Assembly (NCBI GenBank): GCA_964631865.1
Contig: CAZWAK010000020.1
Location: 3,587-67,586, forward strand
Reading direction: 5' to 3'
Source of the DNA: an uncultured Heliobacteriaceae bacterium
GTDB lineage: Bacteria > Acidobacteriota > Blastocatellia > RBC074
Length of the DNA stretch: 64,000 bases
Part shown: positions 1 through 64,000 of the stretch, in pieces
Layout of the letters: every line of letters begins with the position of its first letter
How positions within the stretch are numbered: position 1 is the stretch's first letter
The notes under the pieces: model-generated
Databases searched by the model: none
What the model saw: the letters and a program-made list of their open reading frames with translations, nothing else
What the model was told of the DNA's origin: nothing
Position numbers and translations under genes: made by a program

Positions 1-1
1 C

Positions 2-169
2 GGCGTGCAGAATGTGTACTTCGAGAGCGAAGCGGCGGTGCAGGCGGTGCTGGATTTGAAAGCAGGCAAGCCCGTCGCCGACGTGATCCGCGATCCGGGC
101 TTTGTGATTCATCAAAGCAACCTGAACGAAATGTCCGCGAAGATGTGGGGCGCGCAGGTGAAGAAATAA
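2..169 (+). CDS. 3' end of a probable sugar ABC transporter substrate-binding protein (truncated by window edge)
   Basis: Open frame from 2 (GVQNVYFESEAAVQAVLDLKAG...MWGAQVKK) to TAA 167-169, directly upstream of permease/ATPase/permease genes. Product inferred from context. Confidence 0.6.
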   Translation, partial: GVQNVYFESEAAVQAVLDLKAGKPVADVIRDPGFVIHQSNLNEMSAKMWGAQVKK

Positions 170-170
170 A

Positions 171-262
171 CCATTTTCCATTCTCCATTTTTGATTTGTC
201 ATTGTGTTCCGGATTCCCGCCGCAATGACAAATGAGAAATGACAAGTGGAAAATGGAAAATG
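171..262. repeat. Inverted heptamer-repeat hairpin element (CCATTTT/TTTGTCA vs AATGACA/AAATGGA)
   Basis: Left arm 171-204, right arm 223-262. Perfect 11-bp core stem ATTTGTCATTG (194-204) / CAATGACAAAT (223-233). Confidence 0.85.
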
Positions 263-273
263 TCAGGATTCAA

Positions 274-1275
274 ATGGCTCAATCAGAAACGCAAATCCAG
301 GTAGAACACGCGACGCACAAAAGTGAACGGCAGCCGCGCTGGCGCGCGTTGGTTGCATCTGAATATCAAGTTTTGCTGCTCTGTCTGCTCTGGTTTCTCA
401 TCAGCCTGCCGTTCACGCCGGGACTGCTTTCGGCGGAAAACATCAGCAACATTTTCTCGAATCTTTTGCCGCTGCTGATTCTGGCGACGGGGCAAACGCT
501 CGTGCTGATTACGGGCGGCATTGATTTGTCGGTGACGTCGGTGATGGCGCTCAGCAGCGTGACGGGCGCAATGGTGATGAGTGGCGGCGAGGCGCGCGTG
601 ACGTTGCTCGGCGTAGCCGCGATGTTGCTCGTTGGCGCTGTCATAGGCCTGTGCAACGGGCTGGCGATCACGAAATTGCAAATGCCGCCGTTCATCGTCA
701 CGTTGACGGCGATGATGTTTTTCAGCGGTTTGGCAATCTGGCTGACGAAATCCAAAACGATTTACAACCTGCCGTCGTCGTTCAATGCCATCGGCAAAGG
801 CGCGTTGTGGTTCATCCCGTATGCGTTGCTCGTCACGGCGTTGCTCGTCGTCGCCGCGCACCTTCTGCTCACGCGCAGTCTGCTGGGGCGCTGGCTGTAT
901 GCGGTTGGATTGAACGTCAAAGCCGCGCGCATTTCCGGCGTGCCGGTTGAGCGCACGATGTTGGCGGCTTACATCCTCAGTGGTTTGTTCGCTGCTGTCG
1001 CGGCCATTTTGTACACCGGTCGTTTGGAAACCGGCTCGCCTGTGTTGGGGCAGCGGTTGTTGTTGGATGTCATCGGCGCAGCAGTCATCGGCGGCACAAG
1101 CCTGTTCGGCGGCAGAGGCAAAATCGCGTGGACGCTATACGGCGTGCTGTTTCTGACGCTGATTGATAACAGCCTAAACCTCGCCGGGCATTCGCATTTC
1201 ACGATCATGATGGTCAAAGGCAGCGTGATTTTGCTGGCGGCGTTGTTGGATGTGTTGCGGACGAAATTACGATGA
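274..1275 (+). CDS. Sugar ABC transporter permease (RbsC/BPD_transp_2 family)
   Basis: GQTLVLITGGIDLSV, AAVIGGTSLFGGRG motifs and multiple TM helices. Start moved to ATG 274 because the ORF-track start at 232 lies inside the repeat. Confidence 0.9.
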   Translation: MAQSETQIQVEHATHKSERQPRWRALVASEYQVLLLCLLWFLISLPFTPGLLSAENISNIFSNLLPLLILATGQTLVLITGGIDLSVTSVMALSSVTGAMVMSGGEARVTLLGVAAMLLVGAVIGLCNGLAITKLQMPPFIVTLTAMMFFSGLAIWLTKSKTIYNLPSSFNAIGKGALWFIPYALLVTALLVVAAHLLLTRSLLGRWLYAVGLNVKAARISGVPVERTMLAAYILSGLFAAVAAILYTGRLETGSPVLGQRLLLDVIGAAVIGGTSLFGGRGKIAWTLYGVLFLTLIDNSLNLAGHSHFTIMMVKGSVILLAALLDVLRTKLR

Positions 1276-2753
1276 ATCCTCTCCTGGAATGTTCTCAAAT
1301 TGAGAAGCGATATTTCGGCGTCTCCGTGTTGCGCGGCGTCAATCTGGCGCTCGCGCCGGGGCGTGTGCTGGGTTTGGTGGGGGAAAACGGCGCGGGCAAA
1401 TCCACGTTGATGAATATTCTGGGCGGCGTTGTGCCAGCGGATGGCGGCACAATGCGATTCGCAGGCGAAGCTTACACGCCGCAAACACCGGCTGATGCGA
1501 CGCGGCGCGGCGTGGCGTTTGTGCATCAGGAATTGAATCTCTTCACGAATTTGAGCATCGCGGAAAATCTGTTTCTGCCCTATCTGCCGCGCCGCAAAAC
1601 GATGCACACGAAAGCCGCCGAATTGCTGGCGGCGGTGAATCTCAACATCGCGCCGGACACGCTCGTGGAAAGCCTCTCGCCGGGCGAACGGCAGTTGGTC
1701 GAAATTGCGAAAGCGTTGGGGCAGGACGCGCGCTTGATGATTTTTGACGAACCGACAACTTCGTTGACGAGCCGCGAAACCGAGCGATTGTTTACGTTGA
1801 TCGAACGGCTGCGCGCGCAGGGCATCGCGGTGATTTATATCTCGCATGTGCTCGCAGACATCTTTCGCCTCTGCGATGAACTGTTGGTCTTGCGCGATGG
1901 CGAAGTCGTAGCGGCGGGCGGCAAAGACGAATTCACGCCGGAATCATTGATTACGTTGATGGTCGGGCGCAGCTTGTCGCAACTCTATCCGCCGCGACAA
2001 ATGAACCCGGCAAACGAAACCGCGCTCGCGGTCGAAGCCGTCTCGCAACCGGGCGTGCTGGAGGATGTCAGCTTCACGTTGCAACGTGGCGAAGTCCTGG
2101 GCATCGCAGGCTTGATGGGCGCGGGCCGCACCGAACTCGCGCGCGTTCTCTTCGGCCTTGATCCGTGTGCGCGCGGCAGTATCAAGCTGAACAGTGCAGA
2201 AATTCGGCATCGCTCGACGCGCGAACGCATTCAATTTGGCATGGCGTTGCTCACCGAAAACCGCCGCGAAGAAGGTTTGCTGATGGATGCCGGGATCGCC
2301 GACAACATCGCGCTGGCGGCGCTCGCAGGATTTACGAACAAAGGCTGGATCGCTTCGGCGCGGCTGAACGAAGCCGTGAGCGAAGCTGTCGCCGCTGTGC
2401 AAATCAAAGGTGCAAGCCGCGCGGAGCAAGCCGTGCGCACGCTCAGCGGCGGCAATCAACAAAAGGTCGTGCTGGCAAAATGGCTGCTGCAAAAACCGTC
2501 GGTCTTCATCCTCGACGAACCGACACGCGGCGTAGATGTCGGCGCGCGCGCGGAGATTTATCGCCTCATCAATCGGCTCACGGAACAAGGCGCGGGTGTG
2601 TTGTTCATTTCGTCCGAGATTGAAGAATTGATCGGGATGTGCGACCGCCTGCTGGTGATGCGACAAGGCACAATCACGGCGCATTTTGCGCGCGCGGAAT
2701 TTGACCGTGAACACATTCTGAGCGCGGCACTGCACGGAGGAACAAAGGTATGA
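1272..2753 (+). CDS. Sugar ABC transporter ATP-binding protein (RbsA/MglA type, two NBDs)
   Basis: Walker A GENGAGKST, LSPGERQ, second LSGGNQQK, DEPTRGVDVGA. ATGA overlap with the upstream gene. Confidence 0.95.
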   Translation: MNPLLECSQIEKRYFGVSVLRGVNLALAPGRVLGLVGENGAGKSTLMNILGGVVPADGGTMRFAGEAYTPQTPADATRRGVAFVHQELNLFTNLSIAENLFLPYLPRRKTMHTKAAELLAAVNLNIAPDTLVESLSPGERQLVEIAKALGQDARLMIFDEPTTSLTSRETERLFTLIERLRAQGIAVIYISHVLADIFRLCDELLVLRDGEVVAAGGKDEFTPESLITLMVGRSLSQLYPPRQMNPANETALAVEAVSQPGVLEDVSFTLQRGEVLGIAGLMGAGRTELARVLFGLDPCARGSIKLNSAEIRHRSTRERIQFGMALLTENRREEGLLMDAGIADNIALAALAGFTNKGWIASARLNEAVSEAVAAVQIKGASRAEQAVRTLSGGNQQKVVLAKWLLQKPSVFILDEPTRGVDVGARAEIYRLINRLTEQGAGVLFISSEIEELIGMCDRLLVMRQGTITAHFARAEFDREHILSAALHGGTKV

Positions 2754-3730
2754 CGCGCTCGCCAAGCTTTGTGCCTGCGTTGTTGCGCCACGCGCCATGG
2801 CTGTTGTTCATCGCCGTGCTCGCGGTTTTCAGTTTGCTTGCGCCGCGTTTTCTGGCGGGCAACAATTTCCTCAACATCCTCGTGCAATCCGCCGCGACGA
2901 CGATTGTGGCGACGGGAATGACGTTTGTGTTGCTCACGGCGGGCATTGATCTGTCGGTCGGTTCCGTGATGTTCGTCGCGGCGGCGTTGGCAGGCAAATT
3001 GGTCTTGAACGGGCAACCGTTGTGGCTGGCTTGCGGGGTGATTTTACTGACCGGCGTCTTGTATGGCGCAGTCAACGCGCTGTTCATTACGCGGCTGCGT
3101 GTCATCCCGTTCATTGTCACGCTGGCGACGCTGTATTTCGGGCGCGGCTTGGGATTGTGGATTACAGAAACGCGCGCGATGAATTTGCCGGATTCCATCT
3201 TGCGCATCGGCACGGCCAGCCTCGCAGGCATTCCGTTCCCTGCCTTGATGCTCGTAGTTGTCGTCGTCATCGCGCACATCGTGCTGACACGCACGTCGTT
3301 CGGTCGCCAGATTTATGCGCTCGGCAATGACGCCGATGCGGCGCGCAAGGCGGGCATTCGCGTCGGGCGCATTCAATTCGCCGTGTATGTCATCAGCGGC
3401 GGCTGCGCGGCGCTCGGCGGACTTGTCTCCATCGCGCAACTCGGCGCGGTCTCTCCAACGTTCGGCAATCAACGCGAATTTGCCGCGATTGCGGCGGCAG
3501 TGCTGGGCGGCGTGAGTTTGTTCGGCGGCAGAGGCGCGGTGTTGCCAGGGATATTGCTCGGCGCGTTGCTGATTCAAACGATTGAAAATGGTTTGGTGAT
3601 CGCCAACGCCGATCCGTACCTCTATCCGTTGGTGATGAGCGCAATCATCTTTGTGGCGGTGCTGGTCGACAGCTTGCGCAACCGGCAACTGCAACGCGCG
3701 CAACGCCGCAAGGTGCGCGCGGCGGCATAA
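2750..3730 (+). CDS. Sugar ABC transporter permease (RbsC family)
   Basis: GMTFVLLTAGIDLSVGS and AAVLGGVSLFGGRG motifs. Confidence 0.9.
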   Translation: MTRSPSFVPALLRHAPWLLFIAVLAVFSLLAPRFLAGNNFLNILVQSAATTIVATGMTFVLLTAGIDLSVGSVMFVAAALAGKLVLNGQPLWLACGVILLTGVLYGAVNALFITRLRVIPFIVTLATLYFGRGLGLWITETRAMNLPDSILRIGTASLAGIPFPALMLVVVVVIAHIVLTRTSFGRQIYALGNDADAARKAGIRVGRIQFAVYVISGGCAALGGLVSIAQLGAVSPTFGNQREFAAIAAAVLGGVSLFGGRGAVLPGILLGALLIQTIENGLVIANADPYLYPLVMSAIIFVAVLVDSLRNRQLQRAQRRKVRAAA

Positions 3731-3949
3731 ATTGAACCGGAGCCGCAACGTTGCGCCGCTTGCACTCTCGTTACCAGATGCCAGGGCGACCATTGCGGCT
3801 TTTTGTCAGGCTAAGTTATGATGCGTCCGAAAAATTTGCGTCACGACAAAAAATTGTGACAAATCAAGCAACCGCAATAATAAAGGTGGCATCCCAGACG
3901 GCGCGCAAGGATCGCAAGTAGTTCATTTCATTTGTTTCGCGAGTTGCCT

Positions 3950-4606
3950 ATGTCGTCTGTCTCAATCACTGCTTCCAGGCCTGTCTTTGGGATGCCCGCC
4001 GCTAAGAGCGCTTCTGTAGCGCGAGCAAACGTGATGGTGGGAACAACCACAACGAACCCGGCGGTGCCGGATTTCGAACTGACACAGGCTGCCTCCAAGG
4101 GCGATATGACTGCGTTCGAGACGTTATACGAACGCCACTATCGCCGCGTCTACAGCTTATGCTTACGCATGCTGGCCAACGCGACCGAAGCCGAAGACTT
4201 AACGCAGGAAGTTTTTGTGCAGCTTTTCCGCAAGCTCGGCAGCTTTCGCGGCGAATCGCAATTCACGACCTGGCTGCATCGGTTGACAGTCAATCAAGTC
4301 CTGATGCACTTCCGCAAAAAAGGCGTGAAGTTGGAAAAGACGACGGAAGAAGGCGACGAGTTGAATGACATCGTCCAAATGGGCACCGAACGACCGAGTT
4401 CGATGCCGGTCGTGGATCGCATTGCGCTGGACGATGCCATCGCGCAATTGCCGCCGGGCTATCGGTCGGTCTTTGTGCTGCACGATGTCGAAGGCTACGA
4501 ACACGAAGAAATTGGAAAGTTACTGGGAGTAAGCGTGGGCACGTCCAAATCGCAACTCCACAAAGCTCGGATGAAATTACGTGGCTTGTTAACGAAAAAA
4601 CTATAA
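3950..4606 (+). CDS. ECF sigma-70 factor
   Basis: Region 2 (AEDLTQEVF...[13 protein letters not shown]) and region 4 ([41 protein letters not shown]). Start uncertain (3932, 3950 or 4033). Confidence 0.92.
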
Positions 4607-4674
4607 CGTCCTTTGCAATGTACGAAGGACCGTAGAGTACGAACTCAGCAAAACTATGAGAGAGGAAAATCAGT

Positions 4675-5343
4675 ATGGAATGTCGTGTTGTTATCAGTTC
4701 TCTGTCTGATTACCTTGATGGTTCACTGGCCAACCAAGAGATTCAGTCCATCGAAACCCACCTAAGCCATTGCGCCCCTTGCGACACCGTCAAAGCCGAT
4801 TTATCGCAGATTTGTCTGGCCGCGAAGGAATTGCCGTTGCGCACGCCGCCGCGCGCGTTGTGGGCACGGATTCAAAACGAAATCGAGTTGGAGGCGGCAG
4901 GGCCGGGAAAGCAGACCGAAAAAAAAGCCCGCAAGGCGAGTTGGTGGAAAAGCCTGAGCGAGCGCCGCTTTACCTTCACATTACCCCAACTGGCCGGAGC
5001 CAGCGCGTTGGCGTTTTCGTTGATGGTCTTCGGGATGTATCACGCCCTGCACCGCGACCCGACCGTGGCGACGGAAGCCGCCGCCAGTGCGCTGTCGCCG
5101 CTGGAGACCGAGATGCAGTCGAAGATTCAACAAAAGGCGAACTTCCTCAACACTCGTCGCCAGGCGTGGAATCCAGAGATTAGAACGGTGTATGATACCC
5201 ATCTGCAACGCATTGACAGTTCGCTCAATCGCGTGCGGCAAACGCTGGTCACGATGCGCGATCAGGATCAGCAAAAAATGTTGATGGATTTGTACAACGA
5301 GAAACTCCAACTCATGGAAGATTTCGAGAAAATTGAGAAGTGA
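4675..5343 (+). CDS. Zinc-finger anti-sigma factor (zf-HC2) with single TM helix
   Basis: LSDYLDG...HLSHCAPC (HxxxCxxC) and a TM segment, immediately after the ECF sigma. Confidence 0.85.
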   Translation: MECRVVISSLSDYLDGSLANQEIQSIETHLSHCAPCDTVKADLSQICLAAKELPLRTPPRALWARIQNEIELEAAGPGKQTEKKARKASWWKSLSERRFTFTLPQLAGASALAFSLMVFGMYHALHRDPTVATEAAASALSPLETEMQSKIQQKANFLNTRRQAWNPEIRTVYDTHLQRIDSSLNRVRQTLVTMRDQDQQKMLMDLYNEKLQLMEDFEKIEK

Positions 5344-5346
5344 ATT

Positions 5347-6054
5347 ATGCCGGGAAAAAACCTGTTGTTTAGTTTGGTGTTGTCGGCTGGCTTGAGCGCG
5401 GTCGCCCCTGCTCAGGATTTCAGCAAATCGTTCAAGGTCTTGCCCGATTCCGGGTCGCTGGAAATCAAAACCAAAATGGGGTCGGTGACGGTCGTTCCAG
5501 CCGAAGGCAATACGATTCAAGTATTGGCCAGACGCGCGGGGAACAGCGTGACGGCGTCGCAACCTTCGCCGCAAGGCAAGGTTCATGTCGAAGTCACCAG
5601 TGACGCACCCGTTGACCTCATCGTCAATGTTCCATCCAGCACGTCTTTGGATGTGTTTTGTGTGAAATGTTCGGGCGGCGTGATCGTGCGCGGCTTGCGC
5701 GGAGCCATCAAGGTCAATAACACAGATGGTGACATTCAATTGACCGGGCTTCGCAGCTCGCAGGTCGAAGCCCGTAGCATGAGCGGGAACGTCAGCTACA
5801 GCGGTGAAGTGCTTCCCAGCGGCAGCTATTATCTGAAATCCTTTTCAGGTCGCGTGGACGCTGCCTTGCCAGCGGGAGCCAAATTCAAACTGGATGCGAC
5901 GTCTGGGCGTGGCGGCATTGAACTCGCGCCGGGCGAGTTTCAGTTAACCGTGCATAAGCAAACATCCCACTTAGTCCAGGGATTGGTAGAGTCAGCCACT
6001 GCGACCGTAACCTTATGGACGCAGGATGGCAGCATTCGAGTGCGTAAGAAATAA
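5347..6054 (+). CDS. Secreted DUF4097/adhesin-like beta-repeat protein
   Basis: Signal peptide and repeated beta motifs (GAIKVNNTDGDI, ARSMSGNV, LKSFSGRV, DATSGRGGI). Third gene of the sigma/anti-sigma operon. Confidence 0.7.
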   Translation: MPGKNLLFSLVLSAGLSAVAPAQDFSKSFKVLPDSGSLEIKTKMGSVTVVPAEGNTIQVLARRAGNSVTASQPSPQGKVHVEVTSDAPVDLIVNVPSSTSLDVFCVKCSGGVIVRGLRGAIKVNNTDGDIQLTGLRSSQVEARSMSGNVSYSGEVLPSGSYYLKSFSGRVDAALPAGAKFKLDATSGRGGIELAPGEFQLTVHKQTSHLVQGLVESATATVTLWTQDGSIRVRKK

Positions 6055-6057
6055 CAA

Positions 6058-6096
6058 AGCGTGTACGGCGGAACATCTTGCCCTGCCGTACACGCT
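6058..6096. terminator. Hairpin between convergent genes (probable bidirectional terminator)
   Basis: Perfect 12-bp IR AGCGTGTACGGC (6058-6069) / GCCGTACACGCT (6085-6096). Confidence 0.65.
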
Positions 6097-6120
6097 CTTT
6101 CGCTACTCTCTCTTTCGCCA

Positions 6121-8559
6121 TTATCCGCCCATCTGCGCCGCGACTTCCTGCATTCTTGCCTTGACGCCGCGGTACTGCACATCAATCGCATAAATTTCCG
6201 CGAACGTTTCGTAGGCGTCTTTGAATTCGCCCATCGCGGCGTACGCTTCGGCCAAATCGTACCGCAAGGCTTGATAGGCCCCCTCATCGCGCAGCGGAGC
6301 CTCCAGGGCTTTTTTGAGCCACACGACCGCCAGACGCGGCAGTCCTTTTTGTGCAAAGCAAAACGCAAGCATGTTGCAGCACGAAACATAATGCGTATGG
6401 GCTGGATCGCTCATAATCGCCTTGAACGCCTGTTGGAACTCTTCAATGGCCTCATCGAACATATCCATTTCCTTGTAGGCCAGCCCCAAATTGTAATGCG
6501 TGTCGAAGTCTTCCTGCGGGTTGTGCTGTTCGGTTTCTGCTTTGAATTCATCCAGGAAATCCAGCAACTCACCCATCTCGTCGCCGGCAAACAAATCGAA
6601 TGAATTACCGGCAGGAGAGGCCGATGGCGCGGGCGTGGATGGCGCTTCCGACCACGCGACGGCGGGCGTCTCGGACAATGAGTTTGTCGAGATGTTCGGC
6701 GTAGAATGGCGCGGTTGCGTCACGAGAATTGTCGCCTCTTCGGCGTCTTGGGCAGGCGGCGAAGCAAGGTAGCCGGTGGCAACGTCTTGCAAACCGAACG
6801 AACTCACGGCGGGCACTTCGGGAACGATTTGTACTTCCGTTGCCACGACCGCCTGGGAGTCCAGAGAAATCGCTTCGACGACGTCAATTTGTTGGTCGGG
6901 CGCAAGAACGGTTTGCGCGTTTTGGGCCTCCGCTTGTTGCAGTTGGGCCAATTTGGCTTTGACTTCAGGAGCCTGTGGATATTGTGCCGCAATGGATTCG
7001 AGCGTGTAGCGCGCCACATCCAGCATCCCTTGATACAGATAAAAATCTACGCTCTCCAACTCATCCCGCAAATTCGCTGTAGACGAACCGGCCACTGCGA
7101 CGTCCACGGCCTCCGGCACGACGCTGAAAGAAGGAACTTCCGTTTGCACTTCCATCGCCTGGTCAGACGAGTGTGCATCCCAGGCACCTTGCGGCTCAGT
7201 ACGCGACTCAGCCCCCTGAGTGGCCTCTTCCGCTAGAACGGAATAGCGAGAGACGTCGGCGGTCGCTTCGGGCTGCAACTCCTGGAAGGTTGAAGGCTCG
7301 TCTTCCGACTGATCCCAAAAATCCATGCCAGCGTTCGACGCGCTGGGACGTTCATACCCTGCCCCATACGATTCGGAGGGCGGCTCTGCCTCTTCTCCCA
7401 CCAATTGGCGCAACCGCCGTCGGTGTTGAATTTCATCCGGCTCCAATTCGAGCAGCCGTTTGAGGGCGCTGACGGCGGCGGGTTCGCTGCCCGTTTGTAG
7501 AGCGGCGTCTGTAAGCAAGTTGAGCGTCTCGACCAGCAAATGATCGTCGTGCGTGTGTTCATACACTGCCGCGAGCCGTGTCAGCGCGCCCAGATGTTGC
7601 GATTCGACGGCCAGGACATCGCGGAGCAATTGGGCGGCTTTTTCTTCTTCCCGATATTCGTACAGAATTTCCACGACCCGATCAAAGACGCGCAACGCGC
7701 CCATCGCATCGTGTCGCTGCACATAGGAATGACTGAGGTCTAACGCATACTGATAGCGTGAGCGCGCGGTGTGGAGCATTTTCTCAATCGTTGTCTCTGC
7801 CGCTTCCAGTTTCTGTGCCGACTGATAAATGCGCGCCAACAGCGTCAGCAACTCGGCGTCGTTTGGTCGTTCCTGCAGCAGCCCTTCGATCAACTCGACA
7901 GCGCTTCCGGTCTCTTCTCGTTCGAGGTACAAATTCACTGCCGAAGCCAGCGCCGCCTGTCCACGTGGCTGCGCTTTGATGGCGCGCAGATACGTTTGCA
8001 GCGCCTCCTGCTCTTTGTTTTGCCGCCGCATCTCGCCCGCCGCCAGCAGGAAGGTGTCGTACGCCTTGTCGTTTTGATTTTCGCGCAGGAACGCTTCGGC
8101 CAGCTTGATTTGCACAGCCGTGTTTTCAGGATCGAGGTCGGCAATTTTCTGATAAATCTCCAGCGCCTGTTGGCTCTGGCCTTCGCGGATGTAATGCTCT
8201 GCCACACTCAAGTATTGATGCCGTGCGTCTACGATCAATTTCTGCTGCGCATATAACCCCGCCAGCTTCAGCGACACGTTAATGTTGCCGCTGTCGAGTT
8301 TGCTGACCTTTTTCAGCATGGCGATGGCCTTGAGGTAAAAACCGCTGACCCGATAATGCTCGGCGATGTGCATGAAGCTGGCAATGGCTTCGCTCGTTTG
8401 CCCGACTTTCACGTACAAATCACCGAGTGTGTTGAGGGTGGTCACGTCGGAAGGATCGGCCTGCGCGATTTGGCGATATTCTTCAATCGCCGATTGATAT
8501 TTCCCTTGCTGAACGTATTTGGAGGCTGTCTTGAGTGCTTTGGCTTTATTGAATGACAT
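6121..8559 (-). CDS. Large TPR protein (N-terminal TPR array, acidic linker, C-terminal TPRs; SgmX-like architecture)
   Basis: Start MSFNKAKALK at ATG 8559. TPR repeats such as TLNTLGDLYVKVG and C-terminal THYNLGLAYKEMDMFDEAIEEFQQA. Confidence 0.85.
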   Translation of the reverse strand: MSFNKAKALKTASKYVQQGKYQSAIEEYRQIAQADPSDVTTLNTLGDLYVKVGQTSEAIASFMHIAEHYRVSGFYLKAIAMLKKVSKLDSGNINVSLKLAGLYAQQKLIVDARHQYLSVAEHYIREGQSQQALEIYQKIADLDPENTAVQIKLAEAFLRENQNDKAYDTFLLAAGEMRRQNKEQEALQTYLRAIKAQPRGQAALASAVNLYLEREETGSAVELIEGLLQERPNDAELLTLLARIYQSAQKLEAAETTIEKMLHTARSRYQYALDLSHSYVQRHDAMGALRVFDRVVEILYEYREEEKAAQLLRDVLAVESQHLGALTRLAAVYEHTHDDHLLVETLNLLTDAALQTGSEPAAVSALKRLLELEPDEIQHRRRLRQLVGEEAEPPSESYGAGYERPSASNAGMDFWDQSEDEPSTFQELQPEATADVSRYSVLAEEATQGAESRTEPQGAWDAHSSDQAMEVQTEVPSFSVVPEAVDVAVAGSSTANLRDELESVDFYLYQGMLDVARYTLESIAAQYPQAPEVKAKLAQLQQAEAQNAQTVLAPDQQIDVVEAISLDSQAVVATEVQIVPEVPAVSSFGLQDVATGYLASPPAQDAEEATILVTQPRHSTPNISTNSLSETPAVAWSEAPSTPAPSASPAGNSFDLFAGDEMGELLDFLDEFKAETEQHNPQEDFDTHYNLGLAYKEMDMFDEAIEEFQQAFKAIMSDPAHTHYVSCCNMLAFCFAQKGLPRLAVVWLKKALEAPLRDEGAYQALRYDLAEAYAAMGEFKDAYETFAEIYAIDVQYRGVKARMQEVAAQMGG

Positions 8560-8754
8560 CGGCTTCGCCTGCTTGGTTGAGAGGTTTGCTGGTGGGTTGA
8601 AATTTCGTAGGAACAAACGCGAGGCGGGACCAACCGCGCGCAACATAGCACTAGGCTCAACGCCTTGTCAATCTGAAGTTTTGAGCAGACGGTTGCAGAG
8701 TTGTGACAAGCCGATGAACAGGTCAAGTTGACTGAAAATCCAGCGCCGCAACGG

Positions 8755-9321
8755 TCATTTGACCGGGAACGACAGAGCCTTGAAGCCAGCGCCGCGTTTG
8801 AATTCCACACTCGTTTTGTGGTTGGCAGCTTTCAGCAGCACTTGATTGACTTGATCCTCGAACAGTTCAAAAAACACGCGCTGGCGGAGTTGCGTGCCCG
8901 CCAAGCCTTCCGGCAGTTTGGCTTCGACGTACAACAAGGCTACATCGGCTTTCGGCTCCATCCCAATCCACGTCAGTTTTTTGACTTGTCCGCGGCTGCC
9001 TTTGAGTTCGACGGTTTCGCGCAGATACATCGCGATCAACGCAGGCGCATCTTTGTGATCAAGCTTGACCGCTTTGCCGCGGCGTTGGCTGAGCGCGGCT
9101 TCTAAATCGTTGGCAAAGACGCGCACCGTGATTTCCGCCGTCTTTGCCGCCGCGTTGTATTCAATCTGCGTGAAGCTGACGTGAAATTTGTGGGCAGCGG
9201 CAGGGAAAAAAAGAAGAAGGGGCAGGGAAAAGGGGAGAAGATGAGACAGGAGATGCCGCCAAGCGATCTCCCTATCTCCCCGTCTCCCTTTCTCCCCCTC
9301 TCCCCTTCTCGCAAACTTCAT
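8755..9321 (-). CDS. Exported protein resembling DUF6702 family
   Basis: Signal peptide ending AAA, then HKFHVSFTQIEYN...ITVRVFANDLEAAL...FFELFEDQVNQV. Start placed at ATG 9321; the longer ORF to 9684 looks non-coding. Confidence 0.7.
   Translation of the reverse strand: MKFARRGEGEKGRRGDREIAWRHLLSHLLPFSLPLLLFFPAAAHKFHVSFTQIEYNAAAKTAEITVRVFANDLEAALSQRRGKAVKLDHKDAPALIAMYLRETVELKGSRGQVKKLTWIGMEPKADVALLYVEAKLPEGLAGTQLRQRVFFELFEDQVNQVLLKAANHKTSVEFKRGAGFKALSFPVK
9202..9310. repeat. Inverted octamer-repeat element (TCTCCCNN x5.5 vs purine-rich arm) inside a CDS 5' end
   Basis: 9267-9310 reads TCTCCCTA TCTCCCCG TCTCCCTT TCTCCCCC TCTCCCCT TCTC. A degenerate complementary GGGAGA-type arm lies at 9202-9253. 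Confidence 0.75.
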
Positions 9322-9567
9322 TACCAACCTCACTCCTGATTGCCGCCCGTAGGTGGTGGCGTTTTTTTCTCCGGCTGATTTCCGCTGGGATGCGCCTCTC
9401 TTCTTTTGTGCTGTCGCCGCCTTCAATCGCCGGATTATAGAGAAATTTTTTCGGTCGCGCGAGGCGGCGCGGGCTTGACTTAGGCGTAGGGAAGGAAAGT
9501 AAACTGACGCTATCATCTCGCGCGGAAGAGCAACTATCGAAACGGTCTCAGGATGGAGTAAGCCCCG

Positions 9568-9978
9568 ATGCAAACACTGGATTACAGATGTACGGACGCG
9601 GCGAAGATCGAAAGCTTTTACGAGGCGATAGATTTTCCGACGGAAGAAGAGTGGTTGGAGGTGCTGGAAATCAGCTTGCCGCAATCGCCCCGGCTGCCGC
9701 CGACCACCTCAGCGGCAGTGAATGCGACGTCGCGCGATTTGGCCCAGCACTGGCAGAATCTGAATGGTCTGACGTCGCCGCCACTGCGCCCGGAAAAGGA
9801 CGAGCATTATCTGGCGTCATGGCTCGAAGACCCGGTGTCGCATCGAGCCATGACGGTCGAGCCGGACTTTCTCGCGGCGCTGGTTACATTTTTGATGGAG
9901 CGTCTGACCTTGCGCCTGCACGAAGTTTCGGACGTGCAGTGCCAACTGATGGAGGAGTTGGCAAAGCTCAAACGCTGA
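9568..9978 (+). CDS. Hypothetical protein
   Basis: 136-aa ORF with genome-like codon usage, co-oriented 30 bp upstream of the ferritin-like gene. No motif recognised. Confidence 0.6.
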   Translation: MQTLDYRCTDAAKIESFYEAIDFPTEEEWLEVLEISLPQSPRLPPTTSAAVNATSRDLAQHWQNLNGLTSPPLRPEKDEHYLASWLEDPVSHRAMTVEPDFLAALVTFLMERLTLRLHEVSDVQCQLMEELAKLKR

Positions 9979-10008
9979 CCCGCTTTTTTAATTACGGAGT
10001 ACACAACG

Positions 10009-10446
10009 ATGGCAAACGAGCAATTACTGGCGGCGCTGAACGAGGTGTTGGCGATGGAATACGGCGCGGTCATTCAATACGCGCAGCATCATTTTCTGGT
10101 GCGCGGACACGACCGGATTTTGTTTGGAAATTTCTTTGCCACCAATAGCCAGGAAGCCCATCTGCACGCGCTCAACTTGGGCAACAAGATTGTGGCGCTT
10201 GGCGGCGTGCCCACCATCAAGCCTGTGCCCGCGCAGGAAGCGGCGCACTTGCACGACATGCTGCTCCAGGATTTGGCCATGGAACGCCGCGCGTTGGCCG
10301 CGTACACGCAAGCGTGGGAGTTGGCGGCAGAACATCAATCGTTGCGGTTTTGGTTGGAAGACATCATCCGCCTCGAACAATTGCACGTCGAAGAGTTGGA
10401 ACGGCTCACCGATGAACAAGCCGCCAAAGCCAACACGACGGCTTGA
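10009..10446 (+). CDS. Ferritin-like (bacterioferritin/Dps-fold) di-iron protein
   Basis: LNEVLAMEYGAVIQY, EAHLHA..LGNKIVALGGVP, DLAMERRALAAY, EQLHVEEL (ExxH ligands). GGAG RBS. Confidence 0.85.
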   Translation: MANEQLLAALNEVLAMEYGAVIQYAQHHFLVRGHDRILFGNFFATNSQEAHLHALNLGNKIVALGGVPTIKPVPAQEAAHLHDMLLQDLAMERRALAAYTQAWELAAEHQSLRFWLEDIIRLEQLHVEELERLTDEQAAKANTTA

Positions 10447-10487
10447 AGTAACCACACCGAACGCCACCGCTGAGTGCGCAGACCACT

Positions 10488-11015
10488 ATGATTGCCGAGC
10501 GTATCAAATTCGACCCGCTTCCCCTGACCCGCGAGCAAACGCTGACGGCGCTGTTTGCCGAAGAGGCGCAGGTGGAGGAGTTCATCGCGCGTCTCGGCGC
10601 ATTGGGAATTGCCACCCAGGCGGTCACGGTCATCGGCGTGGCGCTGGGAGAACCGCCGAAACGGCTCAACCTGACGGCCAAGCCCCCCAACCTCTCTCGC
10701 TACACGAAAAAGGGCGGCATCATAGGCATCCTCGTCGCCTTGTTGCTGGGCGCGATTTTGTACGGCACAAATTTTTTGCATCTTTCGTTGCTCGAAGCCT
10801 TGTTGATTCACACGCTCGCGCTCGTCATTCTCGGCAGTGTGATCGGAGCCGCCATTGGCGCGATTCTGGCTTCCGTCCAAGCGCAGGACACCGTGACGAC
10901 CTTGCCGCCACAAAACACCGAAGGCTTTCTGGTCACCAGCAAAATGTCGGTGCTTTTGGTGCCGCAAGGCGAAGCCCTCGCCCGTGCTGCCGGAGCCAAA
11001 AAGGTGATCTCCTGA
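10488..11015 (+). CDS. Two-TM membrane protein of unknown function
   Basis: Gly-rich TM hairpin (GGIIGILVALLLGAIL; GSVIGAAIGAIL) flanked by small soluble segments. Confidence 0.7.
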   Translation: MIAERIKFDPLPLTREQTLTALFAEEAQVEEFIARLGALGIATQAVTVIGVALGEPPKRLNLTAKPPNLSRYTKKGGIIGILVALLLGAILYGTNFLHLSLLEALLIHTLALVILGSVIGAAIGAILASVQAQDTVTTLPPQNTEGFLVTSKMSVLLVPQGEALARAAGAKKVIS

Positions 11016-11117
11016 CCGCCACAACGCGCCCTCCCTCCATTTGTCAAATGCCCGCGTTTCGAGTACCGTTGTCGCGGACTGCCCAAATAATTGAAGAGTG
11101 TGCGGAATTGAGATGTA

Positions 11118-11212
11118 CATTCTTCCTTCTTCATTCTTTACTCTTCATTCTTTTCGAGAAAAAAAGAAACCCTCTCGTCAGGAAGGAAGAAGGAAGAAGG
11201 AAGAAGAAAATG
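11118..11212. repeat. Inverted heptamer-repeat element (TTCTTCM vs GGAAGAA)
   Basis: Left arm 11118-11154, right arm 11181-11212 (GGAAGGAAGAAGGAAGAAGGAAGAAG). Confidence 0.75.
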
Positions 11213-11353
11213 CCTGATTTTACAGGCTTTCCATTCCGCCCACTCTGCAAATAATTGATAGCGCAAACGTTCAGTTTGCGTTGCGGCGCGAACAAATTCC
11301 TAAGTGACGCAACAAGGCAAACTGACCGTTTGCGCTACCCCTCTCCCAAACCT

Positions 11354-12271
11354 ATGAACACCTCTCGTCGTGATCTACTCAAATTTCTCGCCAGCAGTTG
11401 TGTGGCCGCGAGCGTGCCGACCTTCAGCGCCGCCGCGAAAACACCGCGTATTCGCTGGGCACAAGGCTATTTGCTCTGGCGCGGTTTCAAAGGCGCGCAA
11501 CTCACGTTGCAAGACGCGCTCAACGATCTACAAGCCATCGGAGCCGACGGCATAGAGTTTTCGCCGCAAGGCAGCGAACTCGAACGCAATAGCCTGACGA
11601 CGGCAACGTTCAAGCAATTGATGGCCGAGAAAAAGCTGGCGATTGCGGGCAATTACCTGAGCGCACCGTTTTACGATCTGGCCAAACGCGAAGAGATTTT
11701 GCAGGAGGCAAACAAACGCTTTGCCTTGCTGAAAGAATTCGGCGGCAAGAACATCATCATCGGCCCGCCCGGCGTGCTCGGCACGGTGGATCGCCCGCAA
11801 CTCATCAAACAACAAGCGCCGCTGCTCAACGAAATTGGTAAGCGCGCAAAAGATCAGGGGTTGGAAATTGGCATTCATCCGCATCTGAACACGTTGGTGG
11901 AAACGCCTGCGGAAATTGATTTGGCGATGGCAACGACCGATCCGCGTTACGTGCATTTTTCGGCGGACACGGGTCACATTCATTTGGCGGGCGGTGATGT
12001 CCCAGCGATTTTGCGCAAGTACAAAACGCGGCTGAATTATTTTCACTTCAAAGACGGTGTGCGTCCGTTTGTGCGCCCGAATTTCCAACCAAACTTGCGC
12101 GAATTAGGCCGAGGCGAAGTGAATTTCCCAGCGATTATGAGGCTGCTGAAAGAAATTCGCTTCACCGGTTGGATCAACATCGAGCAAGACACCACAACGC
12201 TCACACCACAGGAATCCAGCCGCATCAGCATGGAATATGTGACCAAAACGCTGAAGCCGATTTATACGTGA
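11354..12271 (+). CDS. Tat-exported sugar-phosphate isomerase/epimerase (AP_endonuc_2 TIM barrel, IolE-like)
   Basis: Tat motif SRRDLLK. Metal-binding motifs IHPH, DTGH, HFKD, ELGRG and IEQD. Start at ATG 11354. Confidence 0.85.
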   Translation: MNTSRRDLLKFLASSCVAASVPTFSAAAKTPRIRWAQGYLLWRGFKGAQLTLQDALNDLQAIGADGIEFSPQGSELERNSLTTATFKQLMAEKKLAIAGNYLSAPFYDLAKREEILQEANKRFALLKEFGGKNIIIGPPGVLGTVDRPQLIKQQAPLLNEIGKRAKDQGLEIGIHPHLNTLVETPAEIDLAMATTDPRYVHFSADTGHIHLAGGDVPAILRKYKTRLNYFHFKDGVRPFVRPNFQPNLRELGRGEVNFPAIMRLLKEIRFTGWINIEQDTTTLTPQESSRISMEYVTKTLKPIYT

Positions 12272-12275
12272 AGAG

Positions 12276-12383
12276 GGTGGCCGGTGATCGGTGGCTGGTG
12301 GCCGGTTCTCTCATAGATCAGTGATAGGTGATCGTGAGCCAAAGGTTTACTACCGACCACCGATCACCGGCCACCGACCACCG
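12276..12383. repeat. Inverted heptamer-repeat element (GGTGRYY x4 vs ACCGRYC x4) between convergent genes
   Basis: 12276-12306 GGTGGCC GGTGATC GGTGGCT GGTGGCC GGT. 12352-12383 ACCGACC ACCGATC ACCGGCC ACCGACC ACCG. Confidence 0.9.
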
Positions 12384-13731
12384 TCTGCGTTCCCGGTTTG
12401 AAGTCGAAGATCGCAACGGACACAGCTAAATCGCGCTTGTTCACGAAATGCGTGAAGATCGGAACGACGCGCCCGCCGTACGCATCAATGCCGTTGTAAT
12501 CGCCGAAGAAAACGCCTTTGTTGCACTCGAACGGCGCGAGGTTGATTTTGTGATTGACGAACGTTTTGCCCCCGTCAATGCTGCGTGCGAGTGTCACGCC
12601 CGTCTTTGTGCCATCCAAATCGCGGCGATCATAAAACACAATGTTGACCGCGCCATCCACGGGATCAACCGCCATCCACGTGAAGAATTGATCCTTGCCG
12701 TTTTTCAGCTTGTCATTGTTCACGCGCACGGCTTCCGACCACGTCACGCCACCATCGCGTGAGGCCATCACAAACACATCGTGATCGCCGTTGCGCGCGT
12801 CTACCCAATTCACATACAGCGTGCCGTGATGAGGGCCGTTGCTCGTGTCCACTTTGGTCACAGGCATGCCGTTCGCGCGACTGATGCCGGGAATGTCAAT
12901 GTCCCAACCGCCGGGCATCGCCGCGATGATTTTGTCGTTGCCAAACGTCGCGCCGCCATCGAGCGATTTGTCGAAGTACAAACCTTTCGGCCCCGCCCAC
13001 ACCAAATAGACTTCGCCTTTCACGCCGCTGGCGGCAATCGCGCCTTCCATCGTGTTGTCGCCGTCTTCGCAATCGCCCGTCGTGTCCGCGACTTCAAACG
13101 GCGGCGCAAACGTTTTGCCGCCATCGCTCGAACTGGAAAAGTAAATGTGCGAGCGATGCTGCGCGTCCTTGCTGCCATAAACATCAAAGCGCGTCCACGC
13201 CAAATAAATATTGTTCTTGTGCGGCGAGCCGAAGACGTTGTCGGTCACGATGTACGGCTTGTCTTCAAACGGCGTGACCGAATTGACGTGGTCAATCACT
13301 GCGACCGGAGCCGCCCATTCGTGACCGCCATCGCGCGATGCACTGACCCATATCCCGCTGAAGGCGCGCGGCGGGCGTTTGACGCGAATGCCATCGAACG
13401 ACATGTAGCAGTGATACGCGACGCCTTCGCTGCTGAACGCAATCGAATCATCGCCTTGTGGCAAGCTGCGTTCGTTCGGTGCGAAGACCGTCGTCCAGGT
13501 TTTGCCGCCGTCGTGCGTGACATACCGCGCATTGCTCACGCGCGCCTGCCCCGGTTTGCCGTACTGCAACGACACGCCGATGAGGTTGTCAGGATTGGTC
13601 GGATTGATCGCGATGGAAACTTCGCTTGGGTTGATCGCGTCTTTTTCCGTGATTTGAATGACGCGATGCGTTTGTGCCAACAGCGGGAGAGAAAGAGCCA
13701 AAAATAAGAGCAGCCCAACGCGACAATTCAT
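12364..13731 (-). CDS. Secreted BNR/Asp-box repeat (sialidase-like beta-propeller) protein
   Basis: Signal peptide and multiple SxDGGxTW/F boxes (THDGGKTW, SRDGGHEW, SSDGGKTF, SLDGGATF, SRDGGVTW, SIDGGKTF). Confidence 0.85.
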   Translation of the reverse strand: MNCRVGLLLFLALSLPLLAQTHRVIQITEKDAINPSEVSIAINPTNPDNLIGVSLQYGKPGQARVSNARYVTHDGGKTWTTVFAPNERSLPQGDDSIAFSSEGVAYHCYMSFDGIRVKRPPRAFSGIWVSASRDGGHEWAAPVAVIDHVNSVTPFEDKPYIVTDNVFGSPHKNNIYLAWTRFDVYGSKDAQHRSHIYFSSSSDGGKTFAPPFEVADTTGDCEDGDNTMEGAIAASGVKGEVYLVWAGPKGLYFDKSLDGGATFGNDKIIAAMPGGWDIDIPGISRANGMPVTKVDTSNGPHHGTLYVNWVDARNGDHDVFVMASRDGGVTWSEAVRVNNDKLKNGKDQFFTWMAVDPVDGAVNIVFYDRRDLDGTKTGVTLARSIDGGKTFVNHKINLAPFECNKGVFFGDYNGIDAYGGRVVPIFTHFVNKRDLAVSVAIFDFKPGTQTVVGGR

Positions 13732-14490
13732 CTAAGCCATTTTCCTTTCTGCTTCAACGAAGGTTTCCAGCACGGGCACATCGGTTCGCGGCAACAATGC
13801 CAACGCTGCTGCGATGACTTGATGTTGCAGCGCGGGATGGTTCGGCGCACCCAATGGAAAGCCCATCGGATACGACACCCACAACGCGCGCGGCGGATGA
13901 ATGATCGAAGTCACTTCGCGCAACAACGACACCGAAGTCGTCGTGATGTTCTCGCGTTCGATGGCTCCGGCCAGCAGACCAACGGTCTGCACACACATCG
14001 GTCACATCGGCGTCAGAAACACGACGTCCACATTGTCAGCGCGTAACATCTGCGCGACTTGCACCGACGTTTCGTCAATCAATTTGCGCGGCATCACAAT
14101 CGAACCCATAAAGCTGAAATGCCGATGATTCAATTCGCCAATTACGCCTTGTGCTTCGAGTTCTCGAAAGCGATCCAGCGGAAAACCCAGGTTGCGATCC
14201 GCCGCGATGCCCGTGTGATCGAAGCCGGGGCTGCGATGCGTTTCGAGCAGCGTCTGTGTTACGACCGTGTTCGGGATTTCGCGGAACGACGTGTCACCGC
14301 CCTTGATCGAATGATCGAAGCCTGCCTGTTCGGGCAAGCTCACGCCCGCCGAAGTCACGAGCGCGACGCGCGCTTCAGGCAGCGGTTTACCGAGCGGCGT
14401 ACACGGCACGGGGTCGTTCGCGTAATGCGAAAACGGATAGGCTTTCATAAACAGCCGATGCGAAAAAACCAAATCGTCGTACGTTGCCAT
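13732..14490 (-). CDS. Selenoprotein of the glycine/sarcosine/betaine/D-proline reductase selenoprotein B family (GrdB/PrdB-like), Sec at codon 163
   Basis: ORFs 14002-14490 and 13732-13998 share a frame and are joined by TGA (14002-14004), giving VFLTPM-U-PMCVQTV (UxxC). Family motifs ARVALVTSAG, DRNLGFPLDRFREL, PRALWVSYPMGFPLG. SECIS-like hairpin follows. Confidence 0.85.
13974..13990 (-). promoter_or_regulatory. Candidate bacterial SECIS stem-loop
   Basis: On the minus strand, UGA + 11 nt (CCGATGTGTGT) then GCAGACC-GTT-GGTCTGC: 7-bp perfect stem with a G/U apical loop. Confidence 0.75.
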
Positions 14491-14493
14491 AAC

Positions 14494-15135
14494 TTACAAA
14501 TCAATCACGATGGGCGCATTCACAATTTTATACGCCTCGTTGCAGGACGAAGCATTGATAAACTGCACGCCGCCCTGTTCCACGTGCCCGTAGCCCGCGT
14601 GAATATGCCCGAAGATATGCACGCGCGGTCGAATGCGCTGCACGATGGGCAACAATTCTTCGCAGCCGGCGGCTTCATACGTTCCTGTCCAACGATCAAT
14701 TACCATATCCAGAATTCCCTTCGGCGGGCCGTGCGTAATCAGCACGTCGGTGTCGTCGGGAATCATTTCCCACTTGCGCCGAATCTCAGGGCCGCGATCC
14801 AGATTGAACGCCCAATCGAAAAAGCGCGGCTGCCACGGTGAGCCGTAAATCTTCAAGCCTTCGATGATGACGAAGGAGTCTAGCAAATACGTCGCGTTCG
14901 TCAGCAACACGCGCGCCAACTCGGGCGAACGCTCGAACAAAAAATCGTGATTGCCGGCGACAAAGATTTTATGTTTGTGCGGCAACGTGCCGAGCCAGCG
15001 ATTGAATTCGATAACCTCGTCAAATTTGCCGTGACCGGTCGCGTCTCCGGCGTGAATCAGAATATCGCCATCGGGGATTGCGCTGAACTGTTGATGACGT
15101 GAGTGCGTATCACTGATCGCTACGATGCGTGGCAT
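14494..15135 (-). CDS. Metallophosphoesterase (calcineurin-like, MPPED/239FB type)
   Basis: ISDTH, HAGD, AGNHD, LITHGPP and HIFGHIH motifs. Confidence 0.92.
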   Translation of the reverse strand: MPRIVAISDTHSRHQQFSAIPDGDILIHAGDATGHGKFDEVIEFNRWLGTLPHKHKIFVAGNHDFLFERSPELARVLLTNATYLLDSFVIIEGLKIYGSPWQPRFFDWAFNLDRGPEIRRKWEMIPDDTDVLITHGPPKGILDMVIDRWTGTYEAAGCEELLPIVQRIRPRVHIFGHIHAGYGHVEQGGVQFINASSCNEAYKIVNAPIVIDL

Positions 15136-15200
15136 AAAATGCAGTATACAATGGCGTATGCGATAATGCCCGCCGAAAAATTTACGGAGCAGAAAGCCGC

Positions 15201-16265
15201 ATGTCCGAAAGTCAAGCCAACGAAATCATTCGCCGCAAACAAAGCCACTTCGAGTTGTGCGCCGAGCAGGATGTCGAATTCAAAACCAAAACCACCTGGC
15301 TCGAACATGTCGAATTGGTGCATCAACCGCTGACGGAAACCTTGCTCGACGAGATTGATTTGAGCGGCGAAATCTGCGGCAAACGTTTGCGTGCGCCGAT
15401 TGTGATTACGGCGATGACAGGCGGCACGCCGGACACAGGAAAATTCAATCAAGAAGTGGCCGCGCTCGCGGATCGTTTGGGTTTGGGTTTCGGCGTCGGC
15501 TCGCAGCGCGTGATGCTGAAGTACCCGGAAGTGACCGACACGTTTTGCGTGCGCGAGCAAGCCCCGAATGTGCTGTTACTCGGCAACATCGGCATCGCAC
15601 AAGCGCGCGAGCTGAGTCTGGCGCAATTGCAAAAGCTAGTGGACGACATTCAAGCCGACGCGCTTTGCGTGCATTTGAACACGGCGATGGAAATTGTGCA
15701 GCATCAGGGCGACCGCGATTTTCGTGGCTCTTTGCAAGCCATCGAACGACTCGTCCGCGAATTGCCCGTACCGCTCATCGTCAAAGAAACCGGCTGTGGT
15801 TTTGCGCGCGAAACGGGCGAGAAGTTAGCGGCGACGGGCGTCGAATGGGTTGACGTTTCAGGCGCAGGCGGCACGTCGTGGGTTGGCGTCGAAACGCTGC
15901 GCAATCGCGCGTTGCAGCATCTGGGCGAGGCGTTTTGGGATTGGGGCGTGCCGACAGCAGCGAGTCTTTTGGAACTGCGTGGCCTGGGGCTGAAGTTGAT
16001 TGCCTCGGGCGGCATTCGCACTGGCCTGCACGCAGCCAAAGCCATTGCACTCGGCGCACAAGCTGCTGGAGTCGCGTTGCCTGTGTTGCGCGCGTACGTG
16101 AACGGCGGCAGCGCTGCCGTCGAAGAGTATTTGTCTGCAATGATTGCGGAGTTGCGTGCGGCAATGATGTTGTGCGGTTGTGAGCGCGTTGCGGATATGC
16201 ACACGAATCGCGCGGTGATCGGCGAACAATTATTGGAATGGGCGACGCAGCGAAAACTGCTTTAG
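15201..16265 (+). CDS. fni: Type 2 (FMN-dependent) isopentenyl-diphosphate delta-isomerase
   Basis: RKQSH, AMTGG, GVGSQR, HLN, VKETGCG, DVSGAGGTSW, WGVPT and ASGGIR motifs. Confidence 0.93.
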   Translation: MSESQANEIIRRKQSHFELCAEQDVEFKTKTTWLEHVELVHQPLTETLLDEIDLSGEICGKRLRAPIVITAMTGGTPDTGKFNQEVAALADRLGLGFGVGSQRVMLKYPEVTDTFCVREQAPNVLLLGNIGIAQARELSLAQLQKLVDDIQADALCVHLNTAMEIVQHQGDRDFRGSLQAIERLVRELPVPLIVKETGCGFARETGEKLAATGVEWVDVSGAGGTSWVGVETLRNRALQHLGEAFWDWGVPTAASLLELRGLGLKLIASGGIRTGLHAAKAIALGAQAAGVALPVLRAYVNGGSAAVEEYLSAMIAELRAAMMLCGCERVADMHTNRAVIGEQLLEWATQRKLL

Positions 16266-16306
16266 ATTTGCCGGAACTTTGTTTTTCGCTCGTCGTGTGA
16301 CAAGCG

Positions 16307-16969
16307 ATGAAAACCAAAGCTGTTGTTTTGAAATTAGTAATTCTTGCGCTGCAACTTGCGTCCTTAGTCATAATCTTTCTTGTTCATTTTCGTCTTGTAT
16401 TTTGGGTAGACCAAACCTATTCCCTGGAAAACTCGGACTTTGCCTTAGTAGCCGCAATGGGACTCACTTTGACTCCATTGGCGCTGCTTGCAGTCGTATT
16501 TTATCGTTGGCTCAAACGTCGCTGGACGTCATCTAAACCGGACGTGATTGCGTTGAGCTTCGTGCTTTTATTCTTTGGCACGATGTGGACGTGGGGACTA
16601 TTTACCCTCAACAAATTATTGAAGCATGGACACCATGCATCGGTGATCCAATCCTTGCAAGTCATCCATAAGGCGCAAGCCGATTTCAAGACAAGACACA
16701 ATCGGTATGCAACGCTGCGGGAGTTGATTGACACTGAGCTTCTTCACCCCAATCTTCTCAAGGAAGAAAAGATTCCCGGCTATAGATTCTCTGAATCAGA
16801 TATCTCAACCGATACTTACTGCATTCACGCAGACCGCACAATGAACGGCTCAGGGTATCGAGATTTCAACCTGACAGAATCAGGCGACATTCGCTTCATC
16901 GAAACGCGCCTCAAAGGAACGGTGCCGAGGGGAGTGGGGGAGAACCTCTATTCCGTCGAGAAGGAGTAA
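16307..16969 (+). CDS. Membrane protein with a C-terminal pilin/pseudopilin-like globular domain
   Basis: Three N-terminal TM segments, then SLQVIHKAQADF...YATLREL...GYRF...YCIHA...GYRDFNLTESGDIRF. Visibly more AT-rich than neighbours. Confidence 0.55.
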   Translation: MKTKAVVLKLVILALQLASLVIIFLVHFRLVFWVDQTYSLENSDFALVAAMGLTLTPLALLAVVFYRWLKRRWTSSKPDVIALSFVLLFFGTMWTWGLFTLNKLLKHGHHASVIQSLQVIHKAQADFKTRHNRYATLRELIDTELLHPNLLKEEKIPGYRFSESDISTDTYCIHADRTMNGSGYRDFNLTESGDIRFIETRLKGTVPRGVGENLYSVEKE

Positions 16970-17047
16970 CTAATAGAACCAAAAGGCGAGCGCAGCTTGA
17001 TTCCGTTTGTGGGCTTGCGAATGGAATTTTGAGTGGCGAAGATAGAA

Positions 17048-17078
17048 GGGCGCGCACACGACCCGACGGTGCGCGCCC
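17048..17078. terminator. Hairpin between convergent genes
   Basis: Perfect 10-bp IR GGGCGCGCAC / GTGCGCGCCC, 6 bp beyond the inositol oxygenase stop. No strong U-tract. Confidence 0.5.
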
Positions 17079-17083
17079 AGTGA

Positions 17084-17917
17084 TTACCACTTCAATTTCG
17101 GCGGGAAAAACTCAGCGACCAAATCTTCGTAATACGCGCGATAATCCTCAAAATTCGGCGTCTCTTCGACTTTGGAATAGAGGTCGTACGGGTTGAACGC
17201 TTTCACCCATTGGAGCATTTCGTGATCGCGCTCGGTCAACAAATGACCGTATTCGTTTTCGTTGTGGATCACGTAGCACGAGTGATACCGAATCATCCAC
17301 TGCGCTTCTTCGGGCAAATAATTTTTGACGACGTGGTACAAATATTCGTCGTGCCCCCACGACAAATGCACGTTGTCCAGGCCGCAATGCGGTTCGTAAA
17401 TTCCGTACTTCGTGTTGAGTTGCGAGTTCTGGGAATCAGGGTTGTTGGCGAAAAATTCGGAATAGACAATCTTGTCCGAAAACGCGCAGCCGACCGGGTT
17501 TGTGTCGCCCACGACGGCCCATTGCGGCTCGTCGAACATACAGAGCATTTTGCCCAGATCGTGAATGAAGCCCGCGAGGATAAACCAGCGCGGATGCCCG
17601 TCTTGCCGGATCGCTTCGGCGGTTTGCAGTGCGTGGATGATTTGCGGCAAGGCTAAATCCGGGTCACTATCGTCCACGAAATTGTTCAGAAAATCCATCG
17701 CTTCCCAAACGCTCATTTCGGCGTGATTGAGCGGCGTGTATTCGGCCTTTTTCGCCCGCACGAAATCAAGCGTTTGTTGGCTGTGATTCAGACGATACAG
17801 TTCTTTGACGCAATCGCGCGCTTCGGCAGCGTAATTGCGATACGCATCGGGCGCTTTGTCCTCGTGCCGCAGATGCGCGGGAATTTCCGACATGGAGGGG
17901 TGTAGTGCAACAGACAT
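17084..17917 (-). CDS. myo-Inositol oxygenase (MIOX family)
   Basis: [52 protein letters not shown] and FNPYDLYSK motifs. Start 17917 or 17893. Confidence 0.9.
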
Positions 17918-17988
17918 ATCAATTTTCTCCTTCGCTGGTTGGGACGTGGCAATAGTACGCTGGTTGGGGGAGAAAGCGGAAGTCTTTT

Positions 17989-19224
17989 TTATTCGTACCG
18001 CAAGGCTTCAATCGGGTCAAGACGCGCGGCTTTGACTGCCGGATACAGCCCAAAAATCAGGCCGATGCTGACCGAAACGCCGAAGCCGATGCCGACCCAC
18101 ATCATCGGAATCGCGGACGGAAACCTGATCGCTTTCAGAATGAAGCTGACCAAAAAGCCGAAGCCAATGCCCACCACACCGCCGAGACCGGTCAAGGTCA
18201 TGGCTTCCAGCAGGAACTGCGTCACGATGTCCATTTTGCGTGCGCCGATGGCGCGGCGGATGCCGATTTCTTTGGTGCGTTCGGTCACGCTGACGAGCAT
18301 GATGTTCATCACGCCGATGCCGCCGACCAGCAACGCCACGCTCGTGATGGGCACAATCACCAACGCGACGATTTTCAGAATGCCGCTGAAGGTTTCGATG
18401 ATGCCGCTCGGTGTGTTCACGGCAAAGCTGTCAGGTTGATCGGCGGGCACGTTGCGACGGCGGCGCAGCAACTCCGTGACCTGGTCAATCATTTTGTCGA
18501 GGTTGCCGCTGGCCGCGCTAACCGTGATGAAATGGTCTTCCTGACCGGGATACATCGTGTGCATCACGCCGTATGGAATCAAAATCACGCCGTCATTGTT
18601 GGGGCCGCCGCCGAAGCCTTGTTTGGCTTGCGCCAGCGTGCCGATCACGGTGAACATCTTGGAGCCGATGGAGATTTCTTTGCCGAGCGGATCGTAGCCG
18701 CTGAAGAGTTTGTCCTTGATGTTGTAGCCAATCACGCAAACCGGAATCTTGTGTTCGTCTTCGGTTTCGGTAAAGAAGCGACCGCCTTCCAACGCAATGT
18801 CGCGTGTGCGTTCGTAAGCGGCCCAGACGCCACGCACGTTGGAAGTTTGCACTTGATTGTCGCGGTATTTGACGGTGGGTGGCAGGCTGTCGGGACGCAG
18901 CACAGGCGAAGCGGCTTCGACCAGCGACAACTTGCTGACGGCCAGGGCGTCGTCGTACGTGAGCGGCTTGCGCTTGCGTTCTTCTTCGGTCAAATCGCTA
19001 AAGCGCGGGCCGCCGCGAAAGCGACTGATGAACGCGGTGTTCGTACCGAACTGTTCGATCTGCTCCTTGAAGGTTTGCTCCATGCCGCCGACCAACGAGG
19101 CGACGGCAATTGTTGTCGCCGTGCCAATCACGACGCCCAACACCGTCAGGAACGAGCGAAACTTGTGCGACCACAACGTCCCCATCGCCTGTGAAACCAA
19201 TTCTCGAAATTGCTGTTTTTGCAT
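17989..19224 (-). CDS. MacB/FtsX-type ABC transporter permease
   Basis: [55 protein letters not shown]. Confidence 0.92.
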
Positions 19225-19239
19225 ACCTCAGACTTCAGA

Positions 19240-20463
19240 CTACTCTGCCCGCAGCGCGACAATCGGATCGAGGCGTGCCGCTTTCCAGGCGGGATAAATG
19301 CCAAAAATCGCGCCCGTTGCGCTGGAAACGATCAACGCCATCGCTACCGCCCACAACGGCATTGAAGCGGGAACGGGCGTGAATTTGACCAGTAATGTTT
19401 TGATGCCATACGCGATGGCGAGGCCGATCAAACCGCCACACGCCGACAGCACAACGGATTCGATCAGGAATTGCAACAGAATGTCTTTGCGCCGCGCGCC
19501 GAGGCTTTTGCGGATGCCGATTTCGCGCGTGCGTTCCGTCACGGCGACGAGCATGATGTTCATAATCACGATGCCGCCGACGACCAATGAAATCGAAGTC
19601 ACGCCGAGCGCGACGGTCGCAATTACGCCAGTCAGGTTCTGGAACAAATCGTTGATCGCATCCGCCGTGATGATGCCGAAGGTGTCTTTGTCGTTGTAAT
19701 TGAGCCTGTGCCGCGTGCGCATCATCATTCTGACTTGATCTTGCAGGTCGAGAGTTTTGACATTTTCCGGGCCTTTGATCGAAAGACTCAGGCTGCGGCG
19801 CGCGCCCCAAATCTTCTGAAAAGTCGTGACCGGGATGACGACGAATTCGTCCTGCGATTGCCCGAAAACCGAGCCTTGTGCTTTGGCGACGCCGATGACT
19901 TCAAACGGCAAGCCTTCGATCTTGATTTCCATGCCGACGACTTCGCGCCGCCCATAGAGCCGATCCGCCACGTCTGCGCCGATCATCGTGACATAGCGGC
20001 TGCGCTCTTCTTCCATCTCGCTGATGTAGCGCCCGAATTCCGGCTGCACCGTATCAATGTTGCCCATCGAAGCCGTCACGCCGCGCACGTTGATGCGCGC
20101 CATGTTTTCGTTGCCGTATTTGACTTCGGTGGAGGTGCCGCCCGAAGCCCCGACATAACTCGCCAACGTCAGGCGTTCGCGCAGATAGTCCACATCCGCG
20201 AGCGTCAAGTCTTTGTTGCGGCGATTGGCTTCGAGGAATTCTTCAAAGCTGGTGATGATGCCAAATTTCTCCACGCTGAGCGTGTTCGACCCCATGTCAG
20301 CGATCTTTTCCGCAATGTATTTGTTCGCACCTTCGATGACGGACGCGACCGCGACGACCGTGACCACACCGAAGATGACACCGAGCAGGGTTAAGACGCT
20401 GCGCAGCTTGTGAGCGCGCAAGGAGGCGAGGGCGAGTTTGAGGGATTCGATTAGGGCGTACAT
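19240..20463 (-). CDS. MacB/FtsX-type ABC transporter permease (paralog)
   Basis: KLRSVLTLLGVIFG, GGIVIMNIMLVAVTERTREIGIRKSLGA, AARLDPIVALRAE. Confidence 0.92.
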   Translation of the reverse strand: MYALIESLKLALASLRAHKLRSVLTLLGVIFGVVTVVAVASVIEGANKYIAEKIADMGSNTLSVEKFGIITSFEEFLEANRRNKDLTLADVDYLRERLTLASYVGASGGTSTEVKYGNENMARINVRGVTASMGNIDTVQPEFGRYISEMEEERSRYVTMIGADVADRLYGRREVVGMEIKIEGLPFEVIGVAKAQGSVFGQSQDEFVVIPVTTFQKIWGARRSLSLSIKGPENVKTLDLQDQVRMMMRTRHRLNYNDKDTFGIITADAINDLFQNLTGVIATVALGVTSISLVVGGIVIMNIMLVAVTERTREIGIRKSLGARRKDILLQFLIESVVLSACGGLIGLAIAYGIKTLLVKFTPVPASMPLWAVAMALIVSSATGAIFGIYPAWKAARLDPIVALRAE

Positions 20464-20582
20464 AGTCACCTGTCACAATTGGAATGCGCCGAGAGAGTCA
20501 TCGGCTACCAGCCCTAAACGATAACACAAGGAGGTAAGTTGCAGGAAAGAAAGGCTGAGGACGCTGCACCAACAGCAGGGGA

Positions 20583-21611
20583 TTAGAGTTCAGGCAAATT
20601 GACGTTGCGCACGCCCAACACGCCTTCGGTCAGACATGCCGTGAAACAATCCACGACACAGGGATCGAACTGCGTGCCTGCCGCGTCTTGCAGGCGTTGG
20701 ACGGCTGTGTCCTGCCCCATACCAAGCCGGTACGGACGATCTGACGTCATGGCATCGTAGGCATCCACGACGGCGATAATCCGCGATTCCAGTGGGATTT
20801 CTTCGCCCGCCAGTTTGCCCGGATACCCACGTCCATCCCACCATTCATGATGGCGCAGCACCAATTCGCTGATGCGTTTGAGACGCGGGATTTTGACCAA
20901 CGCTTCATAGCCCCGAATCACGTGCTGATCCATGATTTTTTTCTCCCGCTCATCCAGCCGTCCCGGTTTCTGCAAGATGGCTTCCGGCACGCCAATCTTG
21001 CCAATGTCGTGCAACAAGGCGGCCAGCTTTAACTCATAAATCGAGTCTTCTGTCAGCCCCAGACGCCGTCCGACTTTGGCAACAAAATTCAAGACCGCGC
21101 CGGAATGTTCGCCCGTATAGTTATCTTTCGCGGAAAGCAACGACGCCAGCGCCAACAACACGGAAGAATTGGTTTCTTCCAGTTCCTGATGCAACAGGCG
21201 ATTGGTTTCCCGAATTTCGAAGGTCAGCAACACGTTCTCAATGACGTTGAGGAGTTCGTGTTCACTGAAGGGTTTGAGTAAATACGCCGCCAAGCCACGC
21301 GTGAACAACGAGCGTTGTTCCGCTAAGCTGGCCTGACGCCCGGTCAGCATGACGACCGGAATGCGCTTGGCACGGGCGGCGTCTTGTTGGAGGACAAGCA
21401 AATCAAAAACTTCTTTGCCTGTCATATCCCGAAGGGAATAATCCAGTAAAATTAAATCTACCTGGTGTTCTGCAACGATTCTCAAGGCTTCCTGTCCGTC
21501 CTGCGCGGTGAGGAAACGATAGCCGGCTTTCACTAAAATGATCTGCCCGACTTCGAGTTGCGACGGATCATCGTCCACCCAGAGAACCTGCTTGTTTGCG
21601 TGAGGGTGCAT
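20583..21611 (-). CDS. Response regulator receiver + HD-GYP phosphodiesterase (RpfG-like)
   Basis: REC domain (WVDDD, LILLDY, MLTG, LLKPF). HD-GYP motifs HDIGKIG, HHEWWDGRGYP, DAYDAMTSDRPYR. Start set to ATG 21611. Confidence 0.9.
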   Translation of the reverse strand: MHPHANKQVLWVDDDPSQLEVGQIILVKAGYRFLTAQDGQEALRIVAEHQVDLILLDYSLRDMTGKEVFDLLVLQQDAARAKRIPVVMLTGRQASLAEQRSLFTRGLAAYLLKPFSEHELLNVIENVLLTFEIRETNRLLHQELEETNSSVLLALASLLSAKDNYTGEHSGAVLNFVAKVGRRLGLTEDSIYELKLAALLHDIGKIGVPEAILQKPGRLDEREKKIMDQHVIRGYEALVKIPRLKRISELVLRHHEWWDGRGYPGKLAGEEIPLESRIIAVVDAYDAMTSDRPYRLGMGQDTAVQRLQDAAGTQFDPCVVDCFTACLTEGVLGVRNVNLPEL

Positions 21612-22262
21612 ACAATGGTTCCTGGTTGAGGCAGAGCTCAGCGGGATACAACTGGAGCCGCCGTGATTGATGGAGGACTTCACTCTTTGTCTTGGACAAA
21701 ACCGGCTTTTTATCCCACGACCAGTTTTTTCCTGGGAGCGTTTGGAAGCAAATGTGTGTAGGAGAGGAATGAACGATATGCAGCCAGACGAAACGTAGTT
21801 CGTTGATGTCAAGATCAAGTGTTACGTTAGGACTTCGGCAACCCCAGTGAATGCAAGGGCACGACCGTTGATTCGTAAACTATCCAAACCATCTCCGCAG
21901 ACCGCTGTGAAGCCAGACTTACAGGAAGGGCAAAGCACACTCGTGAATCCTGTAAGGCGTAGGTGTCTATCGTTGGTAGAAAGGCAAGAAGGCGGGCGAT
22001 TCTACTGTTTCGGAAATAGCAGAACCAATGAACTCCTTCTCGAGTTAGTAGGGCACAATGAATTTATAACTAATAGGGGTACTGGATATTTAAATCAGCT
22101 ACCAACGCGGGGGAGTATAACCAGCGCCTTTTCACCTGGCAAGACAATCTTCAGGCGCTGTGTTAAAACTCCCTGCCGAAGCGGATTTTAACTGAGTCAG
22201 TGGAAGAATTACTCGAAGACAAAAGCCGCGCCTCTTTTTCCGCCCGGAGTTTTTTTGCTTGC

Positions 22263-22290
22263 TTGCAATCGGCAGGTGATTCGGTACAAT
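22263..22290 (+). promoter_or_regulatory. Candidate sigma-70 promoter for the ferredoxin gene
   Basis: TTGCAA (22263-22268), N16, TACAAT (22285-22290). AAGGAG RBS precedes ATG 22344. Confidence 0.45.
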
Positions 22291-22343
22291 GGCGCACGCT
22301 ATTAGCGCGCAGATTATCTACTTAATCAAAGGAGATTATACGA

Positions 22344-22604
22344 ATGGCCACCTATGTTATTTGCGATCCGTGTATCGGCACGAAAGACACGGCTTGCGTA
22401 GACGTTTGTCCCGTGGATTGTATTCACCCGCGCCGCGACGAACCCGAATTTGAATCGTCCAACATGCTCTTCATCAACCCGGACGAATGTATTGATTGTG
22501 GCGCGTGCCAACCGGCCTGTCCCGTCGAAGCCATTTATCGCGACGAAGATGTCCCGGCGGACTGGCAACAGTATATTGAAATCAACGCGAATCATTATCG
22601 CTGA
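22344..22604 (+). CDS. 7Fe/8Fe ferredoxin (FdxA type)
   Basis: CIGTKDTACVDVCPVDCI and INPDECIDCGACQPACPVEAI motifs. Confidence 0.93.
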   Translation: MATYVICDPCIGTKDTACVDVCPVDCIHPRRDEPEFESSNMLFINPDECIDCGACQPACPVEAIYRDEDVPADWQQYIEINANHYR

Positions 22605-22654
22605 GAACTTTTGGTGGCGCGCGACTCGGAGCGGACGCCATCAGGCTTTGGCCT

Positions 22655-22831
22655 ATGTTTGAGCAGTTCTTTTTAGGCTTGGCATTGATCGGTTGTCTGG
22701 TCTTGGTTTATCGTCGGCTGCGTCTGCCGCGTGCGGCGCAGTCGGCGGACAGTTGCCCTCGTGCGTCCTGTCACTGCGAAGCAACGGACGAATTCACTGC
22801 CAGCGCCGGAGGCGAGAACAAGAGCCTCTGA
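22655..22831 (+). CDS. Small (58 aa) membrane protein with Cys-rich tail, FeoB-associated-like; absent from ORF track
   Basis: Manual translation MFEQFFLGLALIGCLVLVYRRLRLPRAAQSADSCPRASCHCEATDEFTASAGGENKSL*. One TM helix, basic patch, C-x4-C-x-C. Confidence 0.5.
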   Translation: MFEQFFLGLALIGCLVLVYRRLRLPRAAQSADSCPRASCHCEATDEFTASAGGENKSL

Positions 22832-22994
22832 ATTCTCCCCGATTTTGCAGGGACTGAAACCATTCTTCAGCTCTTCGCTTCGACTGTGGTTCGCTCGCCG
22901 CCACCGCTGCCCCGCTTGCTTCTTTCACTTTTATTCGCGCTTGCCCCGAGGCTAACAATCGCTCCCCCAATCCGTACGATGACAGCACACATTC

Positions 22995-23810
22995 ATGGTT
23001 AACCCGTCGGAAGTCATCCCATTCAGCCCTGCGGCTCCCGTCCCTGCGCCGGAACCCATCGCTTTACAAACCCGCAATCTGACGCGCTGGTTCGGAGATT
23101 TCGTCGCGGTCAATCATTTGCATCTGACGGTTCGACGCGGGTCGTTTTTTGGCTTTCTGGGGCCGAACGGCGCGGGCAAATCCACCACGATCAAAATGCT
23201 GACCGGCTTGTTAGCTCCGACCGAAGGCCAGATCGAATTGCTGGGACACGATCTGATCGCCGACCCCATCGCCGTCAAACGCTTGATCGGCGTCGTGCCC
23301 GAAGACCTGAATTTATTTGATCGTCTGACGGGCGCAGAGTATTTGACCTTCGTCGGGCGTATGCACGAACTGGAGCGCCACGTCATTGCCGAGCGCACCG
23401 CGGAACTGCTGCACGTGATGGAATTGGAGGACAAACCGAAGTCGTTGCTCATCGAATATTCACACGGCATGCGGAAAAAGATTTCGCTCGCCGCCGCGCT
23501 GCTGCATAACCCGCAGATGTTGTTTTTGGACGAGCCGTTTGAAGGCGTAGATGCGGTCGCCGCGCGCACGATCAAAAATCTGCTCGAACGCATGCGCGAA
23601 CGCGGCGTAACGATTTTTTTGACCTCGCATATTCTGGAAATCGTCGAACGGCTTTGCACCGACATCGCGATCATCAATCACGGACGCATCGTCACGGCAG
23701 GACGTCTGGACGAATTGCGCGTGCAGGCTGGCACGACCCTCGAAGATTATTTCGTCAATCTCGTCGGCGGTGAACGACGCCGGACAGATACGTTGTCCTG
23801 GATTGGCTGA
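22995..23810 (+). CDS. ABC-2 type transporter ATP-binding protein
   Basis: GPNGAGKST, YSHGMRKK, LFLDEPFEGVD, SHIL motifs. Confidence 0.93.
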   Translation: MVNPSEVIPFSPAAPVPAPEPIALQTRNLTRWFGDFVAVNHLHLTVRRGSFFGFLGPNGAGKSTTIKMLTGLLAPTEGQIELLGHDLIADPIAVKRLIGVVPEDLNLFDRLTGAEYLTFVGRMHELERHVIAERTAELLHVMELEDKPKSLLIEYSHGMRKKISLAAALLHNPQMLFLDEPFEGVDAVAARTIKNLLERMRERGVTIFLTSHILEIVERLCTDIAIINHGRIVTAGRLDELRVQAGTTLEDYFVNLVGGERRRTDTLSWIG

Positions 23811-23819
23811 GATCAACGC

Positions 23820-23851
23820 AATCTCAAATCTCAAATCTCAAATTTCAAATC
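23820..23851. repeat. Heptamer tandem array (AATYTCA x4.5) just before a start codon
   Basis: AATCTCA AATCTCA AATCTCA AATTTCA AATC, 5 nt before ATG 23857. Confidence 0.85.
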
Positions 23852-23856
23852 CTTAC

Positions 23857-25509
23857 ATGTCCCAACTCGCCACCCTCTTCTGGCTTCGCTACACGGTCTT
23901 CAAAAACTCGCTCACCACGCGGGGCGAAGTGGCGCGGCAGGTGTTGAATGCGGTGCTCTTGCTCGTGCCGCTGTTGATGAGTCTTGGCATCGGCGTGGCG
24001 CTGTTTGTGGCGCTGTTGCTGGTTGAGCATTTTCGTGAGCCAGTGGTGTCGGGCGGGATGACAACCGTGCTGGCGACGCTGTTGTTTTTGATGCTGATCT
24101 CGCAATCTACCGGCGCGTCTTCGCACTTCGACCCGCGCCGGTTCCTGCTCTTCCCCGTCCGACTGAGCAAGTTATATGTGCTGAATCTGCTCTCGGCGTT
24201 GGGCGAGTTTTCCATGCTCATGATTTTGCCTTCGATGGCGGGCATGCTGTTGGGCTTGGGGTTTGCGTACGGACAACCGCTTGGAGGCTTACTCGCCTTC
24301 ATCCTCGCGCTGTTGTGGGTAGATTCGTTGTTCATTTGCACGGGGATGTTGTTCGCGTGGTTGCTGTCGGGGCGCAAACGCAGCCGCGAGATTTTGTTTG
24401 CCCTGCTCATCGGCGCAATGACGATTGGCGGACAGTTGTTGCCGCGCTTTTTTATGACGACCTACGGGCGCGGGCTGGTGCAATGGCTGCTGCCGTATCG
24501 GCAAATCATCGCGACCGTGTTTGATTGGACACCGATTGGCGTGTGGTCGTTTTTTTTCCGGCATCTGGCGGCGGGAGAAATCGCCACCGCGTACGTGCAG
24601 TTGCTGCTCGTTTGTGGGCTGTGGATCGGTTTGGCGTGGGGCGTGGGCTATGCGCTCTTTCGCCGTCTGGCCACGAGTGCCAGCGCCAGCAGCAGCGTGA
24701 ATCGTAAGTCTACAGACGGCACGCAAATCAATTTGCACAACTTCCTCGCTTTGCGTTTGCCCTTTGTGTCCGGGCAAGTCTCCGCCATCATCGCCAAAGA
24801 ACTGCGCTACTTCGGGCGTAATCCCGCGACCTATCTCACGATTCTCTCGTCGTTGATTTTTCCGCTGCTCTTCTTCCGTTCGGGCCGCAAAGGCACGGGG
24901 CTGGGCGAAGGGTTGGGGTGGATCAGCGGCTGGGTCGGCTATGTGTTTCTGATGAACCTGCAATATTTCGTCGGGCTGTTTGCCTACGACGCCGCTGGGT
25001 TTCGGCAATATCTGCTCGCGCCGATCCAGTGGAAACGGTTGCTGTTAGGAAAAAACATCGCCATTTGGCTGATCGTGACGATGCAAATCAGCCTGGTTTT
25101 ATTGGGCGCGGAACTGCTGGATCACAATTTGACCGCTGAAAAAGTGTATGTCGCGGGATGCTCGTCGCTGCTGGCAGCAGCGATTTACAGCACAGTGGGC
25201 AATTACGTTTCGATTTACTTTCCGTACCGCGTGCAGTTCGGCGTGCCCGCGCGGCGGCGGGAAAACTGGTCGGGCATCAATTTGCTCGTGCAATTTGCGT
25301 TGTTGTTCGGCGTGATTGGGTTGCTGTTATTGCCCATCGGCGCGGGCTATTGGTTCAAAAGCAAAGGGCTGCTGTATGTCTTATTCGCGTTGCTGGCGCT
25401 GGCGAGTTGGGGGATTTATGTCTGGCTGCTGGAACGGCAAGGCAAGCTGTTGGAAGCGCGCCGCTTTGAGATCGCTGAAACATTGACACGCAAAACGGAG
25501 AAGGTTTGA
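23857..25509 (+). CDS. ABC-2 type permease (duplicated multi-TM membrane subunit)
   Basis: About 12 TM helices in two halves (FLLFPVRLSKLY; AIIAKELRYFGRNP). Start moved to ATG 23857. Confidence 0.8.
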   Translation: MSQLATLFWLRYTVFKNSLTTRGEVARQVLNAVLLLVPLLMSLGIGVALFVALLLVEHFREPVVSGGMTTVLATLLFLMLISQSTGASSHFDPRRFLLFPVRLSKLYVLNLLSALGEFSMLMILPSMAGMLLGLGFAYGQPLGGLLAFILALLWVDSLFICTGMLFAWLLSGRKRSREILFALLIGAMTIGGQLLPRFFMTTYGRGLVQWLLPYRQIIATVFDWTPIGVWSFFFRHLAAGEIATAYVQLLLVCGLWIGLAWGVGYALFRRLATSASASSSVNRKSTDGTQINLHNFLALRLPFVSGQVSAIIAKELRYFGRNPATYLTILSSLIFPLLFFRSGRKGTGLGEGLGWISGWVGYVFLMNLQYFVGLFAYDAAGFRQYLLAPIQWKRLLLGKNIAIWLIVTMQISLVLLGAELLDHNLTAEKVYVAGCSSLLAAAIYSTVGNYVSIYFPYRVQFGVPARRRENWSGINLLVQFALLFGVIGLLLLPIGAGYWFKSKGLLYVLFALLALASWGIYVWLLERQGKLLEARRFEIAETLTRKTEKV

Positions 25510-25548
25510 CTTTCTCTCAATCGAAGCCTGCAACCTGGAGACAATGGC

Positions 25549-25637
25549 TTTCACCACGAAGATCACAAAGAACACAAAGAACCTTTGTCCTGATTCGTTT
25601 CTCTTCTTTCTTCGTGCTCTTTATGCCCTTTGTGGTT
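25549..25637. repeat. Inverted nonamer-repeat element, copy 1
   Basis: CCACGAAGA TCACAAAGA ACACAAAGA arm vs TTCTTCGTG CTCTTTATG CCCTTTGTG GTT arm, between convergent genes. Confidence 0.85.
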
Positions 25638-25652
25638 TGTCGTCGTTCTGAT

Positions 25653-26561
25653 TTAGTTTTTCGCCGTGATCGTCAACACTGAAATTTCCGGCGGCACGCG
25701 AAAGCGCACCGGCAAGATGCTCGTGCCAATGCCGGGCGTCACAAACAACCGCCGCTCGCCTTCTTCGACAGAGCCAATCGCATATTTCTCGCCATGATTT
25801 GAAGGCACAACGCGCCGTCCGAGCAGCGGCAAATTCACTTGCCCGCCGTGCGTGTGCCCGGCCAACGTCAAAATGAATTGCGGCGGCAGCTTGAGAAAAA
25901 GATCCGGCGTGTGCGTGAGCGCCACAATCGGGTCGGCAGAGGTAACAGCGCGCAAGGTTTTTTCAAGATCATCTTTGTGTGTGAAGTAATCGCCCAGCCC
26001 CCCCAGCCACAACGTACTGCCCCGGCGCTCGATCCGCACTGCATCGTTCGTCAACACGCGAATCCCAACTCCTTCAAAAGCGCGCGTGACGCGCTCGCGC
26101 CCCAACCACCAATCGTGATTGCCAAGCACCGCATACACGCCAAGCGGCGCGCGCAAGTCCTTGAGGATTTCGACAAAGGCTTCTGGCTCGGTGAAGCTCC
26201 CGCCGATGACGTCTTGAATCACGTAGTCGCCGAGCAGCACGATTAAATCGGGCTGCTGTTCATTGCTGCGGCGCACGACTTCACGCACTTTGTCGAGCGT
26301 GATGTGCGGCGCACCGACGTGCAAATCCGACAACGCGACGACTTTGAGACCGGCAAAGCCTGCGGGCCAGTTCGGAATCGCAATCGCAGTGGCTTTGACC
26401 GTGAGTTGATTCGGCTCCCACCAGAGCGTCCACCACGCCAATGCCAGCCCAAGCAGCAGAAGCACCGGGACGACGCGCACGTACATCCACCGCGCCCGTT
26501 TCCACGCTCGCGCATCCAGCCAGCGCCACCACGCCCGCGCGCGTCTCAAGCGAGTGCTCAT
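25653..26561 (-). CDS. Membrane-anchored metallophosphoesterase (YkuE-like)
   Basis: LSDLHVG, LLGDY, VLGNHD, LTHTPD, LAGHTHGGQV. Start ATG 26561 overlaps the upstream stop (ATGA). Confidence 0.9.
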   Translation of the reverse strand: MSTRLRRARAWWRWLDARAWKRARWMYVRVVPVLLLLGLALAWWTLWWEPNQLTVKATAIAIPNWPAGFAGLKVVALSDLHVGAPHITLDKVREVVRRSNEQQPDLIVLLGDYVIQDVIGGSFTEPEAFVEILKDLRAPLGVYAVLGNHDWWLGRERVTRAFEGVGIRVLTNDAVRIERRGSTLWLGGLGDYFTHKDDLEKTLRAVTSADPIVALTHTPDLFLKLPPQFILTLAGHTHGGQVNLPLLGRRVVPSNHGEKYAIGSVEEGERRLFVTPGIGTSILPVRFRVPPEISVLTITAKN

Positions 26562-27826
26562 CGCGCCTCCTCCGCCAACTTCGCCAGAAACATTTGATCC
26601 AGATGATTCTGCTCCGCCCAATACCGATCAAAGAACGAATAGCTTTTGCGCCCACGCGCGACCTGCTCGACGCGGCTTGTCCAGTCCCGCAATTTCTGCC
26701 GATGTGCTTCCCAGGCATCCGCGCGCGACAAGGCTTCGACTTGAAACGTCACGCGCGCTTCTTCGACCATTGCGCGCCGTCGCGCGTAATCGCCGATGAC
26801 CATTCGGTGCAATCGTTCGTGCTGCCAGAACAACGCTTCCGTGTCGCCGAGATGGTTGTCGCGCCCAATAATGACGGGCTTATAAACGCTCAGGCACGGC
26901 GACGAAGTGCCCGTCAAATAATGCTGCGCGCCGCTTGTCGTCACGCGACTGACCATCGAACCCGTCGTTTGTCCTGACCGTCGCGTTGGCCACCACGAAG
27001 CGTGGGTGCAAGGCATTTGCAACCGCCAACCTTGTCGCGGCGTAAAACCGTTGTGATCGCGCAGTGCGGCAAACATATCTTCGCGCCCGATGCCTTTCGC
27101 ATTGCTCGAAAGTCGTTGCATCGTGCAAGCGCGACGCACCGCGCCGCCGCTCAAATCCGCACGTTTCGCATCGCCGAAGCAGCGCGCGAAATCAAAGTCA
27201 TCCGCCGCTTTGCACCAGCCCTGACGGCGCGCAAATTCGTACGTCCCCGGCGCGATCAAATCGAATTCCTTGCCAATCGTCAACAAATTGGAGATCGTGC
27301 GAATGCCTTTCACTTTCTCTGCGACCCAATATTGATCGGCAGTTTCGAGCACCCAGGCTTCGTTCGCATCCGCAATCAAAAACGAATTGTGGTAGCGAAA
27401 TTTTTTGTTGCGATAACCACACGCGCCGCCTTGTCCGTGCTGAGCGATGAGGTCAGTTATGATCTGCAAAGCTTCGCGCGCACAACTGCCGCGTTCCAGC
27501 GCGAGCCGCAACAGATCCATGCCGAGCAAGCCATTTTGCGCGTACGGCAACTTCGTGAACACGGCTTCGTTGCCAATCACCACGCCGCGTTCATTCGCGC
27601 CCATTTCCGCGCCCCACATCCAAAACGGACGACTCAACACGACTTCAAACGTGTGCCTGGCCTGCGGGATTTCGAGGTACGTGCAACGCAGTTTCGCGGC
27701 ATCGTGCGTACGCGCAGGCAAATGTTCGACGAGTTGCATTTCGCCCGGTTCGCGGTCGCTGTTTTTGCCAAACCAGACGGCTCCATCCGCTGTCGCGGGA
27801 GGCACGGCTACCATTGTGTCGCACAT
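26558..27826 (-). CDS. Peptidase C69 (secernin/dipeptidase, Ntn hydrolase)
   Basis: N-terminal MCDT nucleophile, FGKNSDREPGE, WGAEMGANERGVVIGNEAV, GMDLLRLALER. Confidence 0.88.
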   Translation of the reverse strand: MCDTMVAVPPATADGAVWFGKNSDREPGEMQLVEHLPARTHDAAKLRCTYLEIPQARHTFEVVLSRPFWMWGAEMGANERGVVIGNEAVFTKLPYAQNGLLGMDLLRLALERGSCAREALQIITDLIAQHGQGGACGYRNKKFRYHNSFLIADANEAWVLETADQYWVAEKVKGIRTISNLLTIGKEFDLIAPGTYEFARRQGWCKAADDFDFARCFGDAKRADLSGGAVRRACTMQRLSSNAKGIGREDMFAALRDHNGFTPRQGWRLQMPCTHASWWPTRRSGQTTGSMVSRVTTSGAQHYLTGTSSPCLSVYKPVIIGRDNHLGDTEALFWQHERLHRMVIGDYARRRAMVEEARVTFQVEALSRADAWEAHRQKLRDWTSRVEQVARGRKSYSFFDRYWAEQNHLDQMFLAKLAEEAR

Positions 27827-27961
27827 AAAAAACTATTGGTTCTTTCAGCGTTCTGAAAACGTGGGGAAAGTAGCAGGGAAATTGGATGCAGGCAAATGCG
27901 CGACGATTGAGCGGCAGATGACGTTCGATTCCAGCGCCGAGTCGAGTACAATCCAACGACT

Positions 27962-29461
27962 ATGAGCGATTCCCTGGCGATCCCTGAGTTTCAACAGATT
28001 CGTGACGCGCTGGACATCCCGCGTGCGTTTGACGCGGCGGTTTTGCGAGAAGCGGAAGCGGCGGTGCAACACGATCTTTCCGCGCTTCCGAATCGGCAAG
28101 AGATTCCGTTCGTCACGATTGATCCCCCGACGAGCCGCGATTTGGATCAGGCGTTTTTTGCCGCGCGGCAAGGCGTTGGATACGAGGTCAAATACGCGAT
28201 TGCGGACGTCGGTTTCTTCGTCGCACGCGGCAGCGCGTTGGAGCAGGAGGCGTGGCGACGCGGCTTGACGATGTACAGTCCCGATTTGAAAACGCCGTTG
28301 TATCCGCCGCAGTTGAGCGAAGGAGCCGCGAGTTTATTGCCCGATGTCGCACGTCCCGCTATCGTGTTTTCGTTTGCACTCGACGCGCGCGCCGAAGTGG
28401 AATCTTGCACGCTCGAACGCGCGGTGATTCGCAGCCGCGCGAAACTGGCGTACCCGGAAGTCAGTTCGCATCTGGATTGCGAACGCCACACGCTCAACAG
28501 CGGCGCGCTCGCGGGTCACGAATGGTCAGGCGCATTAACCTTGCTCGAAGAAATTGGACGCCGCCGCGAAGAGCTTGAAGCCGAACGCGGCGGCGTTAGT
28601 TTGCGCATCCCCGCGCAACAGGTCGAGCGCTGGTCAACTGCACTGCACGGCTATCGCCTGGCGTTTGAAGAAGCCAGCACGGTTGAAGGATGGAATGCAC
28701 AAATCTCGTTGATGACCGGCATGGCGGCGGCGCAGTTGATGCTCGAACACGGCGTGGGATTGTTGCGGGCACTTGATCCGCCGCGCCCCGAACGGGTGCA
28801 GATGCTGCGGCTGACGGCGCGCGCGCTGCAAATCCCCTGGCCAACAGAAATCCGCTACGACGAATTTGTGCGCCGTCTTGATCCCAAACAGCCGCTGCAC
28901 GCCGTGCTGTTGCATCAAGCCGCGCGCGTCACGGGCGGCGCACGCTATGTTGCATTTGCAGGCGAAGCCACCGCGAGACATTCTGCGATTGCCTCTCCGT
29001 ACGCGCACACGACCGCGCCGCTGCGCCGCTTGGCGGATCGCTATGTGCTGGATTTGTTACTGGAATTGGCGAGCGGTCGTCACCCCGATCAAGCGATGAC
29101 CGAAACGTTGCAGCAGCTTCCGCCCGTGATGAGCGAAGCGGATCGTGTGTCGCGCCAACTGGAAAGTGCCATTGTAAATTTTGCCGAAGCGCGGTTGTTG
29201 CAGGATCGTGTGGGCGAAGTGTTCGCGGCGATGGTGATTGGCTTGCGGCAGGAAGGCGCGATTGTGCAAATCACGGAGCCGCCGATTCGGACGTTGATTC
29301 CGGCGGCAGTTTGGAGCGCGCCAGCAGAAGCAGCAAAACTGGCTGACGATGGCGCAACGCTTGTCCTCGCGGACACGCAAATTACTTTGGGGCAAACGTT
29401 GTCGCTCAGGCTTGAGGCCGCGAACACGAAGGCCAGAAGCCTGAGCTTTTCGCTCGCCTGA
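27962..29461 (+). CDS. RNB-domain ribonuclease (RNase II/R family)
   Basis: FVTIDPPTSRDLDQA, YAIADV, YAHTTAPLRRLADRY, C-terminal S1-like domain. Confidence 0.9.
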   Translation: MSDSLAIPEFQQIRDALDIPRAFDAAVLREAEAAVQHDLSALPNRQEIPFVTIDPPTSRDLDQAFFAARQGVGYEVKYAIADVGFFVARGSALEQEAWRRGLTMYSPDLKTPLYPPQLSEGAASLLPDVARPAIVFSFALDARAEVESCTLERAVIRSRAKLAYPEVSSHLDCERHTLNSGALAGHEWSGALTLLEEIGRRREELEAERGGVSLRIPAQQVERWSTALHGYRLAFEEASTVEGWNAQISLMTGMAAAQLMLEHGVGLLRALDPPRPERVQMLRLTARALQIPWPTEIRYDEFVRRLDPKQPLHAVLLHQAARVTGGARYVAFAGEATARHSAIASPYAHTTAPLRRLADRYVLDLLLELASGRHPDQAMTETLQQLPPVMSEADRVSRQLESAIVNFAEARLLQDRVGEVFAAMVIGLRQEGAIVQITEPPIRTLIPAAVWSAPAEAAKLADDGATLVLADTQITLGQTLSLRLEAANTKARSLSFSLA

Positions 29462-29464
29462 TGA

Positions 29465-31609
29465 TTACTTCTTTTCCGCTGCTTTCATCGCGGGCAAATA
29501 CATCCGCTCGGCATATTCCTTGACCATCCGCCGCGCGCTGAACGCGGGTGCGCCGTACTTGATCGCGGCTTTCATCACCTGCACCCAACCGCGCGGGACG
29601 CCGTCGGAATCGCGGTCGTAAAACAACGGCACGACTTCGCGTTCGAGCGTGGTGTAGAGCGATTCGGCATCGGCGGCATCGCGTTCTTCTTCGTTCATCT
29701 CAATCATTGGATCAGAACCGATCACCCAGCCGTTTGTGCCGTGATAGCCTTCGTACCACCAGCCGTCGCGCACACTGAAATTCGGCGCACCGTTCAGCGC
29801 GGCTTTCATCCCGCTCGTGCCGCTGGCTTCGAGCGGCGGACGCGGATTGTTCATCCACACGTCCACGCCGTGATACAGATGTTTGGCGACCAGGATGTCA
29901 TAATCTTCGACAAACGCGATGTGCCCGCCCATCCCGTAATCGCGCGCCATTTCGTAGATATTGTGAATCAGATTGCGCCCCGGCGCATCGTCCGGGTGCG
30001 CTTTGCCCGCGAAGACGATTTGCACGGGACGCCACGAATCTTGCAGGATTTTCTTCAGCCGCTCAATGTCGCGGAAGGCCAGCAACGCGCGTTTGTAGGT
30101 GGCAAAGCGGCGCGCGAAACCAATCGTCAACGCTTCGGGATCGAACAGCGTGCCCGACGCCAGCGCGTGCGTTGCGCCTGTGCCTTCGACCATCCATTTG
30201 CGGCGCGCGCGTTCGCGCATAAAGCCCATCAATTTGGCGCGCAGACGTTGATGCAAACTCCACAATTCTTCGTCCGGGATTTCGTCAATCCGTTCCCAAA
30301 ACTTCGGATCATCGTGCTGCCGCAGCCAATCCTGACCGAGGTGCTTGGAATACAAACGGCTCAACTCCGGCGCGAGCCACGTCGGCACGTGAACGCCGTT
30401 TGTGACGGAAGTGATCGGCACTTCGTCCGCCGTTTTTTCCGGCCACATCGGCTGCCACATTTTGCGCGAGACAACGCCGTTGAGTTGGCTGACGCCGTTG
30501 TATTGCCCCGTCAAACGCAAGGCGAGCGCGGTCATATTGAAATTTGTGCCGCCGCCGAAATGGTCGTTGTACGCCCCGAGCGCGAGGAAATTTTCGCGGT
30601 TGATGCCGAGTTGATCCCAGTAGCCCGCGAAGTGCTTTTCGATGAGGCTGAATTGAAACGTGTCGTGACCCGCCGGCACAGGCGTGTGCGTGGTGAAGAT
30701 GCTGGTCGCGCGCACTTGTTCGACCGCGTCGTCAAACGAAGTGCCAGCCTCGACCAATTCGCGAATCCGTTCGAGCAACAAAAACGCCGCGTGGCCTTCG
30801 TTCGCGTGATAGACGACGGGGTTCAACTGCAACGCGCGCAGCATCCGCACACCGCCGATGCCGAGCAGCATTTCCTGCATCAGGCGTGTTTCCCGATTGC
30901 CGCCGTACAAGCGCGAGGAGAGTTCCCGATCCCAGGGCTGATTTTCTTCGACGTCGGCGTTCATCAACACCAACGAACCCGATCCGAGTCGCACGCGCCA
31001 CACGGCCACGTAAATGTCGCGCCCGCCGAGAAAAAATTTGAGCGGCCCGCTCGTGTCTTTTGTGAAGACCGGTTCTAACGGCGCGGTCGAATAATCGAGT
31101 TGCAGGTAATGCGCTTCCTGCTGCCCGGCGGCAGAAATCTTTTGCTGAAAATAACCTTCGGGGTAGACGAAGCCGATGCCGACAAACGGCAAGCCGAGGT
31201 CGCTGGCTTCTTTGCTGTGATCGCCGGCCAAAATCCCTAAGCCACCCGAATAGATCGGCAGCGAATTGTGGACGCCGAATTCGGCCGAGAAATAGGCGAT
31301 GGTGCGATCTTTGAGGTGCGGATAGGTTTCGGGAAACCAATCGCCCTGGCTCGAAAGCTCGCGCTCGAACGACAACAGCACGCCATCGTAGCGGCGCAAA
31401 AAGGCGGGATCACTGGCGGCGGCGTCCAAGCGGGCGGGCGCGATTTGCCGCAGCAATTTCACCGGATTATTTTGCGTCAACGCCCAAAGCGTTTTGTCGA
31501 GATATTGAAACAGGGCGCTGGCATCGGGGTTCCAGCTCCACCACACGTTGTAAGCCAGTTCGCCTAACCGCCCAATGCGCGGGGGGAGTTTGAAATTTTG
31601 ATAACTCAT
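29465..31609 (-). CDS. glgP: Alpha-glucan (glycogen/starch) phosphorylase
   Basis: AYFSAEFG, YSGGLGILAGDH, NEGH, FTTHTPVPAG, FARRFATYKR, EASGTSGMKA (PLP lysine). Confidence 0.95.
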   Translation of the reverse strand: MSYQNFKLPPRIGRLGELAYNVWWSWNPDASALFQYLDKTLWALTQNNPVKLLRQIAPARLDAAASDPAFLRRYDGVLLSFERELSSQGDWFPETYPHLKDRTIAYFSAEFGVHNSLPIYSGGLGILAGDHSKEASDLGLPFVGIGFVYPEGYFQQKISAAGQQEAHYLQLDYSTAPLEPVFTKDTSGPLKFFLGGRDIYVAVWRVRLGSGSLVLMNADVEENQPWDRELSSRLYGGNRETRLMQEMLLGIGGVRMLRALQLNPVVYHANEGHAAFLLLERIRELVEAGTSFDDAVEQVRATSIFTTHTPVPAGHDTFQFSLIEKHFAGYWDQLGINRENFLALGAYNDHFGGGTNFNMTALALRLTGQYNGVSQLNGVVSRKMWQPMWPEKTADEVPITSVTNGVHVPTWLAPELSRLYSKHLGQDWLRQHDDPKFWERIDEIPDEELWSLHQRLRAKLMGFMRERARRKWMVEGTGATHALASGTLFDPEALTIGFARRFATYKRALLAFRDIERLKKILQDSWRPVQIVFAGKAHPDDAPGRNLIHNIYEMARDYGMGGHIAFVEDYDILVAKHLYHGVDVWMNNPRPPLEASGTSGMKAALNGAPNFSVRDGWWYEGYHGTNGWVIGSDPMIEMNEEERDAADAESLYTTLEREVVPLFYDRDSDGVPRGWVQVMKAAIKYGAPAFSARRMVKEYAERMYLPAMKAAEKK

Positions 31610-31665
31610 ACTTGGTTTTGTCTTTCCTGGATTGAGTAAAAACGCGCGGGCATAGTTGATGGGTG

Positions 31666-31709
31666 CATCAATCTTTCGTCAATCGGTCGTCAATCGGTCG
31701 TCAATGAGC
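31666..31709. promoter_or_regulatory. Four 11-bp direct repeats (core TCAAT) in the divergent glgP / DnaJ-TPR promoter region
   Basis: CATCAATCTTT CGTCAATCGGT CGTCAATCGGT CGTCAATGAGC. Confidence 0.55.
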
Positions 31710-32037
31710 GGAGAATGTACCGAACCACTTTGCAACCGTCAACCTTTTCCTTGCGATACGGAAAATCGCTACCAGCAATCGCATCTTTGTTGTAAACTCC
31801 CGGCTTCAGAGTTACGAAGTATCGCAGTACGCCTTGAGACAGGAACTCAAGCAGGCCCCCTAAGACGAGATTACCTTAGAAGCCATTTGAAAAGTTTTCG
31901 CAGCATGGGCAAACCTGCCCGTCCGCCGTTCCCCGCAACGGTCTTTCGCTCGCAACGAGCCGGGTTCTTCCGGCAGCGGCTGCGCGCGCGCCGCTCGTGC
32001 TGTATACATTTTCAATCGCTTCTCCACACGAGATTCG

Positions 32038-33783
32038 ATGTACATGACTTTGAAATTCTCACCAACAGGCGTCCTCACGACGACTCCGTTTGTTGAACTG
32101 GCAGGTGTAATTCATCGGCAACGATTGACTGGGAGTTTATATCTCAGCGACAGCCGCACGGAACGGCGGGCCGAACGGGTCGTTTATTTTTCGCACGGCG
32201 AAGTTTATGCCGCGGCCAGCAATCTGGCCGTAGATTCGGCGCTGGCACTCTTGCTGCGCGCGGGGCGGGTGACACAAGAACTGGCCTTGCGCATCCAAAA
32301 TGAGGTGTCCGCCGGACGTTCGTTCAGCGAGTTGTTAGTCAAATATGGGTGTGTCACGCGCGACGAGTTGAATCAATTGCGCATCGAGCACGTCAAATCC
32401 ATTTTTAATTCCCTGTGCGAATGGACGAACGGCGAGTATCGCTTCACCGAAGGCAGCCAAATCGCGGGCGGGCGGCTCGGCGTCAGCACAAAGGCTTTGC
32501 TGATTGAAGGGGCGCTGGTGTCTGCCGTGCCGCTGCGCTTCAGGGAACTCGTCGGCGATGGGCGCACGTGGGTGTCCGCCGATCAGTCCGCGACGCCCGA
32601 TTTGACGCTGCAACCGTTTGCGTATTTCCTGCTGAGTTGTTTGAGCCAACCGCGTAACCTCGTCGTCCTGACCGAAAGCGGCAGAATGGATGAGAGCGAT
32701 CAAGAGGTCTGGCAACAACTGTACGGTTTGGCGGCGGCAGGACTGGTAGATTTCACGACGGCTTTGAGTCCGGCAGAAAATCCGCTGCTGACTGGGGTCG
32801 AAACGCAAGATGCGCTGATCGCCAAAGCCAAAGCGCAACGACCGGCGGCTCCCCCTGTCCAGAAGTCGTCGGAACCTTGCACGGCGCTGGCGTTCCCGTT
32901 GCATGAAGACCCGGAAACGGCGAAGCGGCGACGGCTGGAGGCCATCAAACGCGATATCAAGCAAATGCGCCAAACGCTTTCGTCGTCCAATGACGATTAT
33001 GCGGTGCTGGGCTTGCAGGCGGGCGTGACGCCCTATCAGGTCAAACATGCCTATCGCAACCTCGTCAATCACTATCATCCCGACCGGCATCACGCGCATT
33101 GCGATCCGATCACGCTGGCGACGTTGAGCGATGTCTTGATGGCCATTCGCGCGGCGTACGAAACCGCCATCGAACATGCCCTGCTCGCGGAGATCATCAG
33201 CAATCACTCTCCGCGCTCTAAAGCGATGCGAAACTCCCAGCCGATGGCGACTGTGGCTCAGCCTCCGGCTCCGCCGCTCTCCTTTGAGCAACGACGAGCC
33301 GAGCGGAAAGCCGTCGAGACCATGCGCAACCAATCGCTGGCCGAACTCAAGCATCGCAAAGCGTTGTCGCACCAAACGCAGGGCGAATACGAAGCCGCCA
33401 TCCGGTTGTTGACCGATGCCGTCACGCTCGTGCCCGATTGCGCGCGTTATCACGGCGATCTCGCGGCGTTGCTGGAAAAAGTTCCCATGCGCCGTGAACA
33501 GGCCGAACACCATTTGTTACGCGCGACCGAGTTGGAACCGAGTAATTTGTATTATCATCTGCAACTCGGAACCTTTTATCGCGCCGCCGGGATGCTTTCG
33601 CGCGCCGAGCAGCAGTTCGTGCTGGCGCTCAAACTCGATCCCGTAGATCGCGCGGCGGCTTCGGCTCTGGAAGAAGTCGTCAGCTTGAAGAAAGCCCAGC
33701 TTGCCAACGCGCAGTACGGGCAAAAGCGCGCTCCCAAAGGACAAGGATTCTGGGCGCGACTTTTTAATCGGAGCGTGCAGTAA
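32038..33783 (+). CDS. DUF4388-like N-terminal domain + DnaJ (J) domain + TPR protein
   Basis: N-terminal TGSLYL...VYFSHGEVYAA...WTNGEYRF. J domain DDYAVLGL...YRNLVNHYHPDR. C-terminal TPRs. Confidence 0.85.
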   Translation: MYMTLKFSPTGVLTTTPFVELAGVIHRQRLTGSLYLSDSRTERRAERVVYFSHGEVYAAASNLAVDSALALLLRAGRVTQELALRIQNEVSAGRSFSELLVKYGCVTRDELNQLRIEHVKSIFNSLCEWTNGEYRFTEGSQIAGGRLGVSTKALLIEGALVSAVPLRFRELVGDGRTWVSADQSATPDLTLQPFAYFLLSCLSQPRNLVVLTESGRMDESDQEVWQQLYGLAAAGLVDFTTALSPAENPLLTGVETQDALIAKAKAQRPAAPPVQKSSEPCTALAFPLHEDPETAKRRRLEAIKRDIKQMRQTLSSSNDDYAVLGLQAGVTPYQVKHAYRNLVNHYHPDRHHAHCDPITLATLSDVLMAIRAAYETAIEHALLAEIISNHSPRSKAMRNSQPMATVAQPPAPPLSFEQRRAERKAVETMRNQSLAELKHRKALSHQTQGEYEAAIRLLTDAVTLVPDCARYHGDLAALLEKVPMRREQAEHHLLRATELEPSNLYYHLQLGTFYRAAGMLSRAEQQFVLALKLDPVDRAAASALEEVVSLKKAQLANAQYGQKRAPKGQGFWARLFNRSVQ

Positions 33784-33806
33784 CGCGATTTGGCAAATCG
33801 CGCTAC
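33780..33806 (-). repeat. Single GTAG-type REP element
   Basis: Reverse complement GTAG-CGCGATTTG-C-CAAATCGCG-TTAC, the same palindrome as the 55222 array. Overlaps the stop codon at 33781-33783. Confidence 0.75.
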
Positions 33807-33831
33807 CTTTTCTGAGGAGAACCAAAGTTTC

Positions 33832-34443
33832 ATGCAAGGTCAGCGCATTCTTACCGCTGAAGTCAACGCCGAACAAATTGCCCGCCAGGTAGTCGAAGCG
33901 CAATTGACGGAACTGGCCGCCGAAATAGATCAAGTCGAAGGCTACACAAATCCGCACGGCACGTTTTTGGCCCGGATGGCGGAAGTTCTGGGCGCGCATT
34001 TCGGTCTGCGCGAGGGCGATTTGCTGGCGCTCAAACACGCCGCGCTGGCCCACGATTTAGGCGAGCGCGTGATGAAGCGCGAATATTTTGCGCGGCGCGG
34101 CGAATTGACCTGGGACGAACGGTTCGATTTGTGGCGGCATCCGATTTTAGGCGAACAGGCCGCCGCGCAACGCGAATTGCCACGCCAGTCGCAACTGCTG
34201 ATCCGCTGGCATCACGAATGGTGGAACGGACGCGGCTACCCCGACAATTTGGCGGGCGAGGCGATTCCGCTCGGCGCGCGGATTCTGCGCGTCGTGGATA
34301 CCTATAGTGCCTTAATCTCAGATCGTCCGCACCGCGAATCGTTTGACGAAGCGGTGGCCAAACAGATCATCGCGGACAGTGCCGGGATTGAGTTCGATCC
34401 GCGCGTGACAAAAGCGTTTCTCGAACTCGCCGCGAAACAATGA
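33832..34443 (+). CDS. Stand-alone HD-GYP domain protein
   Basis: [42 protein letters not shown] before ATG 33832; the ORF-track start lies inside the REP. Confidence 0.85.
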
Positions 34444-34474
34444 ACTCCCCCATGAACGCCCAACGATACTCGCT

Positions 34475-35386
34475 ATGAAAAATCGCCGCTGGCTGGGCTA
34501 CGAGCTAAGCGTACTCCGCCGCATCAAGTTCAATTCGATTGCCATTCCCTTCTCCGGTCAGCCCGATCTGGATTGGTATCTCAAGTTTTGGGGCAAACAG
34601 ATTTTCAGCAACGACCTGTGCCAATGGGCGTGGTGGACGTCGCGCGCGCTGGTCGAAAACCAGCAGGAATCCCTGGGCGAAGAGGAAGTCGCACAAATTT
34701 TGCACAACGCCTACGTGCCGCGCCGCCGCCTCAACAATCCCGCGCTGGCGCAAACGATGAGCGAGATGGATGCCTGGTGGTTCGACAACGTCTGGCTCAA
34801 CATTCAGCAAATCGAAAACCCGCATCAACGCGCGCTGGCCTATTATCACGCGCTCGGCGTGGGCGATTACGTGCATTCGTTTACGCCCGAAACGGCAGAG
34901 TTGCGGCGTCCGCTCTCGGAAGTCTTTGAAGACCTCTGGCGCAGTCAGCGCAAAGTGCAAAACAACGAAAAGGAAAATCGCAGTTCCAATCTCGAAGCGA
35001 ATGAATTCATCGGCACCGCCCGCACCGATTTGATGTTCGCGCATTTTCCCCACCCGGACGGCTTAGTCGCACAAACGCATTCGGCGATTGGCTGGCGTGA
35101 GACGTGGGTGCGCGGTTCGGCCAGCGGCTTTGCCGAATTGCTGGCGCGGCTCAACGGGCTGGGCGATTACATCGCTTCCAAAGGGCGGTATCTGGATCTG
35201 GTCAGCAAATTCCTCGAAAACGCCAAACATATTCCCAAATGGGCCATCGCGCACCCGGAAGACGGCTTCATCACCGCGGCGGAGATGGGCGAATTGATTA
35301 AGACCTTCCGCCCCGTCGAAGTCACCTACGCGAAAGATTTCTCCGAAATCAGCGGCGGACTGAACACGTACATCATTGTGGCTTGA
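34475..35386 (+). CDS. DNA adenine methyltransferase-fold protein with degenerate catalytic motif
   Basis: PFSG (motif I-like), IFSNDL, WFDN.W..I, and SNLEANEF...DLMFAHFPH where DPPY is expected. Confidence 0.55.
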
Positions 35387-35418
35387 GTTGAGTGTTTTCG
35401 ATTTTAGCTGACAGGCAA

Positions 35419-35450
35419 AATCTCAAATTTCAAATTTCAAATCTCAAATC
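35419..35450. repeat. Heptamer tandem array (AATYTCA x4.5), same family as 23820
   Basis: AATCTCA AATTTCA AATTTCA AATCTCA AATC, 3 nt before ATG 35454. Confidence 0.85.
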
Positions 35451-35453
35451 TTC

Positions 35454-36302
35454 ATGAGCTTGCACGAAGACAATCAGCGCTTGCGCGAAGAACGCGATTT
35501 GTTGCGGCGGCGCTTGGCTGAATTGGAAGAAGGCTTCGCACACAGCAACAGGGAAGTCTTCGCGATGAACGAGGCGCTGGTGCAGATGAATGCGCGACTC
35601 AGCGAATTGGATCGCATGAAAGACACGTTTCTTTCGATGATCACGCACGAACTGCGCACGCCGATGACCGCGATGATCGGCCTCGCCGAAAACCTCGAAG
35701 CCGGTGTCTACGGCCCGCTCAACGAAACCCAAACCGAGACGCTGCACAAGATCATCGAAAGCGGCGGACGGCTGCGCCAACTCGTCAACGATTTGCTCGA
35801 CCTCTCCAAAATGGAAGCCGGTGCGATGCGCTTGCAACGCGAACCGCTTGATCCGCGCACGCTGGTCGAAGCCGTGATTTATCAATTGGAATCACTCGCC
35901 GAAGCAGGCGGCGTGAAGCTCGTCAATCGCGTCGGCTACGATCTGCCCGAAGTGGATTGCGACGGGCAACGCATCGAACAGGTGTTGACGAACCTCATCA
36001 GCAACGCGCTGAAATTTACGCCGCCGGATGGGAGCGTGACGATTTCTGCGGCGACGCAAAATGATTTTGTCGTCTTCACAGTCACGGACACCGGTTGCGG
36101 CATTCCGCCCGAATCGCAGGCACACATCTTCGACAAATTCATTCAGCTTCATCCGAACCGCGATGATCGCACGAAAGGCACAGGGCTTGGGTTGGCCATT
36201 GTGCGGCATTTGGTGGAACTGCACGGCGGCAGCGTGAGCGTCGAAAGCGAAGTCGGGCAGGGCAGCCGTTTTTCCTTCCGCCTGCCAATTTCGCAACAAT
36301 GA
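35454..36302 (+). CDS. Cytoplasmic histidine kinase (coiled coil + HisKA + HATPase_c)
   Basis: H-box [10 protein letters not shown]-box [11 protein letters not shown]1 DTGCGI, F-box IFDKF, G2 GTGLGLAI. No TM or sensor domain. Confidence 0.92.
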
Positions 36303-36398
36303 ACGCGCCGCGAAGGCCGTCATTTGCAAACTCGTTTCCTCGCTATTATCATCCCGGTTTCATTTCTGACCGTTATTTAAGGCAACAAAAGGAAACTC

Positions 36399-37799
36399 AT
36401 GGCAGAGACTTACGACGTTACAATCATCGGCGCGGGGCCGGGCGGTTATACGGCAGCAATCCGCGCGGCACAAGTGGGCTTGAAAACCGCGATTATCGAA
36501 CGCGACTCGCGGCTCGGCGGCACGTGCGGATTGCGCGGTTGCATTCCGACCAAAGAGTATTTGCACTCCGCGCATCTCGCCGACACGATGACGCACGCGG
36601 CGGAATTCGGGATTGAAGTGCCGGAGTACAAAATCAATTTCGAGAGCGTCTACCAACGCAAAAACAAAATCGTAGATCAGCTTGCCAAAGGCGTCGCGTT
36701 CCTGATGAAGAAGAACAAAATCACCGTCTTCACCGGACAAGGCAAGCTCGAAGGCAAAGGCAAAGTTTCTGTCACTGATGCGAACGGCAAAGTCGAAACG
36801 ATTGACACGAAGAACGTCATCATTGCGACGGGTTCTGCGCCGCGTTTGTTGCCCGGCTTGGAAGTGAACGCGCCGCGCGTCGTGACGAGTGATGAATTGC
36901 TCGAACTGCGCCATATCCCAAAATCTATGGTCGTGCTGGGCGCAGGCGCAGTCGGCGTCGAATTCGCTTCGGTGTTCGCGCATTTCGGTAGCGCCGTCAC
37001 GATTATTGAATTACTGCCGCGCATCGTGCCGATTGAAGACGAAGACATTTCCAAAGAACTCACGCGCGTTTTCAAGAAACGCAAGATCAACGTGCTGACC
37101 GACACGCGGTTTCAATCCGCGAAAGTCAACCAAGACGATGTCGAACTCACCTACGTGGACAGCAAAGGTAAGGAAGGCAAAATCACTTGCGAAACGTTGC
37201 TGGTTGCGACGGGACGCCGCGCCGTCACCGATGGCTTAGGCGTCGAAAGCACGAAGATTGAAATGGAGCGCGGCTACATCAAGGTAGATGAGTTGATGCG
37301 CACCGCTGAGCCGAACCTCTACGCGATTGGCGATGTGATTCCGACGCCGTGGCTTGCGCACGTCGCGGCAAAAGAAGGCTGCGTTGCTGCTGAACATATC
37401 GCGGGCAAAAATCCGCGCCCGGTCAATTACAACCTCGTCCCAAATTGCACCTACTGCCATCCCGAAATCGGCAGCGTCGGTTTGACCGAAGCGAAAGCCA
37501 AAGAAAAAGGCTACGAAGTCAAGGTCGGCAAATTCCCGTTCACGGCGCTCGGCAAAGCCAAAATTCTGGGCGAGACAGATGGCTTCGTGAAAGTGGTTGC
37601 GGATGCGAAATACGACGAAGTGCTCGGCGTTCACATCATCGGCCCGCACGCGACCGATTTGCTCGCGGAAGCCTGCGTCGCGATGGGCTTGGAAGCGACC
37701 GCCGAAGAACTCGGTCACATTATGCACGCGCATCCGACGCTGTCTGAATCGCTGATGGAAGCCGCCGAAGACGTGCATAAAATGGCGATCAATATGTAA
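36399..37799 (+). CDS. lpdA: Dihydrolipoamide dehydrogenase (E3)
   Basis: GAGPGGY, GGTCGLRGCIPTK redox disulfide, ATGS, GAGAVGVE, HAHPTLSE. Confidence 0.96.
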   Translation: MAETYDVTIIGAGPGGYTAAIRAAQVGLKTAIIERDSRLGGTCGLRGCIPTKEYLHSAHLADTMTHAAEFGIEVPEYKINFESVYQRKNKIVDQLAKGVAFLMKKNKITVFTGQGKLEGKGKVSVTDANGKVETIDTKNVIIATGSAPRLLPGLEVNAPRVVTSDELLELRHIPKSMVVLGAGAVGVEFASVFAHFGSAVTIIELLPRIVPIEDEDISKELTRVFKKRKINVLTDTRFQSAKVNQDDVELTYVDSKGKEGKITCETLLVATGRRAVTDGLGVESTKIEMERGYIKVDELMRTAEPNLYAIGDVIPTPWLAHVAAKEGCVAAEHIAGKNPRPVNYNLVPNCTYCHPEIGSVGLTEAKAKEKGYEVKVGKFPFTALGKAKILGETDGFVKVVADAKYDEVLGVHIIGPHATDLLAEACVAMGLEATAEELGHIMHAHPTLSESLMEAAEDVHKMAINM

Positions 37800-37817
37800 A
37801 TTACCCTAAGTGAGGCT

Positions 37818-38687
37818 ATGCAAATCTTTGATCAGACAATCCAAGGAGTTCTCAGTCAAAAGCTGGATGAATTGGAGGCAAACTTTGGGTCAGACGTGAT
37901 TTTTTACTTTGGGGAAATCCATCCGTATTTTGAGAAATCCTTCCGGGACTTCATTGAAGATTTGAAAGCCGAGCAGCCCCATCAAAAGCGGCTGACCGTT
38001 ATTCTTAATACTCCCGGTGGAAGCGTGGAAACCGTCGAAAAAATGGTGGAGATCATCCGCTTCCATTACTCAGAGGTGTATTTCGTTGTCCCTGATTTTG
38101 CGATGTCGGCAGGAACGGTTCTTTGCATGTCTGGGAACAAAATCTTCATGGATTACTCCTCATCCTTAGGGCCAATTGACCCCCAGGTTTTCAATGGCAA
38201 AGAGTATGTTCCCGCTCTGGGGTATTTAGATCAGGTTGAGCGGTTATTGCAAAAAGCACAGAATGGAACGATTACTCAGGCCGAGTTCTTGATTTTACAG
38301 AATCAAGATTTGGCAATGCTCAGCCGCTATGAGCAAGCCCGCAATCTAACCATCACTTTGCTGAAAAAATGGTTGGTTGAATACAAATTCAGCGATTGGG
38401 TTGCCCACCAAACAACGCCGAGTAAACTAGGGCAACCTGTCACGCTGGAGGAAAAAGAAGAACGAGCCGAAGAGATTGCCAGGCTTTTGGGCGATAACAA
38501 AATCTGGCACTCGCACGGAAGAATGATTAGCGCCATTACCTTGCGCAAGGTTCTCAAATTACAAATTGAAGATTACTCAGATAATCTCGTCCTCAGAAAT
38601 TTGATTCGGTCGTATAATGACCTTCTGATTGAGTACATCAATCGGAGCGGCCTCAAATTCTTCTTGCACAACAGAAAATATTTTTAA
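37818..38687 (+). CDS. Clp-fold serine protease (SDH_sah/SppA-like)
   Basis: LNTPGGSVETVE, AMSAGT (catalytic Ser), SSLGPIDPQ, WHSHGRMIS. Visibly AT-rich. Confidence 0.82.
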   Translation: MQIFDQTIQGVLSQKLDELEANFGSDVIFYFGEIHPYFEKSFRDFIEDLKAEQPHQKRLTVILNTPGGSVETVEKMVEIIRFHYSEVYFVVPDFAMSAGTVLCMSGNKIFMDYSSSLGPIDPQVFNGKEYVPALGYLDQVERLLQKAQNGTITQAEFLILQNQDLAMLSRYEQARNLTITLLKKWLVEYKFSDWVAHQTTPSKLGQPVTLEEKEERAEEIARLLGDNKIWHSHGRMISAITLRKVLKLQIEDYSDNLVLRNLIRSYNDLLIEYINRSGLKFFLHNRKYF

Positions 38688-38701
38688 GCGAAAGGGCAAA
38701 T

Positions 38702-38908
38702 ATGAAGATCGAAGAACGCATTCAAGAGGCGATTACAAAGACTGAAGCATCGTTGAATAGCAACCCTGAGTTTCTCAAATTGCGGGAATTCTACTTGGAA
38801 ATGAAGGAAGCGGGAGTTGCTCAAAAACAAGAATACACCTTACCCCCACTCGACACTTCGGGACGGCGATTGCACGAGATGACCGTTAGTAAAATAACAA
38901 AGAAATAA
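38702..38908 (+). CDS. Small hypothetical protein (68 aa) coupled to the protease
   Basis: Starts 14 bp after the protease stop and shares its AT-rich composition. Confidence 0.6.
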   Translation: MKIEERIQEAITKTEASLNSNPEFLKLREFYLEMKEAGVAQKQEYTLPPLDTSGRRLHEMTVSKITKK

Positions 38909-38923
38909 TTTAGGAGACTTGGA

Positions 38924-40618
38924 ATGCCTACAGATGTAGTGATGCCGCAACTCGGCGAATCCATTGCCGAAGGAACGATTGTGCGTTGGTTGAAAAAAGT
39001 CGGTGACAGCGTGCAACGCGATGAACCGTTACTCGAAGTTTCGACCGACAAGGTAGACACCGAAATTCCTGCCGCTGCGGCGGGAACGTTGATTGCCATT
39101 CTCGCGCAGGAAGGCGAAACCGTCGCGGTGAATGCGGTCATTGCACAACTCGGCGAAGCGGGAGAAGCTGCTGTGCCTGCCGCGCCTGCCGCAGCACCTG
39201 CGCCGCCGCCACCGCCTGCCGCGCCCGCTGCGGTTGCGCCGCCTGCGCTTGCTGCTCCGGCTGCGCCTGTTGCCGCTGGCGCTGCGACGAACGTTGTGAT
39301 GCCGCAACTCGGCGAATCCATTGCCGAAGGAACGATTGTGCGTTGGTTGAAAAAAGTCGGTGACAGCGTGCAACGCGATGAACCGTTACTCGAAGTTTCG
39401 ACCGACAAGGTAGACACCGAAATTCCTTCGCCCGTTGCGGGTACATTGTTGTCCATCCTCGCGCAAGAAGGTGACACTGTCGCGGTGAACACAGCGATTG
39501 CGACGATTGGCGAAGCCGGAGCCGCTGCCCCAGCCGCACCCGCGCCAACGCCTGCACCTGCTGCGCCCGCTGCACCTGCGCCGCCGCCTGTTGCACCGCC
39601 TGCCGCGCCTGCTGTGGCTGCGGCTGCTGCGGTGGGTGGTTCGATTGAAGATTTACGCCGCGTCAAATCTTCGCCCGTCGTGCGCAAGATCGCTTCTGAA
39701 CATAACGTTAACATCGCGCACATCGCGGGTTCCGGCATTTCCGGTCGCGTGACGAAGAAAGACATTCTCAACTTTATTGCGAATCCGCCTGCACGGCCTG
39801 CGGCTCCATTCGTTGCGCCGCCGCCCATTGTTGCACCGCCGCCTGTGGCTGCGCCTGTCGCGGCTCTGGCTGCGCCTGCGAAACCCGCTGCGCCAGCCTT
39901 CGCACCGGGCGAGCGCGTGAAGATCGAACCGATGTCGAAGATGCGCAAGTCCATTGCCGAACACATGGTCTTGAGCAAACACACCGCGCCGCACGTCACG
40001 ACGTTCTTTGAAGTGGACTTCACGAACATCGCGCGCTTGCGTGATCGCGTGAAAAAAGACTTCGAGGCGAAAAACGGCGCGAAACTCACGTTCATGCCGT
40101 TCATCATCAAAGCCACGATTGACGCGCTCAAAGCCTTGCCCATCGTGAATGCTTCGCTGGATGGCGACAACATCGTTTACAAACAAGACATCAACATCGG
40201 GATGGCTGTTGCGCTGGATTGGGGCTTGATCGTCCCCGTTATCAAACAAGCCGATTCGATGAATCTAATCGGCCTTGCACGCGCCACGCAAGACCTCGCT
40301 GCACGCGCACGCGGCAAGCAACTCAAGCCCGATGAAATCGCGGGCGGCACATTCTCAATCACGAACTTCGGCTTGTTCGGAGGCTTGACTGCAACACCGG
40401 TCATCAATCAACCGCAATCCGCGATCCTCGGTGTCGGCGGCATTCACAAACGTCCCTGGGTGATGGAAACCGAACACGGCGACGTGATTGCGATTCGCCA
40501 CATCGGCATCCTGAGCCTGTCGTTCGATCATCGTCTGATTGACGGCGCGGTTGGCGATGAGTTTTTGGCGACGATGAAGAAATCGCTGGAAACAACCGAT
40601 TTTTCGGGTTTGCTGTAA
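38924..40618 (+). CDS. 2-oxoacid dehydrogenase E2 (dihydrolipoamide acyltransferase, SucB/DlaT-like) with two lipoyl domains
   Basis: Two EVSTDKVDTEIP lipoyl motifs, Ala/Pro linkers, E3-binding SSPVVRKIA, catalytic SFDHRLIDG. Confidence 0.95.
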   Translation: MPTDVVMPQLGESIAEGTIVRWLKKVGDSVQRDEPLLEVSTDKVDTEIPAAAAGTLIAILAQEGETVAVNAVIAQLGEAGEAAVPAAPAAAPAPPPPPAAPAAVAPPALAAPAAPVAAGAATNVVMPQLGESIAEGTIVRWLKKVGDSVQRDEPLLEVSTDKVDTEIPSPVAGTLLSILAQEGDTVAVNTAIATIGEAGAAAPAAPAPTPAPAAPAAPAPPPVAPPAAPAVAAAAAVGGSIEDLRRVKSSPVVRKIASEHNVNIAHIAGSGISGRVTKKDILNFIANPPARPAAPFVAPPPIVAPPPVAAPVAALAAPAKPAAPAFAPGERVKIEPMSKMRKSIAEHMVLSKHTAPHVTTFFEVDFTNIARLRDRVKKDFEAKNGAKLTFMPFIIKATIDALKALPIVNASLDGDNIVYKQDINIGMAVALDWGLIVPVIKQADSMNLIGLARATQDLAARARGKQLKPDEIAGGTFSITNFGLFGGLTATPVINQPQSAILGVGGIHKRPWVMETEHGDVIAIRHIGILSLSFDHRLIDGAVGDEFLATMKKSLETTDFSGLL

Positions 40619-40621
40619 ACC

Positions 40622-40735
40622 AAAAGCATTCTCGATTCTCCATTCTCAATTCTCCATTCGCAGGCCGGGAAAGATCGAACAACGACTTCCTGGCAAAGAA
40701 TTGAGAATGGAGAATCGAGAATTGAGAATGCTTTT
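40622..40735. repeat. Inverted heptamer-repeat element (ATTCTCV vs BGAGAAT) with 12-bp terminal IR
   Basis: AAAAGCATTCTC...(40622-40659) and ...GAGAATGCTTTT (40698-40735). Ends 3 nt before lipB ATG. Confidence 0.9.
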
Positions 40736-40738
40736 CCC

Positions 40739-41395
40739 ATGAAGGTTTGCGAATATCGTTATCTCGGTCGCACCCCTTACGCCGAAGCTTTAGCGTTGCA
40801 ACAAGCACTGCACGATGCGCGCAAGCGTGACGAAGTTTCGGACACGCTGCTCTTGCTCGAACATCCGCACGTCATTACACTGGGGCGCGGAGCGAATCGC
40901 GCGAATATTCTCGCCGATGAGCAGACGCGCGCCGCGAAGCACGTCGAATTATTTGAAACGGGTCGCGGCGGCGATGTTACCTATCACGGGCCAGGGCAGC
41001 TCGTCGGCTATCCCATCATCAACTTAGCGCCGGATCGTCAGGATGTGCGCCGTTACGTGCGCGACATCCAGGAGGTACTCGTGCGCACCGCGCGGGACTT
41101 CGGCGTCGAGGCCGAACCGCGCGGCGGGGAATATGTGGGCGTTTGGGTCGGTGATGACAAGCTCGCGGCCATCGGCATTCGCATTTCGCGTTGGGTGACG
41201 ATGCACGGCTTCGCCTTCAATGTCTCGACCGATTTAGATTACTTCAACCTCATCATTCCTTGCGGCATCGCCGCTCACGGTGTAACCTCACTCGAAAAAA
41301 TTCTTGGAGAAACAATCGCACTCGAAGCCGTCGCCGAAGCCGTCACGAAACATTTCGGCGATGTATTTCAACGTGAAATCGTCAGTCGTTCGTAG
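40739..41395 (+). CDS. lipB: Lipoyl(octanoyl) transferase
   Basis: LLEHPHVITLG, RGGDVTYHGPGQLVGYPI, KLAAIG, TMHGFAFN, IIPCG. Confidence 0.96.
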   Translation: MKVCEYRYLGRTPYAEALALQQALHDARKRDEVSDTLLLLEHPHVITLGRGANRANILADEQTRAAKHVELFETGRGGDVTYHGPGQLVGYPIINLAPDRQDVRRYVRDIQEVLVRTARDFGVEAEPRGGEYVGVWVGDDKLAAIGIRISRWVTMHGFAFNVSTDLDYFNLIIPCGIAAHGVTSLEKILGETIALEAVAEAVTKHFGDVFQREIVSRS

Positions 41396-41455
41396 TCCGT
41401 CGTCAGTTGGTTTCCAGACGAGGGCTACTGGCAACTGACAACGGACAACGGACAA
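41384..41455. repeat. Inverted heptamer-repeat element (GTCCGTY vs CAACGGA)
   Basis: GTCCGTCGTCAGTTG (41395-41409) pairs with CAACTGACAACGGAC (41432-41446). Contains the lipB stop and ends 2 nt before ATG 41458. Confidence 0.8.
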
Positions 41456-41457
41456 TC

Positions 41458-42756
41458 ATGCCCAATAAATTCAAACTCTCCCTGACACATCAAATCTTCA
41501 TCGGGCTGGGGCTTGGCATTCTGATCGGCGCGATGATTCATTACCTTTTTGACAGCAACCCACACGCCAAAGAACAAGCTATTCAATGGGTGCGCGTGCT
41601 GAGCCGCATCTTCCTGAGCCTCATCAAACTCATCATCGCCCCGCTGATTTTCTCGACGCTCGTCGTCGGCATCGCGGGCGCGGGCAGCATCAAAGCCGTC
41701 GGGCGCATCGGGATGAAGGCGATGGCCTATTTCACGTTTGCGACAATGTTGGCGCTCGTGATCGGCTTAGTTGCCGTCAACATCACACGTCCCGGCGATG
41801 GCGTGAATCTGCCGAACGAACAAAGCGCCGAAGCCAAAGAGATCGCCGAACGCGCAGGCAAAATGACGCCACAGGATCACATCGTCACGATCTTTCCGAC
41901 CAGCATCATCAAAGCGATGGCCGACAACGAAGTGTTGCAGATCGTCGTGTTCAGTTTGCTGTTTGCCGTCGCAGTCGCAGGCATCGGCGAGAAAGGCCGC
42001 CCGATGGTCGCGTGGTGCGAATCGTTGTCGGAGGCGATGTTCAAGTTCACGGCGTATGTCATGAACTTCGCGCCCTGGGGCGTGGGCGCGGCAATGGCCG
42101 TCACGGTCGGCAACAAAGGCTTGGGCGTGCTCATCAACTTGGGCAATATGATCCTGACGTTGTATGCCGCGTTGGCCGTGTTCATCCTGATCGTGCTCGT
42201 GCCCATCGCCTTCCTCATTCGCCTGCCCTTCAAACGCTTCTTCCAACTCGTCAAAGAACCCGCGATGCTGGCGTTCACGACGACGTCGAGCGAATCGGCG
42301 TTTCCCAAAGCACTCGAAAACATGGAACGCTTAGGCGTGCCGCGTCGCATCGTGAGTTTTATTTTGCCGCTCGGTTACAGCTTCAATCTCGACGGCTCGA
42401 CGTTGTATTTATCGCTGGCCGCGATGTTCGTTGCGCAAGCCGCCAACAAACCGCTTTCGATCTCGCAGCAAATCATTATGCTGTTGACGCTGATGCTTTC
42501 GACCAAAGGCATCGCCGCCGTGCCGCGCGCGTCGTTAGTCGTGTTGGCTGGCACGCTCGCGCAATTCGATTTGCCGCTCGAAGGCATTGCAGTGATTCTC
42601 GGCGTTGACGAATTGATGGATATGGCGCGCACGGCAACGAATGTGATCGGCAATTGTTTGGCGACGGCGGTGGTCGCGCGCTGGGAAGGCGAATTCAACG
42701 ATGCGGGTAATGAGGTTGTGGCCCCCATTGATCCTGCGACCGTTTCGCATCATTAA
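41458..42756 (+). CDS. Dicarboxylate/amino acid:cation symporter (GltP/DAACS family)
   Basis: IFLSLIKLIIAPLIFSTLV, AFTTTSSE, GYSFNLDGS, DMARTATNVIGN. Confidence 0.93.
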   Translation: MPNKFKLSLTHQIFIGLGLGILIGAMIHYLFDSNPHAKEQAIQWVRVLSRIFLSLIKLIIAPLIFSTLVVGIAGAGSIKAVGRIGMKAMAYFTFATMLALVIGLVAVNITRPGDGVNLPNEQSAEAKEIAERAGKMTPQDHIVTIFPTSIIKAMADNEVLQIVVFSLLFAVAVAGIGEKGRPMVAWCESLSEAMFKFTAYVMNFAPWGVGAAMAVTVGNKGLGVLINLGNMILTLYAALAVFILIVLVPIAFLIRLPFKRFFQLVKEPAMLAFTTTSSESAFPKALENMERLGVPRRIVSFILPLGYSFNLDGSTLYLSLAAMFVAQAANKPLSISQQIIMLLTLMLSTKGIAAVPRASLVVLAGTLAQFDLPLEGIAVILGVDELMDMARTATNVIGNCLATAVVARWEGEFNDAGNEVVAPIDPATVSHH

Positions 42757-42781
42757 CTCTAACTATAGACTTCAAGAAATG

Positions 42782-42876
42782 AACCACGAAGAAACGAAGA
42801 GCACGAAGAGGAGAAGCGCAGAATTTATTGAACTTTCTGTGGCTCCTTCGTGTTCTTTGTGATCTTCGTGGTGAAA
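42782..42876. repeat. Inverted nonamer-repeat element, copy 2 (opposite orientation to copy 1)
   Basis: 42850-42876 is the exact 27-nt reverse complement of 25549-25575. 42797-42808 matches the reverse complement of 25610-25621. Confidence 0.85.
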
Positions 42877-42914
42877 TGCTTTTTCTTGACCTCTATACAC
42901 CAAAGGAGACTCGC

Positions 42915-44279
42915 ATGAGCTTCAACGATGAAACCGTCGGCCCGCCGATTGATCGCGGCGACGAAACCACCAGCGATACGCGCGGCCTGGCGTTGCACAC
43001 CAAGATATTGATTGGTCTGGCAATCGGCGCAGTGCTCGGCGTCACCGCAAATTTGACTGTCGCATCAAGCCCCTGGCTCGCCTGGACGCTGAAAAATATT
43101 GCCGATCCGCTGGGGCAGATTTTTTTGCGCATGCTGTTTATGGTCGTCGTGCCGCTGGTCTTCACGTCGCTGGCATTGGGCGTCGCGCAACTCGGCGATT
43201 TGCGCAAACTGGGGCGCATCGGCTTGCGCGTGGCGATTTATTTCGTCGTGGTCTCCATCGTCGCGGCAGTGATCGGGCTGGTGCTGGTCAACGTTTTCAA
43301 GCCGGGCGAAGGCTTCTCGCCCGAAGTGCAGCAACAGTTGATGGCTGCCTACAGCGACGAAGCGCAGAAGCGGCAGCAACAAGCGACCGAGGGCGGCTTC
43401 GGCATCAGCACCTTCATCAACATTGTGCCGCGCAACCCGATTCAAGCTGCCGCGAACACGGACATGCTGGCGGTGATTTTCTTTGCGCTCATCTTTGGCA
43501 TCGCGTTGACGTTGATTCCGGGCGAGAAAGCCGACCCCGTGATGCGCGTGCTGGACGGCGTCAGCGAAGCCATCATCCGCATCGTCGGGATGGCCATGCA
43601 AATCGCGCCTTTCGCCGTCGCGGCCTTGATTTTCGCTACGACGGCGCGCTTCGGCTGGGGCTTGCTCAGGAGTCTGCTGTCCTACGCGCTGATCGTGTTG
43701 GCGGGCTTGTTCATTCATCAATTCGGCGTCTTTGCGCTGCTGCTCAAGTTTTTGGTCAAGCTCAACCCGCTCACGTTTTATCGCAAGATCACACCTGTGA
43801 TGGTGACAGCGTTTTCCACGAGTTCCTCGAACGCGACGTTGCCGACCTCAATCAAAACCGCCGAAGAAGAGTTGGGCGTGCCGCCGCAAATCACGGGCTT
43901 CGTGTTGCCGCTTGGCGCAACGATGAATATGAACGGCACGGCGTTGTTTGAGGGCGTGACGTGCGTCTTCCTCGCGCAAGTGTTCGGTGTGGAGTTAAGT
44001 CTCGGCCAGCAATTGATCGTCATTGCGCTGTCGGTGCTGATGGCGATTGGCGCGGCGGGCGTGCCCGGCGGTTCGTTGCCACTGCTGATGATTGTGCTCA
44101 GTACCATTGGCGTGCCGCCCGGCGGCATTGCTATCATCCTCGGCATTGACCGCATCCTCGATATGTCGCGCACCGTCCCGAACGTCACGGGCGATTTGAC
44201 CTGTGCCTGTTACATCGCGCGCACCGAAGGCGTAGATTTACTCGCCGCTCCGCAGCCCGCGCATTCGGTGGCGGATTAG
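42915..44279 (+). CDS. Second DAACS family symporter
   Basis: FLRMLFMVVVPLVF, AFSTSSSNATLP, GATMNMNGTALF, DMSRTVPNVTGD. AAGGAG RBS before ATG 42915. Confidence 0.93.
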   Translation: MSFNDETVGPPIDRGDETTSDTRGLALHTKILIGLAIGAVLGVTANLTVASSPWLAWTLKNIADPLGQIFLRMLFMVVVPLVFTSLALGVAQLGDLRKLGRIGLRVAIYFVVVSIVAAVIGLVLVNVFKPGEGFSPEVQQQLMAAYSDEAQKRQQQATEGGFGISTFINIVPRNPIQAAANTDMLAVIFFALIFGIALTLIPGEKADPVMRVLDGVSEAIIRIVGMAMQIAPFAVAALIFATTARFGWGLLRSLLSYALIVLAGLFIHQFGVFALLLKFLVKLNPLTFYRKITPVMVTAFSTSSSNATLPTSIKTAEEELGVPPQITGFVLPLGATMNMNGTALFEGVTCVFLAQVFGVELSLGQQLIVIALSVLMAIGAAGVPGGSLPLLMIVLSTIGVPPGGIAIILGIDRILDMSRTVPNVTGDLTCACYIARTEGVDLLAAPQPAHSVAD

Positions 44280-44419
44280 CAGAGTCGTCCGTGACCTGCG
44301 GCGCGCGCCCGTCGAAAGCAATGCCTGGATGCAGGAGATTGAATTTCCGACGAGCGATTTCGGGTGAATGATTCCGTTTGAGAAAATCGCGCCATCGCAA
44401 GTCAAGGAGCCAAATTGAA

Positions 44420-44986
44420 ATGGGGGCATCGTTAGCCAGCAAGTACAAAAAATCTCTGACGGAGCAATGGGCGCTTCGTTTCAAGACGATTCATCCCGAT
44501 GGCGATAATTACGATGGCCTGGTAACGCACATCAAGTCGGATTTCATTGTCATTCGAGCGGAGCGGGATTTTGAATTCGATGGGGTCATCATTTTGCCGA
44601 AGCGCGTCATCAAAGGCTATCGTGACAATCGTTACGATGAGTGTTGCAACAAAATCCTTCGACAGAATGGGCAAATCGGAAAGTTGAAAACGCCGCATTG
44701 GCTGAATAACTGTGACTCTATCTTTGACGTGCTGACAGCCATGCAAAAAAGGAACATTTGGCCTGCCGTTGAAATGCTGCGCGATGAAGGCAAAGATTCA
44801 GCCTTTTATATCGGGCCGCTTGAAGGCGTTTATGAAGATTCTTTTTATCTTCACTGCTATGACGCAGCGGGCAAGTGGGAAAAGCCTTACTATTTGACCA
44901 TCGCTAACATTTTCAGAATCGAATTGGATAGCAAATATTGCAGGCATTTCAATCGTTATATGAAAGCGGTGAATCCTCCAACATAA
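44420..44986 (+). CDS. Hypothetical protein (AT-rich)
   Basis: AAGGAG RBS, 188-aa ORF with two beta-rich halves. No family recognised. Confidence 0.65.
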   Translation: MGASLASKYKKSLTEQWALRFKTIHPDGDNYDGLVTHIKSDFIVIRAERDFEFDGVIILPKRVIKGYRDNRYDECCNKILRQNGQIGKLKTPHWLNNCDSIFDVLTAMQKRNIWPAVEMLRDEGKDSAFYIGPLEGVYEDSFYLHCYDAAGKWEKPYYLTIANIFRIELDSKYCRHFNRYMKAVNPPT

Positions 44987-45010
44987 ACCGGATTTGATGG
45001 AGAGGCTTGT

Positions 45011-45319
45011 ATGACAGAAGCAGAACTCAAAGCAAAGTGGACACGCGAACATTTTGAGGAAATCAAGGCACAAGGGTTTAGCAGCCCAAGTGAAACATAC
45101 GAAGATTATCTTGAAATGCGACGCGAACAAGAAGAACTGCGCGAGCATCAGCTTCAGGAAATCCTTGCTGACTATGGCACGTTACCGCACGAAGAACCGC
45201 CCGATATAGACGAAGAGAATCGTCGTCTGACCATCCGCCAGAAAAAGCTTTCGGAATTCTTTGCTGAATCGCCCCTCGTTGGCGTCGAACTTGATCTCAC
45301 ACGCGATTCTCACTCGTAA
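45011..45319 (+). CDS. Hypothetical acidic protein with antitoxin-like C-terminus
   Basis: GGAGAGG RBS. C-terminus LSEFFAESPLVGVELDLTRD resembles the tails of VapB/Phd-type antitoxins (from recall). Confidence 0.6.
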   Translation: MTEAELKAKWTREHFEEIKAQGFSSPSETYEDYLEMRREQEELREHQLQEILADYGTLPHEEPPDIDEENRRLTIRQKKLSEFFAESPLVGVELDLTRDSHS

Positions 45320-45339
45320 CTGCACTTCTCCCGATTCGC

Positions 45340-45348
45340 TGCTATAAT
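45340..45348 (+). promoter_or_regulatory. Extended -10 promoter element for lipA
   Basis: TGCTATAAT (TGn + perfect -10) ends 8 nt before ATG 45357. No SD sequence. Confidence 0.6.
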
Positions 45349-45356
45349 CCCCAGCC

Positions 45357-46301
45357 ATGACAACAGCGAAACAAATTGCACCCAAGCCCAAGTGGTTGAA
45401 GATTCGGCTCAACACGGGCGGCGAATATCAACAGATCAAACATCTCGTCAACGATCTGAGCCTGCACACCGTGTGTCAGGAAGCGCGTTGCCCGAACATC
45501 TATGAATGCTGGTCGCACGGCACGGCGACGTTCATGATCTCCGGCGAGGTTTGCACGCGGCGTTGTGGCTTTTGCGCGGTCAGCAAAGGCGCGCCCGTTC
45601 TGCTCGACCCGCAGGAACCGCAGCACGTCGCCGAGGCTGTGCGCAAGATGGGCGTCAAGCACGCCGTCATCACCAGCGTGAATCGCGACGATCTGCCCGA
45701 CGGCGCGGCTTCGCATTGGGTCGCCACGATCAATGCCGTGCGCGCGCTGAATCCGCACACGAAAGTCGAAGTGCTGACTCCTGACTTCGAGGGCAACACC
45801 ACCGCGATGGATATGATCTTTGCCGCGCGTCCCGACGTGCTGAATCACAACACCGAAACCGTGCCGCGACTGTATCGCCGGGTGCGCCCGCACGCGAAGT
45901 ATCACGAATGGACGATGATGCTCTTGACGCGCGCGGGCAAGTTCCGCGACGAACACGCACCGCAGATGTTGACGAAGTCGGGCCTTATGGTCGGCTTGGG
46001 CGAAACGACTGAAGAAGTCATCGCCACGATGCGCGATTTGCGGAGCGTGGACTGCGACATCTTGACGATTGGTCAGTATCTGCAACCCGCGCCGAAGCGG
46101 TTGAAAGTCGAAAAATACTACACGCCGGATGAGTTTGCGGAATTCAAAGCGATGGGCTTGGAGATGGGCTTTCGCTATGTCGAATCGGGGCCGCTCGTGC
46201 GGTCAAGTTATCACGCGCACGAACATACGGCGGGCGCGCAACCGATTGCGGTGCTGACTCCAAACAAACGCGAATTGCCGGTTCTGAATTTTTCGGCGTA
46301 G
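45357..46301 (+). CDS. lipA: Lipoyl synthase
   Basis: CQEARCPNIYEC auxiliary cluster, CTRRCGFC radical SAM motif, NHNTETVPRL, GPLVRSSYHA. Confidence 0.97.
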   Translation: MTTAKQIAPKPKWLKIRLNTGGEYQQIKHLVNDLSLHTVCQEARCPNIYECWSHGTATFMISGEVCTRRCGFCAVSKGAPVLLDPQEPQHVAEAVRKMGVKHAVITSVNRDDLPDGAASHWVATINAVRALNPHTKVEVLTPDFEGNTTAMDMIFAARPDVLNHNTETVPRLYRRVRPHAKYHEWTMMLLTRAGKFRDEHAPQMLTKSGLMVGLGETTEEVIATMRDLRSVDCDILTIGQYLQPAPKRLKVEKYYTPDEFAEFKAMGLEMGFRYVESGPLVRSSYHAHEHTAGAQPIAVLTPNKRELPVLNFSA

Positions 46302-46307
46302 GAGCCA

Positions 46308-46874
46308 ATGGTTATGACTACGATAGCTCGACGTTGGACATCAGCGGATTTGGCGATGTTGCCGGACGACAACAATCGCTACGAGATCATTGCCGGCGAG
46401 TTGTATGTTTCTGGCCTGCCGCATTACGCGCACCAACGAGCCTGCACTAACATCTGTGGCTTGCTCGGAGAGTTTTCGCGGCAAACCAAGCTGGGCGAAC
46501 CAGTCTACGGACGGGGAATTCTTTTTGCCGAAGATGAAGAAGTGATTCCTGACATTGCTTGGGTAAGTCGCCAACGACGCAGCGAGATTTTGGGCGCGGA
46601 CGGGCATTTTCACGGTGCGCCCGAATTAACGATTGAAGTGCTTGCCTATTCAGACGCAGACGTGCAACGCGACCGTGAGGCGAAGCTCAACCTCTATGCG
46701 CGGCGCGGCGTGGATGAATACTGGATCGTGGATTGGAAAGCTCAGCAGGTCGAAGTTTATCGGCGCGTTGCGTCTGTGCTGGAACTGGTCGCCACATTGA
46801 GTGCCACAGAGACATTAACCTCGCCTCGGCTGCCCGGCTTTAGTTGTCTTGTCGGGGAAATATTCGAGGACTGA
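46308..46874 (+). CDS. Uma2 family PD-(D/E)XK endonuclease-like protein
   Basis: NRYEIIAGEL, IPDIAW, PELTIEV, DREAKLNLYARRGVDEYWIVD. Confidence 0.88.
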   Translation: MVMTTIARRWTSADLAMLPDDNNRYEIIAGELYVSGLPHYAHQRACTNICGLLGEFSRQTKLGEPVYGRGILFAEDEEVIPDIAWVSRQRRSEILGADGHFHGAPELTIEVLAYSDADVQRDREAKLNLYARRGVDEYWIVDWKAQQVEVYRRVASVLELVATLSATETLTSPRLPGFSCLVGEIFED

Positions 46875-46889
46875 CACTTTTACGAATTT

Positions 46890-47120
46890 ATGCCGAATCC
46901 GAATGCCAAACAGCCGCAGAATGTGCCGGGGCGCTTTTATGTGGACACGAATTGTATTGATTGCGATGTCTGCCGCGACTTAGCTGAAAACAATTTCACG
47001 CGCCACGATGATGGCGGCTATTCCTACGTGTACAAACAACCCACCACGCCGGAAGAAGAAGCCCTCTGTCAGGAAGCGTTGGAGGTTTGCCCCGTCGAAG
47101 CGATTGGAAAGACTGCTTAG
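46890..47120 (+). CDS. Single-cluster ferredoxin
   Basis: YVDTNCIDCDVC...CPVEAIG. Confidence 0.9.
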   Translation: MPNPNAKQPQNVPGRFYVDTNCIDCDVCRDLAENNFTRHDDGGYSYVYKQPTTPEEEALCQEALEVCPVEAIGKTA

Positions 47121-47121
47121 A

Positions 47122-47216
47122 GTAGACGGTAGACAGTAGACGGTAGACAGTAGGCGGTAGAAGAGCTATCGCGTGACATCGAACTACCGACTACCGTCTA
47201 CCGTCTACCGTCTACT
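47122..47216. repeat. Empty inverted heptamer element (GTAGACR x5.5 vs CTACCGT x4.5)
   Basis: Arms 47122-47160 and 47184-47215 around a 23-nt core. Same heptamer as the flanks of the four-helix-bundle gene. Confidence 0.92.
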
Positions 47217-47886
47217 CCTTCCTCCACACGCTCCCATCCACATACTCAATCCGCTTGATCGCAACCGCGTCCTGATGAAATTGCGACGGGTCTTGAAAGC
47301 TCTTGCTGCACACGGATTCAAATGCCTTGCCGTCGCTGATCGTCACCACTTTGCATTTCATTGCACCTTGCGGCAGCGGTTGTTTGAGCGTTTTTTTGCC
47401 ACCGGGTTTGATCTCGGCTTTGCTCGTCACGTCGTAGCGCAACAGCAGCTTGCCGTCTTCATAACGCGGAAAGGCGAAGTCCCAGACGATGGTTTTGATG
47501 GCTTTGTCCGAGGTGTTTTTGAGCGAGAGGTTCACCCACTCGGCCAGATCAATCACGCGAATCGTCGAGCGCAATCTGCCGCCGCTTTTGTCTTCGGGCG
47601 CAATCACGCCGCGCGGGGTGGATTGGTTGTAAGTCGAATTCCCACGATTCGCCTGCGCTGTGCGGCGCGCGATTTTTTCGGCTTCGGTGGGCGGAATCTC
47701 CACCGCTTCTGCCGTGAAGGCGGAAGGCTGACGATCCAGCAGCGGGTAGTAATTGTTGCCGATTTTGAAGCTGATGATTTCGAGCGCAGGCTTGTCAGCG
47801 GCTTGGTTCGATTGCGCGAGGCCAGAAGCGGAAGCGCAAACAACGCTCAGCAAAACTAACCACGACCGGAGTAACAGGCTTCTCAT
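47212..47886 (-). CDS. Secreted hypothetical protein
   Basis: Signal peptide, Ig-like beta content (NLSLKNTSDKAIKTIVWDF...IKRIEYVDGSVW). The stop TAG lies in the repeat arm. Confidence 0.75.
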   Translation of the reverse strand: MRSLLLRSWLVLLSVVCASASGLAQSNQAADKPALEIISFKIGNNYYPLLDRQPSAFTAEAVEIPPTEAEKIARRTAQANRGNSTYNQSTPRGVIAPEDKSGGRLRSTIRVIDLAEWVNLSLKNTSDKAIKTIVWDFAFPRYEDGKLLLRYDVTSKAEIKPGGKKTLKQPLPQGAMKCKVVTISDGKAFESVCSKSFQDPSQFHQDAVAIKRIEYVDGSVWRKE

Positions 47887-47945
47887 AACTGCTTCCTTTC
47901 TGCTGTGGGGAGATGATGGCTGCCATCTTACGCCTGCGGTGCGCG

Positions 47946-47992
47946 AAAGGAAAAGAAAAGCTCGCCCGATAAAAAATATCAGGCGAGCTTTT
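47946..47992 (-). terminator. Rho-independent terminator of the TonB receptor gene
   Basis: Minus strand AAAAGCTCGCCTGATA-loop-TATCGGGCGAGCTTTT followed by CTTTTCCTTTC. Confidence 0.8.
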
Positions 47993-48014
47993 GAGGAGGT
48001 GCTAAGCCGAAAGC

Positions 48015-51000
48015 CTAGAACTGATAGCGCAAGGCGAATTGCAGCTCGCGGTTGCCGCCTTTGCCCGAAATCTTGCCGAACGTACTGCGGGCAAGATCAA
48101 CTTTGCCGTCTGTGCCGATGACGACGTTGTTCGGGTTGGTATCTGGGCCGCTCCAATCCGGGTGATTCAACCAGTTGAAGGCTTCCGCGCGGAAGGTGAT
48201 GCGATGACCTTCCTTGATCGTGAAGTCTTTGTGGATGCCCAGATTGTGATTCTGGAAGCCGGGATTGTAGAGGATGTTGCGTACGCGATCCGTCACGATA
48301 GTGCCATTGGCGGGTTGCGTAAAGATGCGTGTGCCATCCGGGTTGGCAATATTAAACCAGAAGTTCGGTTCCGTCGTGCGATTAACCGCAAATTTCTGGC
48401 TGCCGCTGTCGAGCGTCGGGCTGCCACTCACACGCCAGAACTGTCCGCCGCTGCCCGTGCCGACACCTGCGAAGTCATCGCCTGTGCCGATGCTGAACGG
48501 CGTACCGGTCTGCATCTGCGACACGGCAGAGATGGTCCAGCCGCCGAGCAATTTGCCCGTCCAGCGCGAACGATCTTTGAAGATCGGCACTTCATAGACA
48601 GCATTGAGCACCATTACGTGACGGCGATCATAGCCCGCCGGCCCCCAAAGATTGCTGGTGTCGTAAGCGTTAGGGACAACGTCACGTTGCGCCGAACCAG
48701 CATCCCAAGTCTTCGAGAGCGTGTACGCGCCACCGAAACTCAAGCCCTGTGCGAAACGACGATTCACACTGAATTGCAATCCGTTGTAGAGCGAATTCGC
48801 TTCGTTGCCCGTCACGCGAATAACTGCATAGCCCTTGTATGGACGCAGCGCGTCTACGTTCGCTCCAGCGTTGGCGGCGAGGAAGCGTGCGCCGACTGGC
48901 AACTGGTTCAGGTTCCGTTCGCGTTGTCCGAACAATCCGCGCCGTCCCACATAGCCGACTTCGACCGTCGTGTTCCAGCCGATTTCGCGCTCGTAGGTCA
49001 TATTCCACGTCCAGGCTTCGGGCGCACGGAAGTTTCTGTCCTGCGTGGTGATTGTCAGCGGGAAGTTGACGCCCGCCGCGCCGCCCGGACTGTCCACGTT
49101 GCCGAAGCTCACCGAGACGGACGGTTGCAGCGGCGGATTACCGCCGAGGAACACCGAGTCGCTGACGCCGAGGCGGGTCAGGAAGCGGCCTGCGCCGCCG
49201 CGCAGCACGTTCTTGTCATTGAAGGCGTACGCAAAGCCAATACGTGGTTGGAACGTGTTCCAGGGGTTGAGGTCGGAATAGGATTTGTTTTCCGCGCCCC
49301 CACGGAACAGGAAATCAAATTCGCCTGTGGTCGCAATCGGTACACGCCCCGGGCCTTTGGCCGCATCCGGCCAGCCATTGCCCGGAATCACCATGCCGTT
49401 GTAGCGCGCTTGCAAAGTGCCTGCCGTGATACGCCCCGTCGCACGATCAATGGTGAGCGGGAGATTCGGGTCGTAATACTTCGGATCAAACACCAGCATG
49501 TTACGCCACAAGCTGTAATATGGCTGGATCAGCGAATGCCGCAGCCCGGCTTCCAGACGCAGCTTCGGCGTCATCTTCCAGGAATCCTGCACGAACCACT
49601 CGACCATGTGGCCGCGATACGGCGTGAACGACCGCGTACCTAATTCGGCGTACGTGTCGAACAAACCAATCGCTGCATTGGCGAGGGCAATGCCCGTGCC
49701 GTTCGGCGTCGTCCGGTTGAACACGAAACGACCATTCTGGTTGTTGGTTCCGCCGGGCACACCTGCGACGTTGATCTGGTCAAAGTCGTTTTGTCCGGCA
49801 CGCTCGAAGTAGCCGCCGAATTTGAACGTGTGGTTGCCGCGAATGTTCGTCCAGTTCTGATTGGCCTGATAAATCGGGCCAGTGGATTGCGCCGGATACG
49901 GGCCGCCATCCAAACCGGTGAAATCCTGCCAGTCTACAGTCGGAATCTTGTCGGTGATTTCCTTCTGTGCGCCGGGGAAAATGTACGGATAGTTGATGCC
50001 GTATTTGCTGCGGCGGAAGCGGTCGCCTTCGGTTTGCACTTTGATGAAGACCTGATCGCGGCTGCCCGCAATCAAGGTTTCTGCAATCCAGGTCGGTGAG
50101 AGCGTCCACACCCAGTTGATCGTCGCAGTTTGATTCGGACGGTCAAGTGTGGCAGGCGCGCGATCTGTGCCACCGCGGAAAGCATCCGGGAAGGTTCCGT
50201 CATAAAGCTGCGCGCGGAAGCGGAATTGATGTTGCTCGGTTGGGTAAAAGTCCACCGAAATAGTGTTCTTGAGTTGTGAGCGATTGGCGGCGCGCGATTG
50301 GAAGAAGTTCTGTCCGCTGGGGCCGAAGAAACCCGCAATCGGATCAGGCATAGCGCGCATCAGCGCCAGACCGTTCGGACTCAGCCGCGCGGCGGGAATC
50401 TTGTTGATCACGCCGCCATCGCTGAAGCAGCCCGTCGTGTCGGTGGCGCTGCATCCGCCCGCCTTTTGCGGGTCTTTGACATAGTAGTTCAAGCCGAGCG
50501 CCGCCACATAGTTCGGGCCGCCGGGAAGCGTTTCGCTGAAATCCCCCGTGCGCATGCGTGCCGTTGGGACGCGAATCGTGGTCGTCTGTTCGCGATTGAA
50601 GCGGAACCATTCTTGTCCCCACAGCCAGAAGAGTTTGTTGCGTCCGGCGTTGAAATCGGTGCCGGGGATAATGACCGGGCCACTCAGGTTGTACCCGAAT
50701 TGGTTATAGCGGAACGGTTCCGGGCGACAGTGGTTGGCTTTCTCAAAGCGCGGATCGCTGCACGGCTGGTTTGCGGGCGTTGCCGCGTTGCGTCCCCACG
50801 AGTTGGCGTTGAGCGCCGAATTGCGATGATACTCGTAGAAGTTACCGTGAAAATCTTTGGCACCCGATTTCGTCACGATGCGAATCTGACCGCCCGCCGA
50901 ACGTCCATACTCGGCGTTGTAGTTCGCCGTCAGAATTTGGATTTCCTGCGTTGAATCGAGGTCAGCCACGCCGATGGAGGTGCCGTTCGAGCGCGTGCGG

Positions 51001-51614
51001 ATACCGACCGCGCCGTCAAACGTAATTAGGTTGTCCTGCGAACGCGAACCATTGATATTAAAGCCGCCGCTAGTGCCCTCGGCGCTGAAACCGCCGAGCG
51101 CACCGCCCGCCACGCCGGGTTTGAGCAGCGCCAGGAACAACGGGTTACGGCCATTGAGTTGCAGCTTTTCGACCTGCTGCACGTCCACCAGTTTGCCGAC
51201 CGTAGATGATTCGGTCTGCACCTGATTGGACGAAGCGGTGATGTTCACGACTTCGGTGACTTGTCCGGGCTGCAACGTGGCGTCCACGCGCGCCGGAAGG
51301 TTGGGATCAAGTTTGCGACCCGTTTCTTTGTAGAGCTTGAAGCCGCCAGCCTCAATCGAAACGGTGTATAAGCCGGGCGACAATTGGGTGATGATGTAAT
51401 AACCATCGCTGTTCGTGGTGGCCAATCGTTCAAGACCGGTGGCGTCATTCGTCACCGTGACTTTGGCGTTGGCGATCACCGCGCCGGCCTGGTCTTTGAT
51501 AGTGCCGGAAAGCTGTGTGTTATCGGATTGCGCCAAGGCTAGCACGGAGCCAAGCACCAGGCACAACCCAATGCTCAGCAGTTGCACGAGCATTTTTGGT
51601 TTTTGGGTAATCAT
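48015..51614 (-). CDS. TonB-dependent receptor, Oar-like, with carboxypeptidase-regulatory N-terminal domain
   Basis: Signal peptide, LSGTIKDQAGAVIANAKV, plug QEIQILTANYNAEYGRSAGG, C-terminal FRAEAFNWLNHP...RELQFALRYQF. Confidence 0.92.
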   Translation of the reverse strand: MITQKPKMLVQLLSIGLCLVLGSVLALAQSDNTQLSGTIKDQAGAVIANAKVTVTNDATGLERLATTNSDGYYIITQLSPGLYTVSIEAGGFKLYKETGRKLDPNLPARVDATLQPGQVTEVVNITASSNQVQTESSTVGKLVDVQQVEKLQLNGRNPLFLALLKPGVAGGALGGFSAEGTSGGFNINGSRSQDNLITFDGAVGIRTRSNGTSIGVADLDSTQEIQILTANYNAEYGRSAGGQIRIVTKSGAKDFHGNFYEYHRNSALNANSWGRNAATPANQPCSDPRFEKANHCRPEPFRYNQFGYNLSGPVIIPGTDFNAGRNKLFWLWGQEWFRFNREQTTTIRVPTARMRTGDFSETLPGGPNYVAALGLNYYVKDPQKAGGCSATDTTGCFSDGGVINKIPAARLSPNGLALMRAMPDPIAGFFGPSGQNFFQSRAANRSQLKNTISVDFYPTEQHQFRFRAQLYDGTFPDAFRGGTDRAPATLDRPNQTATINWVWTLSPTWIAETLIAGSRDQVFIKVQTEGDRFRRSKYGINYPYIFPGAQKEITDKIPTVDWQDFTGLDGGPYPAQSTGPIYQANQNWTNIRGNHTFKFGGYFERAGQNDFDQINVAGVPGGTNNQNGRFVFNRTTPNGTGIALANAAIGLFDTYAELGTRSFTPYRGHMVEWFVQDSWKMTPKLRLEAGLRHSLIQPYYSLWRNMLVFDPKYYDPNLPLTIDRATGRITAGTLQARYNGMVIPGNGWPDAAKGPGRVPIATTGEFDFLFRGGAENKSYSDLNPWNTFQPRIGFAYAFNDKNVLRGGAGRFLTRLGVSDSVFLGGNPPLQPSVSVSFGNVDSPGGAAGVNFPLTITTQDRNFRAPEAWTWNMTYEREIGWNTTVEVGYVGRRGLFGQRERNLNQLPVGARFLAANAGANVDALRPYKGYAVIRVTGNEANSLYNGLQFSVNRRFAQGLSFGGAYTLSKTWDAGSAQRDVVPNAYDTSNLWGPAGYDRRHVMVLNAVYEVPIFKDRSRWTGKLLGGWTISAVSQMQTGTPFSIGTGDDFAGVGTGSGGQFWRVSGSPTLDSGSQKFAVNRTTEPNFWFNIANPDGTRIFTQPANGTIVTDRVRNILYNPGFQNHNLGIHKDFTIKEGHRITFRAEAFNWLNHPDWSGPDTNPNNVVIGTDGKVDLARSTFGKISGKGGNRELQFALRYQF

Positions 51615-51968
51615 TTGATGTACTCCTCTGAGAATGACCGCAGCCCGAAGAGGCTACGGAAGATTTTGCTGCACGAACGACTTTCCCAATGAGCAACGAA
51701 TTCGGAAGCCGCTGCACAGCTTTTCAAAGTTTGGTAATAACAAGTTCGAGGATTGTATTTTCAGCCCAGCAGTGCCGACTAAGTCTGCCATCGGTGGAAT
51801 TTCAGGAGATGGCCTTCGTGAACTTCGCTTGATCTCGTCAGCTTGCCGCGAATTATCGCCAGTGGTTTGACCAACTGTCAAGAGTGCGAGTATGCTTACG
51901 GCTCTTCGTGCCCTAAAATTTACGTTTCCTTAAACCCATCACTTGACACCCGCTTTCGGAGGATTTTT

Positions 51969-53324
<1,356 letters not shown>

Positions 53325-53335
53325 GCTTTGCTGGA

Positions 53336-53434
53336 GTAGACGGTAGACGGTAGACGGTAGGTTTAGGCACCAGGTTCCATTGCGCTGCGCGAGCGTGCGA
53401 TCAATCGCCAGCGCAATGGGACGGTAGACGGTAG
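53336..53434. repeat. Left arm of four-helix-bundle element: GTAGACG array, including a 37-bp direct duplication
   Basis: GTAGACG x3.5 at 53336-53360. 53346-53382 is identical to 53420-53456. Confidence 0.9.
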
Positions 53435-53466
53435 GTTTAGGCACCAGGTTCCATTGGGGAGAAATT

Positions 53467-53838
53467 ATGTCGCCGGCAAAAACATTTCAGGACTTGGAGG
53501 TTTGGAAGTTGGCACATCAGTTTGTGTTGAGTATTTACAAACTGACGGAAGGACTGCCGAAGCACGAAATGTTTGGGTTGACCTCGCAGTTACGTCGAGC
53601 GGCGGTTTCCGTTCCGGCGAATATTGCCGAAGGTTTCAAAAAGCGAACTCCTGCGGACAAGGCAAAGTTCTATAACATCTCGCAAGGCTCACTAGAAGAA
53701 TGCCGTTATTACCTGATCCTGATCCACGATCTTCAATATGCAGAAACCCCTCAGTTGCAAGATGAAGTAGATCGAATAGCCCGTGTTCTCGATTCCTATT
53801 TGAAAGCGATGTTAGAAGGATTTGCGACCTCTCGATAA
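53467..53838 (+). CDS. Four helix bundle protein (23S rRNA IVP / Avd-like family)
   Basis: FQDLEVWKLAH, LPKHEMFGLTSQLRRAAVSVPANIAEG, FYNISQGSLEECRYYLIL..DLQY. Confidence 0.95.
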   Translation: MSPAKTFQDLEVWKLAHQFVLSIYKLTEGLPKHEMFGLTSQLRRAAVSVPANIAEGFKKRTPADKAKFYNISQGSLEECRYYLILIHDLQYAETPQLQDEVDRIARVLDSYLKAMLEGFATSR

Positions 53839-53841
53839 CAA

Positions 53842-53927
53842 CTACCGTCTACCGTCTACCGTCTACCGTCTACCGTCTACTGTCTACTGTCTACCGTCTA
53901 CCGTCTACCGTCTACTGTCTACTGTCT
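53842..53927. repeat. Right arm: CTACYGT x12 tandem array, reverse complement of left arm
   Basis: 12 complete heptamers at 53842-53925, ending 3 nt before ATG 53929. Confidence 0.95.
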
Positions 53928-53928
53928 T

Positions 53929-55197
53929 ATGCCTAATCCTGTTGTCACTGCGATCCGAAGCGGCTCTGCGCCTGCGCCCGCGAAAATGGCGGCGGCGCGT
54001 GCAGCCCTGCCGTTGCCGCCCGAACACATGCTCGAAGTGCTCGTCTTGTTGACGCAGGACGCGGACGCTGAACTGAGCGCGACCGCGACGAAATCGCTCA
54101 ACGAATTTGACGCGGAACGGATGAAGAATGTGGTGATGATGAAAGAAACCGCGCGCGACGTGTTGCAACATTTATGCTCGTGGCGCGGCGGCAAACGCGA
54201 AGTCTATGAAGCTTTGATCCTGAACGACGCGACGCCTGATCCAGGCATCACGGAATTGGCGCGCTGGAACAAAGACGGCGCGGTGCTCGAACTCATCGCG
54301 ATCAATCAGGAGCGCATGATTCGTTACCCCGACATCATCAGCGCGCTCATTGACAACAAAGCCAGCACGCCCGAAGCCGTGCGCCGCGCGACCGAAGTGC
54401 GCATTGAATTCTTCGAGAAAGAACTCGGCGCAAAACGCATCGAAGAAGAACGCCGCGCCCGTGCCGCCGCCGCTTCGGCAGCATTGGGCTTACGCTACGT
54501 CGAAGAATCGCTCGTCGAATTGATTGACGAAGACATCGCGGCAGAAGACTTGAAGTTGGAAAACGCGCTGGGGTCGGAAGATGATCCGAAGATCGGGCCG
54601 GAATTCCTCCGCGCCATTCGCGACGAAGTCCAGCGCGTGCAAGCCGAGCCAGTCGTGGAAGCGCCCGTCGTCGCGCCGCCTGAGACCCCAGCCGAAGCCG
54701 CGCCCGACGAGGATGTAGAAACACAACAGGCCGTCAACGAAATCCTCAATCAGATGAAGGCCGATGGCGAAGAAGCGACGGCGGAACGGCTGACGATTAT
54801 GCAAAAGATCGCGCGCATGAGTGCGAAGGCGCGCGTGCAATTGGCGCTCAAAGGCAACCGCGAAGCGCGCAACATTCTGCGTCGCGATTCCAGCAAATCC
54901 GTCATCCTCGGCGTGCTGGGCAACCCGCGCATCACCGAATCTGAAGTCGAAGCGATTTCGGCGATGAAGACCTTGCCCGAAGAAGCGTTGCGCTTGATTG
55001 CCCTGAACCGCATGTGGATTCGCAACTATCCGATTGTTCACAATCTGGTGCGCAACGCGCGCACGCCCGTCGCGACGAGTCTGCCGCTCTTGAATCGCTT
55101 GTTCCCGAAAGACCTCAAAGGCCTGACCGGCAATCGCAACGTGCCCGATGTGTTGCGCAAACAGGCGGATCGGTTGGTGAAGGCGAAGAAGATTTAG
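53929..55197 (+). CDS. Conserved hypothetical helical-repeat protein
   Basis: 422-aa alpha-helical ORF with acidic linker and C-terminal repeats (LALKGNREARNILRRD...VLGNPRITESEV...LVRNARTP). Confidence 0.8.
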   Translation: MPNPVVTAIRSGSAPAPAKMAAARAALPLPPEHMLEVLVLLTQDADAELSATATKSLNEFDAERMKNVVMMKETARDVLQHLCSWRGGKREVYEALILNDATPDPGITELARWNKDGAVLELIAINQERMIRYPDIISALIDNKASTPEAVRRATEVRIEFFEKELGAKRIEEERRARAAAASAALGLRYVEESLVELIDEDIAAEDLKLENALGSEDDPKIGPEFLRAIRDEVQRVQAEPVVEAPVVAPPETPAEAAPDEDVETQQAVNEILNQMKADGEEATAERLTIMQKIARMSAKARVQLALKGNREARNILRRDSSKSVILGVLGNPRITESEVEAISAMKTLPEEALRLIALNRMWIRNYPIVHNLVRNARTPVATSLPLLNRLFPKDLKGLTGNRNVPDVLRKQADRLVKAKKI

Positions 55198-55221
55198 GCA
55201 GTCACACAAAAATTCTGCGCG

Positions 55222-55373
55222 GTGGCGCGATTTGCTAAATCGCGTTACGAACCCCTGCGGTGTGGCGCGATTTGCCAAATCGCGTTACGAACCCCTGCGG
55301 TGTGGCGCGATTTGCCAAATCGCGTTACGAACCCCTGCGGTGTGGCGCGATTTGCCAAATCGCGCTACGAACC
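55222..55373. repeat. Tandem array of four 40-bp REP units (GTGG + CGCGATTTG-C-CAAATCGCG palindrome)
   Basis: Units start at 55222, 55262, 55302 and 55342, with identical 13-nt linkers GAACCCCTGCGGT, between convergent genes. Confidence 0.9.
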
Positions 55374-55985
55374 TTGCACAGGCAGAGAGAAATGTTTTTT
55401 GAGCAGCATCAGGCCCGCGCGGACACGAGTCTTGACTGTGCCGAGCGGCAGGGCAAAGCGTTCTGCCAACTCTGTCTGACTGAGTCCTTCAAAATACGCC
55501 GCTTCAATCAACATCCGCTGTTCCGGGGTCAGTTGTGCCAACGCGCGGCGCACCGTCTGACTGCGTTCAGCATAGATGCTCATCTTTTCGGGATTGTCGC
55601 CAGGCGCGGCATAATGCACGACGGTGTCCAGCGTTTCGGTTTCCTGGCGCAAATACGAAGCGGAACGCAAACGATCAATCGAACGGGTGCGCGCAATCGT
55701 CATCAGCCACGAGAGCACCGTGCCGCGCATCGCTTCAAACTGCGCCGCCTGTCGCCACACTTGCATATAAATGTCGGTCGTGACTTCTTCTGCCGTCTCC
55801 CGATTGCCCAAAATGCGCAGCGCCAAACTAAACACCAGCCGATGCGTCTGATCGTAGAAGGTCGTGAACGCTTCCTGCTCGCCGCGCGCGATGGCGGTCA
55901 TCAACTTGCCCAATTGCTGGTCCTGGTCGGAACGCGGGACCGCTTTGGTCGGGGTCGAACTCAAGATTTGGGATGGTGCTGTCAT
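55365..55985 (-). CDS. ECF sigma-70 factor (SigK-like)
   Basis: AEEVTTDIYMQVWRQA.QF...RGTVLSWL..IARTRSID; YFEGLSQTELA....PLGTVKTRVR. The stop lies in the last REP unit. Confidence 0.92.
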   Translation of the reverse strand: MTAPSQILSSTPTKAVPRSDQDQQLGKLMTAIARGEQEAFTTFYDQTHRLVFSLALRILGNRETAEEVTTDIYMQVWRQAAQFEAMRGTVLSWLMTIARTRSIDRLRSASYLRQETETLDTVVHYAAPGDNPEKMSIYAERSQTVRRALAQLTPEQRMLIEAAYFEGLSQTELAERFALPLGTVKTRVRAGLMLLKKHFSLPVQGS

Positions 55986-55996
55986 AACCGCTCTCC

Positions 55997-56227
55997 TCAC
56001 AGGTCAGTTTGAAACGATGGCTCTTCGGCTGGTTCGGGTTCCATCTCTTCCGGCGCATCTTCCGGCTGGTAGTTTTGGCACGCCGCGACGATCCACTGCA
56101 GCGCCTCTTCGGGGGTGGCCGTGCGCTGGCGTTCGCCTTTTTGGATATGCTCAATGTCAAACACGATCTTTTCCGCGCCGTCCCGAATCACCCAACAACG
56201 CACTAAAAATGAACTGTACAGTTTCAT
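55997..56227 (-). CDS. Small hypothetical protein (76 aa) upstream of the ECF sigma
   Basis: MKLYSSFLVRCWVIRDGAEKIVFDIEHIQKGE..., with acidic tail. Its 3' end carries the GAGGAG RBS of the sigma gene. Confidence 0.65.
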   Translation of the reverse strand: MKLYSSFLVRCWVIRDGAEKIVFDIEHIQKGERQRTATPEEALQWIVAACQNYQPEDAPEEMEPEPAEEPSFQTDL

Positions 56228-56443
56228 CGCTTCAATTCTCCTGCTGTTGCTGTCAAAGTATGAGGCAACCTTACCAAACCGTGCTTCCAGGAATGTTCCG
56301 CCGCCCTGCAATTTGTGCTTCCAGTCGCCTTCCAAATTCGTTCCAACCGGGAAAGCGTTGTGATCGTTGGGATTAGAAGAAATTGGGCGGCGAATATTTA
56401 TGGCAGAAAATATTTTTATTTGCTTCTCACACCTCCGCAAAGT

Positions 56444-56484
56444 TGTGACGCAGATCACGCGGGTCTGTGATTGCGGTCACAGAC
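56444..56484. promoter_or_regulatory. Two tandem CRP-type boxes upstream of the cytochrome operon
   Basis: TGTGA-cgcaga-TCACG (56444-56459) and TGTGA-ttgcgg-TCACA (56466-56481, extended palindrome GTCTGTGA/TCACAGAC), 22 bp apart. Confidence 0.8.
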
Positions 56485-56624
56485 GCATTCTGCGATTCAG
56501 GCGTAAACTCCAGTTGCCGTGTAGATCGAATACAAGTTTTCCTTTCGATAGTCGTTACAACAATTGATGTCAGAAGCTTGTGGCCCTAGAGGCCGCCGTT
56601 TTGCCCCTATCTGGGAGGTGTGCT

Positions 56625-57434
56625 GTGCTCAAGAAGCTGATTGCCGTAGTTGCCTTTGTCCTGTTCGGTTTCCTATGGATTCCCAGTCAGGCAACCCTTT
56701 CCTCGACTCAGGATGCGTTGGCTGCATTCAAAAGCAACAATTGTGTGACGTGTCATTCGCGGGCGCGCGCACCGTATGAATTGACCACCAAATACGCGGA
56801 GTGGCACATGTCGCTGCACCGCGACAAAGGTGTCGGCTGCGAAAAATGTCACGGCGGCGATCCGGCGGCGACCGATAAGGTCAAATCGCACGTGGGAATG
56901 CTGCCGCCGAAAGAGGCCGACAGTCGGTTGCATCCGAAAAATCTGGCTTCCACCTGTGGCGCGTGTCACAAGGAAATTGCCAACTCTTTTGTCGAGAGCA
57001 AGCATTTCCAAAGTCTGAAAAGCGCGGGCATCGGGCCGTCGTGCAACACCTGTCACGCGCACATGGCGTCCGAAGTCCTTTACCTGCCGGAGCAAGCCGC
57101 GAACCTCTGCGCCAGTTGTCATGATTCCTCCAATGCGTTGATGCCCAAGCGCCCGGAAATCCCCAAACAAGCCGACGAAACGATGCAAGCCCTCAAGCGC
57201 GCGAACTTCGTTGTCGGTTGGGCAGATCGGCTGCTGGAACAGGCCCAGGGCAAAAAGCTGGACACCACCGAGGCGGCCAAGGAAATGAAAGTGGTGCGCG
57301 CGATGCTGGCCGAGTCAAAAATAAGCTGGCACGTCTTCAATCTGGAGGTCGTGCGCAAGAAAGCAGATGCCGCTTTTGAGGAGGGGACAAAGGTGAAAGA
57401 TGAGTTGCGCAAGAAGTTGTACCCCAACTCATAA
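56625..57434 (+). CDS. Periplasmic pentaheme c-type cytochrome with C-terminal helical domain
   Basis: Five CxxCH motifs (CVTCH, CEKCH, CGACH, CNTCH, CASCH). GGAGG RBS before GTG 56625. Signal peptide. Confidence 0.88.
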
Positions 57435-57473
57435 GGTTCTCCTGCGATCCCCGCTTTTTACGGGAGTTTATCT

Positions 57474-58502
57474 ATGCGAATTCTCAAACTCGTGCTCGTC
57501 GTTTTCTTTGGTGCGGCAGCAGCGGCTGTGCCATTTCTTTCCACGAAGCTGGCGGCTGAAGCAGAAAAAGAAGCTGCCGCTTTGCCGCCGCAAGACCTGA
57601 GCCTGTTCATCGGCAACGAATCGTGCGCCGAATGTCATGACAATCAGGCCACGCACTACAAATTGACCGCCCACAGCAAAACCAACAACGACAAGTACCG
57701 CGCCAATCAACGCGGTTGCGAAGCCTGTCACGGCGGCGCGAAACTGCACGTCGAGTTTTACACCACCGCGCAACGGCTGATGAAAGACGGCAAAGACGCC
57801 GAGGCGCAGGCGATGTACGCCGACGAAACCAAAGCCAAAGCGGCGGCGATGCGTTCGTTCAGCGAACTCTCGCCCAAAGCGGCATCGGCTGTCTGCCTGA
57901 CCTGTCACGAAGGCACGCAAGGCCGCAGCGAAGAACGCTTCAACTTCCGCCGCAGCGAACACGCGCGGCACGGCGTTTCGTGTCTGGATTGCCACTCTTC
58001 GCACTCGCCCAAACGCACGGAATTTCTGTTGCGCGGGACACAGCCCGATATGTGTTATCAGTGCCACGCCGATCAGAAAGCGACCTTTGCCAAACCGTTT
58101 CATCACAAGGTTCCCGAAGGCGGCATGAAATGTTCGGACTGCCACAACCAACACGGCGGCTTTGCGGCCAAGCAACTGCGCAATTCGGTGACGGGCGATA
58201 TGCCGTGTTTGAAATGCCACACCGACAAACAAGGGCCGTTTGTCTTTGAGCATGCACCGGTCAAAGCGGAAGGCTGTCAGGCTTGTCATACGCCACACGG
58301 TTCGACCTATCCTAAAATGTTGACGCGCCCGGTGGTGCGATTGCTGTGTCTGGAATGTCACTCCAACACGCCGGGCATCGAAGGCGAAGGTACAGGCATT
58401 GGCGTTAGCCCGACGCACAACCTCGCCGATCCGCGCTATCAAAACTGCACGCTTTGTCACACGGACATTCACGGGTCGAACAAACATCGTCAATTCCGCT
58501 AG
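57474..58502 (+). CDS. Decaheme c-type cytochrome, DmsE/MtrA/PioA/MtoA family
   Basis: Ten CxxCH motifs. Family-typical Cxx[38 protein letters not shown]. Confidence 0.93.
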
Positions 58503-58520
58503 AGAGAAAGGAAGCAGGCT

Positions 58521-60650
58521 ATGAACCCGCAAACCCTCATTGCTCAGCTCGTCCGCTCCTGTGCGAGAGCCTTGATTTTCGCGCTCTTCGTTGCGACGAC
58601 GTATGCACAGAGCAGCGTCGAGAAGAGCGAAACGACACAACAAACCAAAACACAAGAAGACGAATTGGCACTGGCGCGCGCGGCAGTCAATAAGCCAAAT
58701 GACAAGCGCGACCAGCCGGAGACGGGACGCCTCTGGGGCGGCTATTCGGTGCAATCGGCGCTGGAGTTTGGCTACCGTTTTGAAAACACGCGCGGCAATC
58801 GCAACAGCTTTTTGTCGCAAGTCAACGTGCGCGATGGCTTCCGCGTGCTGGAATATTCGTTGGACTCGCGCGCGCTGGATGGGCGCGGGATGCTCTACGA
58901 CTCGCTGCGTTCCGAAGTCAACAACGCGGGCGGCGATCAGAGTCAGAACTTCTCGCTGCGGATGGACAAAGCGCGCGCCTATCGCTTTGACTCGCACGTC
59001 CGGCGCTTCAATTACTTCCGCACGCCGGGGCCAAACTTCGCGCGCGACATTCGCAATTCGGATTTACGCCAACAGGTCGCGGATTACAACTTGCGCCTGT
59101 TTCCGCAACGCGCTGTCCGCTTCAATCTCGGCTTTGGTCGCAGCTCGGCCAAAGGGCGCTACAACCCGGACATCAGTTTCTCAAACGATTTCTTTCAACT
59201 GCTTGGCGCGACGCGCTGGGAGTCGAATGATTATCGCGCGGGGATGGATGCCACTTATGGCGGCTGGAATTTCAGCGCCTCCGCGTTGCATCGCCGCTTC
59301 AAGGATGATCCGAGCGTCACGTCGAAATCCTTCGTAGACCCCGGCATTCTGAACCCGACGGACAATTCCTCGCTGACTTCGTTCAGCCGTCTCGTGCCGA
59401 TTCGTTCGCACGCAACGGTGGTGAGCGGCAGCGTGCAGGGCAACATCGGCGAACGGGTGCATGTCGTCGTGCGCGGGCTGCACGATGAGGAATTCAGTCG
59501 CGGGCTTTACAATCAGTCATATTTGGGCAACACCACGACCGCTAATCAACGCTCCACGCAAACCTTCAATGCCGACAGTGCGACGAAGCGTCCGAGCGAC
59601 ACGGTGGATGCTGCGATTTCGTTCGATCTGAATGAGCATTTCACGCTGAACAACACGTTCCGCTATTCCTCGTTTCGCATTCAGGGTGATATGCGAACGA
59701 ATCAATCCACCGTGACTCAAACCGGCACGAATCCGCCCGGCACACCTTCGATCTCGCGCACCTTTGGCGACCGTTTGACGGGGCTGACTTCGTTTTGGAA
59801 CACGCTGGATTTGGGGATGAATTTTGGCAAGAAGTTCAGCGCCAATCTGGGCTGGCGTGCGATGCAACGCGAGGTGGAAATCCTCGGCAGCGTCACCACC
59901 GCGAACAGTCCGGCCTTCACGCCGAGCGTTCGAGCCAATAACGAAGCGGAAAGCATTGACACGCACGCTTTCGTCGGTGGCTTTCGCGTGCGTCCGACGA
60001 ATCGGATGAGCTTTATTTTCGACGTCGAACACGGCACGAATAATAATGCGTTCATCCGCATCAATCCGCTGGATTTCACGCGCTTCCGCTTTCGCACGCA
60101 GATTCAGGCGACCGACCAATTGTCGTTCGTCGGAGCCTTCACTTCGATTGATCGCGTGAACCCGACACCGCAAGTGCAAAACGAATCCGACGCGCGGACG
60201 TACACGGCTTCGGTGGATTGGACGCCACATCCGCGTGCCTGGATCAATGTCGGCTACGATCATCACAATCTGTTCACGACCGCGAACCTGCGCTATTTCC
60301 TCGGCACGGGAGCATCGCGCGTTGAAGTCCTGGGCAAGCTGTTGGCGTATGGACGAATGAATTCCGTGTTCACGAATGCGCGGTTTGCGCTGACGAATCG
60401 GTTGGATTTTCTGATGGTTTATTACTACATCAAAGATTTGGGTGCGCCGTCCGTGACGACTGGAACGAGCGACACGATTCTGGCGTTGCCGCTACGTCGT
60501 CACAACCCGGAAGCGCGGCTCGCTTATCGCTTCAACAACCATCTCACGGGCAATTTTAGTTATCGCCATTTCAGTTACAACGAACGTGATTTCAGTGCGC
60601 TGGACTATCGCTCGAACATCAGCACGATTAGTCTGCGCGTCACTTTTTAA
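58521..60650 (+). CDS. Outer-membrane beta-barrel, MtrB/PioB/MtoB-like porin
   Basis: Signal peptide, 709 aa of alternating beta strands, C-terminal Phe (LRVTF), directly after the decaheme cytochrome. Confidence 0.8.
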   Translation: MNPQTLIAQLVRSCARALIFALFVATTYAQSSVEKSETTQQTKTQEDELALARAAVNKPNDKRDQPETGRLWGGYSVQSALEFGYRFENTRGNRNSFLSQVNVRDGFRVLEYSLDSRALDGRGMLYDSLRSEVNNAGGDQSQNFSLRMDKARAYRFDSHVRRFNYFRTPGPNFARDIRNSDLRQQVADYNLRLFPQRAVRFNLGFGRSSAKGRYNPDISFSNDFFQLLGATRWESNDYRAGMDATYGGWNFSASALHRRFKDDPSVTSKSFVDPGILNPTDNSSLTSFSRLVPIRSHATVVSGSVQGNIGERVHVVVRGLHDEEFSRGLYNQSYLGNTTTANQRSTQTFNADSATKRPSDTVDAAISFDLNEHFTLNNTFRYSSFRIQGDMRTNQSTVTQTGTNPPGTPSISRTFGDRLTGLTSFWNTLDLGMNFGKKFSANLGWRAMQREVEILGSVTTANSPAFTPSVRANNEAESIDTHAFVGGFRVRPTNRMSFIFDVEHGTNNNAFIRINPLDFTRFRFRTQIQATDQLSFVGAFTSIDRVNPTPQVQNESDARTYTASVDWTPHPRAWINVGYDHHNLFTTANLRYFLGTGASRVEVLGKLLAYGRMNSVFTNARFALTNRLDFLMVYYYIKDLGAPSVTTGTSDTILALPLRRHNPEARLAYRFNNHLTGNFSYRHFSYNERDFSALDYRSNISTISLRVTF

Positions 60651-60663
60651 GGAGGAACCAACG

Positions 60664-60999
60664 ATGAACAAACTCAAACTCACGCTTTCCGTCGGCGCGA
60701 TTTTATTGGCCGCGAGCGTTTTCACCACGATGCAACCGTTGTCTACCACTGCCGCCGTGCAGGATGGCGCAACGCTGTACAAAACCAAATGCGTTTCGTG
60801 TCATGGGGTGGATGGCAGCGGGAACACGGCGGCAGGCAAAAAGCTAAACGTGCGTGATCTGCGCCCGGAAATCAAAAAAATGAGCGATGCGCAAATCAGC
60901 GAACTCATCACCAAAGGCAAAGGTAAGATGCCTGCGAATAAAAGCTTCAGTGCCGATCAAGTCAAACAACTGGTCGCGCACGTGCGTGGGTTGAAGTAG
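60664..60999 (+). CDS. Monoheme cytochrome c (class I, c6-like)
   Basis: AAGGAGG RBS, signal peptide, CVSCHG, distal KMP methionine. Confidence 0.92.
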   Translation: MNKLKLTLSVGAILLAASVFTTMQPLSTTAAVQDGATLYKTKCVSCHGVDGSGNTAAGKKLNVRDLRPEIKKMSDAQISELITKGKGKMPANKSFSADQVKQLVAHVRGLK

Positions 61000-61018
61000 C
61001 TTTTGAGAAGGCCACAAT

Positions 61019-61549
61019 ATGACTACAAAAACCGAACCGACCTTGAGCGGGCGGCGCTCATTTCTCGGCGTGTTGCTCGGCTTCATCGGCGCGGCGACGG
61101 GCATCTTGTTGTCTGTCCCACTGTTTCGCTTCGCGCTACATCCGCTGCTCGCCGCGACGACGGAAACCGCGTGGTCTGATCTTGGCGCAGAAGATGAGTT
61201 TGCGGAATTGAACGTACCTGCCAAGCGCGTCATAAAAATCGAGCAGCTTGATGGCTGGCGGCGCATCGTTTCGGAAAAAGCCGTTTACGTCATCAAAGGC
61301 AAAGACGGAAAGCTGCGCGTGTTGTCGGCAGTCTGTCCGCATCTCGGTTGTGCGATTACGTGGGGCGAGGCAAAGCAGCAATTTGTTTGCCCGTGTCACG
61401 TCGGCATCTTTGCGGCGGATGGCGCGCTCGTTTCCGGGCCGCCGCCGCGCGCGATGGACGACCTGGAACACCGCATCGAAAACGGACGGCTGCAAGTGCG
61501 GTATCAATATTTTCGCCAACTGATTCCCACCAAAGAAGTCATCGCCTGA
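61019..61549 (+). CDS. Rieske [2Fe-2S] protein of a bc/b6f-type complex
   Basis: Tat motif GRRSFL, TM anchor, CPHLGC and CPCH, GPPPRAMD. Confidence 0.95.
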   Translation: MTTKTEPTLSGRRSFLGVLLGFIGAATGILLSVPLFRFALHPLLAATTETAWSDLGAEDEFAELNVPAKRVIKIEQLDGWRRIVSEKAVYVIKGKDGKLRVLSAVCPHLGCAITWGEAKQQFVCPCHVGIFAADGALVSGPPPRAMDDLEHRIENGRLQVRYQYFRQLIPTKEVIA

Positions 61550-61564
61550 GCAGGGAGAACAATC

Positions 61565-63004
61565 ATGCCCAAAATTGTCAAAGCCTCAGACACCCCATCA
61601 CACGGTCGTCTGTTCCACTGGTTCGACCGGCGCGTCGGCCTGCAGGCATTGCTGCACGAAGCGTTGGATGAACCGATTCCCGGCGGCGCGCGGCTCGCGT
61701 ATGTGTTTGGTTCGGGGCTGTTGTATTTGTTCCTCTCGCAAATCATCTCCGGCGTCGTGCTCGCGTTGTATTACGTGCCGTCGGCGGATCACGCGCACAC
61801 GACGGTCGCGTACATCACCAAACAAGTGATGGCGGGTTCATTCTTGCGCAGCCTGCATTCGTATGGTTCCAGCGCCGTCGTTGTAATTTTATTGCTGCAT
61901 TTGGCGCAGACGTTTTTGTACGGCGCGTACAAAGGGCGGCGCGAATTGCTATGGCTGTCGGGCTGCTTGTTGTTCGCGCTGATGATCGGGATGGCGTTCA
62001 CGGGATACTTGTTGCCGTGGGATATGAAAGCGTATTTCGCTACCGCCGTCGGCACGAACATCGCCAGCGAAGTGCCGTTGATTGGCGAATGGTTGAAGAA
62101 GCTGATGCGTGGCGGCGCGGAGATGGGGACACTCACGCTCTCGCGGTTTTACGTCGCGCATGTCTTTTTGATCCCGGCGGCGATTTTTGCTGTCGTCGCG
62201 GCGCACATCTTTTTGTTTCGCAAAGCCGGAGCCGCCGGGCCCGTGAACGAAGACCCATTTCACCCCATACAACCCGCCGAACGCTTTTATCCGCGTCAGG
62301 TCGTGATGGACATGGGCTTTTCGTTATTGCTGATCGCGGCGCTCGGCGTGCTGTCGTATTTGGTTCCGGCAGAGTTGGGGCCGAAAGCGGATCCGTCCGA
62401 CACGCAATATCTGCCGCGCCCGGAGTGGTATTACATTCCGGCGTTTGAATGGCTGAAATATTGGCCGGGTTCGCGCGCGTTGATCGGGATTGTCATCATT
62501 CCGCTGATTGTGATTGGCTTGTTCGTGGGCTTGCCGTTTCTGGATCGGCGCTTGGAACGCCGTCCGTGGAAGCGGCCTGTGGCGGTTGGATTTTTCGCGC
62601 TCGTGTTTTTGTCGCTCGTTGGTTTGGGCGTGCTGAGTTATCGCGCCGATCATCGTGATCCTGCCATCGCCAAACAGCTTGAGTGGCAGCGCGAAGAAAC
62701 CGAAGCGTTTATGAAGGAGCCGTTCGAGCCGGAAATGCCGATGGTTCCGCTGCTGACGCCAGTGCAAGCCAAAGGCAAAACCGTGTACGAAGCCAACACC
62801 TGCAATTCCTGTCACGGCGATCAAGGCGAAGGTTCGGCGGCTGGCTCGAAGCTCATCGGCATGCGCAAAAAACATGCGGCGGACAAACTCGCTGCGATGC
62901 TGAAACAACCGACGGACAAAATGACGGAAGGCGGCATGACGCCGCTTGAAATTAGCGACGAAGAGATGACCGCACTCGTCGCGTTTCTTCATAGCTTACG
63001 GTGA
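61565..63004 (+). CDS. Cytochrome b/b6 + subunit IV + cytochrome c fusion
   Basis: LRSLHSYG, TGYLLPWD, RFYVAHVF, Qo motif PRPEWY, C-terminal CNSCHG. Confidence 0.93.
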   Translation: MPKIVKASDTPSHGRLFHWFDRRVGLQALLHEALDEPIPGGARLAYVFGSGLLYLFLSQIISGVVLALYYVPSADHAHTTVAYITKQVMAGSFLRSLHSYGSSAVVVILLLHLAQTFLYGAYKGRRELLWLSGCLLFALMIGMAFTGYLLPWDMKAYFATAVGTNIASEVPLIGEWLKKLMRGGAEMGTLTLSRFYVAHVFLIPAAIFAVVAAHIFLFRKAGAAGPVNEDPFHPIQPAERFYPRQVVMDMGFSLLLIAALGVLSYLVPAELGPKADPSDTQYLPRPEWYYIPAFEWLKYWPGSRALIGIVIIPLIVIGLFVGLPFLDRRLERRPWKRPVAVGFFALVFLSLVGLGVLSYRADHRDPAIAKQLEWQREETEAFMKEPFEPEMPMVPLLTPVQAKGKTVYEANTCNSCHGDQGEGSAAGSKLIGMRKKHAADKLAAMLKQPTDKMTEGGMTPLEISDEEMTALVAFLHSLR

Positions 63005-63011
63005 AAACAGA

Positions 63012-63728
63012 TCAGTAATTCACAATGCGCTCCAGTGCGGCTTTGTTTTGAATATACAAGCTGGAGCCGTTCAGGCCAATCACACGCTTGCTGCGAAACT
63101 CGCCCAAGACTCGCGTAACCGTTTCGCGCGAAGCGCCGATCATTTGCCCGATTTCTCCGTGTGTCAGCGACAGCTTGAGTTGGATGCCGTGCTCGGTTTC
63201 CTTGCCTTCGCGCGCGCACCAGCCGAGTAACAACTTCGCCAGTTTTTCCGCGACGGAATCCGACAGCGCCAGCGCGCGAATTTGATCGCAGACGACGTAG
63301 TAATTCCAACTCAGCAGTTCCGCCACGCGCAAGCTGGCTTCGCCGTGTTCGCGCAGAAATTTCAGAAACGCGACGCGCTCGACAAAGTTGACTTTCCCAT
63401 CGTTTAGCATTTCCGCCGAAACCTCGTAGGGCTTCCCGGAAATCGCCGCGTTCAGTCCCAGCAATTCGCTCGGCTCGGTCACGCGCATCAGCGATTTGCC
63501 GTTGCTCGAATTGATGGAAAGTTTGGCGCGTCCCGTACAAAGGATAAAGATGCCTTGCGGCGACTGGCCTTCCAAAAACAAGACCGTGCCTTGCGGATAG
63601 AAATGAGGATGCACGATTTGCTCGAAGGCGGCCAGCACATGCGCGGACAACCCGCAAAAAGAAAAGCCGGAGCGGCAACTGCAAGTTCCGCATTGCTCGG
63701 TAATTTTTGTGCGATCAGAATAGAACAT
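63012..63728 (-). CDS. Crp/Fnr family transcriptional regulator with N-terminal Cys cluster
   Basis: CGTCSCRSGFSFC N-terminus, cNMP-binding domain, HTH LTHGEIGQMIGASRETVTR. Start ATG 63728. Confidence 0.92.
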   Translation of the reverse strand: MFYSDRTKITEQCGTCSCRSGFSFCGLSAHVLAAFEQIVHPHFYPQGTVLFLEGQSPQGIFILCTGRAKLSINSSNGKSLMRVTEPSELLGLNAAISGKPYEVSAEMLNDGKVNFVERVAFLKFLREHGEASLRVAELLSWNYYVVCDQIRALALSDSVAEKLAKLLLGWCAREGKETEHGIQLKLSLTHGEIGQMIGASRETVTRVLGEFRSKRVIGLNGSSLYIQNKAALERIVNY

Positions 63729-64000
63729 AATCCCACCTGTCAAACGAACTGAGCTTTTTCTCGGCAACTCACTTTTCCACATCTGCAACCGATATGCCGC
63801 TTCAGAATCCGGCTTTGGCAGCGGTGGCGCGCGTGAATTTCCGCGCGGCCTGCGCAAATTGCCGCAAGGCCACTGCACGCGCATTGGCCAATTCCTCAAA
63901 ATTTCCCTTTCACACTGTGGGCGCGGCTGGCATCGGGATTGCCTCAAGATGAGTGGCAGGCGCGGCGTGAAAAGGTTGTGGAAGATTCCCCAGCATCAGC

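Follow-up and report, generated by a model that had tools for sequence, protein, structure and literature searches.

The 64,000-nt piece of a Blastocatellia (Acidobacteriota) chromosome analysed here (the window) carries a family of heptamer-armed hairpins, apparently gene-less copies of a selfish cassette that is widespread and seems not to have been described before. The reading that we favour, on a modest balance of the evidence, is that the elements are copies of a palindromic IVS-like or REPIN-like selfish DNA family, with slippage altering the length of the arms. The plan of such an element is an inverted repeat in which each arm is a short tandem array of one 7-nt (occasionally 8–9) unit, the 5′ arm being G/purine-rich and the 3′ arm its complement. 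In the presumed full-length form, present in the window in one copy at 53336–53927, the loop holds a TIGR02436/PF05635 gene with its own Shine-Dalgarno sequence. The gene-less hairpins would be non-autonomous relatives of this gene-carrying form, as REPINs are of RAYT genes or MITEs of IS. Once transcribed, stems of 25–45 bp would be cut by RNase III in the manner of 23S IVS stems, so that an insertion into a transcribed spacer or an rRNA loop would do no harm. The protein, probably pentameric, may bind the heptamer arrays and aid their upkeep or spread.

A predominance of period 7, a pairing of inverted arms and a placement at gene boundaries had been claimed in an earlier note on this DNA, and all three were borne out by the counts. 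In the window, TRF reported 17 non-redundant arrays of period 7; 30 dinucleotide-preserving shuffles gave 1.43 on average and never more than 4. A separate periodic-run scan of periods 4–15 gave 10 strong runs for period 7 and 0–1 for the others, the multiple 14 excepted. Ten two-armed hairpins were found in gene spacers of the window, and nearly all of its longest inverted repeats belong to elements of the family. A typical arm has 4–5 unit copies (range 2–18) and about 31 paired bases, and the loops of gene-less hairpins measure 4–60 nt. RNA folds of the two-armed elements range from -22 to -64 kcal/mol, with z of -4.1 to -12.4 against shuffles. When 0.97 Mb of DNA from related Acidobacteriota was added to the window, the period-7 arrays numbered 115, of which 73 are paired with an inverted array at 700 nt or less and only 2 with a direct one. 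ORFs contain 0.4 arrays per 10 kb and the remaining DNA 5.4, and the arms typically adjoin a stop codon upstream and an ATG downstream.

The gene-carrying element begins with the 5′ arm AGTAGAC(GGTAGAC)2.6 at 53335–53361 (TRF; RNA fold), followed by a plus-strand leader at 53361–53466 in which a GGGAGA Shine-Dalgarno sequence precedes the ATG. Within this leader, 53420–53456 duplicates 53346–53382 (arm end and leader) around a small hairpin, CCATTGCGCTG...CAGCGCAATGG. The leader is also conserved at loci L153 and L158, there without the internal duplication. The four-helix-bundle gene occupies 53467–53838 on the plus strand and scores 118 bits with TIGR02436 (cut-off 24); its GC3 is 0.49 and that of neighbouring genes 0.68–0.72. 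The 3′ arm, (CTACCGT/CTACTGT)12.3 at 53842–53927 (TRF score 144), stops 1 nt short of the following gene's ATG and pairs in the RNA fold with both 5′ arrays, the inner leader array included. This arm has a depth of about 1,100, the baseline being about 12, and arm depths in general are 4–90 times baseline, all depth figures given here being those of metagenome contigs, which may include other genomes. The TIGR02436/PF05635 family is the family of the 23S rRNA intervening sequences (IVS). The window protein has 123 aa, no HUH or tyrosine motifs, and a match to PDB 2GSC (E 1.5e-18). Its AF2 model (pLDDT 95) shows four helices, and Foldseek matched this model to 2GSC and 2RLD (pentameric) and then to Avd 4DWL, with a TM of 0.73 for both 4DWL and the DGR RNP 8UB7. 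Judged by the modelled fold, the protein family is structurally homologous to Avd, the DGR accessory protein, with which it would share a pentameric four-helix bundle. The Avd model NF033474 gives 22.7 bits, below its cut-off of 80, and, unlike the setting of Avd, the neighbourhood of the window gene contains no RT, TR or VR.

The same association of gene and arms was found beyond the window. Metagenomes yielded 80 loci of the gene family at 55–68% identity. In about 49 of 77 testable loci the flanks pair as an inverted repeat whose arms have period 7, and 55 of 66 testable family genes have a period-7 array reported by TRF on one side or both, which upholds the tie between this protein and the repeats that had been suggested before. 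At a strict threshold, the same loci gave 29/81 for the four-helix-bundle genes vs 2/124 for control ORFs. Of 43 upstream arrays 41 were rich in purines, and of 45 downstream arrays 44 were rich in pyrimidines. PF05635 genes flanked by inverted heptamer arrays also occur in Nostoc punctiforme, Trichormus variabilis and Aulosira laxa, in Picosynechococcus (between cmr2 and cmr3) and on plasmids of Riemerella anatipestifer; the repeat-flanked gene is consistently PF05635 across phyla. Given the association, the protein may have a trans-acting role. A total of 1.03 Mb of Acidobacteriota sequence yielded only one four-helix-bundle gene but about 50 two-armed hairpins, a disparity that speaks against the favoured reading.

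All coordinates given previously for the elements hold. The heptamer hairpin at 171–262 (TRF; arms at about 171–204 and 223–256) has the units CCATTYT/TTTGTCA and the complement AATGACA/TGGAAAA, forms inverted repeat I4 (34 nt, 82% complementary; RNA dG -44.0, z -10.4) and lies between a stop codon at 167–169 and a sugar-ABC permease gene. The hairpin (CATTCTT)5...(GAAGGAA)3.6 at 11118–11212 (TRF; I19/I23; dG -32, z -4.8) ends at an ATG, and its arm is found on about 5 further contigs of genome-like depth. The element (GGTGGCC)4.4...(ACCGACC)4.6 at 12276–12383 (TRF; I11/I15; dG -64.4, z -7.7) occupies a convergent spacer and has a depth of 55–73 vs a baseline of 11–13. The gene-less copy of the gene-carrying element at 47122–47216 (I2, 34-nt arms, 91% complementary; dG -55/-59) has the same unit and termini (AGTAGACGG...CCGTCTACT), a 22-nt loop and no ORF, and is the only gene-less element of the window with a unit in common with the gene-carrying copy, a rarity that counts against the favoured reading. 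The few periods of 8 or 9 nt mentioned in the earlier note were found in three hairpins. That at 9202–9310 (TRF period 8, 5.6 copies; I17/I18) has a purine-rich 5′ arm GGGGAGAAGATGAGACAGGAGAT and a 3′ arm (ATCTCCCC)n, folds at -47.9 on the plus and -57.2 on the minus strand, and stands directly upstream of a minus-strand DUF6702 gene; its arm recurs on other contigs of genome-like depth. That at 25549–25637 (TRF; period 8–9, CACRAAGAA class; dG -33.3 on the minus strand) is a relative, in reverse complement, of that at 42782–42876 (TRF; period 8–9, CACGAAGA class; dG -50.3, z -10.7), which lies between two DctA/GltP-type genes and whose 5′ arm reaches a depth of 6,000–19,000 in the source metagenomes. 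Two arrays described as one-armed are truly so. For (AATCTCA)4.6 at 23820–23851 (TRF score 57; ATG 5 nt past its end) an inverted partner was searched for and none was found, and the same array is present on at least 6 other contigs of genome-like depth; the array at 35419–35450, with the same unit (AATYTCA), ends 3 nt before a histidine-kinase ATG. The supposed 2-unit remnant at 19228–19241 (TCAGACT ×2), not reported by TRF, was excluded from the count: chance alone should give about 4 exact 2×7 duplications (3.9; 64000/4^7) in 64 kb.

Units had been described as differing in sequence and as generated regardless of it. They do differ, but they are not unrelated: gene-less units have in common a weak CAG-phased consensus (4.45 bits vs 3.40, maximum 3.64, for shuffled units), and the gene-flanking units have the strong consensus R-A-K-N-C-A-G (7.5 bits vs 3.8 for shuffled units). 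Indifference to sequence is not supported, given a consensus above that of shuffled units and a G-rich 5′ arm on either strand. Against the favoured reading, three gene-less window elements (171, 11118 and 40622) have the opposite, pyrimidine-first chirality, which inversion of the cassette form cannot yield.

Comparison of related cassettes shows that gene and arms travel as one to unrelated loci. Proteins with 94% and 90% amino-acid identity to that of the window are encoded amid genes unrelated to those around the window copy, and arms and leader are the same there. The GC3 of the window gene, 0.49 against about 0.7 in host genes, likewise points to mobility. Near-identical cassettes have 3.5, 4.5 and 9.5 arm copies upstream and 12, 3.5 and 4 downstream; this change is consistent with slippage and agrees with the earlier view of a single architecture subject to it. 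All but one of the tested unit types are multi-copy at the depth of the source genome. The purely local generation formerly proposed is not supported, given multi-copy unit types and hairpin-plus-gene cassettes in unrelated loci. The window ORFs that were scanned include no transposase, integrase or reverse transcriptase (the last an enzyme that the earlier note suggested looking for), and no target-site duplication was visible in the cassette comparison; we therefore infer mobility from distribution and not from mechanism.

Functional hairpins that evolve in place, as terminators or attenuators, mRNA-end stabilisers or start-site-sequestering coupling devices, are an unlikely but serious alternative. 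Slipped-strand mispairing and selection for pairing would then make heptamer arrays of the stems, and the four-helix-bundle gene would be a secondary invader favouring hairpin loops. The surroundings of lipB speak for such an origin. The hairpin AAAAGC(ATTCTCN)5...(NGAGAAT)5GCTTTT at 40622–40735 wholly occupies the spacer from the sucB (E2) stop codon to the lipB ATG, with arms I1 (38 nt, 89% complementary) and I6 (26 nt, 100% after a one-unit shift), an RNA dG of -61.7 (z -12.4) and an arm depth of 517 vs 13.7. Nearly all of about 45 Acidobacteriota have a stop-to-ATG hairpin in this spacer, some being ordinary GC-rich stems followed by T-runs and others having heptamer arms, with units that shift from relative to relative (AGGTGTC, AGGTTGT, GGTGGTT). 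The lipB-dctA junction is alike: the first arm of the heptamer hairpin at 41384–41455 (TRF; I20) begins within the last lipB codons, the element overlaps these and the stop, the ATG of the DctA/GltP-type transporter lies 2 nt beyond, and at the orthologous junction many relatives have hairpins with other units, while some have none. This copy is single-copy, since its depth equals baseline. Related but diverging units at the two junctions fit in-place evolution at least as well as repeated insertion, and several 3′ arms also place purine-rich sequence immediately 5′ of the ATG. However, an array is present in 8% of spacers equally for co-directional, convergent and divergent types, most elements have no U-tract, and G:U pairs (68 sense and 65 antisense, hand-summed over 29 co-directional elements) reveal no sense-strand bias. 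The equal occupancy and the lack of a sense G:U bias argue for DNA-level insertions, tolerated where there is no coding sequence. Also at odds with an origin in place, unit types are found again at several loci of one genome, arms and gene move jointly, and in diverse metagenomes the arrays gather at the four-helix-bundle gene (about 13 per 10 kb near it and 0.8 further off) and not genome-wide.

It is improbable that these are REP/REPIN elements that depend for their movement on a RAYT or TIRYT, a tyrosine (HUH/Y1) transposase coded by another part of the genome, with the four-helix-bundle gene as a passenger. GTAG and CGTC are the two tags defining REP super-families, and Acidobacteria are reported to encode TIRYTs (PMC3733652). 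The unit of the largest family, GTAGACG, includes GTAG and its complement begins with CGTC, and dispersed intergenic palindromes with one gene between inverted copies make a REPtron-like layout (PMC3116915), but the tags are absent from most units (GAGAATG, AATCTCA, ACCGACC, TTTGTCA, AGGAGTC, AGAATTC), no IS200/IS605-type gene was found among the scanned window ORFs, and the gene between the repeats is consistently PF05635 in different phyla. More doubtful still is templated synthesis, in which both 3′ ends at a break would be extended with G-rich heptamers by a reverse transcriptase or other polymerase, possibly with the help of the Avd-like protein, and then joined over a short filler, giving two inverted arrays of one unit. 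The G/purine-rich arm is 5′ in 42 of 50 elements irrespective of strand, as two same-unit 3′ extensions would produce; the arms of one element are unequal in copy number; two GTAGACG arms are joined across unrelated 5–29 nt fillers on contigs of genome-like depth; and the closest functional relative of the protein is Avd, a reverse-transcriptase cofactor of DGRs. Unit-variant order was mirrored between arms at p ≤ 0.05 in 0 of 23 elements, which is in line with such synthesis but comes from a test of little power. Against it, the window showed no reverse transcriptase, the chirality is reversed in a minority of elements, and the symmetrical termini AGTAGAC...GTCTACT, defined in four cassette copies, are those of a cut-or-copy element.

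The favoured IVS-like or REPIN-like selfish family has parallels among known systems. The 23S rRNA IVS with an S23p/IVP ORF, as in Leptospira, Coxiella burnetii, Xanthomonas and Brucella, likewise carry a PF05635 ORF in the loop of a long stem made by flanking inverted repeats, and ORF-less versions exist there too. The Coxiella stem has 2–3 tandem GACAGAT heptamers, variable among strains, and is cut by RNase III at the first of them (PMC4990558); the inverted heptamer arrays of the window family match these heptamers. Unlike 23S IVS, the window elements lie in protein-gene spacers and not in rRNA helices, are multi-copy with many unit types per genome, and lack the ORF in most copies. REP/REPIN and RAYT systems also combine intergenic palindromes with a rare gene between inverted repeats, hairpins far outnumbering genes (PMC3116915, PMC3733652). 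In contrast to these, the arms here consist of heptamers in tandem, their number varying, several unit families exist side by side, and the associated protein is a small helical bundle lacking the RAYT motifs. Correia/NEMIS and ERIC-type MITEs are short palindromic insertions, co-transcribed with the genes beside them, whose RNA hairpins are nuclease substrates (in part from PMC3733652). The window elements are short palindromes as well, but with tandem-array TIRs and no visible TSD in place of fixed-sequence TIRs and TSDs. STRR and TAACTGA repeats are tandem 7-nt intergenic units that often end beside a start codon, the STRR heptamers being cyanobacterial and TAACTGA repeats occurring in Beggiatoaceae, Cyanobacteria and Bacteroidetes (PMC4679880; bioRxiv 10.1101/2022.06.06.494920). 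In these publications both figure as direct repeats with one fixed unit or a few, and no link to PF05635 is drawn, whereas the elements here are inverted pairs of many units. Their phyletic flavour is as for the window family, and TCAGTTA, the complement of TAACTGA, fits the CAG-phased pattern of its units.

The window is an ordinary stretch of the chromosome of a Blastocatellia (Acidobacteriota) bacterium that occurs in biofilter metagenomes. Its genes are housekeeping genes (a sugar ABC transporter, sucB/E2, lipB, lipA, lpdA, dctA paralogues, a TonB-type barrel, cytochromes and an RNase II-type nuclease), its DctA-type transporter is 93% identical to Blastocatellia MAG proteins, and the stretch stands at about 10–13x depth in biofilter metagenome runs. 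Every repeat element listed in an earlier note was reproduced by Tandem Repeats Finder (TRF). The excess of period 7 over shuffled controls, which that note had proposed as a check, is large: TRF counted 17 non-redundant period-7 arrays in the window against a mean of 1.43 and a maximum of 4 in 30 dinucleotide shuffles. A separate run detector found 10 strong runs of period 7 in the window and none or one of other periods. Almost all of the longest inverted repeats of the window belong to the listed elements, and the RNA folds of the elements have z-scores of -4 to -12. The repeat observation is confirmed and highly non-random. Among the elements, named here by start coordinate, those at 9202, 25549 and 42782 have a period of 8–9 by TRF, those at 23820 and 35419 are one-armed, and the two-unit 'remnant' at 19228 is at chance level.

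Heptamer hairpins are a lineage-wide phenomenon. In 72 dctA-homologue loci (0.97 Mb in all) of species-representative genomes, mostly Blastocatellia and other Acidobacteriota, period 7 was the dominant period not a multiple of 3 (132 arrays). When these loci and the window were taken together, 73 of 115 arrays of at least 2.8 copies had an inverted partner within 700 nt and 2 of 115 a direct partner. Arrays are 13x as dense outside ORFs as inside. Main stems contain 31 paired bases at the median (range 15–159), and the median loop length is 10 nt. Most elements occupy the whole spacer, starting at the stop codon or a few codons ahead of it and ending at the next ATG. The exact pattern CACGAAGANNCACGAAGA was absent from the fetched loci. 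In two loci of more distant Acidobacteriota (for example at L055, 7874–7999, and L057, 17830–17957), with arms of GTGCTGA, GGGGTCA and CAGTGGT, the loops hold a conserved inner inverted repeat, GAGTTCAAGCTTTAGCTTGC ... GCAAGCTAAAGCTTGAACTC, a fixed palindrome nested inside variable arms.

The spacer between sucB and lipB nearly always contains a hairpin in about 45 genomes, and its stem is variable. The units are (CATTCTC)5 in the window and elsewhere AAAAGCG, TTCAGTT, AGGTGTC, AGGAGAT, GGTGGTT, CAAAAGG, CAGGTGT or a 9-mer. In some lineages the stem at this position is an ordinary GC-rich one with T-runs, and a few have stemless spacers of 8–37 nt. The lipB-dctA junction behaves in the same way, with 18-copy arms in one genome, and relatives often have related units there (AGATGTC, AGATGCT, AGGTGTC). 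Since related units occur among relatives at orthologous spacers, the units certainly change in place. One contig (run X5) skips 84 nt at 41373–41458, exactly the lipB-dctA hairpin, at depth 2 and with a shorter side of 22 nt; it may, weakly, point to a co-occurring strain without this element.

Judged by their sequences, the heptamer units are not arbitrary. Gene-less units, taken in the best rotation and strand, carry 4.45 bits against 3.40 (maximum 3.64) for letter-shuffled units and follow a common pattern of about CAGnnGT. The chirality of a palindrome is identical on either strand, and 42 of 50 gene-less elements had a purine-rich 5' arm (p = 1e-6), with base totals in the 5' arms of A 348, C 222, G 701 and T 549. 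Three elements of the window (171, 11118 and 40622) are pyrimidine-first, a form that cannot be derived by inversion from that of the gene-carrying cassette at 53336–53927. In the source metagenomes AATCTCA was found on at least 6 further contigs and CATTCTT on about 5, both at genome-like depth, while the GAGAATG arm has a depth of 517 against 13.7 and ACCGACC of about 70 against 12. The 41384 element is unique, unlike the other unit types tested, which are multi-copy. The order of unit variants was mirrored between the arms in 0 of 23 elements, in a test of low power, so each arm behaves as its own array of the shared unit. This speaks against ongoing templated correction of one arm by the other, and no sign of recent inverted duplication was seen.

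The cassette at 53336–53927 forms a hairpin with an ORF of 123 aa in its loop. By sequence and modelled fold, the product of this ORF belongs to the TIGR02436/PF05635 four-helix-bundle family (23S rRNA IVS protein). It scores 118 bits against TIGR02436 'four helix bundle protein' (cut-off 24, E 2.2e-34), PF05635 is assigned to all of its close homologues in precomputed annotation, it matches PDB 2GSC by sequence, and its AF2 model (pLDDT 95) has four helices. Foldseek gave TM values of 0.85 to 2GSC and 0.76 to 2RLD, both pentameric, followed by the DGR protein Avd. The family comprises at least 7,991 clusters at E ≤ 1e-10. PADLOC gave no match for the protein, and an exact-protein look-up returned no identical protein on record for it or for P0003. 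The GC3 of the gene is 0.49, well under that of its neighbours, and in the fold of 53330–53930 the outer arms pair over 27 bp (dG -227 kcal/mol, z -5.6).

Proteins 94% and 90% identical to the window protein occur in other metagenomes among quite different gene neighbours, one copy lying between two ClpB-like AAA+ genes and the other between an AAA_22 ATPase and a DAO oxidoreductase gene. Both copies are flanked as in the window, by AGTAGAC(GGTAGAC)n upstream and by CAA(CTACCGT)nCTACT past the stop codon, and all three share a leader of 30 nt with GGAGAG before the ATG. Upstream/downstream arm copy numbers are 4.5/3.5 and 9.5/4 in the relatives against 3.5(+2.3)/12 in the window. The shared flanks, unrelated contexts and differing copy numbers indicate that the arms belong to the gene, that the unit moves and that the arms slip. 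The gene-less element at 47122–47216 has the termini and unit of the cassette around a 22-nt loop. Genome-depth contigs of the source metagenomes join two GTAGACG-family arms over unrelated fillers of 5–29 nt, with many different flanks; these are further gene-less copies of the cassette-type element. A second four-helix-bundle gene was absent from the 0.97 Mb of related loci. The four-helix-bundle gene is co-directional with its neighbours in 66–76%, about the value for any bacterial gene pair, so a dependence on read-through transcription is unsupported. Within the cassette leader (53361–53456), a segment of 37 nt (arm end and leader) occurs twice, on either side of a small hairpin, CCATTGCGCTG...CAGCGCAATGG. 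This duplication, missing from the otherwise identical leaders of L153 and L158 (other copies of the cassette), resembles the outcome of a small insertion that left a long target duplication.

The PF05635 gene lies inside a heptamer-array hairpin, with shared consensus and fixed polarity, across phyla. A metagenome scan by an alignment of 30 sequences yielded 80 loci from many environments. When the upstream flank was compared with the reverse complement of the downstream flank, the best alignment was a period-7 array in about 49 of 77 testable loci, and under a stricter threshold the four-helix-bundle gene passed in 29 of 81 cases, against 2 of 124 other ORFs of the same loci. TRF placed a period-7 array on at least one side of the gene in 55 of 66 cases and on both sides in 28 of 66; 111 arrays lay within 350 nt of the genes and 12 in the remaining 146 kb. 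Of the arrays beside the genes, 41 of 43 upstream ones were purine-rich and 44 of 45 downstream ones pyrimidine-rich. Gene-flanking units (AGGAGTC, AGAATTC, AGGAGAC, AGAAGCC, AGTAGTC and others) have the consensus R-A-K-N-C-A-G, with 7.5 bits against 3.8 when shuffled. In Nostoc punctiforme (pNPUN02), Trichormus variabilis (plasmid C) and Aulosira laxa, (TCAGGAG/TCAGAAT)n immediately precedes the ATG and its complement immediately follows the stop codon. Riemerella anatipestifer has (GGTTTAA)n ... (TTAAACC)n, and on a plasmid of Picosynechococcus sp. PCC 7003 (NZ_CP016476.1, 126170–127293) the cassette and its arms interrupt a type III-B CRISPR operon between cas10/cmr2 and cmr3. The earlier note had proposed one architecture, generated regardless of unit sequence and by implication locally, with slippage as a possible mechanism and the four-helix-bundle protein as a candidate trans factor. 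The architecture and slippage stand, and so does the protein link, borne out by the array-flanked genes and the control ORFs. The independence from sequence gives way to the shared unit consensus and the purine-rich 5' arm, and purely local generation to the multi-copy unit types at genome-like depth and the cassette in unrelated contexts. The coupling of PF05635 to inverted heptamers and the gene-less Acidobacteriota derivatives appear to be undescribed in the accessible literature, leaving out Elhai et al. 2008, who reportedly dealt with small dispersed repeats within heptamer arrays in Nostoc.

In the 23S rRNA IVS of Coxiella, the stem around the S23p ORF contains 2–3 GACAGAT heptamers, a number that differs among strains, and the RNase III cut falls at the first of them (PMC4990558). 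These heptamers are one precedent in the literature consulted; rotated to AGATGAC, the unit fits the pattern of the gene-flanking units. As in the 23S rRNA IVS, inverted repeats flank and a stem encloses the PF05635 ORF at 53336–53927, whereas the window elements lie outside rRNA between protein-coding genes, and no rRNA or any other Rfam family was found in the window at gathering thresholds. A recent survey has described the S23p/IVS protein as still functionally uncharacterised (bioRxiv 10.1101/2024.02.27.582315). Heptamer direct repeats of no known function have been reported from Beggiatoaceae, Cyanobacteria and Bacteroidetes (PMC4679880) and from Nostoc 7120 (bioRxiv 10.1101/2022.06.06.494920), and neither report links them to a PF05635 gene. 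The window elements resemble cyanobacterial STRR heptamers in layout, as tandem heptanucleotide arrays in intergenic DNA. A rare gene flanked by inverted repeats together with many gene-less hairpins also recalls REPIN/RAYT (PMC3116915, PMC3733652), but the flanked gene is here PF05635 and not an IS200/IS605-type Y1 (HUH) transposase. Of the marks of a MITE, terminal inverted repeats are present and no target-site duplication is visible at four insertion sites. Intrinsic (Rho-independent) terminators were rejected because most elements have no T-run and they are equally frequent in divergent spacers. CRISPR, integron attC and diversity-generating retroelements were rejected as well: there are no spacers, the arms are mutually complementary and not each self-complementary, there is no reverse transcriptase (RT) or TR/VR pair, and the Avd model scored 22.7 against a cut-off of 80. 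Reverse transcriptases, which the earlier note had advised looking for, were absent from the window ORFs scanned, as were transposases, integrases and RAYT.

Every test able to tell an RNA-level function from a DNA-level element favours the latter. Arrays occur in 8% of co-directional, convergent and divergent spacers alike, with no preference for a spacer type that would hint at terminator or promoter function; G:U pairs (68 sense, 65 antisense) gave no signal of RNA-level selection, the unit types are dispersed through the genome, and the cassette recurs in unrelated settings. On these tests, the REPIN/RAYT layout and the IVS gene and stem, the elements are taken to be IVS-like selfish palindromes whose arms would lengthen and shorten by slippage. 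By analogy with the rRNA cases, they could be tolerated in transcribed DNA if RNase III removes or just cuts the stem. The pentameric Avd-like protein may bind the arrays, as its association with them and its fold suggest, and the typical arm of 4–5 units raises the idea that each subunit might take one unit. The elements would be a variant of known palindromes (IVS, REPIN and MITE-like), and there is a real chance that they mark something more distinct.

A functional hairpin evolving in place is a less likely reading that still deserves serious weight, since units drift at orthologous spacers and ordinary hairpins occupy the same spacers in other lineages. Templated end-extension, the second mechanism suggested in the earlier note, would suit the unmirrored order of unit variants (0 of 23, low power), the strand-independent G-rich 5' arm, the unequal arm lengths and the unrelated loops; it is rated improbable, given the defined, symmetrical termini and the lack of a polymerase candidate. 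Movement driven by RAYT/TIRYT is possible for the GTAGACG family, which has both GTAG and CGTC tags, but is hardly possible for most other units, which have neither. It is very doubtful that the PF05635 pentamer is the dedicated trans-acting factor of unrecognised mobile palindromes, their arms made or kept by templated DNA-end addition in an Avd-like partnership with a polymerase or RT, and that one such system lies behind the 23S IVS, the STRR and TAACTGA heptamers and the Acidobacteriota hairpins.

The data join two puzzles, the role of the S23p/IVS protein and the intergenic tandem heptamers. To our knowledge, this four-helix-bundle protein has been known since the early 1990s and its structures have been solved, with no accepted answer as to its role, and we know of no accepted reason for intergenic tandem heptamers in cyanobacteria, Beggiatoaceae and Bacteroidota. 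Acidobacteriota are here added to the phyla with such arrays, and gene-less hairpins with gene-type arms are dispersed in the same genome. Array binding by the protein, RNase III processing and mobility are testable hypotheses, for which Nostoc, Trichormus and Bacteroides are culturable carriers. Heptamer hairpins also disrupt short-read assemblies, can split operons, as in the cmr2/cmr3 insertion of Picosynechococcus, and yield spurious ORFs. The long ORFs 8755–9684 (-) and 10124–11254 (+) traverse hairpins; the former has a family match (DUF6702) over residues 160–295 only and the latter none. Their hairpin-spanning part is probably an artefact, heptamer arrays being at times stop-free in a frame and so inflating ORF calls.

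Other repeats were observed in the window. The hairpins at 42782–42876 and 25549–25637 form a separate class with the period 8–9 unit CACGAAGA(A). In the biofilter metagenomes, contigs with the first arm of 42782 reach a depth of 6,000–19,000, whereas the genome stands at about 13, and dozens of different flanks adjoin this arm. The depth of the 25549 copy is barely raised; akin arrays, TTTCTTCG/CACGAAGAA, are present in three fetched loci (L032, L041 and L052). A non-periodic inverted repeat at 11259–11337, with 30-nt arms (TAGCGCAAACGTTCAGTTTGCG...) that are 87% complementary, adjoins the 11118–11212 hairpin on its downstream side, at or before the true start of an IolE-like gene. At 55215–55373, directly past a stop codon, the 40-nt unit CTGCGGTGTGGCGCGATTTGCCAAATCGCGTTACGAACCC is repeated four times head to tail, each copy holding an 8-bp palindrome (GCGATTTG/CAAATCGC); the array is not CRISPR-like because it has no spacers. 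The gene at 46308–46874 encodes a putative endonuclease of the Uma2 family (PF05685), a family that usually has many paralogues. The gene matches PDC-S03, a PADLOC candidate, and is situated just upstream of a small ferredoxin-like ORF and of the 47122 hairpin. At 38939–39603, a tandem duplication of 357 nt (83% identity) corresponds to the doubled lipoyl domain of E2 (SucB), with Ala/Pro-rich linkers, which is ordinary for the E2 family.

Follow-up and report, generated by a model that had tools for sequence, protein, structure and literature searches.

The gene at positions 34475..35386 on the plus strand of the window, the stretch of 64,000 nucleotides analysed here, encodes a protein of 303 aa, read as an open frame from an ATG start, that is probably a dead descendant of the D12-class methyltransferases, obligately partnered with a single type of sensor-less HD-GYP c-di-GMP phosphodiesterase. 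Binding to this HD-GYP protein, as opposed to methylation of DNA, is its most likely role, and some lineages have it fused to the same HD-GYP as a C-terminal domain. The gene occurs as a single copy in its genome and, just as the initial annotation had described, lies between a gene for a stand-alone HD-GYP domain protein of 217 aa with no sensor domain (33790..34443, plus strand; HD_5, E 3e-26) and one for a sensor-less histidine kinase of 282 aa (35454..36302, plus strand), composed of a coiled coil, HisKA (Pfam, 3.2e-22) and HATPase_c (5e-34), in which the domain scan matched neither a sensor nor a membrane domain. Upstream of the HD-GYP gene is one for a DUF4388-DnaJ-TPR protein (Pfam; 32038..33783, plus strand), which stops 6 nt ahead of the HD-GYP start and possibly belongs to the same operon; such a gene precedes the pair only in the nearest relatives (loci L001-L012 and L064). 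The neighborhood, which also includes a gene for Lpd, contains no nuclease-like gene among the window neighbors, in agreement with the earlier statement that a restriction gene is missing, and the defence-system models of PADLOC gave just weak Type II MTase matches to the protein (E 2.8e-5, 20.6 bits). A terminator scan of positions 31500-38900 returned 10 sites versus 12.7 expected and hence was of no help in bounding the operon.

The protein is clearly homologous to the D12/Dam-class N6-adenine methyltransferases, the likeness going far beyond chance. Pfam and NCBIfam scans recovered no family at E<=1; PDB sequence-search matches to ribosomal protein S13 (E 0.02) and, in fragments, to a designed repeat protein (E 0.001) were at chance level and were set aside. 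When a profile of 40 family members was compared by hhalign with nine DPPY-bearing D12 enzymes of PF02086, the two aligned over 300 columns (99.8%, E 8.3e-30), and searching 1.84 billion proteins with a profile recovered members of PF02086 with E-values between 1e-28 and 1e-14. The protein thus appears to be a PF02086 homolog lying outside the curated Pfam model. Its AlphaFold2 model (pLDDT 93.3, pTM 0.90) has as its best Foldseek matches E. coli Dam, DpnM and T4 Dam (E 2.7e-5 and up, TM 0.45/0.53), and comparison with class I SAM methyltransferases (VIA) gave Z 16.2 and an rmsd of 2.7 with 154 aligned residues, so that the predicted structure is a class I Rossmann SAM-methyltransferase fold. 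The resemblance to adenine DNA methyltransferases noticed in the initial annotation is accordingly borne out, and the strings on which it rested are present: IPFSG at 24-28, FSNDL at 44-48 and a longer run beginning NLEANEF at about 172-196. Beyond the approximately 300-column homology, the D12 enzymes (E. coli Dam, DpnM, T4 Dam and the M.FokI-like two-domain forms) share with the family the Rossmann fold, in which a helical insert follows strand 2, and the strings PF.G, ND, (A)L(I/V)EN(N/Q), NNG..N, DL.(Y/F) and HIP.W. Unlike them, the family possesses neither DPPY nor YxGSK, is not basic, has no nuclease neighbor seen here and is always adjacent to an HD-GYP gene. A canonical D12 enzyme encoded elsewhere in the same genome carries YIGSK, FAGTG, ND and DPPY.

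In an ungapped reading the tetrapeptide HFPH (190-193) occupies, as had been claimed, the position of motif IV, DPPY, which in the D12 enzymes forms the catalytic loop for holding the target adenine, while an alternative hhalign alignment places H190 (or R) on the D of DPPY with two residues inserted. The presence of HFPH in the window protein thus stands, but it is not a conserved signature: among 40 close members residue 190 is R in 31 and H in five, residue 193 is R in 31 and H in the window protein alone, and the family consensus is RFPR, with P192 and G196 found in all 40. A (D/N/S)PP(Y/F/W)-like tetrapeptide occurs in 0/40 close and 0/38 diverse members, P192 alone being general, and hence no family member that was checked retains DPPY. 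Motif X, of the general form (Y/W)xG(G/S)K and located close to the N-terminus, reads YxGSK (Y13, G15, K17) and is invariant in the nine true D12 relatives, where it aligns to tkWtGGK of DpnM; the window protein has NRRWLG, with no lysine, and hhalign found no counterpart of YxGSK. The alignment of 40 sequences nevertheless has 43 invariant columns, with R15, R16, E61, N62, R145, N164, E209, K236, H260, E270, R279, K287 and D288 among the invariant polar residues. Loss of motifs IV and X in every member examined, in a protein that is otherwise highly conserved, is the combination of lost catalytic residues and strong conservation expected of a pseudoenzyme, and at the level of sequence the family may be regarded as one, in line with the earlier proposal.

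Motifs I (FxGxG) and II (with its acidic residue), which serve SAM binding in the D12 enzymes, are kept in the close family: F26 is found in 40/40 and G28 in 39/40 members, within the family string F-S/A-G-Q-P, D47 is found in 40/40, N46 is invariant or nearly so, and the N172-x-D/E174 stretch is retained. Such retention would be expected of a Rossmann pocket that is active or binds a ligand, so that "dead" is meant here of adenine-N6 chemistry and need not cover other kinds of catalysis. Methyl transfer to O or C atoms by class I methyltransferases does not depend on DPPY. The protein could in principle be an active SAM-dependent enzyme with a non-DNA substrate (the HD-GYP protein, the kinase, a STAS protein, GMP, pGpG or c-di-GMP being candidates), with the gene adjacency reflecting an enzyme-substrate or pathway link; the many invariant polar residues, and an additional GNAT acetyltransferase domain carried by the HD-GYP protein in six loci, hinting at a modifying-enzyme theme, would fit with this. 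We consider both this reading and its list of substrates quite improbable, given that motif X is lost and that the motifs I and II are themselves degenerate in the more divergent relatives. In several of the 38 diverse members, motif I is replaced by strings such as FCDEPT, FWTEAR and ADLSDP, and motif II reads NH or NS instead of ND; the last glycine of motif I is missing from some true D12 relatives too. With G28 and D47 replaced in this manner, SAM binding is unlikely to be the family-wide conserved function; of the residues shared by every member, most are hydrophobic or belong to the predicted interface described below (Y132, F136, L147, D288).

The family has also lost the basic charge of its DPPY-bearing relatives. 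The latter have a median pI of 9.3 and a net charge of +11, as against a median pI of 7.1 and a net charge of 0 in the family, a pI of 6.0 and a net charge of -5 in the window protein and a net charge of -15.5 in a distant DPPY-less group. The helical insert corresponds to the target-recognition region of the D12 enzymes, which, together with the DNA-methyltransferase ancestry, might suggest an adaptor that anchors the phosphodiesterase on DNA or recognizes methylated sites. This is highly improbable in light of the charge shift, of the long acidic tails on many of the partner HD-GYPs and of the use of the insert as the chief predicted protein-protein contact. DNA binding by the protein is therefore disfavored, and of the binding roles considered in the initial annotation the DNA-binding module is the one least favored.

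The alternative of a protein-binding signaling module could be made specific, since gene adjacency, domain fusions and a model of the complex all point to the upstream HD-GYP protein as the partner. In 76/76 species loci whose upstream flank measures 700 nt or more, an HD-GYP gene immediately precedes that of the methyltransferase-like protein on the same strand, and in 75 of these the two genes are either separated by no more than 150 nt or fused. The downstream side is variable: the kinase follows in just 30 of the 68 loci with enough room, and depending on the lineage the downstream signaling proteins are a histidine kinase, or a STAS protein and a PP2C phosphatase. The histidine kinase is hence one of several alternative neighbors outside the conserved core. 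The description of the locus as part of a signaling operon holds for the window, and synteny is conserved for the HD-GYP gene but not for the kinase. Fusions with the HD-GYP domain at the N-terminus and the methyltransferase-like domain at the C-terminus account for 12 of 48 profile hits scanned. They are lineage-wide in two Blastocatellia families (open frames of 746 and 659 aa, and of 539 and 555 aa), and the lineages with fused genes include Chloracidobacterium. On a quick tree the "fused" label changes at least four times, suggesting repeated fusion or fission. In one fused family a low-complexity linker of approximately 230 aa separates the two domains, so that fusion as such does not demand a tight complex; the AlphaFold2 model of a natural 526-aa fusion has a pTM of 0.79.

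The family is nearly universal in the soil-bacterial class Blastocatellia, being found in 278/301 genomes (246/262 of those of high quality), and is essentially absent from finds in the rest of the phylum: a search that covered roughly 270 other-class genomes of 301 phylum genomes gave only four weak partial matches (E 1e-12 to 1e-16). A distant DPPY-less group from metagenomes is related to it (hhalign E 1.5e-31) and has the replacement motif [FL]PxPxG in common. In all three metagenome loci with flanking sequence the gene of this group comes after one for a stand-alone HD-GYP of about 200 aa, with overlapping stop and start codons, a context that refers to one (A7) of three DPPY-less subgroups, the other two being P0199-like and P0204-like. 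Two quick trees were computed, rooted at the midpoint and supported by SH-aLRT values alone. In one, the DPPY-bearing group forms one side of a branch with a support of 98, which is compatible with a single loss of DPPY. In the other, the HD-GYPs of the distant pairs fall outside the Blastocatellia partner clade, a result that does not support a single ancient origin of the pair.

A model of the complex of the two window proteins reached an ipSAE of 0.91 in 3/3 runs, the best of three controls scoring 0.00, with at least 96% contact agreement among runs and a partner pLDDT of at least 91. The corresponding mark is reached by 116/157 solved complexes and 2/215 mismatched pairs, a calibration that is only rough here as the alignments were user-supplied. 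On the side of the methyltransferase-like protein the predicted interface comprises residues 2-12, residues 29 and 31 of the motif-I loop, the helical insert (128-160), which provides the main contact, and the edge of strand 6 (288-294); on the HD-GYP side it comprises the GYP loop (145-160) and the last helices (195-208). The former surface is not significantly more conserved than the rest of the protein (0.776 vs 0.728; 1442 of 10000 random subsets reach this value). The latter is more conserved (0.81 vs 0.62; 9/10000 random subsets), but since it is made up of the GYP loop and G.xFDP, motifs that HD-GYP domains share in general, this is non-specific evidence. The conserved C-terminal GIEFDP was likewise rejected as a mark of the partner subfamily, as unpartnered paralogs also carry G.xFDP. 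Taken together, one model family and the genomic context support physical binding of the two proteins, at the level of prediction.

Under the preferred explanation, that of a dead methyltransferase obligately partnered with the HD-GYP protein, the ancestor would have been a Dam/M.FokI-like N6-adenine DNA methyltransferase, with motif IV, motif X and the basic charge being subsequently lost. The resulting protein would dock on the GYP loop and the last helices of the HD-GYP and might thereby provide the regulatory or adaptor module that the latter is missing. From the GYP-loop side of the substrate cleft it could set or gate the phosphodiesterase activity, and/or it could couple the HD-GYP to the lineage-variable downstream signaling proteins. 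As a special case of this, the protein might be a non-catalytic sensor of SAM, SAH or another adenosyl compound that tunes the HD-GYP allosterically, linking methyl-cycle or nucleotide status to c-di-GMP. The motifs on the adenosine side (I and II) persist, in contrast to the methionine-side motif X and the catalytic motif IV; residues 29 and 31 of the motif-I loop lie at the predicted interface, from where the HD-GYP could feel the occupancy of the pocket; and the HD-GYP itself is devoid of a sensor domain. That divergent members have degenerate motifs I and II speaks against such a role and the link that it would create, both of which we regard as somewhat unlikely.

The HD-GYP partners themselves combine complete metal ligands with the loss of the HDxGK lysine. 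When mapped on PmGH (4mcw), the partner carries the metal ligands and the HHExx(D/N)GxGYP motif: H56, H88, D89, H117, H141 and D170 are present in 34/34 partnered HD-GYPs and H142 in 33, as is Y150 of GYP in all 34, with R179/R182 of RxY[K/R] also present. The HDxGK lysine (K225 of PmGH), which is a lysine in all four aligned solved HD-GYP chains, is found in none of the 34 (E in 32, including E92 of the window protein, L in one and S in one), in none of 16 fused HD-GYPs and in none of three distant ones (Q), and the position of PmGH D308 is an aspartate in only 5/34. The K225A and D308A mutations are reported to abolish the activity of PmGH (PMC4159591), and DvhD provides a precedent for a non-hydrolysing HD-GYP receptor (PMC13090378). 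These observations raise the prospect that the HD-GYP is a receptor for c-di-GMP or another nucleotide and not a phosphodiesterase, with the dead methyltransferase as its output or adaptor domain. We consider this unlikely, since the metal ligands, Y150 and R179/R182 are kept, whereas DvhD has lost its metal ligands (PMC13090378), and since lysine-less forms (Q) are also seen in 3/20 unrelated HD-GYPs of unspecified context. The notion that the methyltransferase-like protein supplies the missing lysine in trans was rejected, as the predicted interface excludes E92 and the metal site. Another reading, which we view as doubtful, is that the HD-GYP is weak or inactive alone and that its partner is both a prozyme-like activator and a SAM/SAH sensor. 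If true, a whole bacterial class would tie c-di-GMP breakdown to methyl-cycle status via a recycled DNA-modifying domain, as would unrelated bacteria in which this two-gene module occurs.

Methyltransferase-fold proteins without catalytic residues that act by binding another enzyme are exemplified by METTL14 and DNMT3L. The prozymes, e.g. that of TbPRMT1 (preprint 10.1101/776112), likewise have a methyltransferase fold without catalytic residues and bind an enzyme; however, the partner in all such cases is an active paralog of the same fold, whereas here it is an unrelated metal-dependent phosphodiesterase. Engagement of the GYP loop by a protein partner, predicted here for residues 145-160, resembles the pairing of RpfG (REC-HD-GYP) with GGDEF proteins, whose contacts require the GYP motif (PMC4159591, quoting Ryan et al. 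2010/2012). In contrast to that system, the partner in the present case has a methyltransferase fold, the genes are adjacent or fused and the HD-GYP is without a receiver domain. In PmGH (GAF-HD-GYP) and DvhD (PAS-HD-GYP), too, an accessory domain controls or reads c-di-GMP (PMC4159591 and PMC13090378), but the accessory module of the Blastocatellia pair is C-terminal or a separate protein, is derived from a DNA-modifying enzyme and is predicted to contact the GYP loop and the last helices instead of an N-terminal stalk. Stand-alone HD-GYP domains are rare, the domain usually being C-terminal to sensor domains, according to the main text of a survey (preprint 10.1101/2021.11.05.467447), in which the terms "methyltransferase" and "Acidobacteri" do not occur. 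Among the matches listed by full-text literature searches, no paper connected HD-GYP domains to either a methyltransferase-like domain or Blastocatellia.

The family described here has no Pfam or NCBIfam model and is genomically locked to one HD-GYP subfamily. Database labels for its members are either "hypothetical" or refer to the HD part alone of the fusions, and one protein (P0113) is labeled "adenine-specific DNA methylase" in one source, a label that annotators should consider unsuited to these genes. The partner HD-GYPs define a subfamily that has complete metal ligands but is without a residue on which the model enzyme depends for activity. Being near-universal in Blastocatellia and fused in the cultured genus Chloracidobacterium, the pair is amenable to testing at the bench. 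Among c-di-GMP phosphodiesterases, the HD-GYP enzymes are the class about which less is understood, including their regulation when no sensor is attached; the dead methyltransferase would offer a concrete candidate partner for the GYP loop and an example of a DNA methyltransferase fold that may have been recycled into second-messenger signaling.

The methyltransferase-like gene (34475..35386, + strand; ATG start, an ORF of 303 aa) is the only member of its family in the source genome, which comprises 377 contigs and 8.36 Mb. Scans of curated families recovered no Pfam or NCBIfam family at E<=1, and PDB searches with its sequence gave matches at chance level only. Deeper comparisons establish unambiguously that it is METHYLTRANSFERASE-like. 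A word-indexed sequence search recovered 603 relatives; none of the 120 matches listed carries a precomputed Pfam domain, and those with a name are called 'hypothetical protein', except P0113, which is an 'adenine-specific DNA methylase' in one source. A profile of 40 close relatives (alignment A1), searched against 1.84 billion protein representatives, gave 549 matches at E<=0.001, and a Pfam scan of 48 of these detected PF02086 (MethyltransfD12) in 19 and an N-terminal HD-GYP domain in 12. In profile-profile comparison A1 matched an alignment of 9 DPPY-bearing D12 proteins (A2) at 99.8% (E 8.3e-30, 300 columns). The AF2 model of the target is confident (pLDDT 93.3, pTM 0.90); Foldseek ranked E. 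coli Dam, Mcbe1, DpnM and T4 Dam best for it (E 2.7e-5 to 1.4e-3, TM ~0.45/0.53), and an independent aligner matched it to many class I SAM methyltransferases (Z 14-16, ~150-165 residues, rmsd 2.4-3.4). Its ESM Atlas neighbours are first its own Acidobacteriota clusters and next D12 clusters, and PADLOC returned only weak Type II methyltransferase matches (E 2.8e-5). The likeness to adenine DNA methyltransferases proposed in the initial annotation thus holds at the profile level, and the predicted fold agrees with it. The source genome has one PF02086 match only, a canonical 335-aa D12 enzyme on contig C138 (L082, 1369-2376, - strand) with YIGSK, FAGTG, ND and DPPY all present; BLASTP aligns it with the target over a 36-residue match only (E 2e-4).

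The target family keeps some D12 motifs and has lost others. The F..G of motif I is kept (F26 in 40/40, G28 in 39/40 close relatives), the motif II Asn-Asp is intact (N46 and D47 in 40/40), and the strings (A)L(V/I)EN(Q/N), NNG..N, DL(M)(F/Y) and the HIP.W strand also persist. Motif X is lost: the YxGSK that is invariant in A2, and that aligns to tkWtGGK of DpnM, has no counterpart in the target. Motif IV is likewise lost, the target reading H190-F-P-H193. The HFPH pointed out in the initial annotation is present, but not as a conserved feature. At position 190, 31 of the 40 close relatives have R and 5 have H; at position 193, 31 have R and the target alone has H, while P192 and G196 never vary. 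HFPH is thus a local variant of RFPRPEG. In a wider set of 38 diverse sequences, fused and highly divergent members among them, the four positions read, for example, RLPR, DLPA, NLPA, ALPS or QFPL and in no case anything DPPY-like, and several of these sequences have another residue even at the motif I Gly and the motif II Asp. Residues retained in 90% or more of this set are mostly hydrophobic (L14, L36, K37, N46, W102, Y132, F136, L147, F178, P192, W211, Y239, W256, R279, Y285, D288). Net positive charge has also been lost: the median pI falls from 9.3 in the DPPY-bearing relatives to 7.1 in the target family, and the net charge from +11 to 0 (6.0 and -5 in the target itself).

The profile search also found ~315-aa proteins with neither a Pfam match nor DPPY, which read YLPDPAG, YLPSPAG, YPPTPEG and similar. 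One subgroup of these (A7) matches A1 at 99.9% (E 1.5e-31, 307 columns), with the [FL]PxPxG replacement motif of the two aligned gap-free. A metagenome scan for A7 gave 6 loci; the counts here cover three with readable flank, a further such locus, L102, having match figures identical to those of L101. In 3/3 a stand-alone HD-GYP gene of 192-214 aa (HD_5, E 1e-37 to 1e-40) lies 5' of the methyltransferase-like gene, and in 3/3 its end overlaps the start of the latter. The next gene after the pair in L101 (4957-6678) encodes a PocR-GAF-GGDEF diguanylate cyclase, which places the module beside c-di-GMP synthesis. In a quick tree a branch with support 98 sets the DPPY-bearing group apart from the other sequences, so that a single loss of DPPY would be compatible with this tree, depending on its root.

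The target lies in a same-strand run of five genes, encoding a DUF4388-DnaJ-TPR protein (32038..33783, +), a 217-aa HD-GYP protein (33790..34443, +; HD_5, E 3e-26), the target, a 282-aa kinase (35454..36302, +) whose only domains are a coiled coil, HisKA and HATPase_c, and dihydrolipoyl dehydrogenase (lpd; 36399..37799, +), with successive gaps of 6, 31, 67 and 96 nt. These domain matches bear out the proposed placement between an HD-GYP gene and a sensor-less histidine kinase, and the reported lack of a restriction gene also stands, there being no nuclease-like gene near the target. A consensus terminator scan around the target found 10 sites versus 12.7 in shuffled sequence; as such sites are no commoner than in shuffled sequence, the scan neither supports nor breaks an operon. 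The DUF4388-DnaJ-TPR gene is upstream in the closest relatives only (L001-L012, L064), and is thus a lineage-specific addition to the module. A tandem 7-nt repeat at 35418-35454 (consensus AAATTTC, 5.1 copies, score 51) reaches the kinase start codon, and (C/T)NAAATC-like heptamer runs occur at the same spot in L001, L003 (~10 heptamers), L005 and L006; the repeat might serve the kinase gene as a leader or regulator site. Beyond lpd, a ClpP-like SDH-type serine protease gene (37818-38687; PF01972, E 5e-15) precedes the E2 gene in a patch of GC 0.44-0.49, versus ~0.56-0.60 in its surroundings. Since E2 directly follows lpd in L001, L002 and L005, this gene seems to have entered the 2-oxo-acid dehydrogenase cluster recently, by insertion.

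The linkage to the HD-GYP gene is obligate. In a sample of 80 species-representative loci, 76 have at least 700 nt 5' of the target (L035, L060, L067 and L076 were dropped), and a same-strand HD-GYP gene is upstream in all 76. In 75/76 its frame ends at most 150 nt from the target or the two form one frame, L050 and L061 being in-frame fusions; the exception, L008, has a gap of 855 nt. What lies 3' of the target differs between loci. Of the 68 that extend 900 nt or more on that side, only 30 have the sensor-less kinase; 18 have a STAS protein with an FHA-GAF-SpoIIE (PP2C) phosphatase (identified with Pfam in 4 of them, by tblastn likeness in the others), 5 have OsmC, 3 have DUF4127 and 12 have none of these types. 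Outside the nearest relatives most partner HD-GYPs bear a tail of 100-250 residues that is acidic, of low complexity and rich in E/Q/P/S (e.g. L018 4811-5896, L073 4734-6002, L095 4921-7122), and the ~230-residue linker of a fused family is made of the same kind of sequence. Of 50 extended frames scanned, 6 have a GNAT acetyltransferase domain at the end of the tail, just 5' of the target homologue (L014, 4092-5966; L021, L048, L054, L055, L056); an OsmC-like gene is downstream in 5 of these 6 loci, L021 being too short downstream to tell.

The fusions are more than rare accidents. Long open frames cover the target match in two whole Blastocatellia families (746 and 659 aa; 539 and 555 aa). 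One verified fusion, P0273 (526 aa, HD-GYP plus target-type domain), has a 100% identical public fragment and full-length relatives (64-71% identical) labelled Chloracidobacterium sp., which go under no more specific name than 'HD domain-containing protein' or 'hypothetical' and have PF13487 and PF01966 as their only precomputed Pfam domains. A second, P0274 (733 aa), has a P/Q/S/T-rich linker of ~230 residues. When 'fused' is mapped as a character on a quick tree of 58 domain sequences, it has to change 6 times, and branches with good support demand at least 4 of these changes, which points to repeated fusion or fission of the two domains.

HD-GYP domains are described as seldom stand-alone and normally C-terminal to sensor domains (10.1101/2021.11.05.467447). 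The partner HD-GYP is the shortest and lowest-scoring (92.8 bits, 219-aa frame) of nine HD_5 matches in the source genome, which also has 16 GGDEF and 6 EAL matches. Aligned to the GAF-HD-GYP structure PmGH (4mcw), it keeps every metal ligand; among 34 partner HD-GYPs (A4) H56, H88, D89, H117, H141 and D170 occur in 34/34 and H142 in 33/34. Y52 occupies the position of PmGH E185, the residue at which marks the binuclear HD-GYP type (section 6 of the same source). GYP is kept, and RxY[K/R] reads R..R. None of the 34 has the lysine of HDxGK (PmGH K225): 32 have Glu there, one has Leu and one Ser. The position is Lys in 0/16 fused proteins and Gln in all 3 distant partners. Asp at the D308 position is found in only 5/34. 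In PmGH, K225A and D308A each abolished activity (PMC4159591). Lys is present at the K225 position in 4/4 aligned solved HD-GYP chains, 5/7 source-genome paralogues and 16/20 unrelated HD-GYPs; 3 of the latter 20 have Gln, so lysine loss is not exclusive to partnered proteins. A quick tree of 56 rows (one paralogue dropped for its short match) unites the partnered and fused HD-GYPs of Blastocatellia in a single split (support 100), separate from the source genome's other paralogues. Five rows labelled 'other' sit inside it, and their HDxG(E/L) motif fits it; the distant partners fall outside. The second HD-GYP of the window (20583-21818, - strand; 411 aa), 13 kb upstream, gives the highest HD_5 score in the genome (149.9 bits); its HDIGK lysine is intact, and no methyltransferase-like gene adjoins it. 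Four paralogues, on contigs C84, C49, C275 and C286, are HD-GYP/GGDEF composite proteins (one long frame of 810-920 aa, GGDEF match ~0.7 kb off), two of which have RD instead of HD.

Complex prediction from our own alignments (A4, 34 rows; A1, 40 rows) gave ipSAE 0.91 in 3/3 runs, with 72-79 contacts, at least 96% of them shared between runs, and partner pLDDT of at least 91; none of three controls scored above 0.00. In the tool's calibration, only rough for user alignments, its mark is reached by 116/157 solved complexes and 2/215 mismatched pairs. The models support binding of the two proteins to each other, the target being predicted to dock on the GYP loop and last helices of the HD-GYP. 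The predicted interface comprises the W145-P160 loop, 195-208 (A-G-I-E-F-D-P...K) and a few residues at 108-136 of the HD-GYP, and 2-12, Q29, D31, F38, 128-160 (a helical insert) and 288-294 of the target. A separate AF2 run on the natural 526-aa fusion gave pLDDT 80.7 and pTM 0.79, a predicted overall fold score that is high for two domains. Conservation of the HD-GYP interface columns is 0.81 versus 0.62 elsewhere (reached by 9/10000 random subsets), though these motifs are generic to the domain, G.xFDP also occurring in unpartnered paralogues of the source genome; target interface columns are only slightly more conserved than others (0.776 versus 0.728; 1442/10000). The GYP loop is described as lining the substrate cleft and mediating RpfG-GGDEF contacts (PMC4159591).

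The family is retained class-wide, in 278/301 genomes sampled from Blastocatellia (three unpublished ones, G128, G197 and G284, included) and 246/262 high-quality genomes. By family of the class it is found in 73/78, 132/132, 13/14, 50/51 and 9/9 genomes, whereas the search detected it in no genome of four small families (0/1, 0/3, 0/7, 0/5). A phylum-wide sample of 301 genomes gave 28 strong matches, the source genome counted, every one in Blastocatellia; weak partial matches in four genomes of other classes (E 1e-12 to 1e-16) are as expected of true D12 enzymes.

Among the papers listed by full-text literature searches, none connects HD-GYP with Blastocatellia or with any methyltransferase-like domain, and the main text of a survey of HD-GYP domain architectures (10.1101/2021.11.05.467447) mentions no such domain. 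Pseudo-enzyme partners and GYP-mediated contacts are each already known as a kind; what is new is a partner derived from a DNA methyltransferase and locked to an HD-GYP. Of the initial proposal of a pseudo-enzyme repurposed to bind SAM, DNA or protein, the pseudo-enzyme part is upheld by the motif loss and the HD-GYP is the predicted protein partner, while DNA binding is the least likely role. The target is best described as a pseudo-methyltransferase that has evolved to accompany a sensor-less HD-GYP, either as its dedicated partner or fused to it as a C-terminal domain, and that would serve it as a regulatory or adaptor module.

Follow-up and report, generated by a model that had tools for sequence, protein, structure and literature searches.

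Genes of the PF05635/TIGR02436 type were first found in the intervening sequences (IVSs) of 23S rRNA, for example in Leptospira and Coxiella burnetii, and S23p-type IVSs lie in the terminal loops of 23S rRNA helices. In many bacteria no other simple repeats are as over-represented as heptanucleotide repeats, and those of cyanobacteria, the short tandemly repeated repetitive (STRR) heptanucleotides, were reportedly described by Mazel and colleagues in 1990. STRRs occur in heterocystous cyanobacteria as arrays, not as obligate inverted pairs, with the canonical units CCCCAGT, TTGGTCA and CAACAGT. To our knowledge, STRRs have remained without explanation since 1990, and the S23p open reading frame (ORF) of the rRNA IVSs without a function since 1993. 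The Coxiella 23S IVS combines a PF05635 ORF with a 28-bp terminal stem that is cut by RNase III, and carries two to three tandem GACAGAT heptamers, the number of which varies between strains (PMC4990558).

The locus described here lies in a 64,000-nt stretch of DNA (the window) from a Blastocatellia acidobacterium of soil/biofilter source. It is a palindrome with tandem heptamer arms between two convergent genes, and a loaded cassette about 6 kb away, which shares its repeat unit and its termini GAGTAGAC...GTCTACTC, encloses a four-helix-bundle (4HB) gene. We consider the palindrome, with a probability of roughly 0.55, to be a cargo-less member of a dispersed family in which the same arms and termini enclose PF05635/TIGR02436 4HB genes. 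The junction contains the following features:

46890..47120, + strand: ferredoxin gene, 76 aa, single 4Fe-4S cluster domain (PF13370, E 1.8e-21)
47120-47217: cargo-less palindrome, 98 bases, near-perfect: (GTAGACR)x5.7, 22-30 nt loop, (YGTCTAC)x4.6
47120..47161: left arm of the palindrome, terminus GAGTAGAC then (GTAGACR) x5.7
47162..47183: loop of the palindrome, AGAGCTATCGCGTGACATCGAA
47184..47217: right arm of the palindrome, (YGTCTAC) x4.6, with terminus GTCTACTC at its end
47212..47886, - strand: convergent gene for a 224-aa protein without family match, its stop inside the right arm

The loaded cassette (53335-53927) consists of:

53335..53360, + strand: left arm, AGTAGACG(GTAGACG)x2.6, terminus GAGTAGAC as on the empty copy
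53361..53466, + strand: leader, conserved in the loci L011-L013
53467..53838, + strand: cargo gene, 4HB protein of the 23S-rRNA-IVS / S23p family, 123 aa
53842..53927, + strand: right arm, (YGTCTAC) x12.3, ending 1 nt short of the next gene's ATG (53929-53931)

The cargo ORF matches TIGR02436 (E 2e-34) and PF05635 (E 6e-36), and the solved structure nearest to its product is 2GSC (XCC0516; E 1.5e-18). [quoted passage not shown] Likewise, the 5' part of the Coxiella IVS carries GACAGAT/GACAGAA heptamers that are close to AGRAKWC, the arm consensus of 4HB loci. In contrast to the IVSs, the present elements lie between protein-coding genes rather than in rRNA, and the arms of the ORF-less 47120-47217 are pure multi-unit heptamer arrays. 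In the window cassette, about 70 nt of the leader are duplicated around a small palindrome (CCATTGCGCTG..CAGCGCAATGG). PADLOC defence-system models gave no match to the 4HB protein, and no relatives of the cargo were found in the viral contigs searched.

As intergenic tandem heptanucleotide arrays in many copies and with no established function, the elements also recall STRRs, from which they differ in being inverted pairs, in their unit (GTAGACR) and in their Blastocatellia host. At the 4HB locus of Sphaerospermopsis (L019), a (GGGGACT)n array beside the gene is the reverse complement of the STRR1 unit CCCCAGT, and the arms at the E2-to-LplA junction of the relative L091 are (CCCCAGC)n. In the literature searched, which leaves most subscription journals outside, no link of PF05635 genes with heptamer arrays or STRRs was found beyond the Coxiella IVS heptamers, and a prior description is possible. 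REP/REPIN-RAYT systems and MITEs such as Correia elements are similarly short, non-coding extragenic palindromes, dispersed in multiple copies and often at gene ends; here, however, the arms are tandem 7-mers rather than unique sequence, and the only linked gene encodes a 123-aa four-helix bundle. The Avd proteins of diversity-generating retroelements have a homologous pentameric four-helix-bundle fold, and the NCBIfam Avd model matches the cargo weakly (E 9e-5, below the cut-off), but no reverse transcriptase or template/variable repeats lie nearby and the cargo belongs to the IVS subfamily.

Structure of the cargo-less palindrome

The palindrome fits exactly between two genes. Its first base is the last base of the ferredoxin TAG stop (47118-47120), and its right arm holds the stop of the 224-aa gene (CTA on the plus strand, 47212-47214), a gene with homologs found almost exclusively in Blastocatellia; a sequence-only reading of the DNA had correctly placed the element between two convergent stop codons. 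The same reading held that the heptamer arms of 53336-53927 recur here around a short core, which agrees with the unit and termini common to both elements and with a core of 22-30 nt. The unit is GGTAGAC, equivalently GTAGACR, and Tandem Repeats Finder returned a period of 7 with 5.7 and 4.6 copies. The left arm (47122-47161) reads GTAGACG GTAGACA GTAGACG GTAGACA GTAGGCG GTAGA, the final two units being degenerate, and the right arm (47184-47215) reads CTACCGA CTACCGT CTACCGT CTACCGT CTAC. An inverted-repeat finder reported arms of 34 nt that are 91% complementary with a spacing of 30 nt, and in an alternative register arms of 32 nt with a spacing of 23 nt.

Allowing up to one mismatch, GTAGACRGTAGACR occurs 19 times in the window, every time within 47122-47215 or 53336-53922, against 0.00 in shuffles. 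Predicted folding energies of the empty hairpin are -60.9 kcal/mol (z -6.9) for the plus strand and -67.9 kcal/mol (z -7.8) for the minus strand. An Rfam search of the whole window gave no family match, rRNA included. The loop AGAGCTATCGCGTGACATCGAA occurs only once in the window and in none of the fetched loci, and GAAGAGC stands on its left side, as it does in the orthologous loops of L009 and L091. Short-read contigs end inside the repeat at this point.

Heptamer-arm palindromes form a broader class, to which 47120-47217 belongs. The window has at least five others with different units, so heptamer identity does not define the class (listed without strand):

171..262: (CCATTYT)n...(ARAATGG)n; z -7.2
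11118..11206: (CWTTCTT)n...(GAAGGAA)n; stem weaker than the others, z -2.3
12276..12383: (GGTGRYC)n...(GRYCACC)n, at a convergent gene junction; -66.3 kcal/mol, z -6.3
40622..40735: (CATTCTC)n...(GAGAATG)n, 38-nt arms, filling the E2-LplA gene gap; -62.3 kcal/mol, z -9.0
41380..41455: (GTCNGTY)n...(CAACGGA)n, directly upstream of the SDF transporter gene; z -4.3

The last of these is conserved as far as the outgroup L214. Hairpins with tandem arms of period 7 numbered four in the window, six in orthologous loci and ten in 4HB loci, compared with zero to one for periods of 5, 6 and 8-11. Many junctions of this lineage, including most short ones of the syntenic block, carry heptamer hairpins whose units are unrelated and vary from species to species; birth and turnover in place might therefore explain some or all empty copies.

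Copies in the source metagenomes and in other phyla

A mobile family would be expected to have further copies, and the source community contains dozens of other GTAGACR-armed loci, of which most of those resolved appear empty, together with few related 4HB copies. In the source metagenomes, read depth was 160-870 over the arms and 8-13 over the flanks, and just 1.5-5 times the flanks over the 4HB gene body; copy number for this single genome is an estimate, because the excess depth stems from a mixed community. Each metagenome has about 59-61 contigs on GTAGACR arms, many at host-genome depth, and several of the other arm-carrying contigs share a depth of about 9-10. When armed pairs were counted and their cargo classified, 80 (GTAGACR)3 loci yielded about 20 short-loop hairpins against two loaded elements (partner arms called by alignment; a stricter regex gave 17 pairs), and about 50 of the 80 arrays had no detectable partner arm. 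One further copy, on a 7549-nt contig with unrelated flanks, includes the loop as well as the arms, with seven differences; other empty copies have loops of 5-16 nt.

The combination of arms and gene extends well beyond this host. Across 79 related 4HB loci, which represent more than 15 phyla, inverted heptamer arrays enclose the gene in 40, compared with 0 of 291 shifted control positions, where a bracketing stem was counted at a score of at least 16. The median period-7 fraction is 0.83, and the 5' arm unit has the consensus AGRAKWC (72 loci). Protein identity drops as unit distance rises, even between phyla (rho -0.27). These data show that the arms-plus-gene design is a general property of this 4HB subfamily in more than 15 phyla, and that the unit co-varies with protein lineage. 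Mismatches in cassette stems comprise 54 G-U and 61 A-C pairs (p = 0.58) and thus give no positive indication that the sense RNA is under selection.

History of the junction and of the cassette sites

Alignment of the ferredoxin/224-aa junction between relatives, which the sequence-only reading had proposed as a presence/absence check, showed that the locus varies both in presence and in sequence. Heptamer hairpins occur at the orthologous junction in L006, L008, L009, L091 and L092, which form one clade, with units and copy numbers that differ between them and only about 1.5 units in L008. The junctions of L093, L214 and L215 have no hairpin, and the two stops are 3 nt apart in L093 and 8 nt apart in L214. 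New unit types in the orthologs appear on the loop side, an inversion of the loop between orthologs was confirmed, and L006 and L009 carry GTTGTC units resembling the hairpin at the nearby LplA-to-SDF junction. The comparison shows that the junction hairpin was gained once, in a Blastocatellia clade, and was then remodelled in place as units came and went, variant units spread from the loop side and the loop flipped. The empty copy is old rather than a recent insertion, being common to a species clade at about 80-89% protein identity and having evolved in place.

Cassettes with identical termini and a conserved leader have at least three distinct genomic locations: L011 and L012 carry theirs between coxS- and coxL-like genes, L013 carries it elsewhere, and in the window it follows GFO_IDH. 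At the orthologous site downstream of GFO_IDH in L006, L008, L009, L091, L093 and L216, the cassette is absent and canonical terminators or a different palindrome are present instead. The cassette is thus shown to occupy differing sites in related genomes and to be missing from the orthologous site of relatives. Together with the many additional copies and the presence or absence of the hairpin among orthologs, this upholds the earlier suggestion that loaded and empty forms represent a mobile or dynamic family. That suggestion had been staked on the existence of further copies and on variation between strains, and it survives because further copies exist and the sequence varies across relatives.

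Stem, termination and translation stops

A stable stem-loop exactly between convergent stop codons invites comparison with bidirectional terminators. However, the present element is multi-copy, lacks a T/A-run and has a stem of roughly 30-38 bp, far longer than typical. A terminator scan did not list 47120-47217, neither side of which has a T/A-run; downstream of the stem, the plus strand reads CTCCTTCC and the minus strand CTAAGCAG. A canonical intrinsic terminator was rejected for the element, as no T-run follows the stem. The scan found a canonical terminator at 47992-47956 on the minus strand, showing that the genome uses such terminators.

The palindrome contains TAG in all frames on both strands, and the left arm alone covers all three frames within 18 nt. 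In transcripts of either gene, the element would form a stem averaging about 35 bp, within a range of roughly 30-38 bp, which, by analogy with the stems of 23S rRNA IVSs, may act as a 3'-end barrier and as a probable RNase III substrate. The likely role of the empty palindrome would be twofold: its RNA would form a stable stem marking the ends of transcripts or serving as an RNase III site, and the element would stop translation in all frames of both strands. Insertion flush against two gene ends would be harmless because G-TAG-ACG units provide a stop in each reading frame of either strand. The complementarity of the arms may be maintained on the DNA itself, through slippage together with either recombination or template switching between the arms, and selection on a sense-strand RNA stem would not be what keeps the arms complementary. 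Of the RNA-seq and metatranscriptome runs searched for the hairpin, none holds the region, and one possible RNA run gave a single 169-nt contig outside the hairpin.

Origin of the empty copies

In the reading we prefer, the empty copies would have spread as arms-only units of the cassette family, being neither decayed cassettes nor locally born microsatellites, and the 4HB protein would be the sole candidate for an element-encoded copying factor. The sequence-only reading had instead offered a choice between a non-autonomous, MITE-like derivative and a deletion scar. As in MITEs, the element has terminal inverted repeats (34-nt arms, 91% complementary) and many dispersed copies with unrelated flanks (59-61 arm contigs per metagenome). 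In the strict sense the MITE label is not supported, however: by eye, neither the empty copy nor the cassettes at three sites show a direct repeat at their ends (four borders inspected), where empty and occupied sites have diverged too far to exclude a duplication of 2-3 nt, and the only gene linked to these ends, that of 53335-53927, encodes the PF05635/TIGR02436 protein and no known transposase. Transposase families, including RAYT, were absent from the Pfam tables of the orthologous flanking genes and from the part of the window's flanking genes that was scanned. A scar, left where a loaded 4HB cassette at the ferredoxin/224-aa junction lost its gene and kept its arms, is highly improbable. 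Long palindromes are prone to internal deletion, and arms and termini are those of the loaded cassette 6 kb away, but no empty copy retains a 4HB coding or leader remnant (tblastn and blastn-short recovered heptamers only), the 4HB gene is present at none of nine orthologous junctions, and the GAAGAGC part of the loop, common to orthologs, is unrelated to the cassette interior. A chance complementarity of two unrelated microsatellites could appeal only to the general abundance of heptanucleotide repeats in some bacteria (PMC4679880). Such a coincidence is refuted by the zero matches in shuffles, the fold z-scores of -6.9 and -7.8 and the conservation of the structure at the orthologous site in five other genomes, all of which support the earlier claim that these are not random microsatellites.

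The direction of the relationship could also be reversed, with heptamer hairpins resident in the genome and the 4HB gene inserting into their loops, so that 47120-47217 would be an unoccupied target rather than a derivative. This would fit the large excess of empty over loaded copies, the hairpins of many differing units that fill most short junctions of the syntenic block and, if the protein recognises its own unit, the co-variation of unit and protein; S23p-type IVSs, moreover, sit within 23S rRNA helices, helix 45 in Coxiella (PMC4990558). We nevertheless think it unlikely, as none of the six relatives compared downstream of GFO_IDH has a heptamer hairpin at that site, and cassettes at three sites share not only their termini but also a leader that directly adjoins the arms. 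Quite unlikely, in our view, is a purely local birth, in which an end-of-gene stem-loop (a terminator or mRNA stabiliser) was extended in place from a short palindrome through slippage of heptamers and correction of quasi-palindromes, and came to resemble the cassette arms through gene conversion between nearby repeats rather than common mobile descent. The roughly 1.5 units of L008 could be its seed state, unit type and copy number vary among orthologs with new units on the loop side, and the GTTGTC units of the L006 and L009 junctions, which resemble those of the LplA-to-SDF hairpin, suggest exchange between loci; no wobble bias and no target duplication were observed, and the positions of heptamer hairpins are taken up by canonical terminators in relatives. 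On the other hand, the outgroup stops lie 3-8 nt apart with no palindrome, and about 50-100 nt must therefore have appeared at once or grown from nothing. The termini GAGTAGAC...GTCTACTC are also identical to those of cassettes in other genomes, and there are dozens of copies with the same GTAGACR unit, one of them with the same loop.

Implications

A tentative extension of the arms-only reading, which we hold to be possible but would not yet favour, is that PF05635 cassettes with their arms-only palindromes, STRRs and the S23p 23S rRNA IVSs form one cross-phylum class of selfish elements, in which a pentameric 4HB protein would recognise AGRAKWC-type arrays in either RNA or DNA form and promote or direct their copying, with the empties as non-autonomous partners. 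Three puzzles would then be tied together, by a 4HB gene travelling between phyla inside inverted AGRAKWC-type arrays and by many gene-less copies of the arms at gene ends. For genome annotation, it matters that heptamer palindromes provide stop codons, take the place of terminators and interrupt short-read assemblies. The long-standing question of heptamer repeats, STRRs and the S23p ORF becomes testable.

The heptamer hairpin and its flanking genes

The sequence-only reading placed a cargo-less palindrome exactly between two convergent genes, encoding a ferredoxin (fdx) and a 224-aa protein, and both the heptamer arms and the position of the two stops were confirmed.

Features at and near the fdx/224-aa junction
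Ferredoxin ORF, 76 aa, PF13370: plus strand, TAG stop at 47118-47120
fdx stop and left arm: from 47118, plus strand; TAG, A, GTAGACG GTAGACA GTAGACG GTAGACA GTAGGCG GTAGA
Hairpin loop: after the left arm, plus strand; AGAGCTATCGCGTGACATCGAA
Hairpin, 3' part: to 47217, plus strand; CTACCGA CTACCGT CTACCGT CTACCGT CTAC, then TC
Convergent 224-aa ORF: 47212-47886, minus strand; stop within the last right-arm unit
Canonical intrinsic terminator: 47956-47992, minus strand; 16-bp stem and T-run, after the TonB-like receptor gene

The arms have a period of 7 (5.7 and 4.6 copies; Tandem Repeats Finder), a length of 34 nt and a complementarity of 91% (inverted-repeat finder). The double unit GTAGACRGTAGACR, with at most one mismatch, occurs 19 times in the 64 kb (0.00 in shuffles), and all 19 occurrences fall within the hairpin and the cassette at 53336-53927, the two loci named by that reading. 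As RNA, the plus strand has a folding energy of -60.9 kcal/mol (z -6.9) and the minus strand one of -67.9 kcal/mol (z -7.8), and the G-TAG-ACG unit places a stop in every frame of both strands within 18 nt. A terminator scan rejected a canonical terminator as the identity of the hairpin; it found one at 47956-47992, so ordinary terminators are used in this genome beside the heptamer palindromes. Biofilter metagenomes contain the exact sequence, short-read contigs terminate inside the repeat, and the homologs found for the 224-aa protein carry the annotation Blastocatellia (phylum Acidobacteriota).

History of the junction

Nine orthologous loci share the order lipA-(Uma2)-fdx, followed by the convergent 224-aa and TonB-like receptor genes and then GFO_IDH. 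At the fdx/224-aa junction, L091 and L092 carry GTAGACR units, four per arm, L006 and L009 carry outer GTAGAC or GTAGTC and inner GTTGTC units, L008 retains ~1.5 units and the stem of L216 is degenerate, while no hairpin occurs in L093 and L214 (stops 3 nt and 8 nt apart, respectively) or in L215, where an extra gene lies in between. Folding energies of the orthologous hairpins range from -27 to -51 kcal/mol (z -3.4 to -8.7), versus z ~0 at hairpin-less junctions. In a neighbour-joining tree of the 224-aa protein and LipA, the hairpin bearers group in a single clade that excludes L093, L214 and L215, and the simplest history suggested by these sequences is a single gain followed by in-place change. 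Both flanking genes end in or at the arms in the bearers. L092 and L008 carry the loop as the reverse complement relative to L009 and L091 (alignment scores, reverse-complement versus forward, of 18 versus 4 and 13 versus 8), and such flips are the expected product of recombination between inverted arms. A putative Uma2-family endonuclease gene (46308-46874; PADLOC candidate defence family PDC-S03, E 8e-28) adjoins the ferredoxin gene and is missing from L093 and L214, both of which also lack the hairpin.

A class of heptamer palindromes

The hairpin is one of a class of heptamer-arm palindromes, which fit short intergenic gaps almost exactly and adjoin stop and start codons.

Other heptamer palindromes in the window
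171-262: CCATTYT
11118-11206: CWTTCTT
12276-12383: GGTGRYC
40622-40735: CATTCTC, E2-to-LplA junction
41380-41455: GTCNGTY/CAACGGA, LplA-to-SDF junction

In three palindromes of the window the pyrimidine-rich arm comes first, a polarity opposite to that of the cassette arms. A period scan found hairpins with tandem-repeat arms of period 7 in the window (4), the orthologous loci (6) and the loci encoding four-helix-bundle (4HB) proteins (10), and only 0-1 at periods 5, 6 and 8-11. In a comparison of the window with L006, L008, L009, L091, L093, L214 and L216, most species carry heptamer palindromes at the E2-to-LplA and LplA-to-SDF junctions, with differing units: at the former the window has CATTCTC, L008 and L093 share GAAAAGY and L091 has CCCCAGC, while GTCCGTT, GTKAACA and TAGATGY occur across species at the latter. 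Turnover or replacement in place is therefore frequent.

Other repeats were also observed. Single (AATYTCA)n arrays of ~5 units lie directly upstream of start codons at 23820-23851 and 35418-35454, neither with a clear partner arm. At 55215-55373, just past the gene ending at 55197, four tandem copies of a 40-nt unit (96% matches) each contain the palindrome GCGCGATTTGCCAAATCGCG; they belong to a different repeat family. A second palindrome family, TAGCGCAAACGTTCAGTTTGCG...CGCAAACTGACCGTTTGCGCTA, occupies 11259-11337, and in L009 a similar element, GCGCGAACTGTTAGTTTGCGT...ACGCAAACTGACAGTTCGCGC, follows GFO_IDH (~4420-4598), at the position taken by the 4HB cassette in the window. The E2 acyltransferase gene contains a 357-nt tandem duplication (38939-39603; 83% matches), which corresponds to repeated lipoyl domains and linkers.

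The loaded cassette and its relatives

The cassette, 6 kb from the hairpin, is as the sequence-only reading described it, with heptamer arms around a 4HB ORF.

Features of the cassette
53336-53360: left arm, (GTAGACG)x3.6
53467-53838: cargo ORF; TIGR02436 (E 2e-34), PF05635 (E 6e-36)
53842-53927: right arm, (YGTCTAC)x12.3

In the folded 611-nt RNA the arms pair as an outer 27-bp stem. The cargo protein is homologous to pentameric XCC0516 (2GSC, E 1.5e-18) and, distantly, to DGR Avd. Downstream of GFO_IDH, no 4HB gene occurs in the orthologs L006, L008, L009, L091, L093 and L216: ordinary GC-rich hairpins stand there in L008, L091, L093 and L216 (followed by a T-run in L091, L216 and probably L008), a different long palindrome in L009 and no obvious structure in L006. 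Close relatives of the cargo in other Blastocatellia MAGs (83-91% amino-acid identity) have arms as in the window cassette and share its conserved leader, while the termini GAGTAGAC...GTCTACTC are common to these cassettes and the empty copy. In L011 and L012 the cassette separates coxS- and coxL-like genes, and L013 has it at a third site; by these comparisons the cassette is an insertion present at several sites. Within the window leader (53350-53455), ~37 nt are duplicated, with GACGGTAGACGGTAGGTTTAGGCACCAGGTTCCATTG twice on either side of a small palindrome, CCATTGCGCTGCGCGAGCGTGCGATCAATCGCCAGCGCAATGG; the leader of L011-L013 is single-copy, and the arrangement in the window resembles a small, secondary insertion that brought a duplication.

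The arms-plus-gene design is general among 80 loci that encode cargo relatives (57-91% identity) and span Acidobacteriota, Cyanobacteria, Verrucomicrobiota, Planctomycetota, Bacteroidota, Nitrospirota, delta-proteobacteria, Chloroflexota, Bacillota and further groups. Period-7 arrays were counted up to 350 nt from the 4HB gene and occur upstream in 53/80, downstream in 45/80 and on both sides in 33/80. When the 300-nt stretches on either side of the gene were compared for their best mutual stem, this bracketing stem scored at least 16 in 40 of 79 loci versus none of 291 shifted positions that served as controls within those loci; the median period-7 fraction in these stems was 0.83. The 5' arm unit (for example AGGAGTC, AGAAGTC, AGAATAC, GGAAGAC or GGTAGAC) has the consensus A-G-R-A-K-W-C across 72 loci, the strength of which is somewhat inflated by a rotation rule favouring that register. 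Protein identity falls with unit distance, also between phyla (rho -0.27, with non-independent pairs), from 0.71 at 0 unit differences to 0.63-0.65 at 3-5 in cross-phylum pairs. The bracketing stems and this co-variation therefore mark arms and gene as one inheritance unit. Two cassettes, L047 and L066, share a contig and lie only a few kb from each other. Among L011-L090, 4HB proteins from >15 phyla are 57-66% identical to the window protein, unusually high for such distant hosts, which suggests frequent horizontal transfer.

One direct precedent appeared in the literature searched: the Coxiella 23S rRNA intervening sequence (IVS), with an S23p ORF, a terminal stem of 28 bp that RNase III cuts, and GACAGAT heptamers, 2-3 in tandem, whose count varies between strains (PMC4990558). 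PF05635 genes have also been noted wedged within cas operons (PMC3936711). That literature held no general account of heptamer arms around PF05635 genes and no link to cyanobacterial tandem heptanucleotide repeats (STRR).

Further copies, mostly empty

Source metagenomes mapped onto the hairpin gave depths of 8-13 at the flanks and 160-870 at the arms; the 4HB gene body reached 1.5-5 times flank depth. In each run, ~60 contigs whose flanks are unrelated account for the arm excess, and several of these contigs match host-genome depth. One 7549-nt contig has arms and loop with 7 differences and flanks <80% alike, and other contigs join the arms over loops of 5-16 nt. Among 80 loci from a (GTAGACR)3 scan of JGI metagenomes, ~20 are short-loop hairpins versus 2 whose arms enclose a 4HB ORF; the remainder are mostly unpaired arrays or are cut by contig ends. 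In several empty copies the arms are compound, with GTAGAC units outermost and variants next to the loop. At L121 (6433-6632), a left-arm module, (GGTAGAC)3-4 plus AGGGTTTTTTATCC, stands in four tandem copies before one right arm, and at L166 (5765-5945) a GTAGACG palindrome surrounds a second heptamer palindrome, (GGGAACA)n...(TGTTCCC)n.

Interpretation

The sequence-only reading of the hairpin is partly supported. A mobile or dynamic family fits the additional copies, unit turnover, loop flips and presence of the cassette at several sites. A deletion scar is unlikely because none of the empty copies retains 4HB coding sequence or a leader remnant, and a MITE in the strict sense does not fit elements with no target duplication seen by eye at their diverged borders and no transposase among the Pfam families of the orthologous flanking genes.

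We favour the hairpin as a probable arms-only member of the family that also makes the arms of S23p-type cassettes, gained once at the fdx/224-aa junction and changed at the DNA level by slippage and recombination between arms, as unit turnover and the observed flips suggest. The 4HB gene is the only gene linked to this family. Wobble bias on the sense strand is absent from the mismatches of cassette stems (54 G-U versus 61 A-C); arm complementarity seems to be maintained by DNA-level processes, which the loop flips fit. Frequent turnover or replacement at the junctions of the syntenic block also keeps two other explanations alive, namely that the stem-loop was born locally and grew in place, or that resident hairpins serve as landing pads into whose loops the 4HB gene inserts.

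Transcripts of either gene would fold the hairpin into a stem of roughly 30-38 bp, which by analogy with homologous IVS stems probably serves as an RNase III substrate and 3'-end barrier, and the hairpin units would stop any reading frame. Among known kinds of element, hairpin and cassette resemble IVS-type cassettes, STRR-like repeats and REP-like palindromes. Of greater interest than the single hairpin is the wider pattern, in which PF05635 genes lie within inverted AGRAKWC-type heptamer arrays across phyla, accompanied by many empty copies.
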